Positions 1 to 64,000 of a stretch of DNA of 64,000 nt are shown here, piece after piece. Within the stretch, counting starts at the first letter, position 1, and every line of letters starts with the position of its first letter. The notes below the pieces were generated by a model, which saw only the letters and a program-made list of their open reading frames with translations, did not search any database and was not told where the DNA came from. A program made the translations under genes and the position numbers. The stretch is taken from contig JANJGN010000052.1 of the NCBI GenBank assembly GCA_026770705.1, positions 1,736,001 to 1,800,000 of the forward strand. Reading direction: 5' to 3'. Origin of the DNA: Isurus oxyrinchus. Lineage: Eukaryota.

Positions 1-94
1 CCACAATTTAAATGAAGTGCGTCAGGAGTTGGGGGTATGTGTGGAGGGGGTGATGGGGGGTGGATGGGGTGGAGTTATGTCCACTTTCCTGGGG

Positions 95-300
95 CAAACA
101 TTTATCCCTCAACTGACATTGGTAAAAAACTGAAAATCAGGGCCATTATCACATTTCTGTTTGTGGGATCTTGCTGTGCGTGAATTGCCTGCTGCGTTTC
201 CTACATTACAGCGGTGAGCTCACTTCAGAAAAAGTCCTTCCTTCAGCTGTGGAACACTTTGGGCCATCCCGAGGAGGGGAAAGGCGCTATAGAAATGCGC
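95..300 (+). mobile_element. SINE 3' portion (elasmobranch-type, tail ending GAAAGGCGCTATAGAAATGC)
   Basis: Same sequence recurs at ~10680-10860, and related tails occur at ~22280-22320 (minus) and ~32580-32630. Family assignment is from recall only. Confidence 0.5.
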
Positions 301-387
301 CATCCTCCTTCCAATGACGCGCCTGATTGAAATGATGCCTTCTTTCTTTCCGGAATGTTCTCACCTATTGTCCTCCTGCTTTTCCAG

Positions 388-504
388 GGCTCCTTGCTGC
401 AGCGCCAGAAGAGAATGAGCAGACAGCGGCCCTGCAGATTCTGCTGTCACTGCTGTAATTGGAGAGAACCAAATGAGACTTGTGGTATCTGCTGTAGATA
501 TTAG
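388..504 (+). CDS. HAMP: Hepcidin, last coding exon (end of propeptide plus mature peptide): GSLLQRQKR|MSRQRPCRFCCHCCNWREPNETCGICCRY*
   Basis: Polypyrimidine tract and AG at 386-387; phase-0 exon; furin site RQKR; 8 Cys in the hepcidin pattern C-x2-CC-x-CC-xn-C-G-x-CC; TAG at 502-504. Earlier exons lie outside the window. Confidence 0.92.
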   Translation, partial: GSLLQRQKRMSRQRPCRFCCHCCNWREPNETCGICCRY

Positions 505-825
505 ACCCTGGCCTCATTCACGCAAGGTCATCCTGCACCATGCCACAGCCTCTCCCCTCCTTATCTACTGCTTAGCAATCTATTTAACACAGGCCCTGTT
601 CATTAATTCCAACTGAAACTTTACCTGTGTTTTACAGCAGGGAAAGAAGCCATTTGGCCCATCTGCTCCATGCTGGTGTTTCTGCTCCACACGAGTCTCC
701 GCCCACGCCTTCTCCATCTCACCCCATCACCATATCCTTCTATTCATTTCTCCCTCATGTGTTTATCCAGCTTCCCCTTAAATACATCGACACTATTCAC
801 CTCACGTGACTGTGTTTGTGTCTGT

Positions 826-1150
826 CTTTATGAGCGTGTGTGTGTGTGTGTGTGTGTGTGTGACTGTCAATATGTGTGTGTCAATGTGAATGAGTGAGTG
901 TGTCAGTGTGTCTGTGTGTGTGTGTGTGACTGTCAATATGTGTGTGTCAATGTGAATGAGTGAGTGTGTCAGTGTGTCTGTGTGGGTGTGTGTGACTGTG
1001 TCAGTGTGTGTCAATGTGAATGAGTGAGTGTGTCAGTGTGTCTGTGTGGGTGTGTGTGACTGTGTCAGTGTGTGTCAATGTGAATGAGTGAGTGTGTCAG
1101 TGTGTCTGTGTGGGTGTGGGTGTGTGAGTGTGCAAGTGAATGTGTGAGGA
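826..1150. repeat. (TG)n-rich micro/minisatellite
   Basis: Repeating tgtgtgtcaatgtgaatgagtgagtgtgtcagtgtgtc units. Confidence 0.9.
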
Positions 1151-2974
1151 ATCTTATGACTAAGTCATTTGAATGGATGTTACTGGGGTTAATGATAGTT
1201 AAAATTCAGAGAGATGTAAAGCGGGCTCCTGATTTTGCTGCTTTATGCTCCCGGGCACAGATTCACCCCGACAATGTGTTCATGATTCACCATTATCTTG
1301 TCGGGACTTTAATTGTAAATATTGTGCTTTGTAAAAAAAAAATGAATAAACAACTTTTGTCTTCACAAAGTGTCTGGCTTGGTATTTCAGGCTACTTGTC
1401 TCTCCCTCACCCTCCCCCCCCACCATGCCCCCCACACCAGGGAACAATTGTCCCCCCTTCCTCTGAAGTTCTGGGTAAAGATCAGCTTTGTTCAATGCAA
1501 GCTGTTCCGACATCGAGAACGTTGTTACAAATATCTCACAAAGGGCACACGCCATGATAGCCCACTTTCAACAGATTTTACCAGTTGACCAGGTTGAAAA
1601 CCTTTTCATAAACCACAACGTAGGTGTTCAATTCTTGCTGCTGTTTGCTTAATGTTCTCATAACTGCTATAACCTCTCTAGTTCCACTACATAACAACAC
1701 CAACATAAATAAACAGAAGCAGGAGTAGGCCTTTTGGCCTCCCAAGCCAGCTTGTCCATTCAATTTGAACCTGGCTCCTGCTGAAAGTTATTTAAGTTGA
1801 AGCGATAAAGCCATCAGGTGCAGGGATTAAAATGTAAGCAAAGGAAAAATAATACTTAGACATGAGATTTAAAATCAGTTTCTGTGAAGAATCATACTGA
1901 GGCCATTCTTTCCAGAGTGAAGGGTTTAAAACTAGGAGTCACATTCAGCAGCTGCGTTGTCTTCTCTAGTTGACTATTTGGAGGTTGCCTGTAGATGTGA
2001 ATCAGCAGGTCAGCAGCTTTGGGGAGTGAGTGAAGGTCCCATTTATTTACAGGATCTGCCACAGGGTGTGCAGGAATATTCCTGCTGAATTCTCCATCCT
2101 TGCATTCATGAAGGGTTGGAAACTGGAAGTCATATTCAGCAGCTGCAATGGCCTCTGTAGCCAACTGTCTGGAGGTTGCCTGTACAGGTGGACTCAGCAG
2201 GTCAACAGCTTTGTAGGGCGGGGGGGTGCATGGGTAGTAAAGGTCCCTTTACTTTAAAGGCTCTGCCAGTGCAACACTTGATGATCCTGGGTCAAAACCA
2301 TGTATCACCCTCCCCAACAGCACTGTGGATGTGCCCTATGGAGGTTCCTTGGCTTCGACAAGCAGCCTACCAGCTCTGCTCTCAATTCCACTTCGCACTT
2401 GCTTCCTTGCTCCTCTGGTCTTTACTTTGTTATAGTGTTAGTGTCCGCTCTGCCTTTTTTGTTGCTTTCCCAATTCTTCCCACCAACTCTCTCTGGCTTG
2501 ATCCTTCTCTGTGCTCATCTCATTGGTTTGGGTTTCTATCCGTTCATTGACCTGGTGTAATCTGAAACTGGTGCAATCAGGTAGGGGTGGGGGGGTTGGC
2601 GCTGGCCGTGGGTGGTGATACACGGCTACCTTTTTACCAAAATTCTTTCACGGGATGTGGACAGCGTTTGTTACCTGTTCCTGACTGACCCCTTGAGAAG
2701 GGGGTGCTGAGCTGCCTTTTCGAAGTGCTGCAGTTCGCCTGGTTTGACTGGTCTGTGGCGGGTTTTGATATAACTCAGTGGCTTGCTCGGCCATTTCAGG
2801 GGCCAGTTAAGAGTCAACCACATTGCTGTGGGTCAGGAGTCACACGTAGGCCAGAATGGGTAAGGACGGCAGGTTTCCTTCCCCAAAGGGCATTAGTGAC
2901 CCAGATGGGTTTTTGCAACAATTGGCCTTAGTTTCATGGTCACCATTACTGAGACTAGCTTCGCATTCCAGATG

Positions 2975-4930
2975 TCACATCCAGTCGTGGACAATTAAAC
3001 AACTCACTGGAGGAGGAGGCTCCACAAATATCCCCATCCTCAATGATGGAGGAGCCCAGCACATCGGTGCAAAAGACAAGACTGAAGCATGCGCAACAAT
3101 CTTCAGCCAGAAGTGCTGAGTGGGTGATCCATCTCGGCCTCCTCCGGAGGTCCCCAGCATCAGAGATGCCAATCTTTAGCCAATTCGACTAATTCCACGT
3201 GACATCAAGAAAGGGCTGAAGGCACTGGATATTGCAAAGGCTCCAGGCCCTGACAATATTCTGGCAATAGTACTGAAGACTTGTGCTCCAGAACTTGCTG
3301 CGCCCCTAGCCAAGCTTTTCTGGAATTTTCTAGTACAGCTGCAACACTGGCAACTACCCGGCTATGGGGTACGTCCTGTACACAAAAAGCAGGACAAATC
3401 CAACCCAGCCAATTCCCCAGCGGTCTATTCTTGATCATTACTAAAGTGATGGAAGGGGTCATCAACAGCGCTTGCAAGCAGCACCTGCTTAGCAAGAACC
3501 TGCTCACTGACGCTCAGTTTGTGTTCCACCAGGATCATTCAGCTCCTGCCCTCATTACAGCCTTGGTTCAAACATGCACAAATGAGCTGAACTCCAGAGG
3601 TGAGAGGGACTGCCCTTGACATCAAGGCAGCATTTGACTGAGTGTGGCAAATCAAGGAGCCCGAGCAAAACTGGAGTCAATGGGAATCGGGGGAAAACTC
3701 TCCGCTGCTTGGAGTCATACCCAGCACAAAGGACGATGGTTGTGATTATTGGGGGTCAATCATCTCAGTTCCAGGACATCACTGCAGGAGTTACTCAGGG
3801 TAGTGTCCTAGGCTCAAACATCTTCAACTGCTTCATCAATGACCTTCCTTCCATCATAAGGTCAGAAGTGGGGATGTTTGCTGATGTTTGCACAATGTTC
3901 AGCACCATTCACGGCTCCTCAGATACTGAAGCAAGTTATGTCCAAATGCAGCAAGACCTGGACAACATCCAGGCTTGGGCTGACAGGTGACAAGTAACAT
4001 TCATGCCACACAAGTACCAGGCACTGACCAGCTCCAACAAGAGAGAATCTCATTGAAGGTGCAGAAAATTTGGATTTATGTTCAAGAGCCAGCCAGGACC
4101 AGCAGCTAGGGCGCCAAAGCGTACACATCCTTACGTGAAAACTTAAAAACCTGTACTAAGGGCTCAGTTGGAAATTTGCAATGAGGAAATGGGAGACACA
4201 CACACAAGGACACAGGGTGACTCAATCAAGAAATGGGGAAGGTTATTTCACACCCTCCGATGGCCTTGAACCACATCCAGTCAGCCCTCAGAAACCTTTT
4301 GTATCGAACAAACATAGATTCTTTGCTGTCTCAAAAGGACAATAGCCAGTCTCTGCCCTGTAATTACTGAACAAGAACACAATTATCAGCCCACCGGGGG
4401 GTCATTGTGCTGTGGCCTTTGTCTAACTAATACCATTACCTTGTAACTGAGAGTAAAAAATATATAAACTGTGCTCATTTGAACCTCGGTGGAGAAGTGC
4501 CTGGACTGCCCAGCGTTTGCTCCCCACATGCCTAATAAAGGAACCACTTGAATATTGCATCTGGAGTCCGAGTGTTGAAATTTTGTACCAGAATATTCCA
4601 CAGACCATTCATAACCATTGCCCCTTGGCATTCAATGGCATTACCATCAATGAATCCCCCAATATCAACATCCTGGGAGTTATCATTGAGCAGAAACTGA
4701 ACTGGACCAGCCATATAAACACTGTGGCTGCAAGAGCAGGTCAGAGGCTCAGAATCCTGCAGACAGTATCTCACCTCCTGACTCCCCAAAGCCTGTCCAC
4801 CATCTACAACGCACAAGTCAGGAGTGTGATGGAATACTCTCCACATGCCTGGATGAGTGCAGCTCCAACAACACTCAAGAAGCTCGACCCCATCCAGGAC
4901 AAAGCAGCCCGATTGATTGGCTCCCCTTCC
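2975..4930 (+). mobile_element. Degenerate non-LTR retrotransposon (LINE) ORF2 reverse transcriptase, interrupted by a solo LTR
   Basis: GVTQGSVLG...FINDL...GMFADVC and ILGVIIEQKLNWTSHI...YNAQVRSVMEYS motifs across frameshifted ORFs; same family at 45990-46443 and 50145-50890. Confidence 0.85.
4054..4611 (+). mobile_element. Solo LTR-like insertion inside the LINE
   Basis: Splits the LINE sequence gagaatct|aaccat, which is intact at ~50150; TGAA...TTCA ends; TATATAAA at ~4461; AATAAA at ~4534. Confidence 0.65.
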
Positions 4931-5090
4931 ACAGAGCTAGATAGATTCTTGATTAACAAGAGGGTGAAAGGTCATTGGGGGTAGGCAGGAATGTGAGGTT
5001 GAGGTGACAATCAGATCAGCCATGATCTTACTGAATGGCGGAGCAGGTTCGAGGGACTGAGTGACCTACTCCTGATCCTAACTCAGATAT
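4931..5090 (+). mobile_element. CR1 LINE 3' end
   Basis: agatcagccatgatctt...gaatggcggagcagg...cctactcctg tail, also seen at ~12330-12390 and ~63620-63690. Confidence 0.7.
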
Positions 5091-6427
5091 CCATATGTTC
5101 TCAAAGGCAATTGGGGATGGGCAACAAATACTGGCCTAGCCAGCGACACCAACATCCCTGAAATGAATAAGAAAAAAATGTATCAATCAATTAAATTTAT
5201 TGATTAATGGAATTGAAATTCCTCCAGCTGCCATGGTGGGATTTGAACCCGTGCCTTCAAAGTATTCACCTGGGCCTCTAGATCACTGGCCTAGTGCCAT
5301 TCCCATTGTGCGACTGTCTGCTATCATCATGGCTCTTTCACATCGATGTGGAAGTCCTGATAACAGAAGCATTGGACGAGGTACAGAAAGGTGACAAATC
5401 AGGAGCTCCATTGCTCAATATGAACGGATAATAAAGATAAATGAACATAAACCTTCCAGTCGCTAATTAGGGAGTCACTGTGGAGCCCATGAGTCCCTCG
5501 CAGCGCTATTGCAACCTTCTGGATCCCCAGTAGGGGACTCGGGGTGCAGCTGTGTCTTCCTCATCATTTGGAAAAGCCGGAATTGTTCGGGTGCCCCTTC
5601 AAACAGGCCGAAGATGCAGTGGGTGATGTCTCCCACAGGCCCTGGGAGACCTCCCCTGCCAATTTGTTTTGTAGCTTATTCTTCAACTGCGACATTGGAT
5701 CAGCTTGAAAAAGGGTGAGGCTGAGGCAATACCACCAGGTAAGCTTCTATCCCCTCCCACTTCACCCCCCCACCCCCGTAACCATCACAGTCCCTCCCAT
5801 CGTGCTGGAGGAGCATAATGTGCACATTCCCCTCCTTCCAATCAGTTTCCTCCCTTCCTCTCTAATCCTTGATCTTATTGTGTTCGGGGTTGACATCCCA
5901 GTCCTCCTCCCTAGACTGTCTGATGTTGACATCCCAATGCCCCATGTAGACCTGACCTCTCTCCAACTAGAGGCCCATTGTACTGTGACTTACAGAGACC
6001 ACCGGCCCCCCTTGATTCCCACCCCCACCCCTACTCTCTATATTACCTGCTCCCCACTGACCGGCTGCAGATGCCTCCCCTGACTGGGATTGTGCCACCT
6101 GCGGCCTAGTATCAAGCCACCCACCCCCAGGACCGACGTGTGTGAGGGACTGACCACGTCACTCACACCATGCTGGGCACCACCAACCCAGGACTGCCAG
6201 GCTGTCCCCACCACACTGGACTGGGACTAGAATAGGCATGCCAAGCACAGCTCTCTAAATCGTGGCGCAGACCCACAGCACTCGCAATGTTTTGTGGCCC
6301 GATTCCTTGCTGAGGAACTGCCCAGCACTAAAAGCAAAAAAACTGCAGATGCTGGAAATTCAAAACAAAAACAGAAACAGAAATACGTGGAAAAACTCAG
6401 CAGGTCTGGCAGCATCGGCGGAGAAGA

Positions 6428-6878
6428 ACTGAGGTAGTGCGGCACTGTCGGAGGTTCAGTACTGAGGGAGTGCTGCACTGTCGGAGGGTTTGAACTGAGG
6501 GAGTGCTGCACTGTCGGAGGCTCTGAATTGAGGGAGTGCTGCACTGTCGGAGGGTTTGAACTGAGGGAGTGCTGCACTGTCGGAGGCTCTGAAATGAGGG
6601 AGAGCTGCACTGTCGGAGGCTCTGAAATGAGGGAGTGCTGCACTGTCGGAGGGTCTGAAATGAGGGAGTGCTGCACTGTCGGAGGCTCTGAAATGAGGGA
6701 GTGCTGCACTGTCGGAGGGTTTGAACTGAGGGAGTGCTGCACTGTCGGAGGGTATGAACTGAGAGAGAGCTGCACTGTCGGAGGGTTTGAACTGAGGGAG
6801 TGCTGCACTGTAGGAGGGTCTGAACTGAGGGAGTGCTGCACTGTTGGAGGGTCAGGACTGAGGGAGTGCTGCGCTGTC
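6428..6878. repeat. 33-bp minisatellite (actgagggagtgctgcactgtcggagggtcagt family)
   Basis: About 13 tandem units; source of spurious ORFs with an 11-aa period. Confidence 0.95.
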
Positions 6879-7582
6879 TAAAGAACATTGTACAAATTGC
6901 ACAAAATTGCATCTGATGCCTGTGTCTCATGCTAACATGAAGTTCATGCACACAACAGGAATATTTCTCGCTGTTTCTCTGCAGCAAGACAGCTTTGATA
7001 TCACACCACCCACTGGCAAGTGTGTGCAGCTACAATGTGACATGTTTACATTGGAAATTTCTATTATAAAGATGGACAGAGGAATTCATCTGATTGGAAA
7101 ACGTGACAACATGAAGTAATGTCTTTGAGCCAAGTATTTTGCAGCAAAACAAGAATTTTAATCTTTAAATATCTACAGAACAGGCTGAGCATTTTAATCA
7201 CTTGTGTTAATCAATGTAATTTTATTCATAACCCAAATGCTTCTTACAATCTATCGCAGCATGAAAAAGGTGCAGCATTCAGAAAGCACATTCCAATCAG
7301 AGAACAGAGTTTAGCAACGTCACATTTCTGTTCATTCCTATTCGACCATGTTGGCTGCACACAGCCAGACAATGCCGTGGTTATGATGTGTCCACACAGC
7401 AGGACTGGGGAGCACCAGGTATAAGGAAAAGTTTCAGCTTGCTGAGGAGAAGAAGGAGAATCTCTCGTTCCAGGTTTCTCTCCGTACATTAAGAAGCAGG
7501 CATGTCGATGTTTCATTGCACTCTGTCTGCTGATGGGAGTCCGCTTGGAAATTGCTGTTTGTGCTGATGGAAAGAATAAGCT

Positions 7583-8180
7583 TTTCATAAATCGAGGGAA
7601 TGAGTACAAACACAGGGAGGTTATGCTGAACATTTATAAAGCTCTGGTTAGGTCACAACTAGAGTATTGTGTCCAGTTCTGGTCTCCTCACTTTGGGAAG
7701 GAAGTGAGGGTCCTTGAGAGGGTGGGGAGGAGATTGAGCAGAATGGGTCCAGGGATGAGGGATTTTAGCTACAAGGTTGGGTTGGAGAAGCTGGGGTTGT
7801 TCTCCTTGGAGCAAAGGAGATTGAGGGGGGATCTGATCGAGGTGTACAAGATGATGATGGGTTTAGATAATGTAGACAAAGAGAAGCTGTTGCCATTAGC
7901 TGATGGGACAAGGACTGGGGGACACAGATTGAAGGTTTTGGGCAGAGGGGGGATGTGAGAAGGAACTTTTTTACACAGCGAGTGGTAATGAGCTGGAACT
8001 CGCTGCCTACGAGGATGGTGGAAGTGGAGACAATGAACGATTTCAAACAGAAATTGGACGGACACTTGGAAATAAACTCACAGGGATACGGAGATAGAGC
8101 GGGGGAATGGGACTGACTGGATTGCTCTACAGAGAGACAGCATGGTCTCAATGGGCCAAATGTCCTCCTCCATTGCTGCA
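7583..8180 (+). mobile_element. CR1 LINE 3' fragment
   Basis: YKALVRSQLEYCVQFWSPH...LGLFSLEQRRLRGDLIEVYK...RTGGHRLK, typical of the CR1 ORF2 C-terminus. Confidence 0.9.
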
Positions 8181-8299
8181 ATAACTCGATGATACGGAGA
8201 TGATTCTAACCAGGATTCTGACCAGTTTCATTACAACTTAACCCAACATCACACGTTATTTGTCCGCACTGACTGACCAGATTGTTGCTGTACAAAGCT

Positions 8300-8439
8300 T
8301 CAAACAGTCTGTCGACTTCCTTTCACTGTTTGTCTCTCCCAGACACAGACTCCAGCGATAGTGATAACCACAGCCACAAGGAATATCACAGCTCGTATTC
8401 CCAGGATCAGGATCACATGCAGAATCTCTCCTCCACTGT
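8300..8439 (-). CDS. Gene A terminal TM exon: (H)SGGEILHVILILGIRAVIFLVAVVITIAGVCVWERQTVKGSRQTV*
   Basis: Acceptor ttctttctgtgtgctctctag; phase 1 matches the upstream Ig exons; long hydrophobic segment with one Arg; TGA at 8300-8302; no Tyr in the tail. Not in the ORF track. Confidence 0.8.
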
Positions 8440-9557
8440 CTAGAGAGCACACAGAAAGAAATCATCACTGACTCTCTGCTTTCAATCTCTCACTCTGGCT
8501 GAACAATCAAGCTTCATATCACTGCAACATTTGCTGTAATATTGACCCATCCACTGGGATTCAATGTGGAATGAATGTTTTCATTGTAAACACTCGAAGA
8601 GTGGACAATCGGAACTTTCCCCTTAGCGTGGAACATTGGTGAGAATGGATCATTGTGCTGTTGGACTCCCTGTCCAATGTTTCTCTCCATCGCTGTGTAC
8701 AGGATTGTGCTGTAGAAAATTCTGGAAACGTTTAGTGCAGGGTGGAAATCCATCTCGGACGTGTGTGCGAATCGGGCAGGATCGAGATGGACTCCCCCAC
8801 GGACTTACAACCCCCGCTTAATAAACAGTTCCAATCTTTACCCAGAGAGAGAGGAGAATGTGGAACTCGCTCCCACAGGGAGTGGTCGAGGTGAATAGTA
8901 GCAAATTAGGATGGGAAATTGCTTGAAAAGCTAGGAGATGCAAGGGTTAAGTGCTACCGTGCCACCACTGGTGGGAGAGTGTAACTACAGCGTGACGTTT
9001 ACATAGGCAATCCCCATTATGAACTTGGACATTGGACATCATGTGCAAAATGGGCTCTGGAAAGGTGAGAACATGATGTAAGCTTTTCACCAACAGAAAT
9101 TCCTTCGTAAACCTCTCCATCTCTCTCTTACTGTCAGATACTCAAACAACATTTCACACAGAATTACATAAGGAGGAGTTGGGACAGGTGACTGGTCAAA
9201 GGGTTAGATTTCAGGAAGCTTTTTAAAGGAGGATAGAGAGTTAGAGAGGCAGAGAGTATCTGTGAGAATCTCTGTGCATCTGGGTGTCTAATAGACTTTG
9301 CAATTTCCGCATTCTTCCATAAACTTGAAAGGGAATACAACTCCCAGAATCCATGTCAACTCTCCGGTGCAGCACTGAGGGAGGTCAGGTAACCCACGGG
9401 GGAGAATGTGTTAGTGTGTTTGTTTGTGAGTGTGTCCTTTTGTGTGCTCATACATGTGGGATTGTGTGTCTGCACGTGTCTATTTAGGTTTGTATAATTG
9501 TCTGTGTTTGTGTAGTGTTTGAATCTGAGAGAGCTGTTGAAGTCTGTGTACACTCAC

Positions 9558-9737
9558 GTTCCACAGTGATGGTTATGAACCCCTCCACTGCTCCATGTTC
9601 ATTCTCTGCCACACACTGATAGTCTCCAGTGTCCCTGGATGTAACGTGAGGAATCACCAACCACAGCTCATTGTTGGAACTTGTTCTGTTCATTGTGATA
9701 TTCAGATGTCAGGGCAGGACTCAACATGACAGATCAC
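9558..9737 (-). pseudogene. Gene A degenerate membrane-proximal Ig (C2/I-set) exon remnant
   Basis: ICHVESCP, frameshift, then HLNITMNRTSSNNELWLVIPHVTSRDTGDYQCVAENEHGAVEGFITITVE with a GTGAGT donor; DTGDYQC F-strand motif; C-strand Trp region missing and no recognisable 5' part. Confidence 0.75.
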
Positions 9738-10033
9738 AGGTTTACCAACAGGAAGTGAACAACAATTTATATTTAATGGGAAGAGAGTGCTGATTGATTG
9801 GCAAGTGGTCTCTGATTGGAGGCGGTGTTGCCATGGAAAATAATGTGTGCGAGCTGTAAAGTTTAGGCAGATTGTCTCTTCATTCAGCAATAATCAAATA
9901 AAGATCAGTTAACTTCTATCGACTGTGAAGCACTTTGAGAGGTCTGAGAATGTAGATACTGAGAACGGGCTGCACTGTCAGAGGGTCAGCGCTGAGGGAG
10001 TGCTGATGTAGAATGAAAGGTGTCGGTACTTAC

Positions 10034-10330
10034 CTTACACAGTTAGTATGAGGGTCCGCTCCGATGAAACAGATGGATATCTCACTCTGCAGCTGAGAGT
10101 GTGTCCGTGGTGTTGGAGTGATGGGATCAGGGTCAGAACAGAAGTATAGGTCAGAGTGACACCATGCTGAGTTACAGTGTTTGAGACTGATCCAGGTACA
10201 TCAGTGGCAGTGTCCCAGGTTAAGACAGGTGCTGCTGTTCCATTGCACGTTGTGTTGAAGGTGCAGCTTACATCCATACGCTTTCCTGCAATAATTTCAG
10301 CAGGGAATATCATGGGTTTATCTGTGAAAT
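10034..10330 (-). CDS. Gene A Siglec C2-set exon, ending in a premature TAA
   Basis: DFTDKPMIFPAEIIAGKRMDVSCTFNTTCNGTAAPVLTW...LSCRVRYP...LTV*; 297 nt, phase 1-1; paralogues read CAA (Gln) at the stop position. Confidence 0.9.
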
Positions 10331-11143
10331 CTAACAGACAGAGAATGGATCCTTTTGGAGAAATATAACGTGAAACATCAGTTCAAATAGAAACCACAGT
10401 CCCACAAGAGAAAGCACTTTTACAAGGATGATATCAGAACTGAGAGATTACAACGATCAGGAGAGAATTTCCTATTTTCAGACTTAGTGGATTTTCTGTC
10501 TCTCAGATGAATTCACTTCCACTTTGAGACAATTGAACTGACAATCCCAGGTGAGGGTGGGGGAGCAGCTCACAGTTCCTGACACACTGGCTTGTTACTT
10601 TCTCTGAAATCTGCCAGATTTAAATTCTATCCTGTTCCCAGCAGGAGAGAATCCATTTGAACCAATCACTGAACCGGCATCTAAAACAGATGATCAGGTT
10701 ATTGATCACATTGCTGTTTCTGGGAGCTTCCTGTGAATAAATTGGCTGCTGTGTGTCCCATATTACAACAAGGGCAACATTTCAAGAATTATTTCATTGG
10801 TTGTGAAACCATTTGCAACGTACAGAGGTGTTGAAAGGCGCTATAGAAATGCGAATCTTTCTTTTGTCGATATGGAAAACTGTCAAACAGGGTTAGGGAG
10901 ATCGATGGGAGTGGATAACCTGATAACATTGATGGACACAGTCAATACTTTTAATCATTGATATTAAAATGAGTATTAGAGGTTGCTTTAGGACTGAACT
11001 GGAAGCTATCACCAGGTTATTGAGAATCAGACAGTGTGCTATAATAAGCTGTGTTTTGTGTTAATATGTAAACGTCACAGTTTGCGTTATTTCCCATTGA
11101 GTGTTGAATGTGAATTGTTGAGTAATTATAACACAGCACTTAC

Positions 11144-11512
11144 CAGAAACGTGAAGCTGGGTTACAGGGTAATAGTTATGGCTCGGACCATTGTCAAATT
11201 CTATCCTGAAAAAATAAGGTCCTGCATCTTCCCGTCTGATGTTGTTTATAATCAGGGAACAGTCGCCATCTTTCAGGTTTCCAGACAGCCAGGTCCGATG
11301 GTGGAACCGTGGTAACTCGTGACTGTGATCCTTGGAGTGAAAGGCAATGGGAGCCCAGGGAATCTGTTTCTCATTATTAAACCAGAGTCCACCTCGCGGT
11401 TGGTTTTCCAGACACGATGGATAACTGTAATGACAAGGAATCTGTACACACGAACCTTCCTGCGCTGTCACCTCTCGTGGAGTGTCACCGTTCCACTCTT
11501 GTGAGGGTTCAA
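11144..11512 (-). CDS. Gene A Siglec V-set exon V2 (essential Arg present, YFFRIE)
   Basis: AG/GT-flanked 369-nt phase 1-1 exon; EGSCVQIPC, GDCSLIINNIRREDAGPYFFRIE Siglec V-set motifs. Confidence 0.92.
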
Positions 11513-11569
11513 CTGGGGAGAGAAATCTCAATATTTAACTCTGGATGGTTTGTGGATCCACTAGACTCA

Positions 11570-12400
11570 AATTTACAGATGAGGCTGAATTGGGGGGATG
11601 GTCAATACTGAGGAGGACTACAACAAATTATTTTGGCAGGAAGAATAGAAAAACAGGATATTATTTAAATGGAGAGAGGCTGCTGAATGCAGTACAGAGG
11701 GATCTGGGTGTCCTTGTACATGAATCACAGAAAGTCAGCATTCAGGAACACCACGGAATGAGGAAGGCAAGTGGAACGTTGGCCTTTATTGCAAAGGGAT
11801 GGAGTATAAAAGGAGGGAAGTCTTGCAACAGCTGCACAGGGTGAGATTATATCAGGAGCAGTGTGTACAGTTCTGGTCTCCTTACTTAGGGAGGGATAGA
11901 CTCTGCATTGAAGGCAGTTCAGAGGAGGTTCACTGGGCTGATTCCTGGGATTAAAGGGTTTGTCCTGTGAGGAAATGTTGAGCAGGTTGGGCCTGTATCC
12001 ATTGGAGTTTAGAAGAATGAGGGGTGACCTTATAGAAACATATCCGATTCCGAGGGGGCTTGACAGGGTGGATGCTGGGAGGATGTTTCCCCCTCGTGGG
12101 GGAATCTAGAACCAGGGAGCACAGTTTCGGAATGAGGGCTCTCCCATTCAAGACTGAGATGAGGAGGAATTTCCTCTCTCAGAGGGGCGCTAGCCTGTGG
12201 AATTCTCTTCCCCAGAGAGCAGTGGAGGCTGGGCCATTGAATAGACTCAAGGCTGAGTGAGGCAGGTTTTTGATCGACAAGGGAGTCAAGGGTTTGGGGA
12301 ACAGGCAGGAAAATGGAGTTAAGGCCACAACCAGATCAGTAGAGCAGGCTGGAGGGGCCGAATGGCCTGCTCCTGTCCCTATTTCTTATGTTCCTACATT
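11570..12400 (+). mobile_element. CR1 LINE 3' fragment in the V1-V2 intron (mirrored at 40985-41810)
   Basis: QRDLGVLVHESQKVS...LWNSLPQRAVEA motifs and CR1 tail. Confidence 0.85.
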
Positions 12401-12469
12401 CTTACCTTCTTAAAATATTAAAGCTGCAGAATAAACATGCAAGTGACTGACCCGCTCGACCCACCTTCC

Positions 12470-13435
12470 ATCAGGGGCTGGAGGAGGTTACACAGATAGG
12501 GAGGATTGTGGGGGCTGTAGGAGGTAACAGAGATAGGGAAGGCTGTAGATACTGGAGGAGGTTACGCAGAGAGGGAGGGTGGTAGGACCTGGAGGAGGTT
12601 GCAGAGATAGGGAGGGCTGTAGGGATTTGAGGAGTTTATGGAGATGGGGAGCGTGTAGGGACTGGAGGAGGCTGCAAGGGCAGAGAGGGTTTTAGGGGCA
12701 GGAGGAGTTTACAGGGATAGGAAGAGTTGTAGGGGCTGGACGGATTGCAGAGGTAGGGAGGGTTGGAAAGGCTGGTGGAGGTTCCAGAGGTAGGGAAGGT
12801 TGCAGGGACTGGAGGAGTTTACAGAGATGGGGGAGTTTTTGGGGCAGGATGGGGTTACAGAAATAGGGAGGTTTGTAGGGGCAGGACGAGGTTAGATAGA
12901 TATGGAGTGTGGCTGGGGCTGAGGGAGGCTACAGAGATAGGGAGGGTTATAATGGCTGGAGGAGGTTACAGAGATAAAGGAAACTCTTAGGGACTGGAGG
13001 AGGTTACAGAGATAGGGAGGGTTGTAGTGGGCTGGAGGAGGTTACAGAAATATAATGGGTTGTAAGAGATGGACCAGCTTACAGAGATAGGGAGAGGTAT
13101 TCGGTCTGGAGGAGGTTGCAGAGATAGGGGAGGTTGTTAGGACTGGAGGAGGCTACAAATATCGCGAGGGTTATCGGGGCTTGAGGAGGTTAAAGAGATA
13201 GGGAGGGGTGTTGGGTCCAGAGGAGTTTGCAGTGATAGGAATGGTTTTCGGGATTGGAAGAGGGTACTGAGATAGGAGGGTTGTAGGGACTGGAGGAGTC
13301 TCCTGAGATAGGGAGGGTTGTAGGGACTGGAGGAGGCTCCTGAGATAGGGAGGGTTGTAGGGACTGGAGGAGGCTCCTGAGATAGGGAATGTTGCCGTGG
13401 ATGAAAATAAAGGAGGAGATTACTGTAATAGGGAG
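12470..13435. repeat. ~37-bp degenerate minisatellite (ggggctggaggaggttacagagatagggagggttgta)
   Basis: Tandem G-rich units adjoining an L2-like LINE; shorter mirror copy at ~39795-40090. Confidence 0.8.
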
Positions 13436-13439
13436 GAAC

Positions 13440-14390
13440 AATATTCAAAAATTTGGACATTGAGACTTTGCTTGACCAGGAGCCAGTCTCGGTCATCGAG
13501 CAGAGCGGATGATAAGGGAACGGGACTAGGTGTGAGTAAGGACGTGGTCAGCAGTTTTGGATGGCCTCAAGTTTATGGAGTGTAGAGCGTGTGTTGGAAC
13601 AGTCGAGTCTGGAGGTAATGAAGGCGTGGATGAGGGTTTCAGCAGCAGATGAGCTGAGACAGGGTGATGTCATGCGATGTTACGGAGGTGGAAATAGACG
13701 GTGTTAGTGAGGGCGCAAAATGGAGGCCGGAAGCTCATCTCAGGATCAAATGGGACAACAAAGCTGTGAACAGATTGGCTTCAATCTCAGAGAGCTGCCA
13801 GGGAGAGGAATGGAGTTGGTAGCGAGGGAACAGAGTTTGGAGTGGGGAATGAAGACAATGGCTTCAGTCTTTCCAATATTTAATTGGAGGGAATTTCTGC
13901 CCATCCAGTACTGGATGTCGGATAAGCAGCCTGATAATTTAGCAGCAGTGGAGGAGTCGAGAGAGGTGGTGGTGAGGTAGAGCTGGGGATCCTCAGTGGA
14001 CAGGTGAAAACTAACACTGTTCAGATGATGCTGCAAAGCCATTGCAAGTGATTCTCTGGCTACGATGAGATGGATAAGAATGGAGCCAGGGGAGAGCAGT
14101 CCCACCCAGCTGGACGACAGTGGAGAGGTGTTGGAGGAGGATGGTGTGGTCGAGCGTGTCAAAGGCTGCAGACAGATCGAGAAGGACGAGGAGGGAAAGT
14201 TGACCTTTGTCACAGTCACACAGGATGCCATTTGTGACCTTGATAAGAGCTGTTTCAGCACAGTGGCTGGGGTGGGAACCTGATTGGAGGGATTCAAACA
14301 TGGAGTTCCGGGAAAGATGGGAACGGATTCGGGAGATGGAAACACGTTCAAGGACTTTGGAGGGGAAAGAGAGGCTGGAGATGGGACGGG
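13440..14390 (-). mobile_element. L2-like LINE RT fragment (mirrored at 38840-39790)
   Basis: RPISSL..SKVLERV, HCAETALIKVTN, LLVLLDLSAAFDTLDHTILL, LQLNIGKTEAI motifs. Confidence 0.85.
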
Positions 14391-14665
14391 AGATTACACA
14401 GGCAGTGTGAGGGGTGGAAGGTGTAGTGAGGAGGAGATACTTCACTCAGGTGGGAGGTGTCATCACCCCTCAGCTCGGTTTACGTTACAGCTATGATGTG
14501 GATTCAATCAGACACAATAAGCTCATGGATCTGGGAGCAGAAATAGGCAAATCATTAAAAATAGTGACGCTGGTTAACACGGCCAAAAAACAAGCAAATC
14601 AAACACTATTATTTCCCATTGAGTGTTGGATGTGAATTGTTGAGTAATTATAACACAGCACTTAC

Positions 14666-15043
14666 CAGAAACGTGAAGCTGGGTTTCAGGGTAATAGTTA
14701 TGGCTCGGACGATTGCCAAATTTTATCGTGAAAAAATAAGGTCCTGCATCTTCCCATCTGATGTTGTTTATAATCAGGGAACAGTCGCCATCTTTCAGGT
14801 CTCCAGACAGCCGGGTCCGATGGTGGAACTGTGATAACTCGCGACTGTGACCCTTGGAGTGAAAGGCTATAGACCATTTAGACCATTTGTTCCGTATGTA
14901 TCTTCTCATTTTCCAGATTCCGACCTGTGGTTTCTTTACCAAATCTGATGGATAACTGTAATGACATGGAATCTGTACACACGAACCTTCCTGCGCTGTC
15001 ACCTCTCGTGGAGTGTCACCTTTCCACTCTTGTGACAATCCAA
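14666..15043 (-). CDS. Gene A Siglec V-set exon V1 (essential Arg replaced by Thr, YFFTIK)
   Basis: 378-nt phase 1-1 exon, VGLSQEWKGDTPREVTAQEGSCVQIPC...PETQLHVS. Confidence 0.92.
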
Positions 15044-15299
15044 CTGGGGAGAGAAATATCAATATTTAATCTGGATGTTTTGTTGATCCACTAGACTCGA
15101 TATCCACCTCCTCCATCACTCGGGCACAGTGGCTGCAGTGTGGACCATCTATAGGACACACAATGAACCCCACAAGGTTTCACACCGGATGGAAGAGAAT
15201 CCTGGACACAAAAGCGGAAAAGTTCATTCTACATTGGTTCATGGTCCTCAGGACCCTGTTTGTGCAGAAGCCTGTTCTCCAACAGAACTGAAGTTGGGG

Positions 15300-16958
15300 A
15301 CAATGCATTTGGAATTCCACTGTCCGGGGCATTGGGTTAACTTGCTGATTTTGTTTTAAATCTAACATCTATTTTTGGTCTGTTGCCTTAAAGGGAGTGT
15401 GACTGGGAGTCAGGTTAATTAGGAATTTTAGGAGTTATGATAGCAGTAATTGTAGTTATGTATGTGCTTGAAATCTTTTATTTTGATGACAAATATGTTA
15501 ATTTATTGTTTTAAATCTCTAAAGGTATGGGGGAGTTATTGCTTCTGAATTAAGTGCACACATCTCATAATAAATACAAATTGCAAAATCATTATGATAG
15601 TGTGACCAGGTTTCTCTCAAGGACTTGGTCTGCCTGGCACACATCACCTGCCAAGTGATAACACTGTTGTAATATGCCTTTCAGGGACAGCAGCATGACA
15701 TCACTCGAGGGGAAGTGTGTCATGTGATTTTTAGGAACTGGTGTTCGCTTAAGTAAGTTCTATGTGTATTTGTGTGCATTAGGCAAAAGGTCTATCTTTA
15801 AGTTCAAGTTTAGTTTGTATTTCTGTATTTGGGTGTTGAGAAAAGGGTGAACTTGTGTTAAAAAGAAGCCAGCATTCCATTGAGGTTTAATGACTGTTGA
15901 AGGGAAGTCAAAACAAATACAAGGTGTAAGAAACTGTGCTGTTGCCTAGCAACAGTGATGCAGAGGGTAGGACTCACAGAGAGAGAGAAAAACAGAAAAG
16001 TACTTTCTGTTCTGTTGAAAGGAGTTGCCAGGAGAAGCAGCAAAGGAGCGGGACAGATAGTCAGTCCCAAAGTAAAGAAGAAGCCAAAACTATAGAGTTT
16101 GACAGGAGAAAGGGCCCAAGAAAACCTTCTAGTCAAATCTGGAAAAGGCCCTGTAAAGTGAAGTTAAGAGTGAGGAGCAGAAGAAGGCTTCAAGCATAAA
16201 GGGAGAAAGCAGCAGGACACAGGCCTAAAGCAAAATAGGCTTGCGAGAAGCCAGAAGATCCTGGGAGACACCACAGGTTGGTGACTCATTACTACGGCCA
16301 TGTGAAGCCATGGTGTTCCATTGACACGGCTGAGCATTGGAGAGACAGGGCGTGGAAGGAAGGCTGAATGCACGTGGCGATCCAGGGGGCAGGAACATGG
16401 GAAGGAGAGTTTGAAATAGTGAAAGTGGACCCTTGTGGAAGGTGTCTGAGTGAAAGTGTCATGTTGGAGGAGACTCCAAAGTGAGTTCTTGGAGAGTGGA
16501 GATTGGAAACTCTCATATGAAAGAAGCTTTTCAGTGAGACTGGTTGGCTCACAGTGTAACAAGCGTCTGGGGACAAATGAGACATAGAATTTGTTTCAAG
16601 TGGGCTCTGCCACTTGCTTTCAGAATGTGGCATCCCTGACCACAGGTCGTCTATTGGTTTACATCGACTGTGTACTTAGTGTGAACATGAGAGTATAAGA
16701 TAGTTACAGTAACTTGTGTTCTACTTATGAATCTTTAAAGGGATAGATCTGGGTGAATCAGTAATGTCATATAGTTTGTCTTTCCTAGTTTAATAAATGT
16801 TTTATTCTTTTGTTAGAAGTTCATCAGATGACTCCTGTGACTCTGTTCAGTAGCCGCACTCCACATTCCTAAATAAAAAATAAAAGTTAGGACCTATCAA
16901 GCTGAGTTCCACCCTGGGATCTGACTTGCCCAGTAGTAACATCAGCTGGGATGGTAAC
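15300..16958 (+). mobile_element. LTR-like repeats (two adjacent pieces each ending ...taaca), mirrored at ~36236-37930
   Basis: tgttg...taaca ends, AATAAA boxes, no coding capacity. Confidence 0.45.
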
Positions 16959-16984
16959 ACCATCCAGTCCAAGTCTCACTTTGG

Positions 16985-19900
16985 CCTGTGAGCAGAACAC
17001 AGCTCACACAGTTTGGCCGCAGGTGTCTCCCAGCTTTCTATCCTTGTATATCTGTTCTTATGTCCCTATTCTAAATAACTGAACCCACAATGTATTTACC
17101 CAATTCCGTATCAGTGGTTGGTGCCTTTATATCATTATAAAAACACAACATGGTGATCAGCGGTGGCCAAACATTCTGGCAGCAAGATTCAGTACAGGTA
17201 TGACGTGGTGAACAGCCTTAGATCGAGCTACATGACATGAGACGACCCTCGACGCTTTGGTCAGACCACAACAGAGACACAGCATCAGAGAGGGTTGAAA
17301 TTGCAGTGTACTGACTGCTCAGGAAACCTTTGAAGACACAGTGACGGGAAAGAGCTCAAGTAAAGAGCTGGGGAGCAGACGGATCCCTCGTGGTGAGATT
17401 ACAGCACACGGCCTGTAGGTCAGTGAGTGGGACAGTGTGTATCGCCAGGACCAGCAGCGGGTTAGCTCAGTCAGGGAAGGCGAGTGACCAGAGTGTGGGC
17501 TGGATCGATAGTGAGCGAGGGAGAGTCAAACACACAAAAACCATTATAAAAATCAGCCCAGAGAAGTTAGTGATTATAACGGGCGGCTTCGAGATTGCTG
17601 AACAGCAAATTGAATAAAAAACAAAGACTCCATTACTCCGTGGTGTGTTCCTGCCACAACCCGTCTCCGTGGGCGGAGCTTCGGAAAAGCACACAAAAGG
17701 GGCTAAAGCGACACTCATCCCAGATCCTGTAGGAGAAGGAAGGTCAAAGGAATATTGTCAGAATGTCCACAAAATTCCCCAGTTTGAACTGGGATGTAGC
17801 TGACCGACTATCTGAATTCAGAATGTTTAAACAGCGTACAGAGCTCTGGTTTCCTGATTCAGGTGTGACTGAACCAGACGAACCACCCATAAAAATTCAC
17901 CTCACGATTGGGAATGAAGGTCTACACAGGCTGAACACGTCAGGATTAACAGCAGAAGAGCGAAAGGATCCCCAATAGATATGGACGACATTGGAAGACA
18001 GGTTCAGAATCAGGTGAAACTCCATATTCATCAATTAGAGTTTATGTCATTTCATCAGCCTACACAATCCATAGACCACTTCATCAGCCGATGTAGAGAA
18101 AAGGGTACGCACTGTGATTTCAAACACAGAGCCTGCAGACACAGTTGTTGAGTTGGTGATCGCATCCACTCCCATGGAAGCCTTCCAGAAAGATCTGCTA
18201 GATAAGACCAAAACCTATAGCATTGAAGAGCTACTCAAGGATGGACATAAATACGAAGTGATCCTCGCAGGTCAACGAAGATTACAGGTCCTCAGTACAA
18301 CATAAGTTGTTGACACACTCACTAGAACATCCAAACCTAGTGAGACGTGTGGAAGGTGTGGCCTTCTGCAGGCACCAAGGAAATGCCCAGCTTTCCACCA
18401 ATCCTGCAAGGCTTGTGGCAGAAAGGGCCATTGACAGTGGCAGGGCACTAGTGCAAAGGCTGATGCAGCTACAAAGAGCCGTGCACTGATCCAAACAGAC
18501 CCTACACAACGGGGAACCTTCAATCAATAAGAATGACCATCCGCTATCCCATCAGGAACATATACATGTGGTGACTGACAAACCAGGAAATGGCGATGAT
18601 GTACATGGTGAGACGAGGAGCGGTGATCGATATTCCACCTCTCACACATATCCTGACGTGGCTTGCCAATAAATTGTGGATTGTTGTCCTTAATGATCTC
18701 TCTGGGCACATCAAATAAACTGAAAATGTCCCAATGGGGTGGGATTTTCTGGCCCCACCCACTGCCAGGATTGCCCGGTCCGGCCAAAAGCCAATGGATT
18801 TATATTTGTCCCTATCTCCCAGGCAGGTCCCACCATGACTGGGCCGGAAAACCCCGGCCTAGAGTTTGTGCAACATTTGTGCTCAACGTTTTGTGCAATT
18901 GTTGAACAATTTCACACCTTTTACACCATCAATCTAATGGAGAACAGATGCCGTCACATCACCCGCACTATTGGCCAAGATTCCAATTATCTGCCCTGAG
19001 AAAGTTGCTACCTCTCCTTTATTGGCCAAGATTGACACAAGGGCAAGTGCCAACATTCCCCTCCCCCCGACCACCCCAGCAAATTTTCAAAGACATGTAT
19101 CCAAGGACATGGAAGTCCATGGGGAAACCTACTGCTGTGTACAACACTTCACCAACTCCATGTGCGGAATACATAGTCCTGGGGTGCAAGTACAATCAAT
19201 CCTCCTGGGTGTCACAGATGTTCTACATCGTGGAGACTAAAGGCTGAGCAATTGCAAGTCTACCGGCATGCGGTGACCTCACACTAGTGACAATCCATGG
19301 AATCTGTCAGACCTCACATGGGTCAACCTCAGAAACTACCCCATCAACTCAGTTCATGGACATAACATTGAAATATGCAGAAAGTTTCAACAGTATTTGC
19401 AGTTTCAAGGGAGCTGCAACATTACACCTGCAGGAGAATGCAAGTCTGTCAATTGATCCAGTACATTTAGCACAACAGAAATGCCAGCATCTACAAGAGG
19501 GGACAGTGAAAAATTCTACAGGAAATGTGGAAATATCATTGAAAGGGTGGCCTGATTCAACTTGATGTCATCGGGATAAGCGAGGCATCTCCCAGGGAGT
19601 CATTTTTAATGGCAGGCATCGCATCATACCAGAACCTTTGTGATGATATATTCTTCAACAACTTCATCCTTCACACATGGGCACAGATCAGACAAGGAGA
19701 CTCCCAAGAGATACAGTCCCTGGCCGGGTATAAACAATGACCTTGAAGTCATTGTAGGGAAGTTCGAGGCTTGTCAAGAGGATGAGCCAAGTCAACACAA
19801 AGAACCACTGATTCCACAGGAAATTCCTGCCCATTCTTAGTCCAAAATCACATCTGAATCCTTTCATGTCCATGTCACTGACTTCATCGTCGTCGACAGC

Positions 19901-21000
19901 TTTACCAGATATCCCGTTATTCAAAAATAGCACAACACACCGAGCACAACTGCTGCTTACACTCTAAGCACTATTTTCAGTTTATTTGGTGAGCCTAGGG
20001 ACATGATTACAGATAATCTGGAATATCAATCACACTACTTCTTCTCCTCATTACCCCAGATCTAACAGCCTAGCTGAATGAATGATTCACACAGTGAAAT
20101 CCCTAATTCTCAAATGTAGACAGGCCAAGCAAGATCCACACATTGCAATGTTACATCTGAGATCGACACCTACAACTGCAACTTTGTTAAATTCATTCAC
20201 GGGATGTGGGAGTCACTGGCCAGGCCAGGATTTATTACCCATCCCTAATGTAAGAATCAACCACATTGACGTGGAGTGTGGAGTCACATGTCGGCCAGAC
20301 AATTTTGTTCCCTAAAGGGCACTGGTGAACCAGGTCGGATTTCCAACAATCGTTTTGTGGTCATCACTGGACTTTGAATTTCATCTTTTTATTTATTTCA
20401 AATTCCATCATCAATTATGGCAGGATTTGAACCCATATGCTCAGGACATTACCCTGGGTCTCTGAATTACTCATCCAGCAACAATACCACTACACCATCA
20501 CCTCACCTTATTCCATCACTGACAGAGAGCATGTTTGGTGGGCCAGTAGTGACCAATTTCGCTATTCTTACCCATTCTACTCTCTCAGAAACCAGAGCGC
20601 AACTTTTAAAACTACAAGAGAAGATAAGGAATGTTCATGATCAAAATTATGGTGCAGAGTTGCCAAGTTTACAGTTGGGACAAGTTCACATCCAGGATCC
20701 CACAGAAGGTTCATGACCACCAGCTGAGGTGACAAGGATTTGTTCAGAACCAAGGGCCTATGGAGTCAAACACACAAGGGCACAGCGGTGAGGCGGAACC
20801 GAGGATAAATCAGATCCATTCCTGCTCCTATTCCATCGAGGAGAAGATCCCACATGAAATCAGGAACAACATCCAAGGGTGACAATCCCACAGATCACTG
20901 TGAGCAGTTAAAGACACCTCCAGACAAGGTAACCAGCATAAGATCTGGGTGTACCAGAAGGTCAAATCCACACTTTAGAGACTCAAATATTCAACAGTTC
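16985..21000 (+). mobile_element. Degenerate Ty3/Gypsy LTR retrotransposon (gag, Zn knuckle, protease, integrase relics)
   Basis: Gag-like MSTKFPSLNWD...FRMFKQRTELWF; CGRCG...CPAFHQSCKACGRKGH knuckles at ~18345-18430; KIDTRASAN protease-like motif; WPGINNDLE..ACQE and SSPHYPRSNSLAE integrase motifs; many stops. Confidence 0.8.
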
Positions 21001-22034
21001 CGTACACTTATGTAATTGTCAATAAATATGAACATGATATGAGAAACCGCTTGCTCCCTGTCCTTCTCAAAGATCCATTCCTGCAGCAGGAGCCTGAAGA
21101 GTTATTGAAAAGGGACTTAATTTATCGGATTGTCGAATGATCTGGAACAGAAGGAAGCCATTTGGCCCATCGAGCCTGTGCTGGGCCTTTGAAAGATCTG
21201 TCCAATTATTCCCACTCTCCCCTCTGCTCTCTCCCCCACAGCCCTGCAAAATGTCCCCTTCAAGTATTTATCCAGTTCCTCTTCTGAAAATTCCTGTTGA
21301 ATCTGCTTCCACCGCCCTTTCAGGCAGTGAGTCAATGGTCTCTCTCTGAGCTGCAAAGTGATAAGTTTCAATGAAATATAAACTCTGCAGCAGATCAGAA
21401 ACCATCATGATAACTCAGAATATTTGACAGTTTTACATACAGACAGCTTTGCCTCCCTTCTCTCTATCAGTTATCTTGCTCCCTTATCGAATTTTCTAGC
21501 ATGGTGAGAAGGGACAGGAAGTGTGACGCTGAACTGCCTGTCTAATCTAAGAGCTTCTGTGTTGTCTTCATGGGAAATTCTGATGAAAATCAGCAAGAGA
21601 GAAAAATTTCAGGGCATTGATATCGGAGTGCTAGCATCAGGATAGACTTCATCCCCCAGTTTTTATCCCTGCTTCTCTATTCAGCCGATCGCTCCCCTGT
21701 CACTCGCTGACCTACACTGGCTCCCAGTCCAGCAATAACTCAATTTTCAAAATCTCTTCATTGATTCCTTATCCCTCCATCCTCCCTCTCCACTCCCTAT
21801 CACTGTCACTTCCTCCAGCCCTGAAACCCTTTGAGGTCTCTGCTGTCCTCCAATTCTGCTGTCAGACAGGGAGTCAGTGTATATCAGTGAGCACAGGGGT
21901 GATGGGTGAATGGGACTTGGTGTGAGTTTGTACACTGGCTCACTGCTGAACCGGTTCCCTATCAGAGCTCAATAAGAATGATCTTTTACAAAGACTATTA
22001 GCCATAAGTCTGTCCAAGCTGACGATGATATTAC

Positions 22035-22074
22035 CTTGGAGAAGTGACAGGAGGAAGTAAGATTTCCCGATCAC
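22035..22074 (-). pseudogene. Gene A signal-peptide exon with start codon mutated to GTG: (V)IGKSYFLLSLLQ
   Basis: Matches the four plus-strand leader exons except ggacaGTGatc in place of ggacaATGatc; GT donor intact. Confidence 0.85.
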
Positions 22075-22524
22075 TGTCCACTCCCAGATATTCCTTTAGC
22101 TTCTGACTCTCAAACTGTGAAAGAGAAAGGAGTTAATGAGACTTCACCTCTTGTCCGACAGCTCTCGAGAGATCAGAACTGCTTTTAGACATTGTCTACA
22201 CAGACTAATTTGGTTCTCTGTGGGATGATAGGTGCTCTGCAGAGAGTTAAAAAGCTTTAAAAAAATAGATCAATGAAGGACTTGCATTTCTATATCGCCT
22301 TTCACCACCTCAGGATGTCCCAAAGCTCATGTCTCTGCACTTCCCTCATCCCTTGAGCTAGAAAGATGTTCTGTACAACAGACTTGAGCCTCACACCCAG
22401 ATCACAATAATCAGTAGAAATCTTTCAAAGGCATCAATCATTGGAATCTGTTTTTATAAAGTCACAACATCAACAAAGGACGGTGTTGGTGGTGGAAGTG
22501 AATTCCAATCATTCCGTTACTTAC

Positions 22525-22670
22525 CCAGGACCTGTCCGACTGCTTGCCTGGGGAGGAACTGCCCACACGCTCTGCTTGGGCTGAATGACCTCTTCCTGTG
22601 CTGCTGCCTCTGTGTATTTAATGAGAAAGGGTTGATGTGTCACTGTGAGACAAAATGAGGAAGTTGGATC
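22525..22670 (-). promoter_or_regulatory. Gene A putative promoter and non-coding exon 1
   Basis: Conserved block ending in the strong donor ggtcctgg|gtaagt; PU.1/Spi-type site AAAATGAGGAAGT at ~22652-22664. Confidence 0.6.
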
Positions 22671-22904
22671 AAAGTGACAGAACAGGTCGTGTTTTGAGTT
22701 TTTTGAAGCTGTTAACCCTTTGCGTTCTGGACTTGTGATGATATTTCTGCTCAAAAGTGTAAAGTCATTGACCAGGAATTTCTCCTGTGTGTCACTGGAT
22801 TTCGAACCCTCTCTCTCTCTCTGAGTGAGAAGTTCGTCAGTTCGAAATTCATTTGGCAAAATTCAGGCTGGCAAACCAGACCGGCACTCGGTGTCAGGAC
22901 TGAG

Positions 22905-23170
22905 AGTCCTGCACAGTCGGAGAGTCAGTACTGACTTAGTGCTGCACTGTCGGAGGGTCTGTACTGCGAGTGTTGCACTCTGGGTGTGCCAGTGCTGAAG
23001 GAGTGCTGCACTGTCAGATGGTCAATGCTGAGGGAGCGCTACACTTTTCAAGCATCAGTACCTAGGGGCTGCTGCACTATCAGGGGCTCATGACTAAGGG
23101 ACCACTGCACAGTCGGAGGGTCCGTACCCAGGGAATGCTGCACTGTCGCAGGCTCAGTACCGAGGGAGTG
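22905..23170. repeat. 33-bp minisatellite, degenerate, upstream of the gene A promoter
   Basis: About 8 diverged units; positional mirror of 31590-32010. Confidence 0.85.
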
Positions 23171-23199
23171 CAAACTAAAGTAGTGACAAGGGTTGAATA

Positions 23200-25915
23200 A
23201 ACTGGTGATGAGGTGAAAAACAAGGAAGAAAAATCAAGGAATGAGAGCAAGGGAACTGAAATCGGGCTGTGCCTCACGCAGTGATTATAAATGTAATTTC
23301 CATCCTAATAACCGATGCAGCCCCCTCGAAGAATGCTGCAGTTTGGAAGAGTTGATCCTTTCGACCCAACGGTGGGCGATTGGTCTCATTATGGTGAACT
23401 CCTCGCGTTCTTTTTCCAAGTGAATGACATTGATGGGGAGGAGAAGAGGCGAGCGACCCTCTTATCCACGTGTGGCAGTAAGATTTAGGGATTGATGCGA
23501 ACTTTAATGCCACCCGGTGCCATGGATTCAAAAAGTTTAGATGATATAGTGAACCTTGTGAAGATTCCTTCCCAGCCCCAGCCCTCGGTAACGATGCAAC
23601 GGTCCAAATTTAACTCAAGAAATAGAGTCCCAGGGGAGGCAGCTGCATGTTATGTGGAAATTCTGAAACAGTTAACAGGACATTGTGAGTTTGGTAAATC
23701 TATAAATGATATGCTGAGAGATCGACTGGTGTGCAGTATAAATGAAGATGCGATTCAGAAGAGATTACTGTCTGAAACAGATTTGGATATTCAGAAGGCT
23801 CTGGGAAGAGTGCTGGCTATGGAAAGAGCAGTGAGGGACTCGAAAAACATATGGAGAGTGCAAAATGTCACCGTCCTCATGTTGGGTGAGGAGCCTCAGC
23901 CAAGAAGTGCGGGAAAATGTACAGCTCTGATGAGAAACGGGAAACCTCCACCACTAGCAGCAAATAAAAAGGAATGACTTAGCAGAGAAAACATGGAATA
24001 ATGTGAACAGAGGTGAAGCAGACAACATCGTAGTGAATGGAACTTTAAAAAAATCAATTGTTTTTACTGTCATCGAAACAGAGAGCCCATGAGAGATTGC
24101 AAGGATAGAATCAGGCAGAGTTTCAATCAAGAGAGAAAACCCTGTGAGATCCATAACATAGAAGAGCCTGAAGTAACAGATTCAGATAGTTATTCATTGT
24201 ATAATTTAAAGGTAGGAAGAACAGAGCCAATCTATGTAACAGTGAGGGTGAATGATAGAGCTCTCAGAATGGGGGTGGACACAGGAGCTAACACTACGCT
24301 AATTGGTGAGCATACTTTCAAATACTGGAATCATGGGGAAAGTCAATTAAATTTGGAAGAATAGATGACTAATTGAAAACTTACACGGGAGAAGACATTC
24401 AAGCCAAAGACATAAGCAGGGTTATTATACAGTATGGAAGTCAATCAGTAAAATGACCCTTGATGATGGGAGCTGGTGAGGGACCAAGCCTCCTTGGACG
24501 AAACTGGCTGAAAGATATTAAACTGGATTGGTCTGAGATCTTCCAACTGAGAGCCAGTGGGCTACCTGAGCTACTACAAAAATACATCTCAGTTTTCCAA
24601 GATGAACTCGGAGAGATCCAGGGGCTGCAAGCAAAAATTCATGTGGATCCAGACTCTACCCCTCTGATTTATGAAGGCACGGCCAGTACCTTATGCAATG
24701 TGGGAAAAGGCAGATGCTGAATTGGGCAGGTTCTAGAAACTGGGAGTGATACAATCTGTGCTGTCCTCAGAATGGGCAGCACCAATAGTCCCTGGACCTG
24801 AGCCTGGCCAAAGTGTTTGTGGAGATGACAAGAATTGACTGGAACGGCCTACACGGAGCTGATATGAGCCATGCTTATCAACAATTGGAGTTCGAGAAGG
24901 CCTCCCAGAAGTTTGTCACAATTAATACACACAAAGGGTTGTATCAATAAACCGGTTTGCCTTTCAGAGTCTCCTCTGCAGGATCACAGTGTCTTAATGG
25001 CACAGCAGGAGGCCATTCAGCCCATCGTGTCTGTCCCAGCTCTCCAAATAAGCATCATGACCTAGTGTCATTGCCCTGCCTTTCCCCATGCCCCTGCACC
25101 TTTTCTCTATCCAAATAACCATCTAATGCCCTCCTGAATGCCTCGATTGAACCTGCCTCCACAACACTTCCAGGCCGTGCATTCCAGGCCCAAAACTCAG
25201 TTGTGTGAAAAAGTTTTTTCTCACGTCACATTTGCAACATCAGTCATGCTAAATGTCAGCGGGAAGGTGGAAAGGAGTCCAGGAAGACAGGAAACTGGAC
25301 ATGACTGGCATAGTCATGACAGGAAGCTGACCGTAGGAGAGACGGTATATGTGAACGATTTTAGAGAAGGGCCAAAGTGGTCACCGGGTGAAATAAATGC
25401 AGCGATTGGAACTCTTTCTCACCATGTGAAAGTGGAAGACCGAGTCATATGGAGACATGTGGGTCATATAAGGAGGAGAGAAACAAAGTACCAAGAAACA
25501 ATCCCACCAGTCTTCACGGCTGCGTCTATGTCTCCTGTTGAAAGAACTCAGCTGAGAACAGATGTGTCTGAAGGGTCCGTTGGACCTGCAAGAGTTGAGG
25601 AAACAGGTTTGCAGGTGTCCACCGAAGAAGCTGGTGTTGGGACAACATCAGAAAAGGAGACTCCTGACAAAGCATCTGAAGCTGTGGATCTGAGACGTTC
25701 CAGACGCATAAGGAAACCCCCCAGAAAGACTGAATTTGTAAATTACTGATCTGTGTAAATCATCTGATACTTTGAGAAAATGGTAAAAGTAAGTGTAAAA
25801 TGTATTTCTGAGTAAAGGGGGAGGGTGGTGGTAATCTGATGTGTGATATACCTTTAAGAAGAAGGTTACAATGGAAGATAACATGAGCTCAGTGTTGTGG
25901 TGTGTTCTCAGAATC
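23200..25915 (+). mobile_element. Second degenerate Ty3/Gypsy retrotransposon
   Basis: PBS-like tggtgatgagg at ~23203; gag RSKFNSRNR...MLRDRLVCSINEDAIQKRLLSE; protease VDTGANTTLI; GPSLLGRNWL; RT start SEWAAPIVP; polypurine tract aaagggggaggg at ~25814. Confidence 0.85.
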
Positions 25916-26665
25916 AACCTCAGGCCTGGCTAAAAACAGAACTCTACCCATTACAGGGAAACCATCTTTTTTGTTCACAGTGTTAGTCACGTACACATTG
26001 GGTTATTTAAATTCAAATCTTGTCAGTACATAATCACATAATAAGCAGATGTTCCCAGTCCCAGGTATATATCTGCTCCTTACCCAAGCAAGAGCTGTTT
26101 ATCTCGTTCTAGCCTGGTGCTGTTTGCCTTTACCTTATCTGTTTACCCTCAGCATCTCTTTATGTCTCTTCTCGAGTTAATCCCTCGTGAACTTCAATGC
26201 CTTTCTGGAGAGTTCTGCTGATGTCAGCCCCATGGTGCACAAGGTTCACCTGGAGAATTCTGCTGACCTTTGGTTTTCACTAATAGAAGTCCCTGTTTAA
26301 CTCTTATATCAGTGTCCAACAGCCGAGTGGCGCAGGTACCTCAGTAGTCGGTCACCTTTGGTTAGAGCCTGTAATGCAGAGACAGGGTTTGAGTTGAAAG
26401 CACACAAGTGTAGCTGCTGAGTTCCTTTGTAAATAAGCAGAATGTGTTTCATCTAAGAACTGTCTGCTGATCTACTCTGTCTATTGTACCTACTCAGCCT
26501 CTCCAAAACAAGCCTGGATCCATAAGTCCCAACAAACTCGTGAGCAGCATCCAACAGTATCAATAATTAATGTATGTATTGTGGGTGGAATTTTTGATTT
26601 GGATCAATAATACTAAACACTGATCACTCTGATTGTCACTCTGATCATTTCTGTTTCTATTACAG

Positions 26666-26782
26666 AAGAAAGATGAAAAGGTTCTGGAAATGAAATCTAA
26701 CCGCGGAGTCAATCCTGATACAGATGATGATCTTTACGCAAACTGTGAATTTGCCAAGGATTCTGTTTATGGGAATTTATAA
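26666..26782 (+). pseudogene. Orphan receptor cytoplasmic terminal exon: KKDEKVLEMKSNRGVNPDTDDDLYANCEFAKDSVYGNL*
   Basis: Acceptor tttctgtttctattacag; open phase-0 frame with two Tyr motifs (DLYANC, SVYGNL) ending at TAA; no upstream plus-strand TM exon found. Confidence 0.6.
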
Positions 26783-27849
26783 ACTGAGCAAGAATGAGAC
26801 ACACACAGTGTGGGGAGAATACAGAACGGGAGAATCATTCAAAACTCCAATTTACCTTCCTAATATCCACAGGAACTCACTCCCAGGAAATAGATTTAAA
26901 CCTCTTGTTACAATCTGATGGAATTTCTTCGGAATGATCTATCCAGGATGATTGTCTGTGGGTTTCAATTTGAACATCCTCCTTCAGAATTGTCCCTCAC
27001 TGTTGGAAACATCCTTCTCTCCAATCTGATTGTAAATGTCTTTAGATATCGTTCGATGATGTACCAGGACAGAACGGACAAATTCAATCCCGTGCCCGTG
27101 ATTAGGAGTTAATTTTCATTCTGTTATTCACCTTCCTGTCTGTCAGTGTTTACAGAATATTCATCAGCCAGTGTAGACATCAGGAAATGCCGGGTCAGTG
27201 GATAATTGGACCAGAGCAAATCCCTATAATTTATTCACCATTTTGCAGTCAAACATATGTTCAGAGAACATGTGTATTTTATGAGTTATTGTTTAATATT
27301 AAACTAATCGCAGCCTGGGAAAGGGAAACAATTTGATTGGGGAATTGGTAGACTTCCGACAACACAGAGGAAAACAGGTGTGCTACGGTGCCAGCATTGG
27401 TGGGAGGATGTCATTACAGCGTGACATGTTTACATTGATGTTGCCAATGTCATTGTGAACAGAGGGAGCTATGATGTGAAAAGTTGCTTGCAAATGTACG
27501 TTTTTCACTGTATCCTGGATGGCTGAAACAGCTTTGACAACAGAATGAGCTAAAGCTACAACTTACAACCATTTCAGTCTTTCAGTTTTTGAAAGTACAA
27601 TTAGCCTCCATCCTGAAGGCTGAGTGAATGGGTGGACTGTGCGATGTGTTACTGATTTCAGACACCAACATCCTCGATCCTGGTTCTGCTCTGTGTTTGA
27701 TGAAAAGATCCTAACCAGACACATGGATAAAAGATTGGGAAAATAAATAATCCTCCTGCATTAACCAGTAACCAGTCACTAACGAAGTTAATCATGTAAG
27801 GACAGGATTGTGTTGGAGGCCATTAACCCCAGCATCAAACACATCCTTT

Positions 27850-28790
27850 GGACTGGCCATTTACACAGAAGAAAGGAGGAGGCCCATTCAGTTCCTCGAG
27901 CCTGTTACACAGGAACAGGAGGAGGCCCATTCAGCCCCTCAAGCCTGTTACACAGGAACAGGAGGAGGCCCATTCAGCCCCTCGAGCCTGTTACACAGAA
28001 GAAAGGAGGAGGCCCATTCACGCCCCTTGAGGCTGTTACACAGGAACAGGAGGAGGCCCATTCAGCCCCTTGAGCCTGTTACACAGTAACAGGAGGAGGG
28101 CCATTCAGCCCCCTCGAGCCTGTTACACAGGAACAGGAGGAGACCCATTCAGTCGCCTCGAGTCTGTTACACAGAAGAAAGGAGGAGGCCATTCAGCCCT
28201 TTGAGCCTGTTACACAGGAACAGGAGGAGGCCCATTCAGCCCCTTGAGCCTGTTACACAGCAACAGGAGGAGGCCCACTCAGCCCCCTCGAGCCTGTTAC
28301 ACAGGAACAGGAGGAGGCCCACTCAGCCCCCTCGAGCCTGCTACACAGGAACAGGAGGAGGCCCATTCAGCCCCTTGAGCCTGTTACACAGTAACAGGAG
28401 GAGGCCCATTCAGCCCCCTCGAGCCTGTTACGCAGGAACAGGAGGAGGCCCATTCAGCCCCCTTGAGCCTGTTACACAGGAACAGGAGGAGGCCCATTCA
28501 GCCCCCTCAAGCCTGTGACACAGGAACAGGAGGAGGCCCATTCAGCCCATTGAGCCTGTGACACAGGAACAGGAGGAGGCCCATTCAGCCCATCGAGCCT
28601 GTGACACAGGAACAGGAGGAGGCCCATTCAGCCCATCGAGCCTATGACACAGGAACAGGAGGAGGCCCATTCAGCCCCTCGAGCTTGTAAGAAAAGAAAA
28701 GGAGGAGGCCGTTCAACCCCTTGAGCCTGTTACACATGAACATGAGGGGCCCATTCAGCCCCCTCAATCCCATTACACAGGAACAGGAAG
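27850..28790. repeat. ~42-43-bp minisatellite (ttacacaggaacaggaggaggcccattcagcccctcgagcctg), derived from an antisense CR1 3' tail
   Basis: About 20 units; the unit matches ggaacaggagcaggccattcggcccctcgagcctgc at ~41002-41037. Confidence 0.9.
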
Positions 28791-28942
28791 TGGTCATTCA
28801 GCCCAAGCAGAGTGTGTGGGCAGTTCCTCCCCAGGCGAGCAGTCGGACAGGTCCTGGGTAAGTAACGGAACGATTGGAATTCACTTCCACCACCAACACC
28901 GTCCTTTGTTGATGATGTGACTTTATAAAGAGAGATTCCAAT
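28780..28942 (+). promoter_or_regulatory. Extra copy of Siglec non-coding exon 1 plus intron start
   Basis: Near-identical to 32306-32464; donor GT at 28858; ACAGGAAGTG ETS motif at ~28783. Confidence 0.65.
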
Positions 28943-28947
28943 AATTC

Positions 28948-30587
28948 ACAGTGCAGCACTCCCTCAGTACTGACCCTCTGACAGTGCAGCACTCCCTCAG
29001 TACTGACCCTCTGACAGTTCAGCACTCCCTCAGTACTGACCCTCTGACAGTTTAGCACTCCCTCAGTACTGACCCTCTGACAGTGCAACACTACCTCAGT
29101 ACTGACCCTCTGACAGTGCAGCACTCCCTCAGTTCTGACCCACCGATAATGCAGCATTCCCTCAGTACTGAACTTCTGGCAGTGCAGCACTCCCTCAGTA
29201 CTGACCCACCATTAGTACAGCACTCACTCAGTACTGACTCTCTGACAGTGCAGCACTCCCTCAGTACTGACCCTCTGACAGTGCAGCTCTGCCTCAGTAC
29301 TGACCCTCTGACAGTGCAGCACTCCCTCAGTACTGACTCTCCCACAGTGCAGCACTCCCTCAGCATTGACCCTCTGACAGTGCAGCACTCTCTCAGTACT
29401 GACCATCTGACAGTGCAGCACTCACTCAGTACTGACCCTATGACAGTGCAGCACTCCCTCAGTACTGATCCTGTGACAGTGCATCAATCCCTCAGTACTG
29501 ACCCTCTGACAGTGCAGCATTGCCTCAGTACTGACCCTCTGACAGTGCAGCACTCCCTCAGTACTGACCCTCTGACAGTGCAGCACTCCCTCAGTACTGA
29601 CCCTCTGACAGTGCAGCACTCCCTCAGTACTGACCCTCTGACAGTGCAGCATTGCTTCAGTACTGACCCTCTTACAGTGCAGCACTCCCTCAGTACTGAC
29701 CCTCTGACAGTGCAGCATTGCTTCAGTACTGACCCTCTTACAGTGCAGCACTCCCTCAGTACTGACCCTCTGACAGTGCAGCACTCCCTCAGTACTGACC
29801 CTCTGACAGTGCAGCATTGCTTCAGTACTGACCCTCTGACAGTGCAGCATTGCTTCAGTACTGACCCTCTTACAGTGCAGCACTCCCTCAGTACTGACCC
29901 TCTGACAGTGCAGCTCTGCCTCAGTACTGACCCTCCGACAGTGCAGCACTCCCTCAGTACTGACTCTCCCACAGTGCAGCACTCCCTCAGCATTGACCCT
30001 CTGACAGTGCAGCACTCCCTCAGTACTGACCCTCTGACAGTGCAGCACTCCCTCAGTACTGACCCTCTGACAGTGCAGCACTCCGTCAGTTCTGACCCTC
30101 TGACAGTGCAGCACTCCCTCAGTACTGACCCTCTGACAGTGCAGCACTCCCTCAGTACTGACCCTCTGACAGTGCAGCACTCCCTCAGTACTGACCCTCT
30201 GACAGTGCAGCACTCCCTCGGTGCTGACCCTCTGACAGTGCAGCACTCCCTCAGTGCTGACCCTCTGACAGGGCAGCAGTCCCTCAGTACTAACCCTCTG
30301 ACAGTGCAGCACTCCCTCAGTACTGAGCCTCTGACAGGGCAGCACTCCCTCAGTACTGACCCTCTGACAGTGCAGCACTCCCTCAGTACTGACCCTCTGA
30401 CAGTGCAGCACTCCCTCAGTACTGACCCTCTGACAGTGCAGCACTCCCTCAGTACTGACCCTCTGACAGTGCAGCACTCCCTCAGTACTGACCCTCTGAC
30501 AGTGCAGCACTCCCTCAGTACTGACCCTCTGACAGTGCAGCACTCCCTCAGTACTGACCCTCTGACAGTGCAGCACCTCTTCAGTAC
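28948..30587. repeat. 33-bp minisatellite array (~50 units, cagtgcagcactccctcagtactgaccctctga)
   Basis: Highly homogeneous tandem array; explains the 504-aa and 384-aa pseudo-ORFs. Confidence 0.97.
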
Positions 30588-31589
30588 AGGGTCCTGAATC
30601 GTTGGAAGTCTCTCCTTAATCCTTGTGTGTGGAGGATCTCAGAAACTCTCATGTAATTGAGAAGTCACCATGAGCACAGCAGCAGTCAGAATAGACAGAT
30701 CTACAACCCAACACTCACACTTGCTGCACAGTTTCACCACCAAACCACAAGAATTAAGCAAACTGGCTGAAAATAAAGAGATGACAATTCAGCCTGTGTG
30801 GAAAGGTCAGAAGTTTATTGTTTCCTGTTTGTCTCTGATCTGCAGCGCAGATAAATATTAGAAAACCACAGAATCAAACAGCACAGAAAGAGGCCACTCA
30901 GCCCATTGTCCCTGTCCTGGTCTTCTGGGACAGATATCCAATTGGTCCCAATCTCCCATTCTCTCACACTCTGCAAGTATTTTGAAAGATCCTATTGAAT
31001 CTGCTTCCACCGCCCTTTCAGGCAGCACCTTCCAGATCACAGCAACTCGCTGTGTACAATCAAACCTAACCTGCCTGCTCAGTGATGGTTACTCCCATCT
31101 GAGGGGATTTATATTCATGAATTTGGATTCAATCTGGAACAGGAAGAATTTGAAGGACGATGGGGTAAGAGAGGTGGATTGAAACCAATTGTGTGCTTCT
31201 TTTAAAGAGCTAGCACAGCCAAGATGGCATGAATGGCCTCCTGCTGTTCTGTGTGATTCTGTGATATGATGAAGAAAGTTCCTTTTCAGCAACATTTTAC
31301 CTCTTCTGCTGAAACTCTTCATGTTGGAGAAGAGGAAGTGATGGTTTCCATCAGCGTTTGTGTTCCATGTCAGTTTTAACCGAAACTCAGTGAAGCGGAT
31401 GGTGAAGGTCATGAACCCACCACAGCGGCACCTCCAACACATGCAGAGCTCAGGCTAGAGGCGCTTTGTTAGTGTGTTTCACAGGGTCTGCTGGAGTAGG
31501 GTCAGTGCTGAGCTTGGGGACAAGTCAGTCTACAATGCTGCATCGGAATCAACAATACAACAATATGGGGTTTGGATCAGAAATAATTT

Positions 31590-32010
31590 GATCCTCTGAC
31601 AGTGCAGCACTCCCTCAGTACTGATTCTCCAACAGTGCAGCACTCCCTCAGTACTGTCCCTCTGACAGTGCAGCACTCCCTCAGTACTGATTCTCCAACA
31701 GTGCAGCACTCCCTCAGTACTGATCCTCCAACAGTGCGGCACTCCCTCAGTACTGACCCTCTGGCAGTGCAGCACTCCCGCAATACTGAGCCTCTGACAG
31801 TGCAGCACTGCTTCAGTACTGACCCTCCAACAGTGCAGCACTCCCTTAGTACTGACCCTCTGACAGTGCAGCACTCCCTCAGTACTGACCCTCTGGCCGT
31901 GCAGCACTCCCACAATACTGAGCCTCTGACAGTGCAGCACTGCTTCAGTACTGATCCTCCAACAGTGCAGCACGCCCTCAGGAATGACCCTCTGACAGTG
32001 CAGGACTCTC
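31590..32010. repeat. 33-bp minisatellite upstream of the gene B promoter
   Basis: About 12 units. Confidence 0.95.
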
Positions 32011-32229
32011 AGTCCTGACACCGAGTGCCGGTCTGGTTTGTCAGTCTGAATTTTGCCAAATGAATCTCGAACAGACGACCTTCTCACTCAGAGAGAGAGA
32101 GAGGGTTTGAAACACAATGACACACAGCAGAAATTCAATGACTTTCCACTTTTGAGCAGAATTATCATCACAAGTCCAGAACGCAAAGGGTTAACAGCTT
32201 CAAAAACTCAAAACATCAGCTGCATTCTC

Positions 32230-32380
32230 ACAAAGTGACAACTACCACATTTTGTTTCACAGTGACACATCAACCCTTTCTAATTAAACACACAGAGGGA
32301 GCAGCACAGGAAGAGGTCATTCAGCCCAAGCAGAGCGTGTGGGCAGTTCCTCCCCAGGCGAGCAGTCGGACAGGTCCTGG
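32230..32380 (+). promoter_or_regulatory. Gene B putative promoter and non-coding exon 1
   Basis: Homologous to the other exon-1 copies; donor GTAAGT at 32381. Confidence 0.6.
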
Positions 32381-32830
32381 GTAAGTAACGGAACGATTGG
32401 AATTCACTTCCACGACCAACACCGTCCTTTGTTGATGTTGTGACTTTATAAAGACAGATTCCAATGATTGATGCCTTTGAAAGATTTCTACTGGTTATTG
32501 AGATTTGGGTGTGAGACTCAAGTCTGTTGTACAGAACATCTTTCTAGCTCAAGGGATGAGGGAAGTGCAGAGACATGAGCTTTGGGACGTCTTGAGGTGG
32601 TGAAAGGTGCTATAGAAATGCAAATCCTTCAATGTTTTTCTTTCTTAAAGCCTTGTAACTCTCTGCAGAGCACCTATCATCCCACAGAGAGTCAAATTAG
32701 TCTGTCAAGACATTGTCCAAAAACAGTTCTGATCTCTTGAGAGCTGTCGGACAAGAGGTGAGGTCTCATTAACTCCTTTCTCTTTCAGAGTTTGAGAGTC
32801 AGAAGCTTATGAAATATTTGGGAGTGGACA

Positions 32831-32870
32831 ATGATCGGGAAATCCTACTTCCTCCTGTCACTTCTCCAAG
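32831..32870 (+). CDS. Gene B signal-peptide exon MIGKSYFLLSLLQ
   Basis: Acceptor at 32787-32788, ATG at 32831, phase-1 donor GT at 32871; joins in frame to the V exons. Confidence 0.85.
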
Positions 32871-33899
32871 GTAATAACATCGTCAGCTCGGACAGTTTTA
32901 TGGCTAATAGTCTTTGTAAAAGATCATTCTTATTGAGCTGTGATTGGGAACCGATTCAGCAGTGAGCCAGTGTACAAACTCACACCAAGTCCCATTCACC
33001 CATCACCCCTGTGCTCACTGATATACACTGACTCCCTGTCTGACAGCAGAATTGGAGGAGAGCAGAGATCTCAGAGGGTTTTAGGGTTGGAGGAGGTTAC
33101 AGGGATTGGGAGTGTAGAGGGGGGATGGTGGGGTAAGAAATCGATGATGAGAATTTGAAATTTGAGTCATTGCTGGACTGGGAGCCAGTGTAGTTCAGCC
33201 AGTGACAGGGGAGCGATCGGCTGAATAGAGAATCAGGAACACCAACTGGGGGATGAAGTCTATCCTGATGCTGGAACTCGGATAACAATGCCCTGAAATT
33301 TTGTGTCTTTTGCTGATTTTGTCAGAATTTCCCATGAAGACAACACAGCAGCTCCTAGAATAGACAGGCTGTTCAGTGTCACACTTCTGTCCATTCTCAC
33401 CATGCTAGATACTTCAATAAGGGAGCAAGATAACTGAAAGAGAGAAGGAAGGTAAAGCTGTCCGTGTGTAAAACTGTCAAATATTCTGAGTTATCATGAT
33501 TGTTTCTGATCTGCTGCAGAGTTTAAAGTTCTCAGAACATTAGCACTTTGCAGCTCAGAGAGAGACCATTGACTCACTGCCTGAAAGGCCGGTGGAAGCA
33601 GATTCAACAGGAACTTTCAGAAGGGGAACTGGATAAATACTTGAAGGGGACATTTTGCAGGGCTGTGGAGGAGAGAGCAGAGGTTAGAGTGGGATTAATT
33701 GGACAGATCTTTCAAAGGCCCAGCACAGGCTCGATGGGCCAAATGGCATCCTTCTGATCCGGATCATTCTACAATCTGATAAATTAAGCCCCACATCAGT
33801 AACTCTTCAGGCTCCTGCTGCAGGGATGGATCTTTGAGAAGGACAGGGAACAAGAGGTTCCTGGTATCATTTTCATATTTCTTGACAATTACATAAGTG

Positions 33900-36235
33900 T
33901 ATAGATCTGTTGAATATTTGAGTCTCTAAAGCGTAGAGGTAATCTGCTGTTATGTCGAGATCTTGTGGTGGCAAAATTGTCTGGAGGTTTCTTTAATTGC
34001 TCACATTGATCTGTGGGATTGTCATTCTTCGATGTTGTCCCTGGTTTCAATTGACATTATACCCTTGATGCAATTGAGGAGGCTTTAAACTAATATGGCA
34101 GGGGATGGGATCCCAAGAGGAGGTTCAACAGAGAGAGATGCACAGCCAAAATTAGAAGAGAGCAAATGAACCTGGAAGGCATAGAAATTATTGGCCATTT
34201 AAGGCTCAAGATAGCGTGGCAAAGTTGGATTGTATTAATTTTAATGCAAGGAGACTGACAGACTTGCATTCTCCTGCAGGTGTAATGTTGCAGCTCCCTT
34301 GAAACTGCCAATATTGTTGAATCTTTCTGCATATTTCAATGTTATGTCATGAACTGAGTTTATGGGATAGTTTCTGAGACTGGGACAGACATAAATCCAT
34401 TGGCTTTCAGCCGGAACGGACAATCTTGGAAGTGGGTGGGGCCAGAAAATCCCACCCCTATGGGAACATTTTCAGTTTATTTGATGTGCCCAGAGAGATC
34501 AATAAAGACCACAATCCACAATTTATTGGCAAGCCACGTCAGGATATGTGTGAGAGGTGGAATATCGATCACCGCTCCTAGTCTCGTCATGTACATCATC
34601 GCCATTTCCTGGTTTGTCAGTCACCACATGTATATGTTCCTGATGGGATAGCGGATGGTCATTCTTATTGCTTGAAGTTACCCCGTTGTGCAGGGTTTGT
34701 TTGGATCAGCGCACGGCTCTTTGTAGCTGCATCAGCCTTTGCTCTAGTGCCCTGCCGCTGTCAATGGCCCTTTCTGCCACAAGCCTTGCAGGATTGGTGG
34801 AAAGCTGGGCATTTCCTTGGTGCCTGCAGAAGGCCACACCTTCCACACGTCTCACTAGGTTTGGATGTTCTAGTGAGTGTGTCAACAATTGATGTTGTAC
34901 TGAGGACCTGTAAGCTTCGTTGACCTGCGAGGATCACTTCGTATTTATGTCCATCCTAGAGTAACTCTTCAATGCTATAGGTTTTGGTCTTATCTAGCAG
35001 ATCTTTCTGGAAGGCTTCCATGGGAGTGGATGTGATCACCAACTCAACAACTCTGTCTGCAGACTCTGTGTTTGAAATCACAGTGCGTACCCTTTTCTCT
35101 ACATCGGCTGATGAAGTGGTCTATGGATTGTGTAGGCTGATGAAATGACATAAACTCTAGTTGATGAATATGGAGTTTCACCTGATTCTGAACCTGTCTT
35201 CTATTATCGTCCATATCTATTGGGGATCCTTTCGCTCTTCTGCTGTTAATCCTGACGTGTTCAGCCTGTGTAGACCTTCATTCCCAATCGCGAGGTGAAT
35301 TTTTATGGCTTGCTCGTCTGGTTCAGTCACACCTGAATCAGGAAACCAGAGCTCTGTACGCTGTTTAAACATTCTGAATTCAAATAGTCGGTCAGCTACA
35401 TCCCAGTTCAAACTGGGGAATTTTGTGGACATTCTGACAATATTCCTTTGACCTTCCTTCTCCTACAGGACCTGGGATGAGTGTCGCTTTAGCCCCTTTC
35501 GTGCGCTTTTCCGAAGCTCTGCCCATGGAGACGGGTTGTGGCAGGAACACACCACGGAGTAATGGAGTCTTTGTTTTTTATTCAATTTGCTGTTCAGCAA
35601 TCTCGAAGCCGCCCGTTATAATCACTAACTTCTCTGGGCTGATTTTTATAATGGTTTTTGTGTGTTTGACTCTCCCTCGCTCACTATCGATCCAGCCCAC
35701 ACCCTGGTCACTCGCCTTCCCTGACTGAGCTAACCCGCTACTGGTCCTGGCGATACACACTGTCCCACTCACTGACCTACAGGCCGTGTGCTGCAATCTC
35801 ACCACGAGGGATCCGTCTGCTCCCCAGCTCTTTACTTGAGCTCTTTCCCGTCACTGTGTCTTCAAAGGTTTCCTGAGCAGTCAGTACACTGCTATTTCAA
35901 CCCTCTCTGATGCTGTGTCTCTGTTGTGGTCTGACCAAAGCGTCGAGGGTCGTCTCATGTCATGTAGCTCCATCTAAGGCTGTTCACCACGTCATACCTG
36001 TACTGAATCTTGCTGCCAGAATGTTTGGCCACCGCTGATCACCATGTTGTGTTTTTATAATGATATAAAGGCACCAGCCACTGATACGGAATTGGGTAAA
36101 TACATTGTGGGTTCAGTTATTTAGAACAGGGACATGAGAACAGATATACAAGGATAGAAAGCTGGGAGACACCTGCAGCCAAACTGTGTGAGCTGTGTTC
36201 TGCTCACAGGCCAAAGTGAAACTTGGACTGGATGG
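33900..36235 (-). mobile_element. Mirror copy of the Gypsy relic (16985-21000), internally deleted
   Basis: Near-identical gag ORFs at 35217-35432 and 17763-17978; most of the protease and integrase region is missing. Confidence 0.8.
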
Positions 36236-38175
36236 TGTTATCATCCCAGCTGATGTTACTACTGGGCAAGTCAGATCCCAGGGTGGAGCTCAGCTTGATA
36301 GGTCCTAACTTTTATTTTTTATTTAGGAATGTGGAGTGCAGCTACTGAACAGAGTCACAGGAGTCATCTGATGAACTTCTAACTAAAGAATGAAACATTT
36401 ATTAAACTAGGAAAGACAAACTATATTACATTACTCCTTCACCCAGACCTGTACCTTTACAGATTCATAAGTAGAACACAAGTTACAATAGCTATCTTAT
36501 ACTCTCATGTTCACACTAAGTGCACAGTCGATGTAAACCAATAGACAACCTGTGGTCAGGGACACCACATTCTGAAAGAAACTGACAGAACCCACTTGAA
36601 ACAAATGCTATGGCTCCCTCCTCATCAGACCCCAGATGCTTGTTACACTGTGAGCCAACCAGTCTCACTGAATTGAGATATCCATATGAGGGTTTCCAAT
36701 CTCCACTCTCCAAGAACTCGCTTTGGAATCTTCTCCAACATGACACTTTCACTCAGACACCTTCCACAAGGGTCCACTTTCACTATTTCAAACTCTCCTT
36801 CCCATGTTCCTGTTCCCTGGATCGCCACGTGCATTCAGCCTTCCTTCCACGCCCTGTCTCTCCAATGCTCAGCAATGTCAATGGAATACCATGGCTTCAC
36901 ATGGCCGTAGTAATGAGTCACCAACCTGTGGTGTCTCCTAGGATTGTCTGGCTTCTCGCAAGCCTATTTTGCTTTAGGTCTGTGTCCTGCTGCTTTCTCC
37001 CTTTATGTTTGGAGCCTTCTTCTGCTCCTCACTCGTAACTTCACTTAAGAGGTCCTTTTACAGATTTGACTAGAAGGTCTTCTTGGGCCCTTTCTCCTGT
37101 TCCACTCGATGATTTTGGCTTCATCTTTACTTTGGGACTGACTATCTGTCCCGCTCCTTTGCTGCTTCTCCTGGCAACTCCTTTCAACAGAACTGAAAAT
37201 ACTTTTCTGTTTTTCTTTGTCTCTGTGGGTCTTTCCCTCTTGACCACTGTTACTAGGCAACAGCACAGTTTCTTCTACCTTGTGTTTGTTTTGACTTCCC
37301 TTCAAGAGTCATAAAAACTCATTAGATAGGCGGCTTCTTCCAAAGTGAAACCAAAACTCAGGTTCCCCCTTTTCAAAACACCCAAATACAGAAATACAAA
37401 CTAAACTTGAACTGAAAGATATACCTTATGCCTAACGCACACAAATACACAGAGAACTTCCTTTAGCCAAGCCCAACTCCTAAAAATCACATGACACACT
37501 TCCCCTCGAGTGATGTCATGCTGCTGTCCCTGAAAGGCATATTACAACAGTGTTATCACTTGGCAGGTGATGTGACCCAGGCAGACCAAGTCCATGAGAG
37601 AAAGGTGGTCACACGATCATAAAGATTTTTGATTTTTTTTATTTATTATGAGATGTGTGCACTGAATTCAGAAGCAATAAGTCCATAAAGACCTTTAGAG
37701 ATTTAAATAAATAAATTAAATATTTGCCATCAAAATAAAAGATTTCAAGCACATACATAAGACTACAATGACTGCTATAATAACTCCTAAAATTCCTAAT
37801 TAACCTGACTCCCAGTTACACTCCCTTTAAGGCAACAGACCAAAAATAGATGTTAGATTTAAAACAAACTCAGCAAGTTAACCCAATGCCCTGGACAGTG
37901 GAATTCCAAATGGATTTTCCCCAACTTCAGTTCTGTTGGATAGCAGGCTTGTGCACAAAATGGGTCCTGAGGACCATGAGCTAATGTAGAATGACCTTGT
38001 CCACTCCTGTTTCCAGGATTCTCTCCCATCCATTGTGAAACCTTGGGGAGTTCCATGTGTGTCCCGTAGATGGTCCACACTGCAGCCACTGTGCCCCAGT
38101 GATGGAGGGGGCGGATATCGAGCCTAGTGTATCTACAAACCATCCAGAGTTAAATATTGATAGTTCTCTCTCCAG

Positions 38176-38562
38176 TTGGACTGTCACAAGAGTGGAAAGG
38201 TGACACTCCATGAGAGGTGACAGCGCAGGAAGGTTCGTGTGTACAGATTCCATGTCATTACAGTTATCCAGCACTTCTAGTAGGGAGAGCACGTGTCGGA
38301 ATCTGGTATGTGAAATGGTACACATGGAATACATGGAATACAAGGTCTAGAGGGACCATAGCATTTCACTCCAAGGATCACAGTCGCGAGTTACCACAGT
38401 TCCACCATCGGACCCGGCTGTCTGGCGACCTGAAAGATGACGACTGTTCCCTGATTATAAACAACATCAGACAGGAAGATGCAGGATATTATTATTTCAG
38501 AATAGAATTTGACAATGGTCCGAGCCATAATTATTACCCTGAAACCCAGCTTCACGTTTCTG
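38176..38562 (+). pseudogene. Gene B V-set exon V1 with nonsense codon (CGA>TGA at 38211-38213)
   Basis: 387-nt phase 1-1 exon, VGLSQEWKGDTP*EVTAQEGSC...YYYFRIEFD; the four paralogous V exons have CGA (Arg) at this codon. Confidence 0.88.
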
Positions 38563-38839
38563 GTAAGTGCTGTGTTATAATTACTCAACAATTCACATCC
38601 AACACTCAATGGGAAATAATAGTGTTTGATTTGCTTGTTTTTTGGCCATGTTAACCAGCGTCACTATTTTTAATGATTTGTCTATTTCTGCTCCCAGATC
38701 CATGAGCTTATTGTGTGTGATTGAATCCACATCATAGCTGTAACGTAAACCGAGCTGAGGGGTGATGACACCTCCCCCCCGAGTGAAGTGTCTCCTCCCC
38801 ACTACACCTTCCACCCCTCACACTGTCCATGTAAACCCC

Positions 38840-39790
38840 CGTCCCATCTCCAGCCTCTCTTTCCTCTCCAAAGTCCTTGAACGTGTTTCCATCTCCCGAA
38901 TCCATTCCCATCTTTCCCGGAACTCCATGTTTGAATCCCTCCAGTCAGGTTCCCACCCCAGCCACTGTGCTGAAACAGCTCTTATCATGGTCACAAATGG
39001 CATCCTGTGTGACTGTGACAAAGGTCAACTTTCCCTCCTCGTCCTTCTCGATCTGTCTGCAGCCTTTGACACGCTCGACCACACCATCCTCCTCCAACAC
39101 CTCTCCACTGTCGTCCAGCTGGCTGGGACTGCTCTCCCCTGGCTCCATTCTTATCCATCTCATCGTAGCCAGAGAATCACTTGCAATGGCTTTGCAGCAT
39201 CATCTGAACAGTGTTAGTTTTCACCTGTCCACTGAGGATCCCCAGCTCTACCTCACCACCACCTCTCTCGACTCCTCCACTGCTGCTAAATTATCAGGCT
39301 GCTTATCCGACATCCAGTACTGGATGGGCAGAAATTCCCTCCAATTAAATATTGGAAAGACTGAAGCCATTGTCTTCATTCCCCGCTCCAAACTCTGTTC
39401 CCTCGCTACCAACTCCATTCCTCTCCCTGACAGGTCTCTGAGATTGAAGCCAATCTGTTCACAGCTTTGTTGTCCCATTTGATCCTGAGATGAGCTTCCG
39501 GCCTCATATCTGCGCCCTCACTAACACCGTCTATTTCCCCCTCCGTAACATCGCACGACATCACCCTGTCTCAGCTCATCTGCTGCTGAAACCCTCATCC
39601 ACACCTTCATTACCTCCAGACTCGACTGTTCCAACACACGCTCTACACTCCATAAACTTGAGGCCATCCAAAACTGCTGACCACGTCCTTACTCACACCA
39701 AGTCCCATTCCCTTATCACCCGCTCTGCTCGATGACCGAGACTGGCTCCTGGTCAAGCAAAGTCTCAATGTCCAAATTTTCATCTTTGTT
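38840..39790 (+). mobile_element. L2-like LINE RT fragment (mirror copy)
   Basis: LLVLLDLSAAFDTLDH motif; reverse complement of 13440-14390. Confidence 0.85.
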
Positions 39791-40984
39791 TCCTCACTAT
39801 CTCTGTAAACTCCTCGTTCCTCCTCCAGTACCTACAACCATCCCATTCTCTGTAACCTCTTCAAGCCTCTGCTGCTTCCCTATATCTGTAAAATCATCCT
39901 GCACAACAAACCTACCAATCTCTGCAACCTCCTCCAGCCACTACAAACCTCCCTAGCTCTGCAAACTCCTCCATACCCTACACTCTCCCAATCTCTCTTA
40001 AATTTTCCAGCCCATACAACCCTCCCTATCTCTGTAACTCCTCCAATGACTACAACCTTCCTTCTCTCTGTAACCTCCTCCAGCCCCTCCAACCCTCTGA
40101 GGTCTCTGCTCTCCTCCAATTCCAGCCTCTTGACCATCCCCCGGTCCCATCACTCCAACATCGGCGGCCGTGCCTTCAGCTGCCTGGGACCCGAGCTCTG
40201 TAATACCCTCCCTCAACCCCTCTCCGTCCCTCTCTCTCACTCTCTCTATCACTCGGTCTCTCTCTCACTATCCATTTCATCCCCCTTTGAAGATTCTCCA
40301 TAACACCGACCTCTTCTGGTCAGCTGTCGCTAATATCTCCACATGTGTCTGGGTGACATACTTTGTTTTATGACGCTCCTGTGTAGCACCTTGGGGTGAT
40401 TTGTCATGTTAAAGTTGTTGTGAAAATATAAGTTGTTGCCCTTTGACTCTCGACCCCAGATCGAGTCTTATTTTTGAGGGAATGTACAACCTCCTTAGAT
40501 TTCTGACCAAAGTGTCATTTGATTATTTTTATTGAGCGAATGCCAAGCCCCGATACCGAGTGAGAGCCTCCTCATTTGCTGAGTTTAAGGTGATGAGTCA
40601 GCCCCTTAGTCCATAGAGGGGATTCTCCTCGGTAATGTACAGCCTTGTTTGTGTCTCTCCACAAGCGCATGAGGGATTTGTACAGAGGCTGCAGCGCTGG
40701 AGGGGGTCTGCACAGGGGTCCTGGCCTGTCCTGAGCTGGTTTTAGCAAGGACCACTCTGGCCTTGGCAGCTGAAAGCCAGCCATTGGACAGACGGGGCCT
40801 GTCACAAGGAGCCTGTTAGTCACTCCCCCCCGTGTCTCCTGTGCTCGGATCCAGACCATGTTGGCTGGTGGATCTGGCTCAGGAAGGGTCCTCCCCATGG
40901 GACCCCCAGATGGAAGGTGGGCCGAGCGGGTCATTCACTTGCATGTTTATTCTGCAGCTTTAATATTTTAAGAAGGTAAGAATG

Positions 40985-41810
40985 TAGGAACATAAGAAAT
41001 AGGAACAGGAGCAGGCCATTCGGCCCCTCGAGCCTGCTCTCACTGATCTGGTTGTGGCCTTAACTCCATTTTCCTGCCTGTCCCACAAACCCTTGACTCC
41101 CTTGTCGATCAAAAACCTGCCTCACTCAGCCTTGAGTCTATTCAATGGCCCAGCCTCCACTGCTCTCTGGGGAAGAGAATTCCACAGGCTAGCGCCCCTC
41201 TGAGAGAGGAAATTCCTCCTCATCTCAGTCTTAAATGGGAGAGCACTCATTCCGAAACTGTGCTCCCTGGTTCTAGATTCCCCCACGAGGGGGAAACATC
41301 CTCCCAGCATCCACCCTGTCAAGCCCCCTCGGAATCGGATATGTTTCAATAAGGCCACCCCTCATTCTTCTAAACTCCAATGGATACAGGCCCAACCTGC
41401 TCACCATTTCCTCACAGGACAAACCCTTTAATCCCAGGAATCAGCCCAGTGCACCTCCTCTGAACTGCCTCCAATGCAGAGTCTATCCCTCCCTAAGTAA
41501 GGAGACCAGAACTGTACACACTGCTCCTGATACAATCGCACCCTGTGCAGCTGTTGCAAGACTTCCCTCCTTTTATACTCCATCCCTTTGCAATAAAGGC
41601 CAACATTCCACTTGCCTTCCTCATTCCGTGCTGTTCCTGAATGCTGACTTTCTGTGATTCATGTACCAGGACACCCAGATCCCTCTGTACTGCATTCTGC
41701 AGCCTGTCTCCATTTAAATAATATCCTGTTTTTCTATTCATCCTGACAATATAATTTGTTGCCATTCTCCTCAGTATTGACCATCCCCCCAATTCAGCCT
41801 CATCTGTAAA
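40985..41810 (-). mobile_element. CR1 LINE 3' fragment (mirror copy)
   Basis: Reverse complement of 11570-12400. Confidence 0.85.
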
Positions 41811-41870
41811 TATCGGGTTCAGTGGATCCACAAACCATTCAGAGTTAAATATTGATATTTCTCTCCCCAG

Positions 41871-42236
41871 ATGAACCCTCACAAGAGTGGAAAGGTGACA
41901 TTCCACGAGAGGTGACAGTGCAGGAAGGTTCGTGTGTACAGATTCCGTGTCATTACAGTTATCCATCGTGTCTGGAAAACCAACCGCGAGGTGGAGTCTG
42001 GTTTAATAATGAGGAACGGGAAACATCGTCTATAGCCTTTCACTCCAAGGATCACAGTCACGAGTTACCACGGTTCCACCATCGGACCCGACTGTCTGGA
42101 GACCTGAAAGATGGCGACTGTTCTCTGATTATAAACAACATCACACGGGAAGATGCAGGACCTTATTATTTCAGAATAGAATTTGACAGCAGTAATAGTT
42201 ACAACTACTATCCTGTAACCCAGCTTCACATTTCTG
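41871..42236 (+). CDS. Gene B Siglec V-set exon V2 (essential Arg present, YYFRIE)
   Basis: 366-nt open phase 1-1 exon flanked by AG/GT. Confidence 0.93.
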
Positions 42237-42607
42237 GTAAGTGCTGTGTTATAATTACTCAACAATTCACATTCAACACTCAATGGGAAATAACACAAAC
42301 TGTGACGTTTACATATTAACACAAAACACAGCTTATTATAACACACTGTCTGATTGTCAATAACCTGGTGATAGCTTCCAGTTCAGTCCTAAAGCAACCT
42401 CTAATACTCACTTTAATATCAATGATTAAATATATTCCACTTCCATTGATCACTCTAATTGTGTCTAACAGTCTATCAGTATCGTTGAAACATCTCAGTT
42501 CTGATATCATCCTTGTAAAAGTGCTTTCTCTTGTGGGTCTGTGGTTTCTATTTGAGCTGACGCTTCATGTTATATTTCCCTAAAAGGATTCATTCTCTGT
42601 CTGTTAG

Positions 42608-42904
42608 ATTTCACAGATAAACCCACGATATTCCCTGCTGAAATTATTGCAGGGAAGCGTGTGGATGTAAGCTGCACCTTCAACACAACGTGCAATGGAA
42701 CAGCAGCACCTGTCTTAACCTGGGACATTCCCACTGACGTACCTGGATCAGTCTCAAACACTGTAACTCAGCATGCTGTCACTCTGACCTATACTTCTGT
42801 TCTGACCCTGATCCCATCACTCAAACACCACGGACACAATCTCAGCTGCAGAGTGAGATATCCATCTGTTTCATCGGAGCGGACCCTCGTACTAACTGTG
42901 CAAG
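42608..42904 (+). CDS. Gene B Siglec C2-set exon
   Basis: 297 nt, open; DFTDKPTIFP...VSCTFNTTCNGTAAPVLTW...LSCRVRYP...LTVQ. Confidence 0.92.
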
Positions 42905-43064
42905 GTAAGTACAGACATCCTTTATTCTACATTGGCCATTATAGTCCACACGCTACACAGTAAAAACCCATAAAATACAGTTTGTTTAACAACAGATCAT
43001 CTGCTTTTATTGATAAAAATTCACCTCTGACATTGCAGAGCTCCCTTCCTACTGACCCCCCGAC

Positions 43065-44300
43065 NNNNNNNNNNNNNNNNNNNNNNNNNNNNNNNNNNNN
43101 NNNNNNNNNNNNNNNNNNNNNNNNNNNNNNNNNNNNNNNNNNNNNNNNNNNNNNNNNNNNNNNNNNNNNNNNNNNNNNNNNNNNNNNNNNNNNNNNNNNN
43201 NNNNNNNNNNNNNNNNNNNACATACGCACACACATACACAGATGCACACACACAGACAGAGATACACATAGATGCACACACAGAGACACATACACACCGA
43301 TGCNNNNNNNNNNNNNNNNNNNNNNNNNNNNNNNNNNNNNNNNNNNNNNNNNNNNNNNNNNNNNNNNNNNNNNNNNNNNNNNNNNNNNNNNNNNNNNNNN
43401 NNNNNNNNNNNNNNNNNNNNNNNNNNNNNNNNNNNNNNNNNNNNNNNNNNNNNNNNNNNNNNNNNNNNNNNNNNNNNNNNNNNNNNNNNNNNNNNNNNNN
43501 NNNNNNNNNNNNNNNNNNNNNNNNNNNNNNNNNNNNNNNNNNNNNNNNNNNACTAACACAGACACACACACGCACACACACATACAGACACACACACACA
43601 GACATACGCACACAGACAGACACACACACATAGACACACACAAACATCCACATCGACAAACACAAACACACACACACACAGACATATGCACACACACACA
43701 CACACACAGATGCACTCACACAGACAGAGACACACATAGTTGCACACACAGAGACANNNNNNNNNNNNNNNNNNNNNNNNNNNNNNNNNNNNNNNNNNNN
43801 NNNNNNNNNNNNNNNNNNNNNNNNNNNNNNNNNNNNNNNNNNNNNNNNNNNNNNNNNNNNNNNNNNNNNNNNNNNNNNNNNNNNNNNNNNNNNNNNNNNN
43901 NNNNNNNNNNNNNNNNNNNNNNNNNNNNNNNNNNNNNNNNNNNNNNNNNNNNNNNNNNNNNNNNNNNNNNNNNNNNNNNNNNNNNNNNNNNNNNNNNNNN
44001 NNNNNNNNNNNNNNNNNNNNNNNNNNNNNNNNNNNNNNNNNNNNNNNNNNNNNNNNNNNNNNNNNNNNNNNNNNNNNNNNNNNNNNNNNNNNNNNNNNNN
44101 NGCAGACACACACACACACATACAGACACACACACACAGACATACGCACACACACAGACACACACACACATCCACATCGACTAACACAGACACACACACA
44201 GGAATACGCACACACACAGACACACACACACAGAGACACACAAACATCCACATACACAAACACAGACACATACACACACACACAAACATACGCACACACA
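43065..44300. repeat. (CA)n-rich simple repeat containing three runs of N
   Basis: Directly visible; the N runs could hide sequence. Confidence 0.9.
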
Positions 44301-45377
44301 GTTCCTGATCTCTCAGTTCCGCACTGGATCACTCTGGATCACTGTCCTGGTTTTTGGGCTGTGTTGAAACATTCAGTTTGGACTCTCTTTAAAACCGATC
44401 TCTTTGACAAAGCTTTTGGTGAAACAAACATACGAACACAGGAATGAGGAGCAGCAGGAGGCCACTCAGCCCCTCGAGCCTGTTCCACCTTTCCATAAGG
44501 TCATGGATGATCTGATTGTAACCTCAACCCCACATTCCCTGCTCACCCTTGATGACCTTTCACCCCTTTGTGAATCAAGAACTTATCAAGCTTCACCTTA
44601 TTCTCCCTGTCAAAATGGACAATTTCATCTTTTCCCACGTTATACACTATTTGCCAGATTTTGCCCATTCACTTAAAACTCTGTGTCACTTTGTAGGCTC
44701 CTTATGTCCCCTTCACAAGGTCATCTGTCCCTAACATCACCTCAGCTGACTCAGGGTCTAGACAGGTTTTAGTCAACAGTGAACAGGCAGAAATTGGAGT
44801 TTGATTAATAACCAAATATTTCATTGATAAAATTATCAATAATTGTTACATTGAAAAGGGTGACCTGTATTTATTGAATGATCAGATTGTCCCAAAACAC
44901 TTTACAGTCAATGAGATATATTTGAAGCAATGTCATGTTGTAATGTAGGAAATACGGCACCAAAATGTGCACAGCAAGATCCCACACAAGGTGACAGTGA
45001 TCTGATAATGGATTATTTTAGTGAGGTTGGTTGATACGTATATAGAAATCACATGTATAGGGTGGGTCACTAATGTCCATTTAGTGAGGAAAACCTGTCC
45101 ATTTTAACAGGTCTGGGTGTATATGTGACTCCAGTCTGTAACACCAACATGGTTAACTCTTACCTGCCCTCTGAACTGGTCTCCCAGTTTGGGACAAACC
45201 AGTGGTTCAGGAGGAAGACCCCCCACCACCTTCTCAAGGGGAAACTAGGGATGGACAATAAATGTCAGCATTGCCCGAGAATGAGTATTTAAACACTGAG
45301 TGAGTGTATCGCTTCTCGAGATACATCGGAGCATCATTGTAAACCTGTAGTGCAGTAATTAATGGCTGTTTTTACAG

Positions 45378-45474
45378 GTAGAGACTCCAGTAAATGGACA
45401 GTAGGATTGTTCACGGCTGGGATCATGTTGAGTGTTTTACTGGCTGGAATCTTCATCTTCATCTGTGTGAGAAA
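45378..45474 (+). CDS. Gene B TM exon: GRDSSKWTVGLFTAGIMLSVLLAGIFIFICVRK
   Basis: Acceptor tttttacag; phase 1 to phase 2; uncharged hydrophobic helix followed by a basic stop-transfer; GTAAGT donor. Confidence 0.88.
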
Positions 45475-45989
45475 GTAAGTCTGAAGATTTAACTTGATTT
45501 TAATATAAACATTTGCTTCAATGCTCTTTCCTTAAGTCGGTGATTGTTTCCCTTGGGATCAGCACCAGGTCCCTCTCTGTAAGTGATCCCTCTGTCCACT
45601 ATGATCCGGAGAGAATCTTTCATTGTCCTGTATCCAGGTAAACAATCACGAGACCCAGAGATTCCTCACTCTGCACGATTACTCCTGGATTGTATCAGGT
45701 CACCTTGTGATTCCACACAAGCGGAGTGACCACACCCCGATGATTGGTTCATTCACCGGGAACGGCTTTGCAATGTTTCAGGGACTTGAATAAGTAACTG
45801 CACATTCCCACGTTGTATCTGCCTCTCTCTGATTTAGATTCACAGGGATGATATCAGAACTGAGAGGTTATAACCATCACAAGGATTGAACAGTCTGGGT
45901 AGTGGGACTAACTGGACAGTTTTTACAAAGGGCCAGCACAGGCACGATGGGCTGAGTGGCTTCTTCCTAAGAAGATTTTAAATCCCTTC

Positions 45990-46443
45990 ATCGAATGTGG
46001 TTGTCACTGGTGAGGCCGCTATTAATTGCCCATCCCTAATTGCCCCTTGAGAAGGTGGTGGTGGGCTGCCTTCTTGACCCGCTGCAGTCCATGTGGTGTA
46101 GGTACACCCACAGTGCTGTTCAAGAGGGAGTTCCAGGAGTTTGACCTAGCGACAGTGAAGGAACGGTGATATATTTCCAAGTCAGGATGGTGAGTGACTT
46201 GGAGGGGAACTTCCAGGTGGTGGTGTTCCCATGTGTCTGCTGCCCTTGTCCTTCTAGATGGTAGAGGTCGCGCGTTTGGAAGGTGCTGTTGAAGGAGCCT
46301 TGCTGAGTTGCCGCAGTGCATCTTGTAGATGGTACACACACTGCTTCCACTGTGTGTTCATGGTGGAGGGAGTGAATGTTTAATGTGGTGGATGGGGTGT
46401 GGATCAATCGAGCTGCTTTGTCCTGGATGGTGTCGAGCTTCTT
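45990..46443 (-). mobile_element. LINE 3' fragment
   Basis: WNSLLNSTVGVPTPHGLQRVKKAAHHHLLKG C-terminus; same family as 50145-50890. Confidence 0.8.
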
Positions 46444-46577
46444 AATTCTGTGCTTTGTGCAGAAGTGATTTAAAGAGACAGTCCAGTCGTTGGTGTAAGG
46501 TTACAGAGGGCTCTGTGTCTGTGCTGCACTGACTCTCTGCTATATGATAACCACAGTGTGATATTGTGTTATTGCAG

Positions 46578-46659
46578 GAGAAAGACAGTGACGGAGGAGA
46601 GAGTTTCAGGGACCAGTGACATTGCATTGACCCCCAGTCCACTCTCTGTGAAACACCAG
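46578..46659 (+). CDS. Gene B cytoplasmic exon 1: (K)RKTVTEERVSGTSDIALTPSPLSVKHQ
   Basis: Acceptor ttattgcag; phase 2 to phase 0 links the TM exon and the terminal exon in frame. Confidence 0.8.
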
Positions 46660-46794
46660 GTACAGGAGCTGTTTACACTCACTCCCAAGCTTCAATCTCA
46701 GTGTGTAGACAACACATGTCCCAGATTCCCAGCCCAGTTACCCACTGATTTGTACCTGTGGAGTCAGCAATGGTTCAGTATCGTGCTGTCTCTC

Positions 46795-47551
46795 TGTTAT
46801 AACACAGCAACTGGTAAAGGCTGTTGTTAGAAATCCCAGAGGGAAACTTTAAATAACTGTCATAACCTATATTTCCCAGTGGAATGTGTGAGATGCAGCT
46901 CTAAATTCAGGAATAAGACCATCAGTTCTCGAGATGGGTTCATATCAAACTACATGAGACATTTATTAATTTACACAAGTTAAACATATGCACATGGCTA
47001 AAAACTAGTATTATCATAACTTTAACAAATTCCCAAACTAACCTCCTCTAAGACAACCCATAGACTTTAAGCAGACACCCAGGCAAAGCATTTTCACCTC
47101 ACAAATTCCAAATGAGGTTCCTTTCACTTTGGTTCCTTTGCAGACAGGTGTAGGATTACAGCTGCTTTGATGTTACAAGCCTCTGCTCTGCACACACAAA
47201 ACTGCTCAAGTTATACCCAGCACTTCTATTTGAATGTAAATTCTCATTGTATCATCAGGACCTTTGAACTCCAAATCTTCTAACAATAAATCCCCTTTCA
47301 TTGTCTCAATTTTATTAGTAATATAAATGTTGATTGGTTTAACATTTCGCCCCCAGACATTGAATGCTCTATTTAAAAATGCAAATTACCACTTTACCTC
47401 TTTGTTTACATCTCAAGACTACTAGACATCCAAGTACCCAGACTGGCTGGCTTTAGTCCAATTAAAACACACACAAACACACCCACAGACTGAACTTCTG
47501 TCTAAATAGACAATTTCCAATTACATTACATACATTAATAGATTCATAACA
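46795..47551 (-). mobile_element. Solo LTR-like element
   Basis: tgttat...ataaca inverted ends; related copy at 52570-53394 (shared ggaataagacca, aaatcccagagggaaa, aattaa.acacac). Confidence 0.6.
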
Positions 47552-47679
47552 CTCTGTCTCTGTCCCTTCATCTCTATCCCTCTCTCTCATCCTCTCTCTG
47601 ATTACAAGGTTCATGTTATTGAGCCTCACACCAGGCACCTGTGTGCAGAATCCAAGCCGTCACTCGCCAGAGCCATTAC

Positions 47680-48058
47680 CGAGGGAGTGCGGGACTGACA
47701 GAGGGTCAGTACTGAAGGAGTGCTGCACTGCCGGAGTGTCAGTACTGAGGGAGTACTGCACTGCCGGAGGGTCAGTACTGAGGGAGTGCTGCACTGTCGG
47801 AGGGTCAGTACTGAGGGAGTGCTGCACTGCCGGAGGGTCAGTACCAAGGGAGCGCTGCACTGTCGGAGGGTCAGTACTGAGGAAGTGCTGCACAGTCGGA
47901 GGGTCAGTACTGAGGGAGTGCTGCACAGTCGGAGGGTCAGTACTGAGGGAGCACTGCACTGTCGGAGGGTCAGTACTGAGGGAGCACTGCGCTGTCGGAG
48001 GGTCAGTACTGAGGGAGTGCTGCACTGTCGGAGGGTCAGTACTGAGGGAGCACTGCAC
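47680..48058. repeat. 33-bp minisatellite
   Basis: About 11 units in the last intron of gene B. Confidence 0.95.
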
Positions 48059-48206
48059 ATGCCTTAGGTGGTTTCTATCATAAGACATGGGAGAGAGAGT
48101 TAAACCCACTGAGACACGACTGACACTAACCAGGCTGCACAATAATTTAACCCTATCAGTGCCAGTAAATGATGTGAGGATGTCTTCTGTTTCCATTTCT
48201 CTGTAG

Positions 48207-48455
48207 GGTAAACAGAACATGCTGATTACTGAGCCCCGGAACACAACCAGAGACACAACTAGCGAGGGGGAGACCCCAGCTCCCCGGGGTCTCTCTGAAG
48301 GTCCAGTGGGAGGCGATGCTGGACATGGGAACGCTGACAATCCCGACGAGCTTCTCTACGCCAATCCCCAAGTCTTCAGGGTGCCCAGTGGTGATGGGAC
48401 TGTCCACAGGGAAGAGGAGACGGAATACGCACAGATCAGATTCAAGCGAAACTGA
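48207..48455 (+). CDS. Gene B terminal cytoplasmic exon with Tyr motifs ELLYANP and TEYAQI
   Basis: Acceptor tttctctgtag; phase 0; GKQNMLITE...DELLYANPQ...EETEYAQIRFKRN*; resembles CD33-related Siglec and L-MAG tails. Confidence 0.88.
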   Translation, partial: GKQNMLITEPRNTTRDTTSEGETPAPRGLSEGPVGGDAGHGNADNPDELLYANPQVFRVPSGDGTVHREEETEYAQIRFKRN

Positions 48456-48646
48456 GTGTGAAACGGGGAGTGGGGGTGAGGAGGTTGGGGGCAGGGATTA
48501 TGATTCCTTGGAACATGAGACAACCCACTGGGGGAGAGGGGGAGAGAGGGAGGAAGGGACTGAATGGGTCTGTGGTTGGTGTGATTTGGAATGAAATGTT
48601 TCCCCAGTGATGACTTGATGCTGAGTCATTGGGGACAGAGATTCAG

Positions 48647-48885
48647 TGTCTCTCTCTCTCTCTCACTCTGTCTCTCTATCTCTCTCTCCTTCTCCTCTCT
48701 CTCTGTCTCTCTATCTCTCTCACCTTCTCAGTCAGTCTCTCTCTGTCTCTCCCAGTCTCTCACTATCTCTCTCTCCTTCTCTGTCTCTCTCTCTCTCTCT
48801 CTCTGTGTCTCTCTCACTCTGCTTCTCTGTCTATCTCTCTCTCTCTCCCTCTGCTTCTCTATCTATCGCTGTCTCTCTCTCCTCA
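48647..48885. repeat. (CT)n-rich simple repeat in the gene B 3' region
   Basis: Directly visible; AATAAA at 49129-49134 downstream. Confidence 0.9.
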
Positions 48886-50144
48886 TTTAACATGGGCCTT
48901 ATTAACTGGCTTTGTTAACTCAGCTTTTTGTCACCTGTCCCTAATATCTCATTACGTGTCTCAGAGATAGATTTATATGTGGTTAACAATCCCCTGAAGA
49001 GTTTTGGGACAGTTTGCTACATTAAAGGTGCTATGTTAATGCAAGTTATTGTAGTATCTTGGACCTGCCTCGATTCAGAATGGAACCACAGAGGCTCCTT
49101 CGACAGGGCGTGTGTGCAACAGGCTCGCAATAAATGCATTGCATCGGCAACAACTAAGCATGTCCCTTGATGCTGATGCATTCCAGTCCTGCTGTGTGGA
49201 CACATCACAACCGAGGGACTGCCTGACTGCGTGCAGCCAACATGGCCGAATAGTAATTAGCAGAAATGTGACGTCACTGAACTTTGTTAACATTTCAGAA
49301 TGTGCTTTCTGAATTCTGCAACTTGTTTATTCTGTGATAGATTACAAGAAGCTTTAGCATTTTCTATAATATTACATTTATTGTCACAAGGGATTGAAAT
49401 GCCCAGACAACTCTGTACAGATATATTTTTATTAAACATCTTACTCTAGGACAACCTTCCTGCTCCAATCTGTTAATTCATGTCATTGCATTTCCCCCAG
49501 CAAATTATGTAAATTCCTGTGTCCACATTTATCATGAAAATTTCCCATGTAAACATGTCACACTGTACTTACAATCTCCTGCCAGTGGTGGTGCTGTAAA
49601 CACACCAAATTCTTTCTCAGTGATTGCAGGACATCTCCCAGTTATCTTTACAATATTATTAAAATACAGGGAATGGGGACAATCTTCACACTGTGGTTAC
49701 GATGTTGTAAAGACAGAGAGCTCGTGAAACCTCCCCCCCTCCACAGTGTTGTGGGCAGGGTCAGTTCTGGCTGTGAGACCCCCACACTTATCCCATGCCC
49801 CCTGTTCATTTCTCCATCCCTGCTCTAACTTAGCGCTTTAACACATGAAGGGCAGGGCCCACAGGAAAGTGTGGAAGGGCTGCCCATCACAGCTAGAACA
49901 AGGATCCTGGCGGGTCTCCCAGGATAGAATGGCGGAGTGGGGGAGTGGGAGCAGTGGGGTCAATATCCACAGCCTCCACAACACCCCCATCACTGTTACT
50001 ACCAAGAGGGAACATCAGTCTCAAGACAAAGGCCAGAGTGTGACCAACTGAGACTGAAACCAGCATCAACCAGTGTCCCAGCAAATAAGGTCAGAGTAGG
50101 GGAGATGGGGAAAAGACAGAAAGGTTCTTAAACCGAATGCATGC

Positions 50145-50890
50145 AAGCGAGAATCTAACCATCTCCCCTTGACATTAAATGGCAGCACCATCATTGGATC
50201 CCCCACTGTTAACAGCCTGGGGGTTACCATTGACGAGAATCTGAACAGGGTCAGCCACATAAACATTGTGGCTGCAAGAGCAGCTCAGAGGCTGGGAATC
50301 CTGCGGTGAGTAACTCACCTCCTGACTCCTCAAATCCTGTCCATCATCAACATAGCACAAGGCAGGAGTGTGAATGGAATACTCTCCACTTGCCTGGATG
50401 AGTGCAGCTCCAACAACACTCAAGAAGCTCGACACCACCCTGGACAAAGCAGCCCCGCTTGATTGGCTCCCCCTCAACCACAGCAACACTCACTCCCTCC
50501 ATCGTCAATGCACAGTGGCAGCAGTGTGTCCCATCTACAACCTGACCTTCAGCAACTCAGCAAGGTTCCTTCAACAGCACCTTCCAAACAGACGATCTCT
50601 ACCATTGAGAAGGACAAGGGCAGCAGACATAGGGGAACACCACCACCTGGAAGTTCACCTCCAAGCCACACATCATCCTGATTTTGAAATATATCGCCGT
50701 CCCTTCACTGCCACTTGGTCAAAATCTTGGACTTCATTCTCTAACAGAATTGTGGGTGTACCTACACCACATGGACTGCAGAGGTTCAGGAAGGCAGCTC
50801 ACCACCACCTTCTCAAGGTAATTAGGGATGGGCCATAAATGCTAGCCTAGCCAGTGATGCCCACTTCCCATGGAAGAATGAATATATAAA
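50145..50890 (+). mobile_element. LINE 3' fragment
   Basis: MEYSPLAWMSAAPTTLKKLD...AAHHHLLK. Confidence 0.85.
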
Positions 50891-50899
50891 ACATAAAGT

Positions 50900-53870
50900 T
50901 GGAACAAAATGAATGAAGTCATAGCACAAATAGAGATTAATGGGTACGATAAGATGGACACTGCAGAGAGTTGGTTGCAAGGTGACCAAGGTTGGAAATT
51001 GAAAATTGAAGGATATTTGGAATCTTTGAAAGTATAGGAAAAATGAAAAGGAGGTGGGGTAGCTCTGCTAATAAAAGATGAGACCTGTAAAATAGTGAGC
51101 AATGATCTTGGCTCAGATGTCAAGATGCACAGTCAGTTTGGGTGAATATAAGGAATTACAAGGGAAAGAAATCTCTGATGGGTTGGTTTATACTCCCCCT
51201 GACAGTAGTTGCACTGCAGGGACAGATTATAAATCAATACATGCAGAGGTTTGTGTGAAAGGCACCACAATAATCATGGGAACTTTCAATCGTCATACAG
51301 ATTAGACAAATCAAATTAGCAAATGTAGCTTTCAGCGAGATTTCACAGATTGTATTCAGGACAGTATTTTTGAACAATCCGACATAGAACCAACCAGGGA
51401 AGAGGCTGTTTTAGTCCTGGCAATGTTTAATGAGACAAGAATAATTAACATTTCATTGCAAAGGATCCTCAAGGGAAGAATAATCATACTGTGTTGAAAT
51501 TTAATATTCAGTTTAGAAACTTGGGTCTTAAACTAGTGTCATAAACTTAACTAAAGGCAATTGCAAGGGTTAAAAGCAGAGTCGGCCCAAGTAGAGTGGG
51601 ACAGCAGGTTAAAGGGGGGTGCGGTGGGTAGATGAGGAGTAACAGGCGTCTAAAGAGATCGTTCATAAATTCCAATGAAGATATTTTCCAGTAAGAAAGA
51701 AAGAATCTATAAGAAGGATGGAGCATCGGCGGCTAACTCAGGAAGCTAAGGACGGTATCCAATTGTGAGATAAAGCCGGCAATGTTGGGATGCTTAGTGA
51801 TAGGCTGGAGATTGGGAATATTTGAGAAACCAGAAAAGTGAGGGGAGAAATATAAGGAGGCAGAAATGATGATATGAGAGTAAACTAGCAAGAACCATAA
51901 ACAATGACAGTGAGATGTTGTACATTAAAATAAGAGAGAAGCTACAGTAATAATGGGACACATAGAAAATCAGACTGGGGAATTAATAATGGGAAACAAG
52001 GAAATGACAGAGACTTTCAACAAGAATTTTGTGTCTGTCTTCACAGTAAAAATCTCTAAAACCATCCCAATAGCAGGAGAAAGTCACGGTGCAACAAGGA
52101 GGGAGGAACATAAAACAATCACTATCACCAGAGAAAAAGTATTAAGAAAACTAATGAGACAAATGCTGACAAGTCCCATGGAGCAGACGGCCTGAATGTG
52201 AGGGTCTGAAAGGAAATGGCTGCAGAGACGGTGGATGCATTGGTTGTAATCTTCCGGAATTCCTTAGATTATGGGAAGGTCCCAGTGGATTGGAAAAACA
52301 TAAATAAAACACCTCTGTTCAATAAAGGGAGGAGGCAGAAAGCAAGAAACTACAGGTCAGTTAGTCTAATATCTGTCATTGGGAAAATACCAGAATTCAT
52401 TATGAAGGAGGGAGCAGCAGGACATTTAGAAAACCATAATTCAATCAGACAGAGTCAACATGGGTTTGTGAAAGGGATATCATGTTTGAAAAAATAATTA
52501 GATTTCCTCGAGGATGTAACAAGTGGATTGGATAAAGGAGAACATGTAGATGTGGTGTATTAGGGACTATGACACAGCCAAGGGTAAAGGCTGAGTTGTT
52601 CAAATCCCAGAGGGAAAATTGAAACAACTGTCATAACCCAATTTTGCTGTTTGTAATTTCGAGATGAAGACTTTGAATTCAGTAGGAATAAGACCACCGA
52701 GGCTTTTGAGTTTTTTTATATAAAACTAAATAAACCATTTATTAATTTAACAACAAATTTAACACATACACATTGGCTACAAATAACTACTATAAAAACT
52801 TTTTAACAAATCCCCCAATTAATCAACCTCACGTAAATCTCTACTAAGGCAACAATGAACCATTGACATAATATAGACACCAGGCAAAGCACATTTGACA
52901 TTACGAGTTCCGAATGAAGTTCCTTTGCAAGTTGGTTGGAGGCTACAGGCTGGTTAGGTCTGAAATGCTCCTGCCTCACACACACAAACTCCTTCCTTTA
53001 TATAGCTAGCTTTCCCTTTGAATGTAAATTTTCCATTGTATCACTCGGTCTTCTGAACTCCAGCTCTTCGAACAATAAAACCCCCTTTCACAGCACCAAT
53101 TTCATTAGTAAGTTCAAGAAAAAACACATCTTTTGGCTCCTTCTAACTAGGTGCAAGATTTTACCCCCAGTCTGGAATGGTTTATTCAACAATTGCAAAT
53201 GAACACTTTACTGTTCTCCTCACAATTCACCCAATTAACATCTCAAAACTACTAAACATCAAAGCACACAGACCAGCTGGCTTTAATCCAATTAAGACAC
53301 ACACAGACACACACCTATACATGGACCACCACTAGAATTCTATTTTAAATAATAATTTCCAAGCACATTTTACACACAAATATCTCTTCATGACATTGGA
53401 TTTCCAAAAGGCATTCGATAAGGTCCCACATCAAAGGATACTGCACAGGGTGAAATTGGATGGTGTTGGGGGTGATATATTAATATGGATAGAGGACTGG
53501 CTAACTGACAGGAAACAGAGAGCCAGGATAAATGGGTGATTTTCAGCTTGGTAAACTGTAACTAGTGGAGAGCCACAGGGATCAGTGCTGAGGCCTCAAC
53601 TATTCACAATCTACATTAGTGACTTGGATGAAGAGACTGACTGTACTGTAGGCAGATTTTCTGACTGTGCGGTGAAGATAGGTAGGAAATATATAAAACA
53701 AAAACAGAATTACTTGGAAAAACTCAGCAGGTCTGGCAGCATCAGCGGAGTAGAAAAGAGTTGAGGTTTCGAGTCCTCATGACCCTTCAACTGTGAGGAG
53801 GACACAAAGGGGCTGCAGAGGGAGAATAATAGTTTCAGTGAAGGGACAAAAAAATGAGTGGTTGGAATGT
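50900..53870 (+). mobile_element. Long degenerate CR1 ORF2 (endonuclease and RT relics), interrupted by an LTR-like insert
   Basis: GGGVAL, VYTPP, IIMGTFN endonuclease-like relics; VPVDWK...NYRSVSLISVIGK, QHGFVKG, DFQKAFDKV, PQGSVL RT motifs. Confidence 0.85.
52570..53394 (-). mobile_element. Solo LTR-like element inserted in the CR1
   Basis: Interrupts the CR1 sequence gtggtgtat|ttggatttccaaaagg; homologous to 46795-47551. Confidence 0.65.
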
Positions 53871-54576
53871 AAGGAATGAAAACGTCAGATTGTCCAGCTG
53901 ATCCTACTTGTTTTGTTCTTATATTCTTATACAGACACAGGGTTTACTGATAGTGCACAGCAAAGTGCTGTTCACTCACTTTGTTCCAACTTCCTCTTTT
54001 AAACACACAGTGACACATCAGCACTTTCTAATTAAATACACAGAGGAGCAGCACAGGAAGAGGTCATTCAGCCCAAGCAGAGCGTGTGGGCACTTCCTCC
54101 CCAGGCGAGCAGTCGGACAGGTCCTGGGTAAGTAACAGAACGATTGGAATTCACTTCCACCACCAACACCGTCCTTTGTTGATGCTGTGACTTTATAAAG
54201 ACAGATTCCAATGATTGATGCCTTTGAAAGATTTCTACTGGTTATTGAGATCTGGTGTGAGGCTCAAGTCTGTTGTACTGCACATCTTTCTAGCTCAAGG
54301 GATGAGGGAAGTGGAGTGACATGAGATTTTGGATGGTCTGAGGTGGTGAAAGGTGCTATACAAATGCAAATCCTTCATTGTTTTTCTTCCTTAAAGCCTT
54401 GTAACTCTCTGCAGAGCACCTGTCATCCCACCTTGAATCAAATTAGTCAGTGAAGACATTGTCTAAAAGGAGTTCGGATCTTGCAAGAGCTGTCGGACAA
54501 GAGGTGAGGACTCATTAACTCCTTTCTCTTTCAGAGTTTGAGAGTGAGAAGTGAATGGAATATCTGGGAGTGGACA

Positions 54577-54616
54577 ATGATCGGGAAATCTTACTTCCTC
54601 CTGTCACTTCTCCAAG
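54577..54616 (+). CDS. Gene C leader exon copy 1: MIGKSYFLLSLLQ
   Basis: Intact ATG, acceptor and donor. Confidence 0.75.
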
Positions 54617-56343
54617 GTAATATCATCGTCAGCTTGGACAGATTTATGGTAAAGGGTCTTTGTAAAGATCATTCTTATTGAGCTGTGATTGGGAACTGAT
54701 TCAGCAGTGAGCCAGTGTACAAACTCATACCAAGTCCCATTCACCCATCACCCCTGTGCTCACTGATATACACTGACTCCCTGTCTGACAGCAGAATTGG
54801 AGGAGAATAGAGATCTCAGAGGGTTGTAGGGGCTGGAGGAGGTTACAGGGTTAGGCAGGATTGTAGCAGCTAGAGCAGAATCTTAAACTTCAGGTGATGT
54901 CGAGTGTTGGTCAGTGATAGATGGGGAGTGATGGGTTGAGCAGAAAATCAGGGAAAAAAACTGGGGGATGAAATCTATCCAGGTGCTAGGACTCTGATAG
55001 CAAAAACCTGAAATTTGTGTCTTTTGCTGATTTTAATCAGAATTTCCCATGAAGACAACACAGCAGCTCCTAGAATAGACAGGCTGTTCAGCATCACACT
55101 TCCTGTCCATTCACACCATGATAGACACTTTGATAAGGGAGCAAGATAACTGAAAGAGAGAAGGGAGGCAAAGCTGTCTGTGTGTAAAACTGTCAAATAT
55201 TCTGAGTTATCCTGATTGATTCTGATCTGCTGCAGAGTTTAAATTTCACAGAATCTGAGCACTTTGCAGCTCAGAGAGAGACCATTGACTCACTGCCTGA
55301 AAGGCCGGTGGAAGCAGATTCAACAGGAACTTTCAGAAGGGGAACTGGATAAATACTTGAAGGGGACATTTTGCAGGGCTGTGAGGGAGAGAGCAGAGGT
55401 TAGAGTGGGACTAATTGGACAGATCTTTCAAAGCCTCAACTATTCACAATCTACATTAGTGACTTGGATGAAGGGACTGACTGTACTGTAGGCAGATTTT
55501 CTGACTGTGTGGTGAAGATAGGTAGGAAATATATAAGCTGTGCAGGAAAGCAAGTTGTGAGGAGGACACAAAGAGGCTGCAGAGGCAGATAAATAGTTTC
55601 AGTGAGTGGATAAAAAAAATGAGTGGATGGAATATAAGGAGTGAAAATGTCAGGGTGTCCAGCTGATCCTACTTGTTCTGTTCTTATATTCTTATACAGA
55701 CACAGGGTTTACTGACAGTGCACAGCAAAGTGCTGTTCACTCACTTTGTTCCAACTTCCTCATTTTGTCTCACAGTGACACATCAACCCTTTCTAATTAA
55801 ACACACAGAGGGAGCAGCACAGGAAGAGGTCATTCAGCCCAAGCAGAGCGTGTGGGCAGTTCCTCCCCAGGCAAGCAGTCGGACAGGTCCTGGGTAAGTA
55901 ACGGAACGATTGGAATTCACTTCCACCACCAACACTGTCCTTTGTTGATGTTGTGACTTTATAAAGACAGATTCCAATGATTGATGCCTTTGAAAGATTT
56001 CTACTGGTTATTGAGATCTGGGTGTGAGGCTCAAGTCTGTTGTACAGAACATCTTTCTAGCTCAAGGGATGAGGGAAGTGGAGTGACACGAGATTTTGGA
56101 TGCTCTGAGGTGGTGAAAGGTGCTATACAAATGCAAATCCTTCATTGTTTTTCTTCCTTAAAGCCTTGTAACTCTCTGCAGAGCACCTATCATCCCACCG
56201 TGATTCAAATTAGTCAGTGAATACATTGTCTAAAAGGAGTTCTGATCTTTCGAGAGCTGTCGGACAAGAGGTGAGGTCTCATTAACTCGTTTCTCTTTCA
56301 GAGTTTGAGAGTGAGAAGTGAATGGAATATCTGGGAGAGGACA

Positions 56344-56383
56344 ATGATCGGGAAATCTTACTTCCTCCTGTCACTTCTCCAAG
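56344..56383 (+). CDS. Gene C leader exon copy 2: MIGKSYFLLSLLQ
   Basis: Intact ATG, acceptor and donor. Confidence 0.75.
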
Positions 56384-58108
56384 GTAATATCATCGTCAGC
56401 TTGGACAGATTTATGGTAAAGGGTCTTTGTAAAGATCAATCTTATTGATCTCTGATTGGGAACTAATTCAGCAGTGAGCCAGTGTACAAACTCACACCAA
56501 GTCCCATTCACCCATCACCCCTGTGCTCACTGATATACACTGACTCCCTGTCTGACAGCAAATTGGAGAAGAATAGAGATCTCAGAGCGTTGTAGGGGCT
56601 GGAGGAGGTTACAGGGTTAGGCAGGATTGTAGCAGCTAGAGCAGAATCTTAAACTTCAGGTGATGTCGGGTGTTGGTCAGTGATGGATGGGGAGTGATGG
56701 GTTGAGCAGAAAATCAGGGAAAAAAACAGGGAGATGACAGCTATCCTGATGCTAGGACACGGATAACAATGCGCTGTAATTTTGTGTCTATTGCTGATTT
56801 TAGTCAGAATTTCCCATGAAGACAACACAGCAGCTCCTAGAATAGACAGGCTGTTCAGTGTCACACTTCCTGTCCATTCTCACCTTGCTAGATACTTCAA
56901 TAAGGGAGCAAGATAACTGAAAGAGAGAAGGGAGGCAAAGCTGTCCGTGTGTAAAACTGTCAAATATTCTGAGTTATCATGATTGATTCTGACCTGCTGC
57001 AGAGTTTAAATTTCACAGAATCTGAGCACTTTGCAGCTCAGAGAGAGACCATTGACTCACTGCCTGAAAGGGCGGTGGAAGCAGATTCAACAGGAACTTT
57101 CAGAAGGGGAACTGGATAAATACTTGAAGGGGACATTTTGCAGGGCTGTGGAGGAGAGAGCAGAGGTGAGCGTGGGAATAATTAGACAGATATTTCAAAG
57201 CCTCAACTATTCACATTCTACATTAGTGACTTGGATGAAGGGACTGACTGTACTGTAGGCAGATTTTCTGACTGTATGGTGAAGATAGGTAGGAAATATA
57301 TAAGCTGTGCAGGAAAGCTGGTTGTGAGGAGGACACAAAGAGGCTGCAGAGGGAGATAAATAGTTTCAGTGAGTGGATAAAAAAATGAGTGGCTGCCATG
57401 TAAGGAATGAAAATGTCAGGGTGTCCAGCTGATCCTACTTGTTCTGTTCTTATATTCTTATACAGACACAGGGTTTACTGACAGTGCACAGCAAAGTGCT
57501 GTTCTGTCACTTTGTTCCAACTTCCTCTTTTTGTCTCACAGAGACACATCAGCTCTTTCTAATTAAATACACAGAGGAGCAGCACAGGAAGAGGTCATTC
57601 AGCCCAAGCAGAGCGTGTGGGCAGTTCCTCCCCAGGCGAGCAGTCGGACAGGTCCTGGGTAAGTAACGGAACGATTGGAATTCACTTCCACCACCAACAC
57701 TGTCCTTTGTTGATGTTGTGACTTTATAAAGACAGATTCCAATTATTGATGCCTTTGAAAGCTTTCTACTGATTATTGAGATCTGGGTGTGAGGCTCAAG
57801 TCTGTTGTACAGAACATCTTTCTAGCTCAAGGGATGAGGGAAGTGGAGTGACATGAGATTTTGGATGCTCTGACGTGGTGAAAGGTGCTATACAAATGCA
57901 AATCCTTCATTGTTTTTCTTCCTTAAGGCCTTGTAACTCTCTGCAGAGCACCTATCATCCCACCGTGAATCAAATTAGTCAGTGAAGACATTGTCTAAAA
58001 GGAGTTCTGATCTTTCGAGAGCTGACGGACAAGAGGTGAGGTCTCATTAACTCCTTTCTCTTTCAGATTTTGAGAGTGAGAAGTGAATGGAATATCTGGG
58101 AGTGGACA

Positions 58109-58148
58109 ATGATCGGGAAATCTTACTTCATCCTGTCACTTCTCCAAG
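58109..58148 (+). CDS. Gene C leader exon copy 3: MIGKSYFILSLLQ
   Basis: Intact ATG, acceptor and donor; closest copy to the V exon. Confidence 0.8.
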
Positions 58149-59320
58149 GTAATATCATCGTCAGCTTGGACAGATTTATGGTAAAGTGTCTTTGTAAAGA
58201 TCATTCTTATTGAGCTCTGATTGGGAACTGATTCAGCAGTGAGCCAGTGTACAAACTCATACCAAGTCCCATTCACCCATCACCCCTGTGCTCACTGATA
58301 TACACTGACTCCCTGTCTGACAGCAGAATTGGAGAAGAATAGTGATCTCAGAGCGTTGTAGGAGCTGGAGACGGTTACACAATTAGGCAGGATTGTAGCA
58401 GCTAGAGCAGAATCTTAAACTTCAGGTGATGTCGGCTGTTGGTCAGTGATAGATGGGGAGTGATGGGTTGAGCAGAAAATCAGGGAAAGAACCTGGGGGA
58501 TGAAATCTATCCTGGTGCTAGGATTCTGATAGCAATATCCTGAAATTTGTGCCTTTTGCTGATTTTGGTCAGAATTTCCCATGAAGACAACACAGCAGCT
58601 CCTAGAATAGACAGGCTGTTCAGTGTCACACTTCCTGTCCATTCACACCATGCCAGAAACTTTGATAAGGGAGCAAGATAACTGAAAGAGAGAAGGGAGG
58701 CAAAGCTGTCTGTGTATTCTGAGTTATCCTGATTGATTCTGATCTGCTGCAGAGTTTAAATCTCACAGAATCTGAGCACTTTGCAGCTCAGAGAGAGACC
58801 ATTGACTCACTGCCTGAAAGGGCGGTGGAAGCAGATTCAACAGGAACTTTCAGAAGGGGAACTGGATAAATACTTGAAGGGAAATTTGCAGGGATGTGTG
58901 AAAGGTGCTGGAGAGGAATTGGGAAAGAGCCAGCACATGCACGATGGGTCAAATGAGCTCCTCCTGTGCTGTATCATTCAACAATCAGAGAATTTTAGAT
59001 CCTTATCAGCAAATCTTCAGAATCCTGCTGAATCACGGATATTTCAGAAGGACAGGGAACCAGAGGTTTCTGGTATCAGCGTTTCATGTGGGGCCCAGTT
59101 CAGTTTGAACAAATAAACAACACCATCTTTGAAAGTCATGAACCCACCACAGCGGCACCTCCAACACATGCAGAGCTCAGGCTAGAGGCGCTTTGTTAGT
59201 GTGTTTCACAGTGTCTGCTGGAGTAGGGTCAGTGCTGAGCTTGGGGACAAGTCAGTCTACAATGCTGCATCGGAATCAACAATACAACAATATGGGGTTT
59301 GGATCAGAAATAATCCCCTA

Positions 59321-59488
59321 GACAATGAGGATCCAAAGAGATTCCTTAGACAATGAGGATCCAAAGAGATTCCTTAGACAATGAGGATCCAAAGAGATTC
59401 CTTAGACAATGAGGATACAATGAGATTCCTCAGACAATGAGGATCCAAAGTGATTCCTCAGACAAGGAGGATCCAAAGAGATTCCTTA
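59321..59488. repeat. 28-bp tandem repeat (gacaatgaggatccaaagagattcctta), about 6 copies
   Basis: 28-bp period directly visible. Confidence 0.9.
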
Positions 59489-60099
59489 TTCCATTGGTTG
59501 TCTAATTGGGGTCCATAATTTTCCAAGGGGTCCTCGGCAGAATCAAATTATCGAGCACGAGAGAGAAAAACACCGGAGAGAACGGGAAAGGTGTGTTGGG
59601 CTCATGACTTTCAAAGATGGTGTTGTTTATTTGTTCAAACTGAACTGGGCCCCACACAAAACGCTGATACCAGAAACCTCTTGTTCCCTGTTCTTCTGAA
59701 ATATCCGTGACTTCAGCAGGATTCTGAAGAGTTGCTGATGGAGGAACAGAAACCCAATTTTTTTTTTGGTGAAGTTCAGTCAGGAACCAATAACGTTTTG
59801 TTTCAAGTAGACGTTGTTTGAGATTCAAGACACTTGCTAAGAGAATAAGGCGACAAGATTCCATTTTTGCACAGACACCCTGGGGTCTGCCCTCGGCCCC
59901 CCCCAAAAATGACAAAAGCAGCAAATTGTGCTGCGAGCCCCCCGCGCACGTGTGAACCTCCCGAGGTCTGTGAGGACTCGGCGTTCCGGCTCTCTGCTCA
60001 CGATGCACGAGGTCAGTCTGGATCTCAGGCCAAGGTGGGATGGAGGAACACAGGGAGAACGGATACAGATACATCATTCACCAAAAGTTACACCACACA

Positions 60100-60720
60100 T
60101 TAACCAGGTCAGAAAAATAGCAGTCCAAACGCTAGACTTTATTCTGAAAGGGAGTGAATTGAAAAGCAGGGAAGTGATGGAAAACCTGTATTGAACCTTG
60201 GTCAGTCTACATTGACCGTGCTGCCTGCAGTTCTGGTCACCATGTTATAAAAAGGATATAGAGACACTGGAGAGGGCGCAGAGAAGATTGACAATGATGA
60301 TCCCAGAAATGTGGGGGTAAACATATGAGGACAGGACTGACGGGCTGGGTCTCTCTTCCCTAGAAGAGACAAGGCTGAGGGGATGACCTAATCCAGGTGT
60401 TTAAAACTGAGAAAGGTTTCGATGGAGTGGATACAGAGAGAGTGTTTCCTCTTGTTGGGAGAGGAGACCAGAACTAGGGGCCCTCAATATGAGATCATCA
60501 CTGATAAACCCAATGGGGAATTCCGGAGAAACGTCTTTACCAAGAGAGTGGGGAGAATGTGGAACTCGCTCCCACAGGGAGTGGCTGGGGTGAATAGTAT
60601 TGATGTATTTAAGACGGAACCTGGATTAACACATGAGGGAGAAAGGAACATAGGGGTATGATGGTAGGTTTAGAGGAAAGTTTTTAGTTGACTGGGTAGA
60701 CAGAGAATATTTCCCCTTGT
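60100..60720 (+). mobile_element. CR1 LINE 3' fragment
   Basis: RRNVFTKRVGRMWNSLPQGV motif. Confidence 0.8.
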
Positions 60721-61206
60721 GGGCAGGAGAATAACTAGAGGCCGAGTGATTGGTGATTCCTTAAACATTGAAGAGGGAATGAACACCAATCAGATTGAAT
60801 CAGATTAGCCAATCAGCTGTGTTGAAGAGCAGACAGGAATGTTAGGCTAATTAGTGATTCATGACGGTGATAATGGGGGGAGTTCTGAGGGCTCCTAATC
60901 CATTGTCCTGTCTTGTAAATCAGCACTGAATGGATCTCAATTGGTGTGCCTTGTAGACACTGTGTTGGGAGGAAGACTGGCTTCACTAAACAGGTTCCTG
61001 AGGACCATGAGCCAATGTAGAATGAACTTGTCCACTCCTGTGTCCAGGATTCACTTCCATCCATTGTGAAACCTTGGGGAGTTCCTTGTGTGTCCTGTAG
61101 ATGGTCCACACTGCAGCCACTGTGCCCCAGTGATGGAGGGGGTGGATATCGAGTCTAGTGGATCTACAAACCTTCCAGAGTTAAATATTGATATTTCTCT
61201 CCCCAG

Positions 61207-61575
61207 TTGGACTGTCACAAGAGTGGAAAGGTGACACTCCACGAGAGGTGTCAGCGCAGCAATGTTCGTGTGTACAGATTCCATGTCATTACAGTTATCC
61301 AGCAAAATTTGAAAACCAACCGCGAGGTGCACTCTGGTTTAATAATGAGAAACAGATTCCCTGGGCTCCCATTGCCTTTCACTCCAAGGATCACAGTCAC
61401 GAGTTACCACGGTTCCACCATCGGACCCGGCTGTCTGGAGACCTGAAAGATGGCGACTGTTCCCTGATTATAAACAACATCAGACGGGAAGATGCAGGAC
61501 CTTATTTTTTCAGAATAGAATTTGACAATGGTCCGAGCCATAACTATTACCCTGTAACCCAGCTTCACGTTTCTG
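61207..61575 (+). CDS. Gene C Siglec V-set exon (Arg present, YFFRIE; extra Cys in QQCSC)
   Basis: 369-nt open phase 1-1 exon. Confidence 0.93.
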
Positions 61576-61974
61576 GTAAGTGCTGTGTTATAATTACTCA
61601 ACAATTCACATTCAACACTCAATGGGAAATAACACAAACTGTGACGTTTACATATTAGCACAAAACACAGCTTATTATAACACACTGTCTGATTCTCAAT
61701 AACCTCGTGATAGCTTCCAGTTCAGTCCTAAAGCAACCTCTAATACTCACTTTAATATCAATGATGAAATGCATTGACTGTGTCCATTAATGTTATCAGG
61801 TTATCCACTCTCATCGATCTCTCTAATCAGTTTAAAAGTCTTTCCTGATCATTGTAACCTCTCAGTTCTGACATCATCCTTGTAAAAGTGCTTTCTCGTG
61901 TGGGACTGTGGTTTCTATTTGAACTGATGCTTCACGTTATATTTCTCTAAAAGGATCCATTCTCTGTCTGTTAG

Positions 61975-62271
61975 ATTTCACAGATAAACCCAAGATATTC
62001 CCTGCTGAAATTATTGCAGGAAAGCGTGTGGATGTAAGCTGCACCTTCAACACAACGTGCAATGGAACAGCAGCACCTGTCTTAACCTGGGACACTCCCC
62101 CTGACGTACCTGGATCTGTCTCAAACACTGTAACTCAGCATGGTGTCACTCTGACCTATACTTCTGTTCTGACCCTGATCCCATCACTCAAACACCATGG
62201 ACACACTCTCAGCTGCAGAGTGAGATATCCATCTGTTTCATCGGAGCGGACCCTCGTACTAACTGTGCAAG
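61975..62271 (+). CDS. Gene C Siglec C2-set exon; gene continues beyond the window
   Basis: 297 nt, open, AG/GT-flanked. Confidence 0.92.
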
Positions 62272-62284
62272 GTAAGTATGGACA

Positions 62285-63695
62285 TCCAGTGTCTGGTGAG
62301 ATAGTTGATACATTGGTTTTCATCTTCCAAAACTCCCTAGATTGAGGGAAGGTCCCATTAGATTGGAAGATAGGAAATGTAGCTCCATTATTCAAAAAGA
62401 GAGGGAGACAGAAATTGGGCAACTATAGGTTTAACATCTGTCATAGGGAAATTGTTAGGAGCTATTATTAAAGACGTTATAGCAGGGCACTCCAATAAGC
62501 TCAATGTCATCAGGCATAGTCAACATTGTTTTGTGACAGGGCAATTGCATTTAGCCAACTTATTGGATTTCTTTGAGGAAGTAACATGTGAATAAAGGGG
62601 AACTGGTGGATGTACTGTACCTATACATCCAGGAGGCATTGGATAAAGTGCCACATCACAGGTTATTGTGGATAATAAAAGCTCATTATGTAGAGGCTAA
62701 CATTTCGGCATGGTTAGAAGATTGGCTAGCTAGCAGGAAGCAGCGAGTAGGCATAAATGGGTCTTTTTCAGGTTGGCAGAATGTGAGGATTGATGTGCCA
62801 CAGGGGTCAGTGCTGGGACCACAACAGTTATCAATTTCTGTAAATCATTTTGATGAAGGGATTGTTGGGATGGTAACTAAATTTGCTGATGATACAGGGA
62901 TATGAAATGGTCCATTTTGACAGGAGAAATGAAAGAGCAGCATGTTATCTAAGTGGTGAGAGATTGCATTGTTCTGAAGTGCAGAGGGATCTGGGTGTTC
63001 CAGTGCATGAATCATAAAAGGCCAATATCCAGGTTCAGCAAATAACTAGGAAAGCTAATAAAACGTTATCATTGATTGTGAGGGGGAATTGAATACAAAA
63101 GTAGGGAGGCTACACTTCAGTTGTACAGGGAACTGCTGAGACCACATTAGGAGTACTGTGTACAGTATTGGTCTCCTTATTTAAGGAAGGATGTAAATGC
63201 GTCGGAAGCAGTTCAGAGAAGGTTTACCAGACCAATACCTGGAATGGGTGGGTTTGTCTGATGAGGAAAGGCTGGACAGACTAGGATTGGATCAGCTGGA
63301 GTTGAGAAGAGTAAGAGGCGACTTGATTGAAACATGTAAGATCCTGAGGGGTCTTGACAGGGTGGGTGTGGAGAGGGAGTTTCCTCTTATGGAAGAATCT
63401 AGAACTCGGGGTGACTGATTAAAAGTAACGGGACGTACATTTAAGAGAGAGATGAGATGAAATTTTTTTCTCTCCGGGTTTGTAAGTCTTTGGAACTCTC
63501 TTCCTGAAATGATGGTAGAAACAGGGTCTTTAGATATTTTTAAAGCAGAGCAGCACAGATCCTTGGTCAGCAAGGGGGTGAGAGGTTATCGGGGGTGGAT
63601 GGGATGCAGATTTCAGGTTAATATCAGATCAGCCAAGATCTTATTAAATGATGGACCAGCCTCAAGGGGCTGAATGGCCTACTCCTGCTCCTTGT
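62285..63695 (+). mobile_element. CR1 LINE (RT to 3' tail) inserted just after the C2 donor
   Basis: RKQRVGINGSFSGW..VPQGSVLGP..KFADDT; LRRVRGDLIET; CR1 tail. Confidence 0.9.
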
Positions 63696-63777
63696 TTACC
63701 TATTCTACATCAGCTGTGATAGTCCTGACTTTGCACAGCAAGATCCCACAAACTGCACTCTGTTTAGCAACAGATCA

Positions 63778-64000
63778 CCTATCTGATAAAAATTCACCTC
63801 TGACAGTGCAGCACTCTCTCAGAACTGACACTCCAACAGTTCAGCACCACCTCTCCACTGACCCTCTGACAATGTAGCGCTCCCTCAGTACTGACACTCC
63901 AAAAGTTCAGCACCATCTCTCTACTGACCCTCTGACAATGCATCACTCCCTCAGTACTGACCACCTGACAGTGCAGTGCTCCCGCAGCACTGACCCACCG
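63778..64000. repeat. 33-bp minisatellite
   Basis: Tandem units; the same flank (tgataaaaattcacctctgaca) precedes the unit at ~43010-43064 in gene B. Confidence 0.9.

Follow-up and report, generated by a model that had tools for sequence, protein, structure and literature searches.

Two adjacent genes of opposite orientation on contig JANJGN010000052.1 of Isurus oxyrinchus appear to share their extracellular exons and to end in unrelated membrane and cytoplasmic exons. This raises the question of whether cartilaginous fish possess paired Siglec receptors, in which an activating and an inhibitory member carry similar ectodomains. We examined the whole 64,000-nucleotide stretch that contains both genes, hereafter the window, and carried out all searches exon by exon, using no joined spliced protein of either gene.

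An inverted duplication of Siglec-type exons

Comparison of the window with itself showed that gene A (minus strand) and gene B (plus strand) form an inverted head-to-head duplication of ~11–13 kb at 88–97% identity, with their 5′ ends ~9.5 kb apart (Table 1). The initial annotation had described a 5′ cassette and ectodomain shared between ~10006–22915 and ~31995–42932, and four arm matches at 88–95% identity bear this out: 23171–20825 with 31739–34081 (88%), 18818–13103 with 34376–40086 (92%), 12477–10944 with 40904–42436 (95%) and 10457–10006 with 42481–42932 (94%). Arm A alone has a 2-kb insertion (20825–18818). The C2 and V2 exons of the two genes are each ~95% identical at the DNA level; 8 of 97 residues differ in C2 (92% identity) and about one residue in five in V2, so that the two adjacent genes have the near-identical ectodomains of paired receptors. 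Estimates of dN/dS between the copies were 0.5–0.9 in the V exons and 0.59–1.41 in C2 on 8–10 differences, values too coarse to demonstrate positive selection. The leader, also held to be shared, is homologous in A and B, but the gene A copy has GTG for ATG and an in-frame stop upstream of it; ATG is present at this position in gene B and in all three leader copies of a third gene, C, which lies after gene B. A LINE-type insertion follows the C2 exon of gene C (62271), and the window stops before the 3′ end of that gene. The 3′ exons of A and B are unrelated, as had been claimed: between 8200–10033 and 44102–48500 the self-search found no similarity except a minisatellite, and elsewhere in the window it found neither a second exon for an arginine-containing transmembrane segment (Arg-TM exon) nor a second gene B tail. 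The physical link from the gene B ectodomain to its tail crosses three assembly gaps; no coding frame spans 43065–44101, and continuity across the gaps is presumed.

Table 1. Features of genes A, B and C in the window, and intact Arg-TM gene models from other sharks
Feature	Position	Strand	Details
Gene A leader-type exon	22035–22074	−	VIGKSYFLLSLLQ; initiator GTG, not ATG
Gene A V1 exon	14666–15043	−	Open V-set; F strand YFFT, Siglec Arg missing
Gene A V2 exon	11144–11512	−	Open; carries YFFRIE
Gene A C2-set exon	10034–10330	−	In-frame TAA 10037–10035; acceptor 10330 and donor 10034 from RNA joints
Gene A third Ig exon relic	9558–9760	−	C-terminal half alone readable; frameshifted; no phase-1 acceptor
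Arg-containing TM exon	8300–8439	−	Activating-type module; 12-aa tail, then stop codon
Gene B leader exon	32831–32870	+	MIGKSYFLLSLLQ; phase 1, ATG intact
Gene B V1 exon	38176–38562	+	In-frame TGA 38211–38213; remainder open, YYFRIE
Gene B V2 exon	41871–42236	+	Open; carries YYFRIE
Gene B C2-set exon	42608–42904	+	Open; acceptor placed by homology to RNA-supported A site 10330
Three assembly gaps	43065–43219, 43304–43551, 43757–44101	.	Impure (CA)n tract, intron between B C2 and TM exons
Gene B neutral TM exon	45378–45474	+	Phase 1 to 2
Gene B cytoplasmic exon 1	46578–46659	+	Phase 2 to 0
Gene B tail exon	48207–48455	+	LLYANP and TEYAQI, then stop codon
Gene C 5′ cassette	53968–59078	+	Three tandem copies, each with ATG leader (54577, 56344, 58109)
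Gene C V and C2 exons	V 61207–61575, C2 61975–62271	+	Both open
Intact Arg-TM models, C. carcharias			P0165, P0166, P0169, P0168, P0172
Intact Arg-TM models, S. canicula			P0160, P0163, P0174
Intact Arg-TM model, S. torazame			P0138
Intact Arg-TM model, C. punctatum			P0024

Several lines of evidence identify these exons as those of Siglec-like receptors, as first proposed. All five V exons scored above the cut-offs of Pfam V-set (39–49 bits, cut-off 26) and Ig_CD22 (34–50 bits, cut-off 27), and the C2 exons that follow a V-set scored 36–38 bits for C2-set_2 (cut-off 21). The top 17 matches in a search of solved structures were all Siglecs (E 2.6e-14 to 8.4e-11), namely Siglec-5, MAG, Siglec-8, CD33, Siglec-10, sialoadhesin and Siglec-7, and this search placed the V domain at about the same distance from Siglec-5, CD33 and MAG; domain 2 of MAG and of CD33 were among the best matches of the C2 exon. 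In Siglecs an arginine of strand F, in the YFFR motif, binds the carboxylate of sialic acid. Four V exons (A V2, B V1, B V2 and C V) keep the equivalent arginine, which aligns with that of Siglec-5 (yffrve) and MAG (yyfrgd); threonine takes its place in A V1. The Siglec cysteine pattern, CxxxxC in strand B plus a cysteine in strand E, is also found (qegsCvqipC and gdCsl, which align with the Siglec-5 cysteines). The neighbouring gene is hepcidin, which in human adjoins MAG and CD22. The nearest proteins were all elasmobranch, the closest being those of Carcharodon carcharias at 94–97% identity per exon, in keeping with an early view of the DNA as probably from a shark.

Two membrane and tail modules

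The modules that follow these ectodomains are of opposite types. Exon 8439–8300 of gene A is open from its phase-1 acceptor and reads as the initial annotation had it, as a membrane segment with an embedded arginine, SGGEILHVILILGIRAVIFLVAVVITIAGVCVW, and a 12-residue tail, ERQTVKGSRQTV, that has no tyrosine. The activating member of the human SIGLEC5/14 pair has a transmembrane arginine. The neutral membrane segment and two-motif tail claimed for gene B were likewise found, in three exons whose phases (1>2>0) are mutually compatible. LLYANP lacks the hydrophobic residue at +3 of an ITIM and is not a canonical one, whereas the proximal motif of paralogues is the canonical LLYA[SN]INF. Tails of CD33-related Siglecs combine a proximal ITIM with a distal TEYxx(I/V) motif, of which gene B has the distal one, TEYAQI. 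The motif order of gene B and its 23-residue spacing between tyrosines recur in a turtle Siglec tail.

Splicing of the Arg-TM exon to Siglec Ig exons, on which the paired reading depends, was observed in RNA contigs and in intact models from four shark species. The joints 10330|11144, 8439|10034 and 8439|9558 are all GT..AG on the minus strand; the first was present in three RNA runs, the second joins the Arg-TM exon exactly to the C2 exon, and the third, which uses relic donor 9558, was found in one contig from run X19. In each of the four runs, the RNA contigs that cover C2 have a different letter from gene A at 10277, which makes paralogues their probable source; expression of gene A itself is no more than possible. 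One X19 contig is collinear with the relic exon of gene A, with 3 differences in 264 nt, which suggests that an orthologue of this exon is transcribed.

Carcharodon, Chiloscyllium and two species of Scyliorhinus have intact RefSeq models that include the Arg-TM exon. All ten models listed in Table 1 share the core LGIRA without change, and all but P0024 (LGIRAGIF) share LGIRAVIF. The exon is kept across three shark orders, Lamniformes, Carcharhiniformes and Orectolobiformes, and the searches made detected no relatives of it outside sharks. The gene B type of membrane segment and tail recurs in models P0016, P0151, P0179 and P0185. The predicted models thus show both modules conserved in intact frames across shark orders. 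They carry one to four V-sets, begin with MIGKSYFLLSLLQ, and bear automatic names (Siglec-7/12/13/14 or CD33-like).

Condition of genes A and B

Because of the TGA in its V1 exon, gene B encodes a receptor only if V1 is skipped. Such a nonsense codon would fit a locus in which A and B are both dead products of birth and death and no functional pair exists, as would the dN/dS of 0.5–0.9 between the copies and a B-like C. carcharias model (P0185) that has no leader and starts inside V1, lacking a signal peptide. We consider this unlikely, as all other gene B exons are open, the leader ATG is intact and the exon phases fit; V exons are phase 1 at both ends, so that skipping of V1 keeps the frame, and models exist that join a single V-set to the gene B tail (P0151, P0016).

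The TAA of gene A occupies the final complete codon of the C2 exon and closes the frame ahead of the TM exon, at a position where B, C and all homologues have CAA (Q). The C>T change behind the TAA also creates a possible alternative donor, GTAAGG, which was rejected since RNA joints use 10034. Given the missing ATG and the TAA, gene A as assembled cannot make the Arg-TM receptor, and the proposal that it is an activating receptor is not supported for this copy. The combination of charged membrane segment, short tail and open frame expected of an activating partner, absent from gene A on account of the GTG and the TAA, is found in intact paralogues and in orthologues of other sharks. These lesions come from one assembly, and single-base errors or a null allele, of the kind found at human SIGLEC16/16P, are possible. 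If the GTG and TAA were assembly or sequencing errors, or belonged to a null allele of a polymorphic gene, then gene A would be a working activating receptor, a reading favoured by the fully open frame of its TM exon (96% identity with intact copies in C. carcharias), by intact splice sites of the type used in RNA, and by the open V1, V2 and remaining C2 sequence. A series of independent lesions (loss of two ATGs, in two leader frames, and one nonsense codon), the decayed third Ig exon, a private Met at 10277 that is seen in no RNA contig, and an A-like C. carcharias model (P0188) that starts at V2, likewise without a leader, make this quite improbable. From its reading frame, gene A is most likely a pseudogene in this assembly, possibly one that is still transcribed.

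Assembly gaps nearby and a family that is highly repetitive over several Mb could point to a haplotype or paralogue mis-join as the source of the inverted arm, but such an artefact is very hard to credit when no gap lies between the arms, which differ by 5–12% and by the 2-kb insertion, have different hypervariable loops and lesions, run into unrelated unique 3′ sequence and correspond to separately annotated A-like and B-like genes in another species, C. carcharias.

We consider it likely that the locus is a shark Siglec pair formed by inverted duplication, with modules of opposite type, a gene A that is probably a pseudogene and a gene B that needs V1 skipping. The window would be part of a very large shark Siglec-like cluster shaped by birth and death of copies, and an inverted duplication of the 5′ cassette, leader, two V-set exons and C2 exon would have given rise to A and B. 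The ectodomain of each duplicate would feed its own signalling module. In gene A this would be the conserved arginine-bearing helix with a 12-residue tail, a type whose partner is an acidic ITAM adaptor; in gene B it would be the neutral helix and a two-tyrosine tail, YxN followed by TEYAQI (TxYxxI), of a type that may recruit SH2 phosphatases or adaptors. Gene A would then have decayed through loss of its initiator ATG, gain of the nonsense codon that ends C2 and decay of the third Ig exon, and gene B would yield its receptor by in-frame skipping of V1. We infer opposing signalling by the A/B pair, and with it an adaptor and a ligand; DAP12 binding and sialic-acid binding by the shark proteins are putative, judging from sequence. 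The paired Siglec system that had been proposed for cartilaginous fish is present as a design, although its activating member is broken here, and the accompanying choice between an independent and a very old origin is resolved only in part.

Comparison with mammalian paired Siglecs

Human Siglec-12 has two V-set domains, and the shark genes resemble it in their tandem V-sets ahead of C2; they differ in that each has one defective V exon (no arginine in A V1, a stop codon in B V1). The RefSeq shark models (XP_041037236.1 and XP_041037143.1 of C. carcharias, XP_038668956.1 of S. canicula, XP_072325011.1 of S. torazame) have the same leader, V, C2 and Arg-TM exons. Those of Carcharodon are 94–97% identical per exon to gene A and are intact, whereas gene A is not. 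Their automatic Siglec numbers imply no orthology with the mammalian genes of the same number.

Human SIGLEC11 and SIGLEC16 lie head-to-head and combine similar ectodomains with different signalling ends (PMC5701461). The shark genes share this layout, including similar ectodomain exons and different signalling ends, in another lineage and with arms of 11–13 kb against ~3 kb; here the 5′ ends are ~9.5 kb apart, the arms are 88–97% identical, each gene has a pair of V-set exons, and arginine is the charged residue. The decay of gene A parallels the human null allele SIGLEC16P beside SIGLEC11. The likeness to SIGLEC11/16 drawn in the initial annotation holds for the inverted head-to-head arrangement, the differing signalling ends and the broken activating member, but not for gene A as an intact receptor. 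PMC4042635 describes SIGLEC5 and SIGLEC14 as an inhibitory and an activating Siglec that form a pair and whose ligand-binding domains are nearly identical, a feature that the shark genes share. The human genes are in tandem, the shark genes inverted; SIGLEC5/14 is primate-specific with proven function, and shark function is inferred.

Our literature searches found no paper describing Siglecs in sharks or cartilaginous fish, and nothing usable on DAP12 in cartilaginous fish. The value of the window is lessened by its broken activating copy and by the prior naming of the family in automatic annotation. Fish genomes have been stated, from a study of bony fish, to lack CD33-related inhibitory Siglecs (PMC7226832). 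Tentatively, Siglecs of CD33 type whose inhibitory tail has two tyrosines may already have existed in the jawed-vertebrate ancestor beside hepcidin, in the MAG/CD22 neighbourhood, and sharks may then have built an Arg-TM module, kept it for well over 100 million years and paired it repeatedly by local inverted or tandem duplication. If true, this ancestral origin would overturn that statement. In the literature searched, Siglecs paired as brake and accelerator are otherwise described only for mammals; the same paired design is seen in sharks at this locus and in its intact relatives, and the window illustrates both how a pair forms, by inverted duplication onto different 3′ modules, and how an activating copy decays. 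Whether pathogen-driven Siglec pairing is a general vertebrate solution can now be tested.

Inverted duplication and exon layout

Searches were all run exon by exon, with no spliced protein assembled. Every Ig exon is bordered by AG/GT in phase 1, and the transmembrane (TM), cytoplasmic and tail exons of gene B, the inhibitory-type partner, have compatible phases (1>2>0). The TM exon of gene A, its activating-type neighbour, translates as SGGEILHVILILGIRAVIFLVAVVITIAGVCVW-ERQTVKGSRQTV-stop, in agreement with the initial annotation; the hydrophobic stretch is 29 residues long with the Arg 10 residues in. The gene B tail ends in ...DELLYANPQVFRVPSGDGTVHREEETEYAQIRFKRN.

Genes and exons of the Siglec-like cluster
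Feature	Position	Strand	Remarks
Gene A V1 (V-set)	15043-14666	-	AG/GT, phase 1
Gene A V2 (V-set)	11512-11144	-	AG/GT, phase 1
Gene A C2 (C2-set)	10330-10034	-	AG/GT, phase 1
Gene A third Ig exon	about 9760-9558	-	only C-terminal half in frame; no phase-1 acceptor
Gene A TM	8439-8300	-	Arg-containing
Gene B V1	38176-38562	+	AG/GT, phase 1
Gene B V2	41871-42236	+	AG/GT, phase 1
Gene B C2	42608-42904	+	AG/GT, phase 1
Gene B TM	45378-45474	+	
Gene B cytoplasmic exon	46578-46659	+	
Gene B tail exon	48207-48455	+	
Gene C	53968-62271	+	third copy; 5' cassette triplicated; 3' end beyond window

Self-comparison of the window recovered the two inverted arms: 23171-20825 aligns with 31739-34081 at 88% identity, 18818-13103 with 34376-40086 at 92%, 12477-10944 with 40904-42436 at 95%, and 10457-10006 with 42481-42932 at 94%. 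The gene A arm has an additional 2 kb (20825-18818), minisatellite length is unequal in the two arms, and both stop shortly 3' of the C2 exon. Outside the arms, 8200-10033 and 44102-48500 have only a 33-bp minisatellite in common. Given this alignment and the dissimilar outer sequences, the inverted duplication and the unrelated 3' ends of genes A and B, as first described, are real and far beyond chance. That the inverted arm is instead an assembly artefact is unlikely, as the arms diverge by 5–12%, differ in indels, loops and lesions, lead into unique sequence, and have no assembly gap between them. An impure (CA)n tract in the intron between the gene B C2 and TM exons contains three N runs. 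No reading frame spans them, and they need hold no exon, because the shark models P0151 and P0185 pass straight from C2 (…LTVQ) to GRD(S/A)SKWTVGL…; the physical link between gene B ectodomain and tail rests on scaffolding across these gaps.

Several further features were observed. The V1 C-C' loop (14860-14950 in A, 38270-38360 in B) is hypervariable and of unequal length in A and B (KMRRYIRNKWSKWS vs YVKWYTWNTWNTRSRGT) within a nearly identical framework, and RNA contigs of run X18 carry yet another loop (…HLVEKTRVGI…). The first intron of both arms holds a retroelement with gag-like ORFs (16565-18748 and 34447-36630), whose insertion therefore preceded the duplication; a further 2-kb element (18818-20825) is present only in gene A. 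The gene C 5' cassette and leader exon occur in three tandem copies (53968-59078, plus strand, ~1.77-kb spacing), each with an intact ATG leader. The 33-bp minisatellite, which reads …TDPPTVQHSLS… in one frame, is scattered around the Siglec genes in either orientation, with the A-B spacer among its sites (28816-30600, 6290-6990, 47575-48170, 31590-32030 and 63797-64000), and the rearrangements may have used it as a substrate.

Use and conservation of the two signalling ends

RNA-type contigs from four runs, which cannot show absence, were compared with the window. We found joints of 10330 with 11144 (V2 to C2; three runs), 8439 with 10034 (C2 to TM; two runs) and 8439 with 9558 (relic third Ig exon to TM; one run), all on the minus strand with GT..AG ends exactly at predicted borders. 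Because of this placement, the two joints at 8439 dispose of the possibility that the 8300-8439 exon is never spliced to Siglec Ig exons. At position 10277 gene A encodes Met and every other copy Val, and all four runs disagree with the window there, so the C2 contigs probably come from paralogues. A contig of run X19, alone among the contigs, looks like gene A's own orthologue, being collinear with the relic exon (3 differences in 264 nt). On the TM-exon 3' UTR (8100-8300), a high-depth contig of run X10 has at least 6 differences from the window within 100 nt, suggesting strong expression of an Arg-TM paralogue located at another genomic site.

The initial annotation had proposed looking for intact Arg-TM Siglecs in other chondrichthyans, and these were found in Carcharodon carcharias (models P0165, P0166 and P0169 with one V; P0168 and P0172 with two), S. 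canicula (P0160, P0163, P0174), S. torazame (P0138, P0006) and C. punctatum (P0024, with the variant SRGEILHVILILGIRAGIF). Their C-terminal pattern is …LTVQ-D-SGGE(I/N)L(H/D)VI(L/Q)ILGIRAVIF…, and the motif LGIRA[VG]IF is present in 18 of the 275 related proteins retrieved. Across the family, the inhibitory-type tail follows the consensus LLYA[S/N]INF…TEYAQIRFQ, from which gene B departs with LLYANPQVF, as do several lamnid genes (P0016, P0151, P0179, P0185); LLYANPQVF has no ITIM +3 residue and matches a YxN motif. A turtle Siglec tail (P0055, Emydura; DLHYASVDFSK…TEYSEIRLK) has the same Tyr-Tyr spacing as the shark tail, 23 residues, which hints at an old tail module.

Lesions in genes A and B

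The initial annotation described a shared leader and missed lesions in both genes. The leader exon (MIGKSYFLLSLLQ), which opens RefSeq shark models, is found in gene B at 32831 and in three copies in gene C. In the gene A leader, GTG replaces the ATG at 22074-22072, an in-frame stop precedes it, and the alternative-frame ATG of some models (MKYLGV…) is AAG. The gene A C2 exon ends …ACT GTG TAA G before gtaagt, with the TAA in frame (10037-10035) at a codon that is CAA (Gln) in B, C and all homologues, and in V1 the Siglec Arg is replaced by Thr (YFFT). Gene B has a TGA in V1 (38211-38213) where gene A has CGA. The C>T change behind the gene A TAA also gives rise to GTAAGG (10034-10040, minus strand), a potential new donor 5 nt upstream of the regular site; the RNA joints observed do not make use of it. 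Carcharodon models P0188 (A-like) and P0185 (B-like) likewise lack a leader, beginning at V2 or within V1, consistent with long-standing 5'-end damage. As assembled, gene A is unable to make the Arg-TM protein, and the locus is most likely a pseudogenised activating member adjoining an inhibitory-type gene whose expression as a receptor depends on skipping V1.

A Siglec-type gene pair in sharks

Every V exon passed Pfam V-set and Ig_CD22, and every C2 exon C2-set_2. Against solved structures, the top 17 rows for the V exon were all Siglecs (Siglec-5, MAG, Siglec-8, CD33, Siglec-10, sialoadhesin, Siglec-7), with which its YYFR Arg and three Cys align; the best matches of the C2 exon include domain 2 of MAG and CD33. 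A full HMMER search gave 33 representatives at E<1e-30, and every one given an organism name is an elasmobranch (Lamniformes, Carcharhiniformes, Orectolobiformes, Heterodontus, Heptranchias, Pristiophorus and many rays). Their automatic labels include Siglec-7, -8, -10, -12, -13, -14, CD33-like and MAG-like. Identity of the window's exons to C. carcharias proteins is 94–97%, as for a shark that belongs to the lamnids or is close to them. The 3'-terminal exon of a hepcidin-like gene occupies 388-504 (plus strand); it reads …QRQKR followed by MSRQRPCRFCCHCCNWREPNETCGICCRY-stop, with a furin-type site and then eight Cys. Since human hepcidin adjoins MAG and CD22, this gene may be a marker of ancient synteny around the Siglec cluster.

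The neighbouring genes A and B have ligand-binding exons in common and different signalling exons, and both end types are used and conserved in sharks. By analogy with known paired receptors, the Arg helix would pair with the acidic helix of an ITAM adaptor, its position suiting an FcR-gamma or DAP12 type, and the phosphorylated tail would recruit SH2 proteins. The layout matches that of human SIGLEC11/16: those two genes stand head to head, separated by ~9 kb, their 5' exons are alike, and the activating member has a non-functional allele (PMC5701461). A Siglec study, which dealt with bony fish, reports that CD33-related Siglecs are absent from fish genomes (PMC7226832). Our literature search turned up no description of paired Siglecs in sharks; the genes already carry automatic annotation labels. 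The A/B pair is real, a decayed instance, yet informative on how Siglec pairs form.

Follow-up and report, generated by a model that had tools for sequence, protein, structure and literature searches.

Siglec-12 is described as the only Siglec with two V-set domains, the others having one (available text of PMC7876704). In the primate protein, the tandem V domains stand before C2, both carry the A'B Cys, the tail has a tyrosine motif and the sialic-acid Arg has been lost in some V domains (available text of PMC7876704 and PMC6288428); the shark genes reported here are alike in all these respects. They are unlike it in number, as primate Siglec-12 is a single gene with a fixed set of two V domains whereas the shark has hundreds of genes with 1-10 V. 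They also differ in the BC loop, since V2 of the Rhinopithecus protein (P0227) reads CSVLYPHYNW and has no BC-loop Cys. The shark multi-V genes and primate Siglec-12 probably have separate origins, and the name 'lectin 12' given to shark homologues in databases is automatic.

According to the available text of the respective papers, the V and C2 domains of a Siglec are joined by a disulfide: C37-C165 in MAG (PMC5150538), C36-C169 in CD33 (PMC6669322) and C46-C172 in Siglec-6, in which Cys mutants lost glycolipid binding (PMC10122656). The isolated V domain of CD33, with C36 free, forms disulfide-linked oligomers (PMC6669322). The donor in these proteins precedes the B-strand Cys by five residues (MAG C37; CD33 C36, with C41), and the domain that follows supplies the acceptor (C165, C169, C172). 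The shark V-C2 pair has both Cys, but the shark also has a predicted acceptor in a V-set domain, at +7 instead of +6 and repeated along the chain. No solved structure with a V-set +7 acceptor was found.

Paired Siglecs (Siglec-5/14, -11/16) have near-identical ectodomains followed by either a charged transmembrane (TM) segment with a short tail or a tyrosine-motif tail, and gene conversion homogenises the ectodomains (available text of PMC6288428 and PMC13358205). The shark genes are alike in both points and unlike in their scale (at least 497 C2 motifs) and variable V number. For fish, the available part of PMC7226832 names four regular Siglecs and contains no mention of sharks; that of PMC8455134 only lists Siglecs among the gnathostome Ig families. 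No literature on shark multi-V Siglecs or on their BC-loop Cys was found in our search; subscription journals and supplements were outside it and may bear on the matter.

A Siglec-like gene cluster in Isurus oxyrinchus

The stretch analysed (hereafter the window) comprises 64,000 nt of the Isurus oxyrinchus assembly GCA_026770705.1 (contig JANJGN010000052.1, 1,736,001-1,800,000, forward strand). It is part of a very large cluster of Siglec-like paired receptors. Exact patterns gave minimum counts for the genome of 637 for V motifs, 497 for C2 motifs and 252 for Cys-type V motifs, haplotype duplicates possibly included. Arrays were surveyed in the window and the next 1.6 Mb (1.664 Mb in total; contig C52 1.74-3.40 Mb), which gave 111 V hits, 58 C2 hits and 61 gene units. 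The number of V exons per gene ranged from 1 to 10 in tandem with a single leader upstream, and 27 of the 61 units were multi-V, with 2-10 consecutive V exons. That V2 might be a gene of its own was ruled out, as no leader exon was present inside any of the 27 arrays. In 17 of the 27 multi-V genes, the leader had ATG and its donor, and the V and C2 exons were intact. The gene with ten V and one C2 (C52:2279608-2299939; L048-L050) has a frameshift in V2. In those with seven V (C52 1871385-1888650) and six V (C52 3108914-3123306), each with one C2, the V and C2 exons are intact. The V copy number of the longest arrays is given as assembled; an assembly artefact is an unlikely origin of the arrays, as copies within an array differ and three to five V in series occur in other species.

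The V exons of the window and the C2 exons of genes A and B have AG/GT ends and phase 1 (Table 1), and every V exon is phase 1-1, so that any of them can be skipped in frame. The tails are of the paired type, with either a TM exon with Arg and a short tail (22 copies, Arg in 21) or an uncharged TM and tyrosine motifs. Contigs from related organisms' runs showed leader-V and V-C2 joined at intron ends in three of four runs; these runs are RNA by guess and contain fewer than half of the words, which makes them relatives or paralogues. No V-V joint was present among the 15 listed of 754 joints in these contigs. In gene A, position 22035 is joined to 15043 in contigs from related organisms, with intron ends at the joint. 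The window V2 matches proteins of sharks and rays, the identity reaching 96% and being greatest for lamniform sharks, and the V2 protein of gene A is encoded identically at four further sites of the genome.

Table 1. Coordinates of the exons and Cys codons of genes A, B and C, as positions in the window
Feature	Position	Strand	Remarks
Gene A leader exon, coding part	22035..22074	-	xIGKSYFLLSLLQ; GTG at the ATG of paralogues
Gene A V1 exon	14666..15043	-	YSYPSD; A'B, B and E Cys; no BC-loop Cys; Thr at F-strand Arg position
Gene A V1 A'B Cys	14979-14981	-	Proposed donor to V2 BC-loop Cys
Gene A V2 exon	11144..11512	-	YSYPSC; four Cys; F-strand Arg present
Gene A V2 B-strand Cys	11433-11435	-	BC-loop Cys 7 residues after
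Gene A V2 BC-loop Cys codon (TGT)	11412-11414	-	Candidate acceptor for V1 A'B Cys
Gene A C2 exon	10034..10330	-	BC-loop Cys at +6 (CTFNTTC); in-frame TAA 10035-10037 at end
Gene A transmembrane exon	8300..8441	-	Activating type: Arg within the membrane span, short tail
Gene B leader exon, coding part	32831..32870	+	ATG intact
Gene B V1 exon	38176..38562	+	YSYPAL; no BC-loop Cys; in-frame TGA 38211-38213
Gene B V2 exon	41871..42236	+	YSYPSC; BC-loop Cys codon 41969-41971
Gene B C2 exon	42608..42904	+	Intact
Gene B uncharged transmembrane exon	45377..45475	+	tblastn with C-terminus of P0013
Gene B last cytoplasmic exon	48207..48455	+	Two tyrosine motifs (LLYANP, TEYAQI); resembles the inhibitory type
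Gene C nearest leader exon, coding part	58109..58148	+	
Gene C single V exon	61207..61575	+	YSYPAK; no BC-loop Cys; private extra Cys 61263-61265
Gene C C2 exon	61975..62271	+	

As assembled, genes A and B are damaged copies, gene A by its GTG and the TAA, gene B by the TGA in V1. The GTG was the sole case among 67 leader exons, 59 of which had ATG and an intact donor. These lesions, like the Thr in gene A V1, had been missed in the initial annotation of the window. Intact paralogues exist: a twin of gene A elsewhere on the contig (C52 about 307-319 kb; L179/L180) has ATG, an identical V2 protein and an open C2. The exon list of gene B is possibly incomplete owing to masked stretches in the window. 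Genes A and B form a head-to-head inverted duplication (13103-23171 versus 31739-40086, 88-92% identical) with opposite signalling tails. Between the C2 and TM exons of gene A lies an Ig exon recognisable in its 3' half only (9553-9708, minus strand). Upstream of gene C, the leader exon is present three times in a tandem triplication of about 1.77 kb (54521-58162, plus strand).

The best PDB sequence matches of the window V2 were Siglec-7, -5, -8, sialoadhesin, CD33 and MAG (E ~1e-13 to 1e-11), and a modelled V was overlaid on sialoadhesin with Z 17.7 and an rmsd of 1.9 over 115; both point to an N-terminal V-set domain of the Siglec type. The five V exons of the window have the B-E rather than the B-F Cys pattern (IPC...DCSL, no F-strand Cys). 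The E Cys was present in 86/86 intact V, from which a B-E bond is predicted. The inter-domain cysteines that link V to C2 in Siglecs (A'B Cys and C2 BC-loop Cys) were also found: the A'B Cys in 108/108 V of the 1.664 Mb and the +6 Cys in 53 of 58 C2 hits, the other five being four unread by the pattern and one with a stop. The F-strand Arg essential in Siglecs is present, gene A V1 being without it, and the predicted proteins are type I membrane proteins with an ITIM-like tail or a charged TM. A model of V2-C2 (from a homologue; pTM 0.67) was overlaid on d1-d2 of CD33 and Siglec-10 with an rmsd of 2.7-3.3.

Position and descent of the BC-loop cysteine

The initial annotation had reported that both window V2 exons read IPCHYSYPSC, with a Cys at +7, that this Cys is absent from both V1 exons and from the V of gene C (YSYPSD, YSYPAL and YSYPAK) and that the extra Cys of C2 is at +6 (CTFNTTC). 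All of this was recovered in the sequence, each C2 of the window having the +6 Cys. The association with position across paralogues, which it had raised as a point to survey, was borne out in the 108 scorable V (of 111, three fragments being left out). The BC-loop Cys was present in 50/50 non-first V, 0/27 first V of multi-V genes and 3/31 single V of the 1.664 Mb. This is no chance distribution (50/50 non-first versus 3/58 first V); the Fisher p of 1e-27 overstates the number of independent events because the V copies have common ancestry. The three Cys-bearing single V were all broken (stop or lost acceptor). As an adversarial check, 17 solitary-looking Cys-bearing V in the rest of the contig were inspected: 13 had a Cys-less V upstream, and the four that were truly first were broken (4/4). 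Seven N-terminal carriers were thus found on the contig, all broken, from about two lineages. The annotation had held that a Cys in N-terminal single V would speak against its reading; such carriers do occur, but with every one of them broken its substance stands. As support for the position rule the dead carriers are weak and only suggestive, other first V being broken in 16/55. One exception was seen, an intact non-first V with Tyr replacing Cys (L178). At L171:1244-5660 (minus strand), a V with His, a 45-base C2 remnant, a V with Cys and a C2 follow each other, an array apparently derived from a deletion between two genes.

In 47/47 intact non-first V, the Cys was found in a single 5-base haplotype with the same two silent neighbours. 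These constant neighbours indicate a single origin of the Cys in this lineage, so that the counts from the genome are not independent. An intron site at -41 was linked to the Cys nearly as strongly. In the interval between intron and Cys, the exon markers at positions 4-8 were common to first V in about one-third of non-first V, and FG-loop and C-C' types were found in first and non-first V alike. On these markers, the rest of the exon has been exchanged between positions while the Cys stayed with its position. A tree was computed from 57 V domains chosen from 199, with the Cys column and its neighbours masked. The Cys label needed eight changes, three of them forced by well-supported branches. 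A single clade of Cys-bearing V was marginally rejected (p-AU 0.044), recombination making the tree approximate. Within one gene, V1 and V2 differed at 4/122 residues (97% identical), one of which was His/Cys. The eight tree changes and these four differences indicate that the exons were homogenised with the Cys fixed to position.

Non-first V were intact in 47/50. Their pN/pS was 0.64 (0.46-0.93) versus 0.92 in first V of multi-V genes, values calculated from intact exons only and thus biased towards constraint. Selection best explains a residue that, in the sequences compared, is common to sharks and rays and yet differs between neighbours 97% identical. The initial annotation had seen the Cys as a local gain specific to V2 and as a sign that V1-V2-C2 proteins were made and selected. 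Selection on the Cys by position is supported, but genes A and B are broken, with no intact V1-V2-C2 as assembled. Neither the local gain nor the restriction to V2 could be upheld, as the Cys is an old feature common to sharks and rays and occurs at all non-first positions in arrays of up to ten V. From sequence comparison, the Cys is real, old and position-specific in a large shark Siglec-like family.

The F-strand Arg was present in 46/47 intact non-first V, 14/15 single V and 13/24 first V of multi-V genes, and so lost in 11/24 intact first V of the latter. The first V of multi-V genes were far more diverse than non-first V.

Occurrence in elasmobranchs and other vertebrates

Among 97 database proteins, the Cys was present in 34/45 distinct V following a V, in 0/64 N-terminal V and in 1/17 unclassed V, the last in a model without signal peptide. 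It was found in 0/29 readable single V of 32 additional proteins. Carriers belonged to 11 species, nine sharks (one a sawshark) and two rays, the sharks being galeomorph and squalomorph; in the database models of 11 species, which are predicted proteins, V domains stand in series. The 11 Cys-less non-first V among the 45 include three domains of one fused-gene-like model and V2 and V4 of ray four-V models. In P0011 (Mobula) and P0014 (Hypanus), the Cys-less V2/V4 have another Cys after strand C (W-x-KDEC), which is absent from a related single V (P0083) and is possibly a second route for pairing a spare thiol.

Only elasmobranch proteins were among the 120 matches listed in the homologue search. 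A profile search added 130 new proteins, nine of them with adjacent V-like domains: by name, monkey Siglec-12, a turtle, five frogs, a lungfish and a gecko. In none of these nine did a later V have the +7 Cys. The frog and turtle models (P0147, P0178, P0181, P0209, P0250, P0238) are like the shark genes in having two or three V in series and the A'B Cys, and unlike them in having no +7 Cys in later V, some frog V2 having other extra Cys. Because the tandem-V Siglecs of monkey, turtle and frogs keep the A'B Cys without the +7 Cys, the BC-loop Cys is, on this comparison, dispensable for a tandem-V receptor as such, and tandem V occur beyond sharks too. Among the proteins searched, the BC-loop solution was seen in elasmobranchs only. 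V2 of frog P0181 and P0209 differs from V1 in an additional Cys close to the FG loop; a convergent acceptor is possible there.

Proposed pairing of the cysteines

The BC loop is at the N-terminal pole of an Ig domain, towards the preceding domain, and the A'B Cys and BC Cys of one domain are at opposite ends of strand B. A bond between these two Cys inside the same domain is ruled out by this topology. We consider it likely that the BC-loop Cys of a non-first V is the acceptor for the A'B Cys of the preceding V, by which the V chain would be stapled link by link. Gene anatomy, the position rule and its spread over sharks and rays were observed, and the Siglec V-C2 bond is taken from the papers cited above; the V-V disulfide and the splicing of V exons in series are inferred. 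The V exons of an array would be spliced one after the other, each added V contributing one donor (A'B Cys) and one acceptor (BC-loop Cys). As all V have the A'B Cys, each added V would bring a free thiol unless the next V has an acceptor; with the BC-loop Cys present, donors equal acceptors at any V number. The acceptor in the next V would take up the otherwise unpaired A'B thiol, and a bond like that between V and C2 in Siglecs would recur from one V to the next. The Cys may have been retained for using up the spare thiol of an added V and for stiffening the stalk. A V1-V2 model (from a homologue; pTM 0.48, linker pLDDT <50) was overlaid on Siglec d1-d2 with an rmsd of 4.9-6.9 over 200-213 residues. 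On JAML, a non-Siglec tandem domain pair, the fit was equal to that on Siglecs (6.8-6.9), and on most other two-domain hits the rmsd was 10.7-17.6. The modelled arrangement is roughly head-to-tail as in Siglecs, which is compatible with a V-V bond without demonstrating it.

The Cys could instead join two receptor chains, or a chain and another protein, as a covalent dimer. Bonding of C36 between chains of isolated CD33 V domains (available text of PMC6669322) and the tolerance of a spare A'B Cys in the tandem-V Siglecs of other vertebrates would fit such a role. It would explain neither why the Cys is absent from first V (0/27, 0/64), although the tip is most exposed, nor the count of one donor and one acceptor per added V, and it would leave n-1 A'B thiols free. 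We regard an inter-chain bond as improbable. Somewhat less credit is given to V exons as alternative cassettes, one V per transcript, with the Cys marking a differently used N-terminal class: in-frame skipping is feasible with all exons in phase 1-1 and no V-V joint was among those listed, but the seven first-position Cys-bearing exons are all broken and the predicted database proteins have V in series, so that this is very unlikely.

Between these two in probability, and still quite improbable, is a neutral founder mark, a Cys of single origin in an ancestral V2 exon that all downstream copies inherited through its nearness to the position-specific 5' intron. The single haplotype with its silent neighbours, the almost equal linkage of the -41 intron site and the marginal test against one clade are what would be expected of it. 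Against it, the Cys is common to rays and to galeomorph and squalomorph sharks while V1 and V2 are up to 97% identical, and in about one-third of non-first V the markers between intron and Cys are common to first V. The shark-ray split dates back at least 250 million years, and a neutral codon would not outlast this time span together with such homogenisation.

If the stapling of each V to the next is true, it would be a clear case of a compensating Cys making domain duplication tolerable, and the BC-loop Cys gives a one-residue handle on how multivalent Siglecs are built. The picture of early Siglec evolution would be altered by a shark cluster with paired Siglec-like genes in their hundreds, each of 1-10 V, and with a position-specific Cys kept since the shark-ray split. 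More tentatively, elasmobranchs might possess a self-stapling V module, in which exon duplication alone would lengthen a Siglec into a rod of as many as ten V chained by disulfides. The inner domains would keep the sialic-acid Arg for avidity, and the outer V1 would diversify, often drop the Arg and sense other ligands, in hundreds of paired activating and inhibitory genes.

Of 18 intact multi-V genes, 14 had an even total of Cys in their V and C2 domains, and the remaining four had one private extra Cys each. The private Cys in the V of gene C is two residues before the A'B Cys and gives an odd Cys count.
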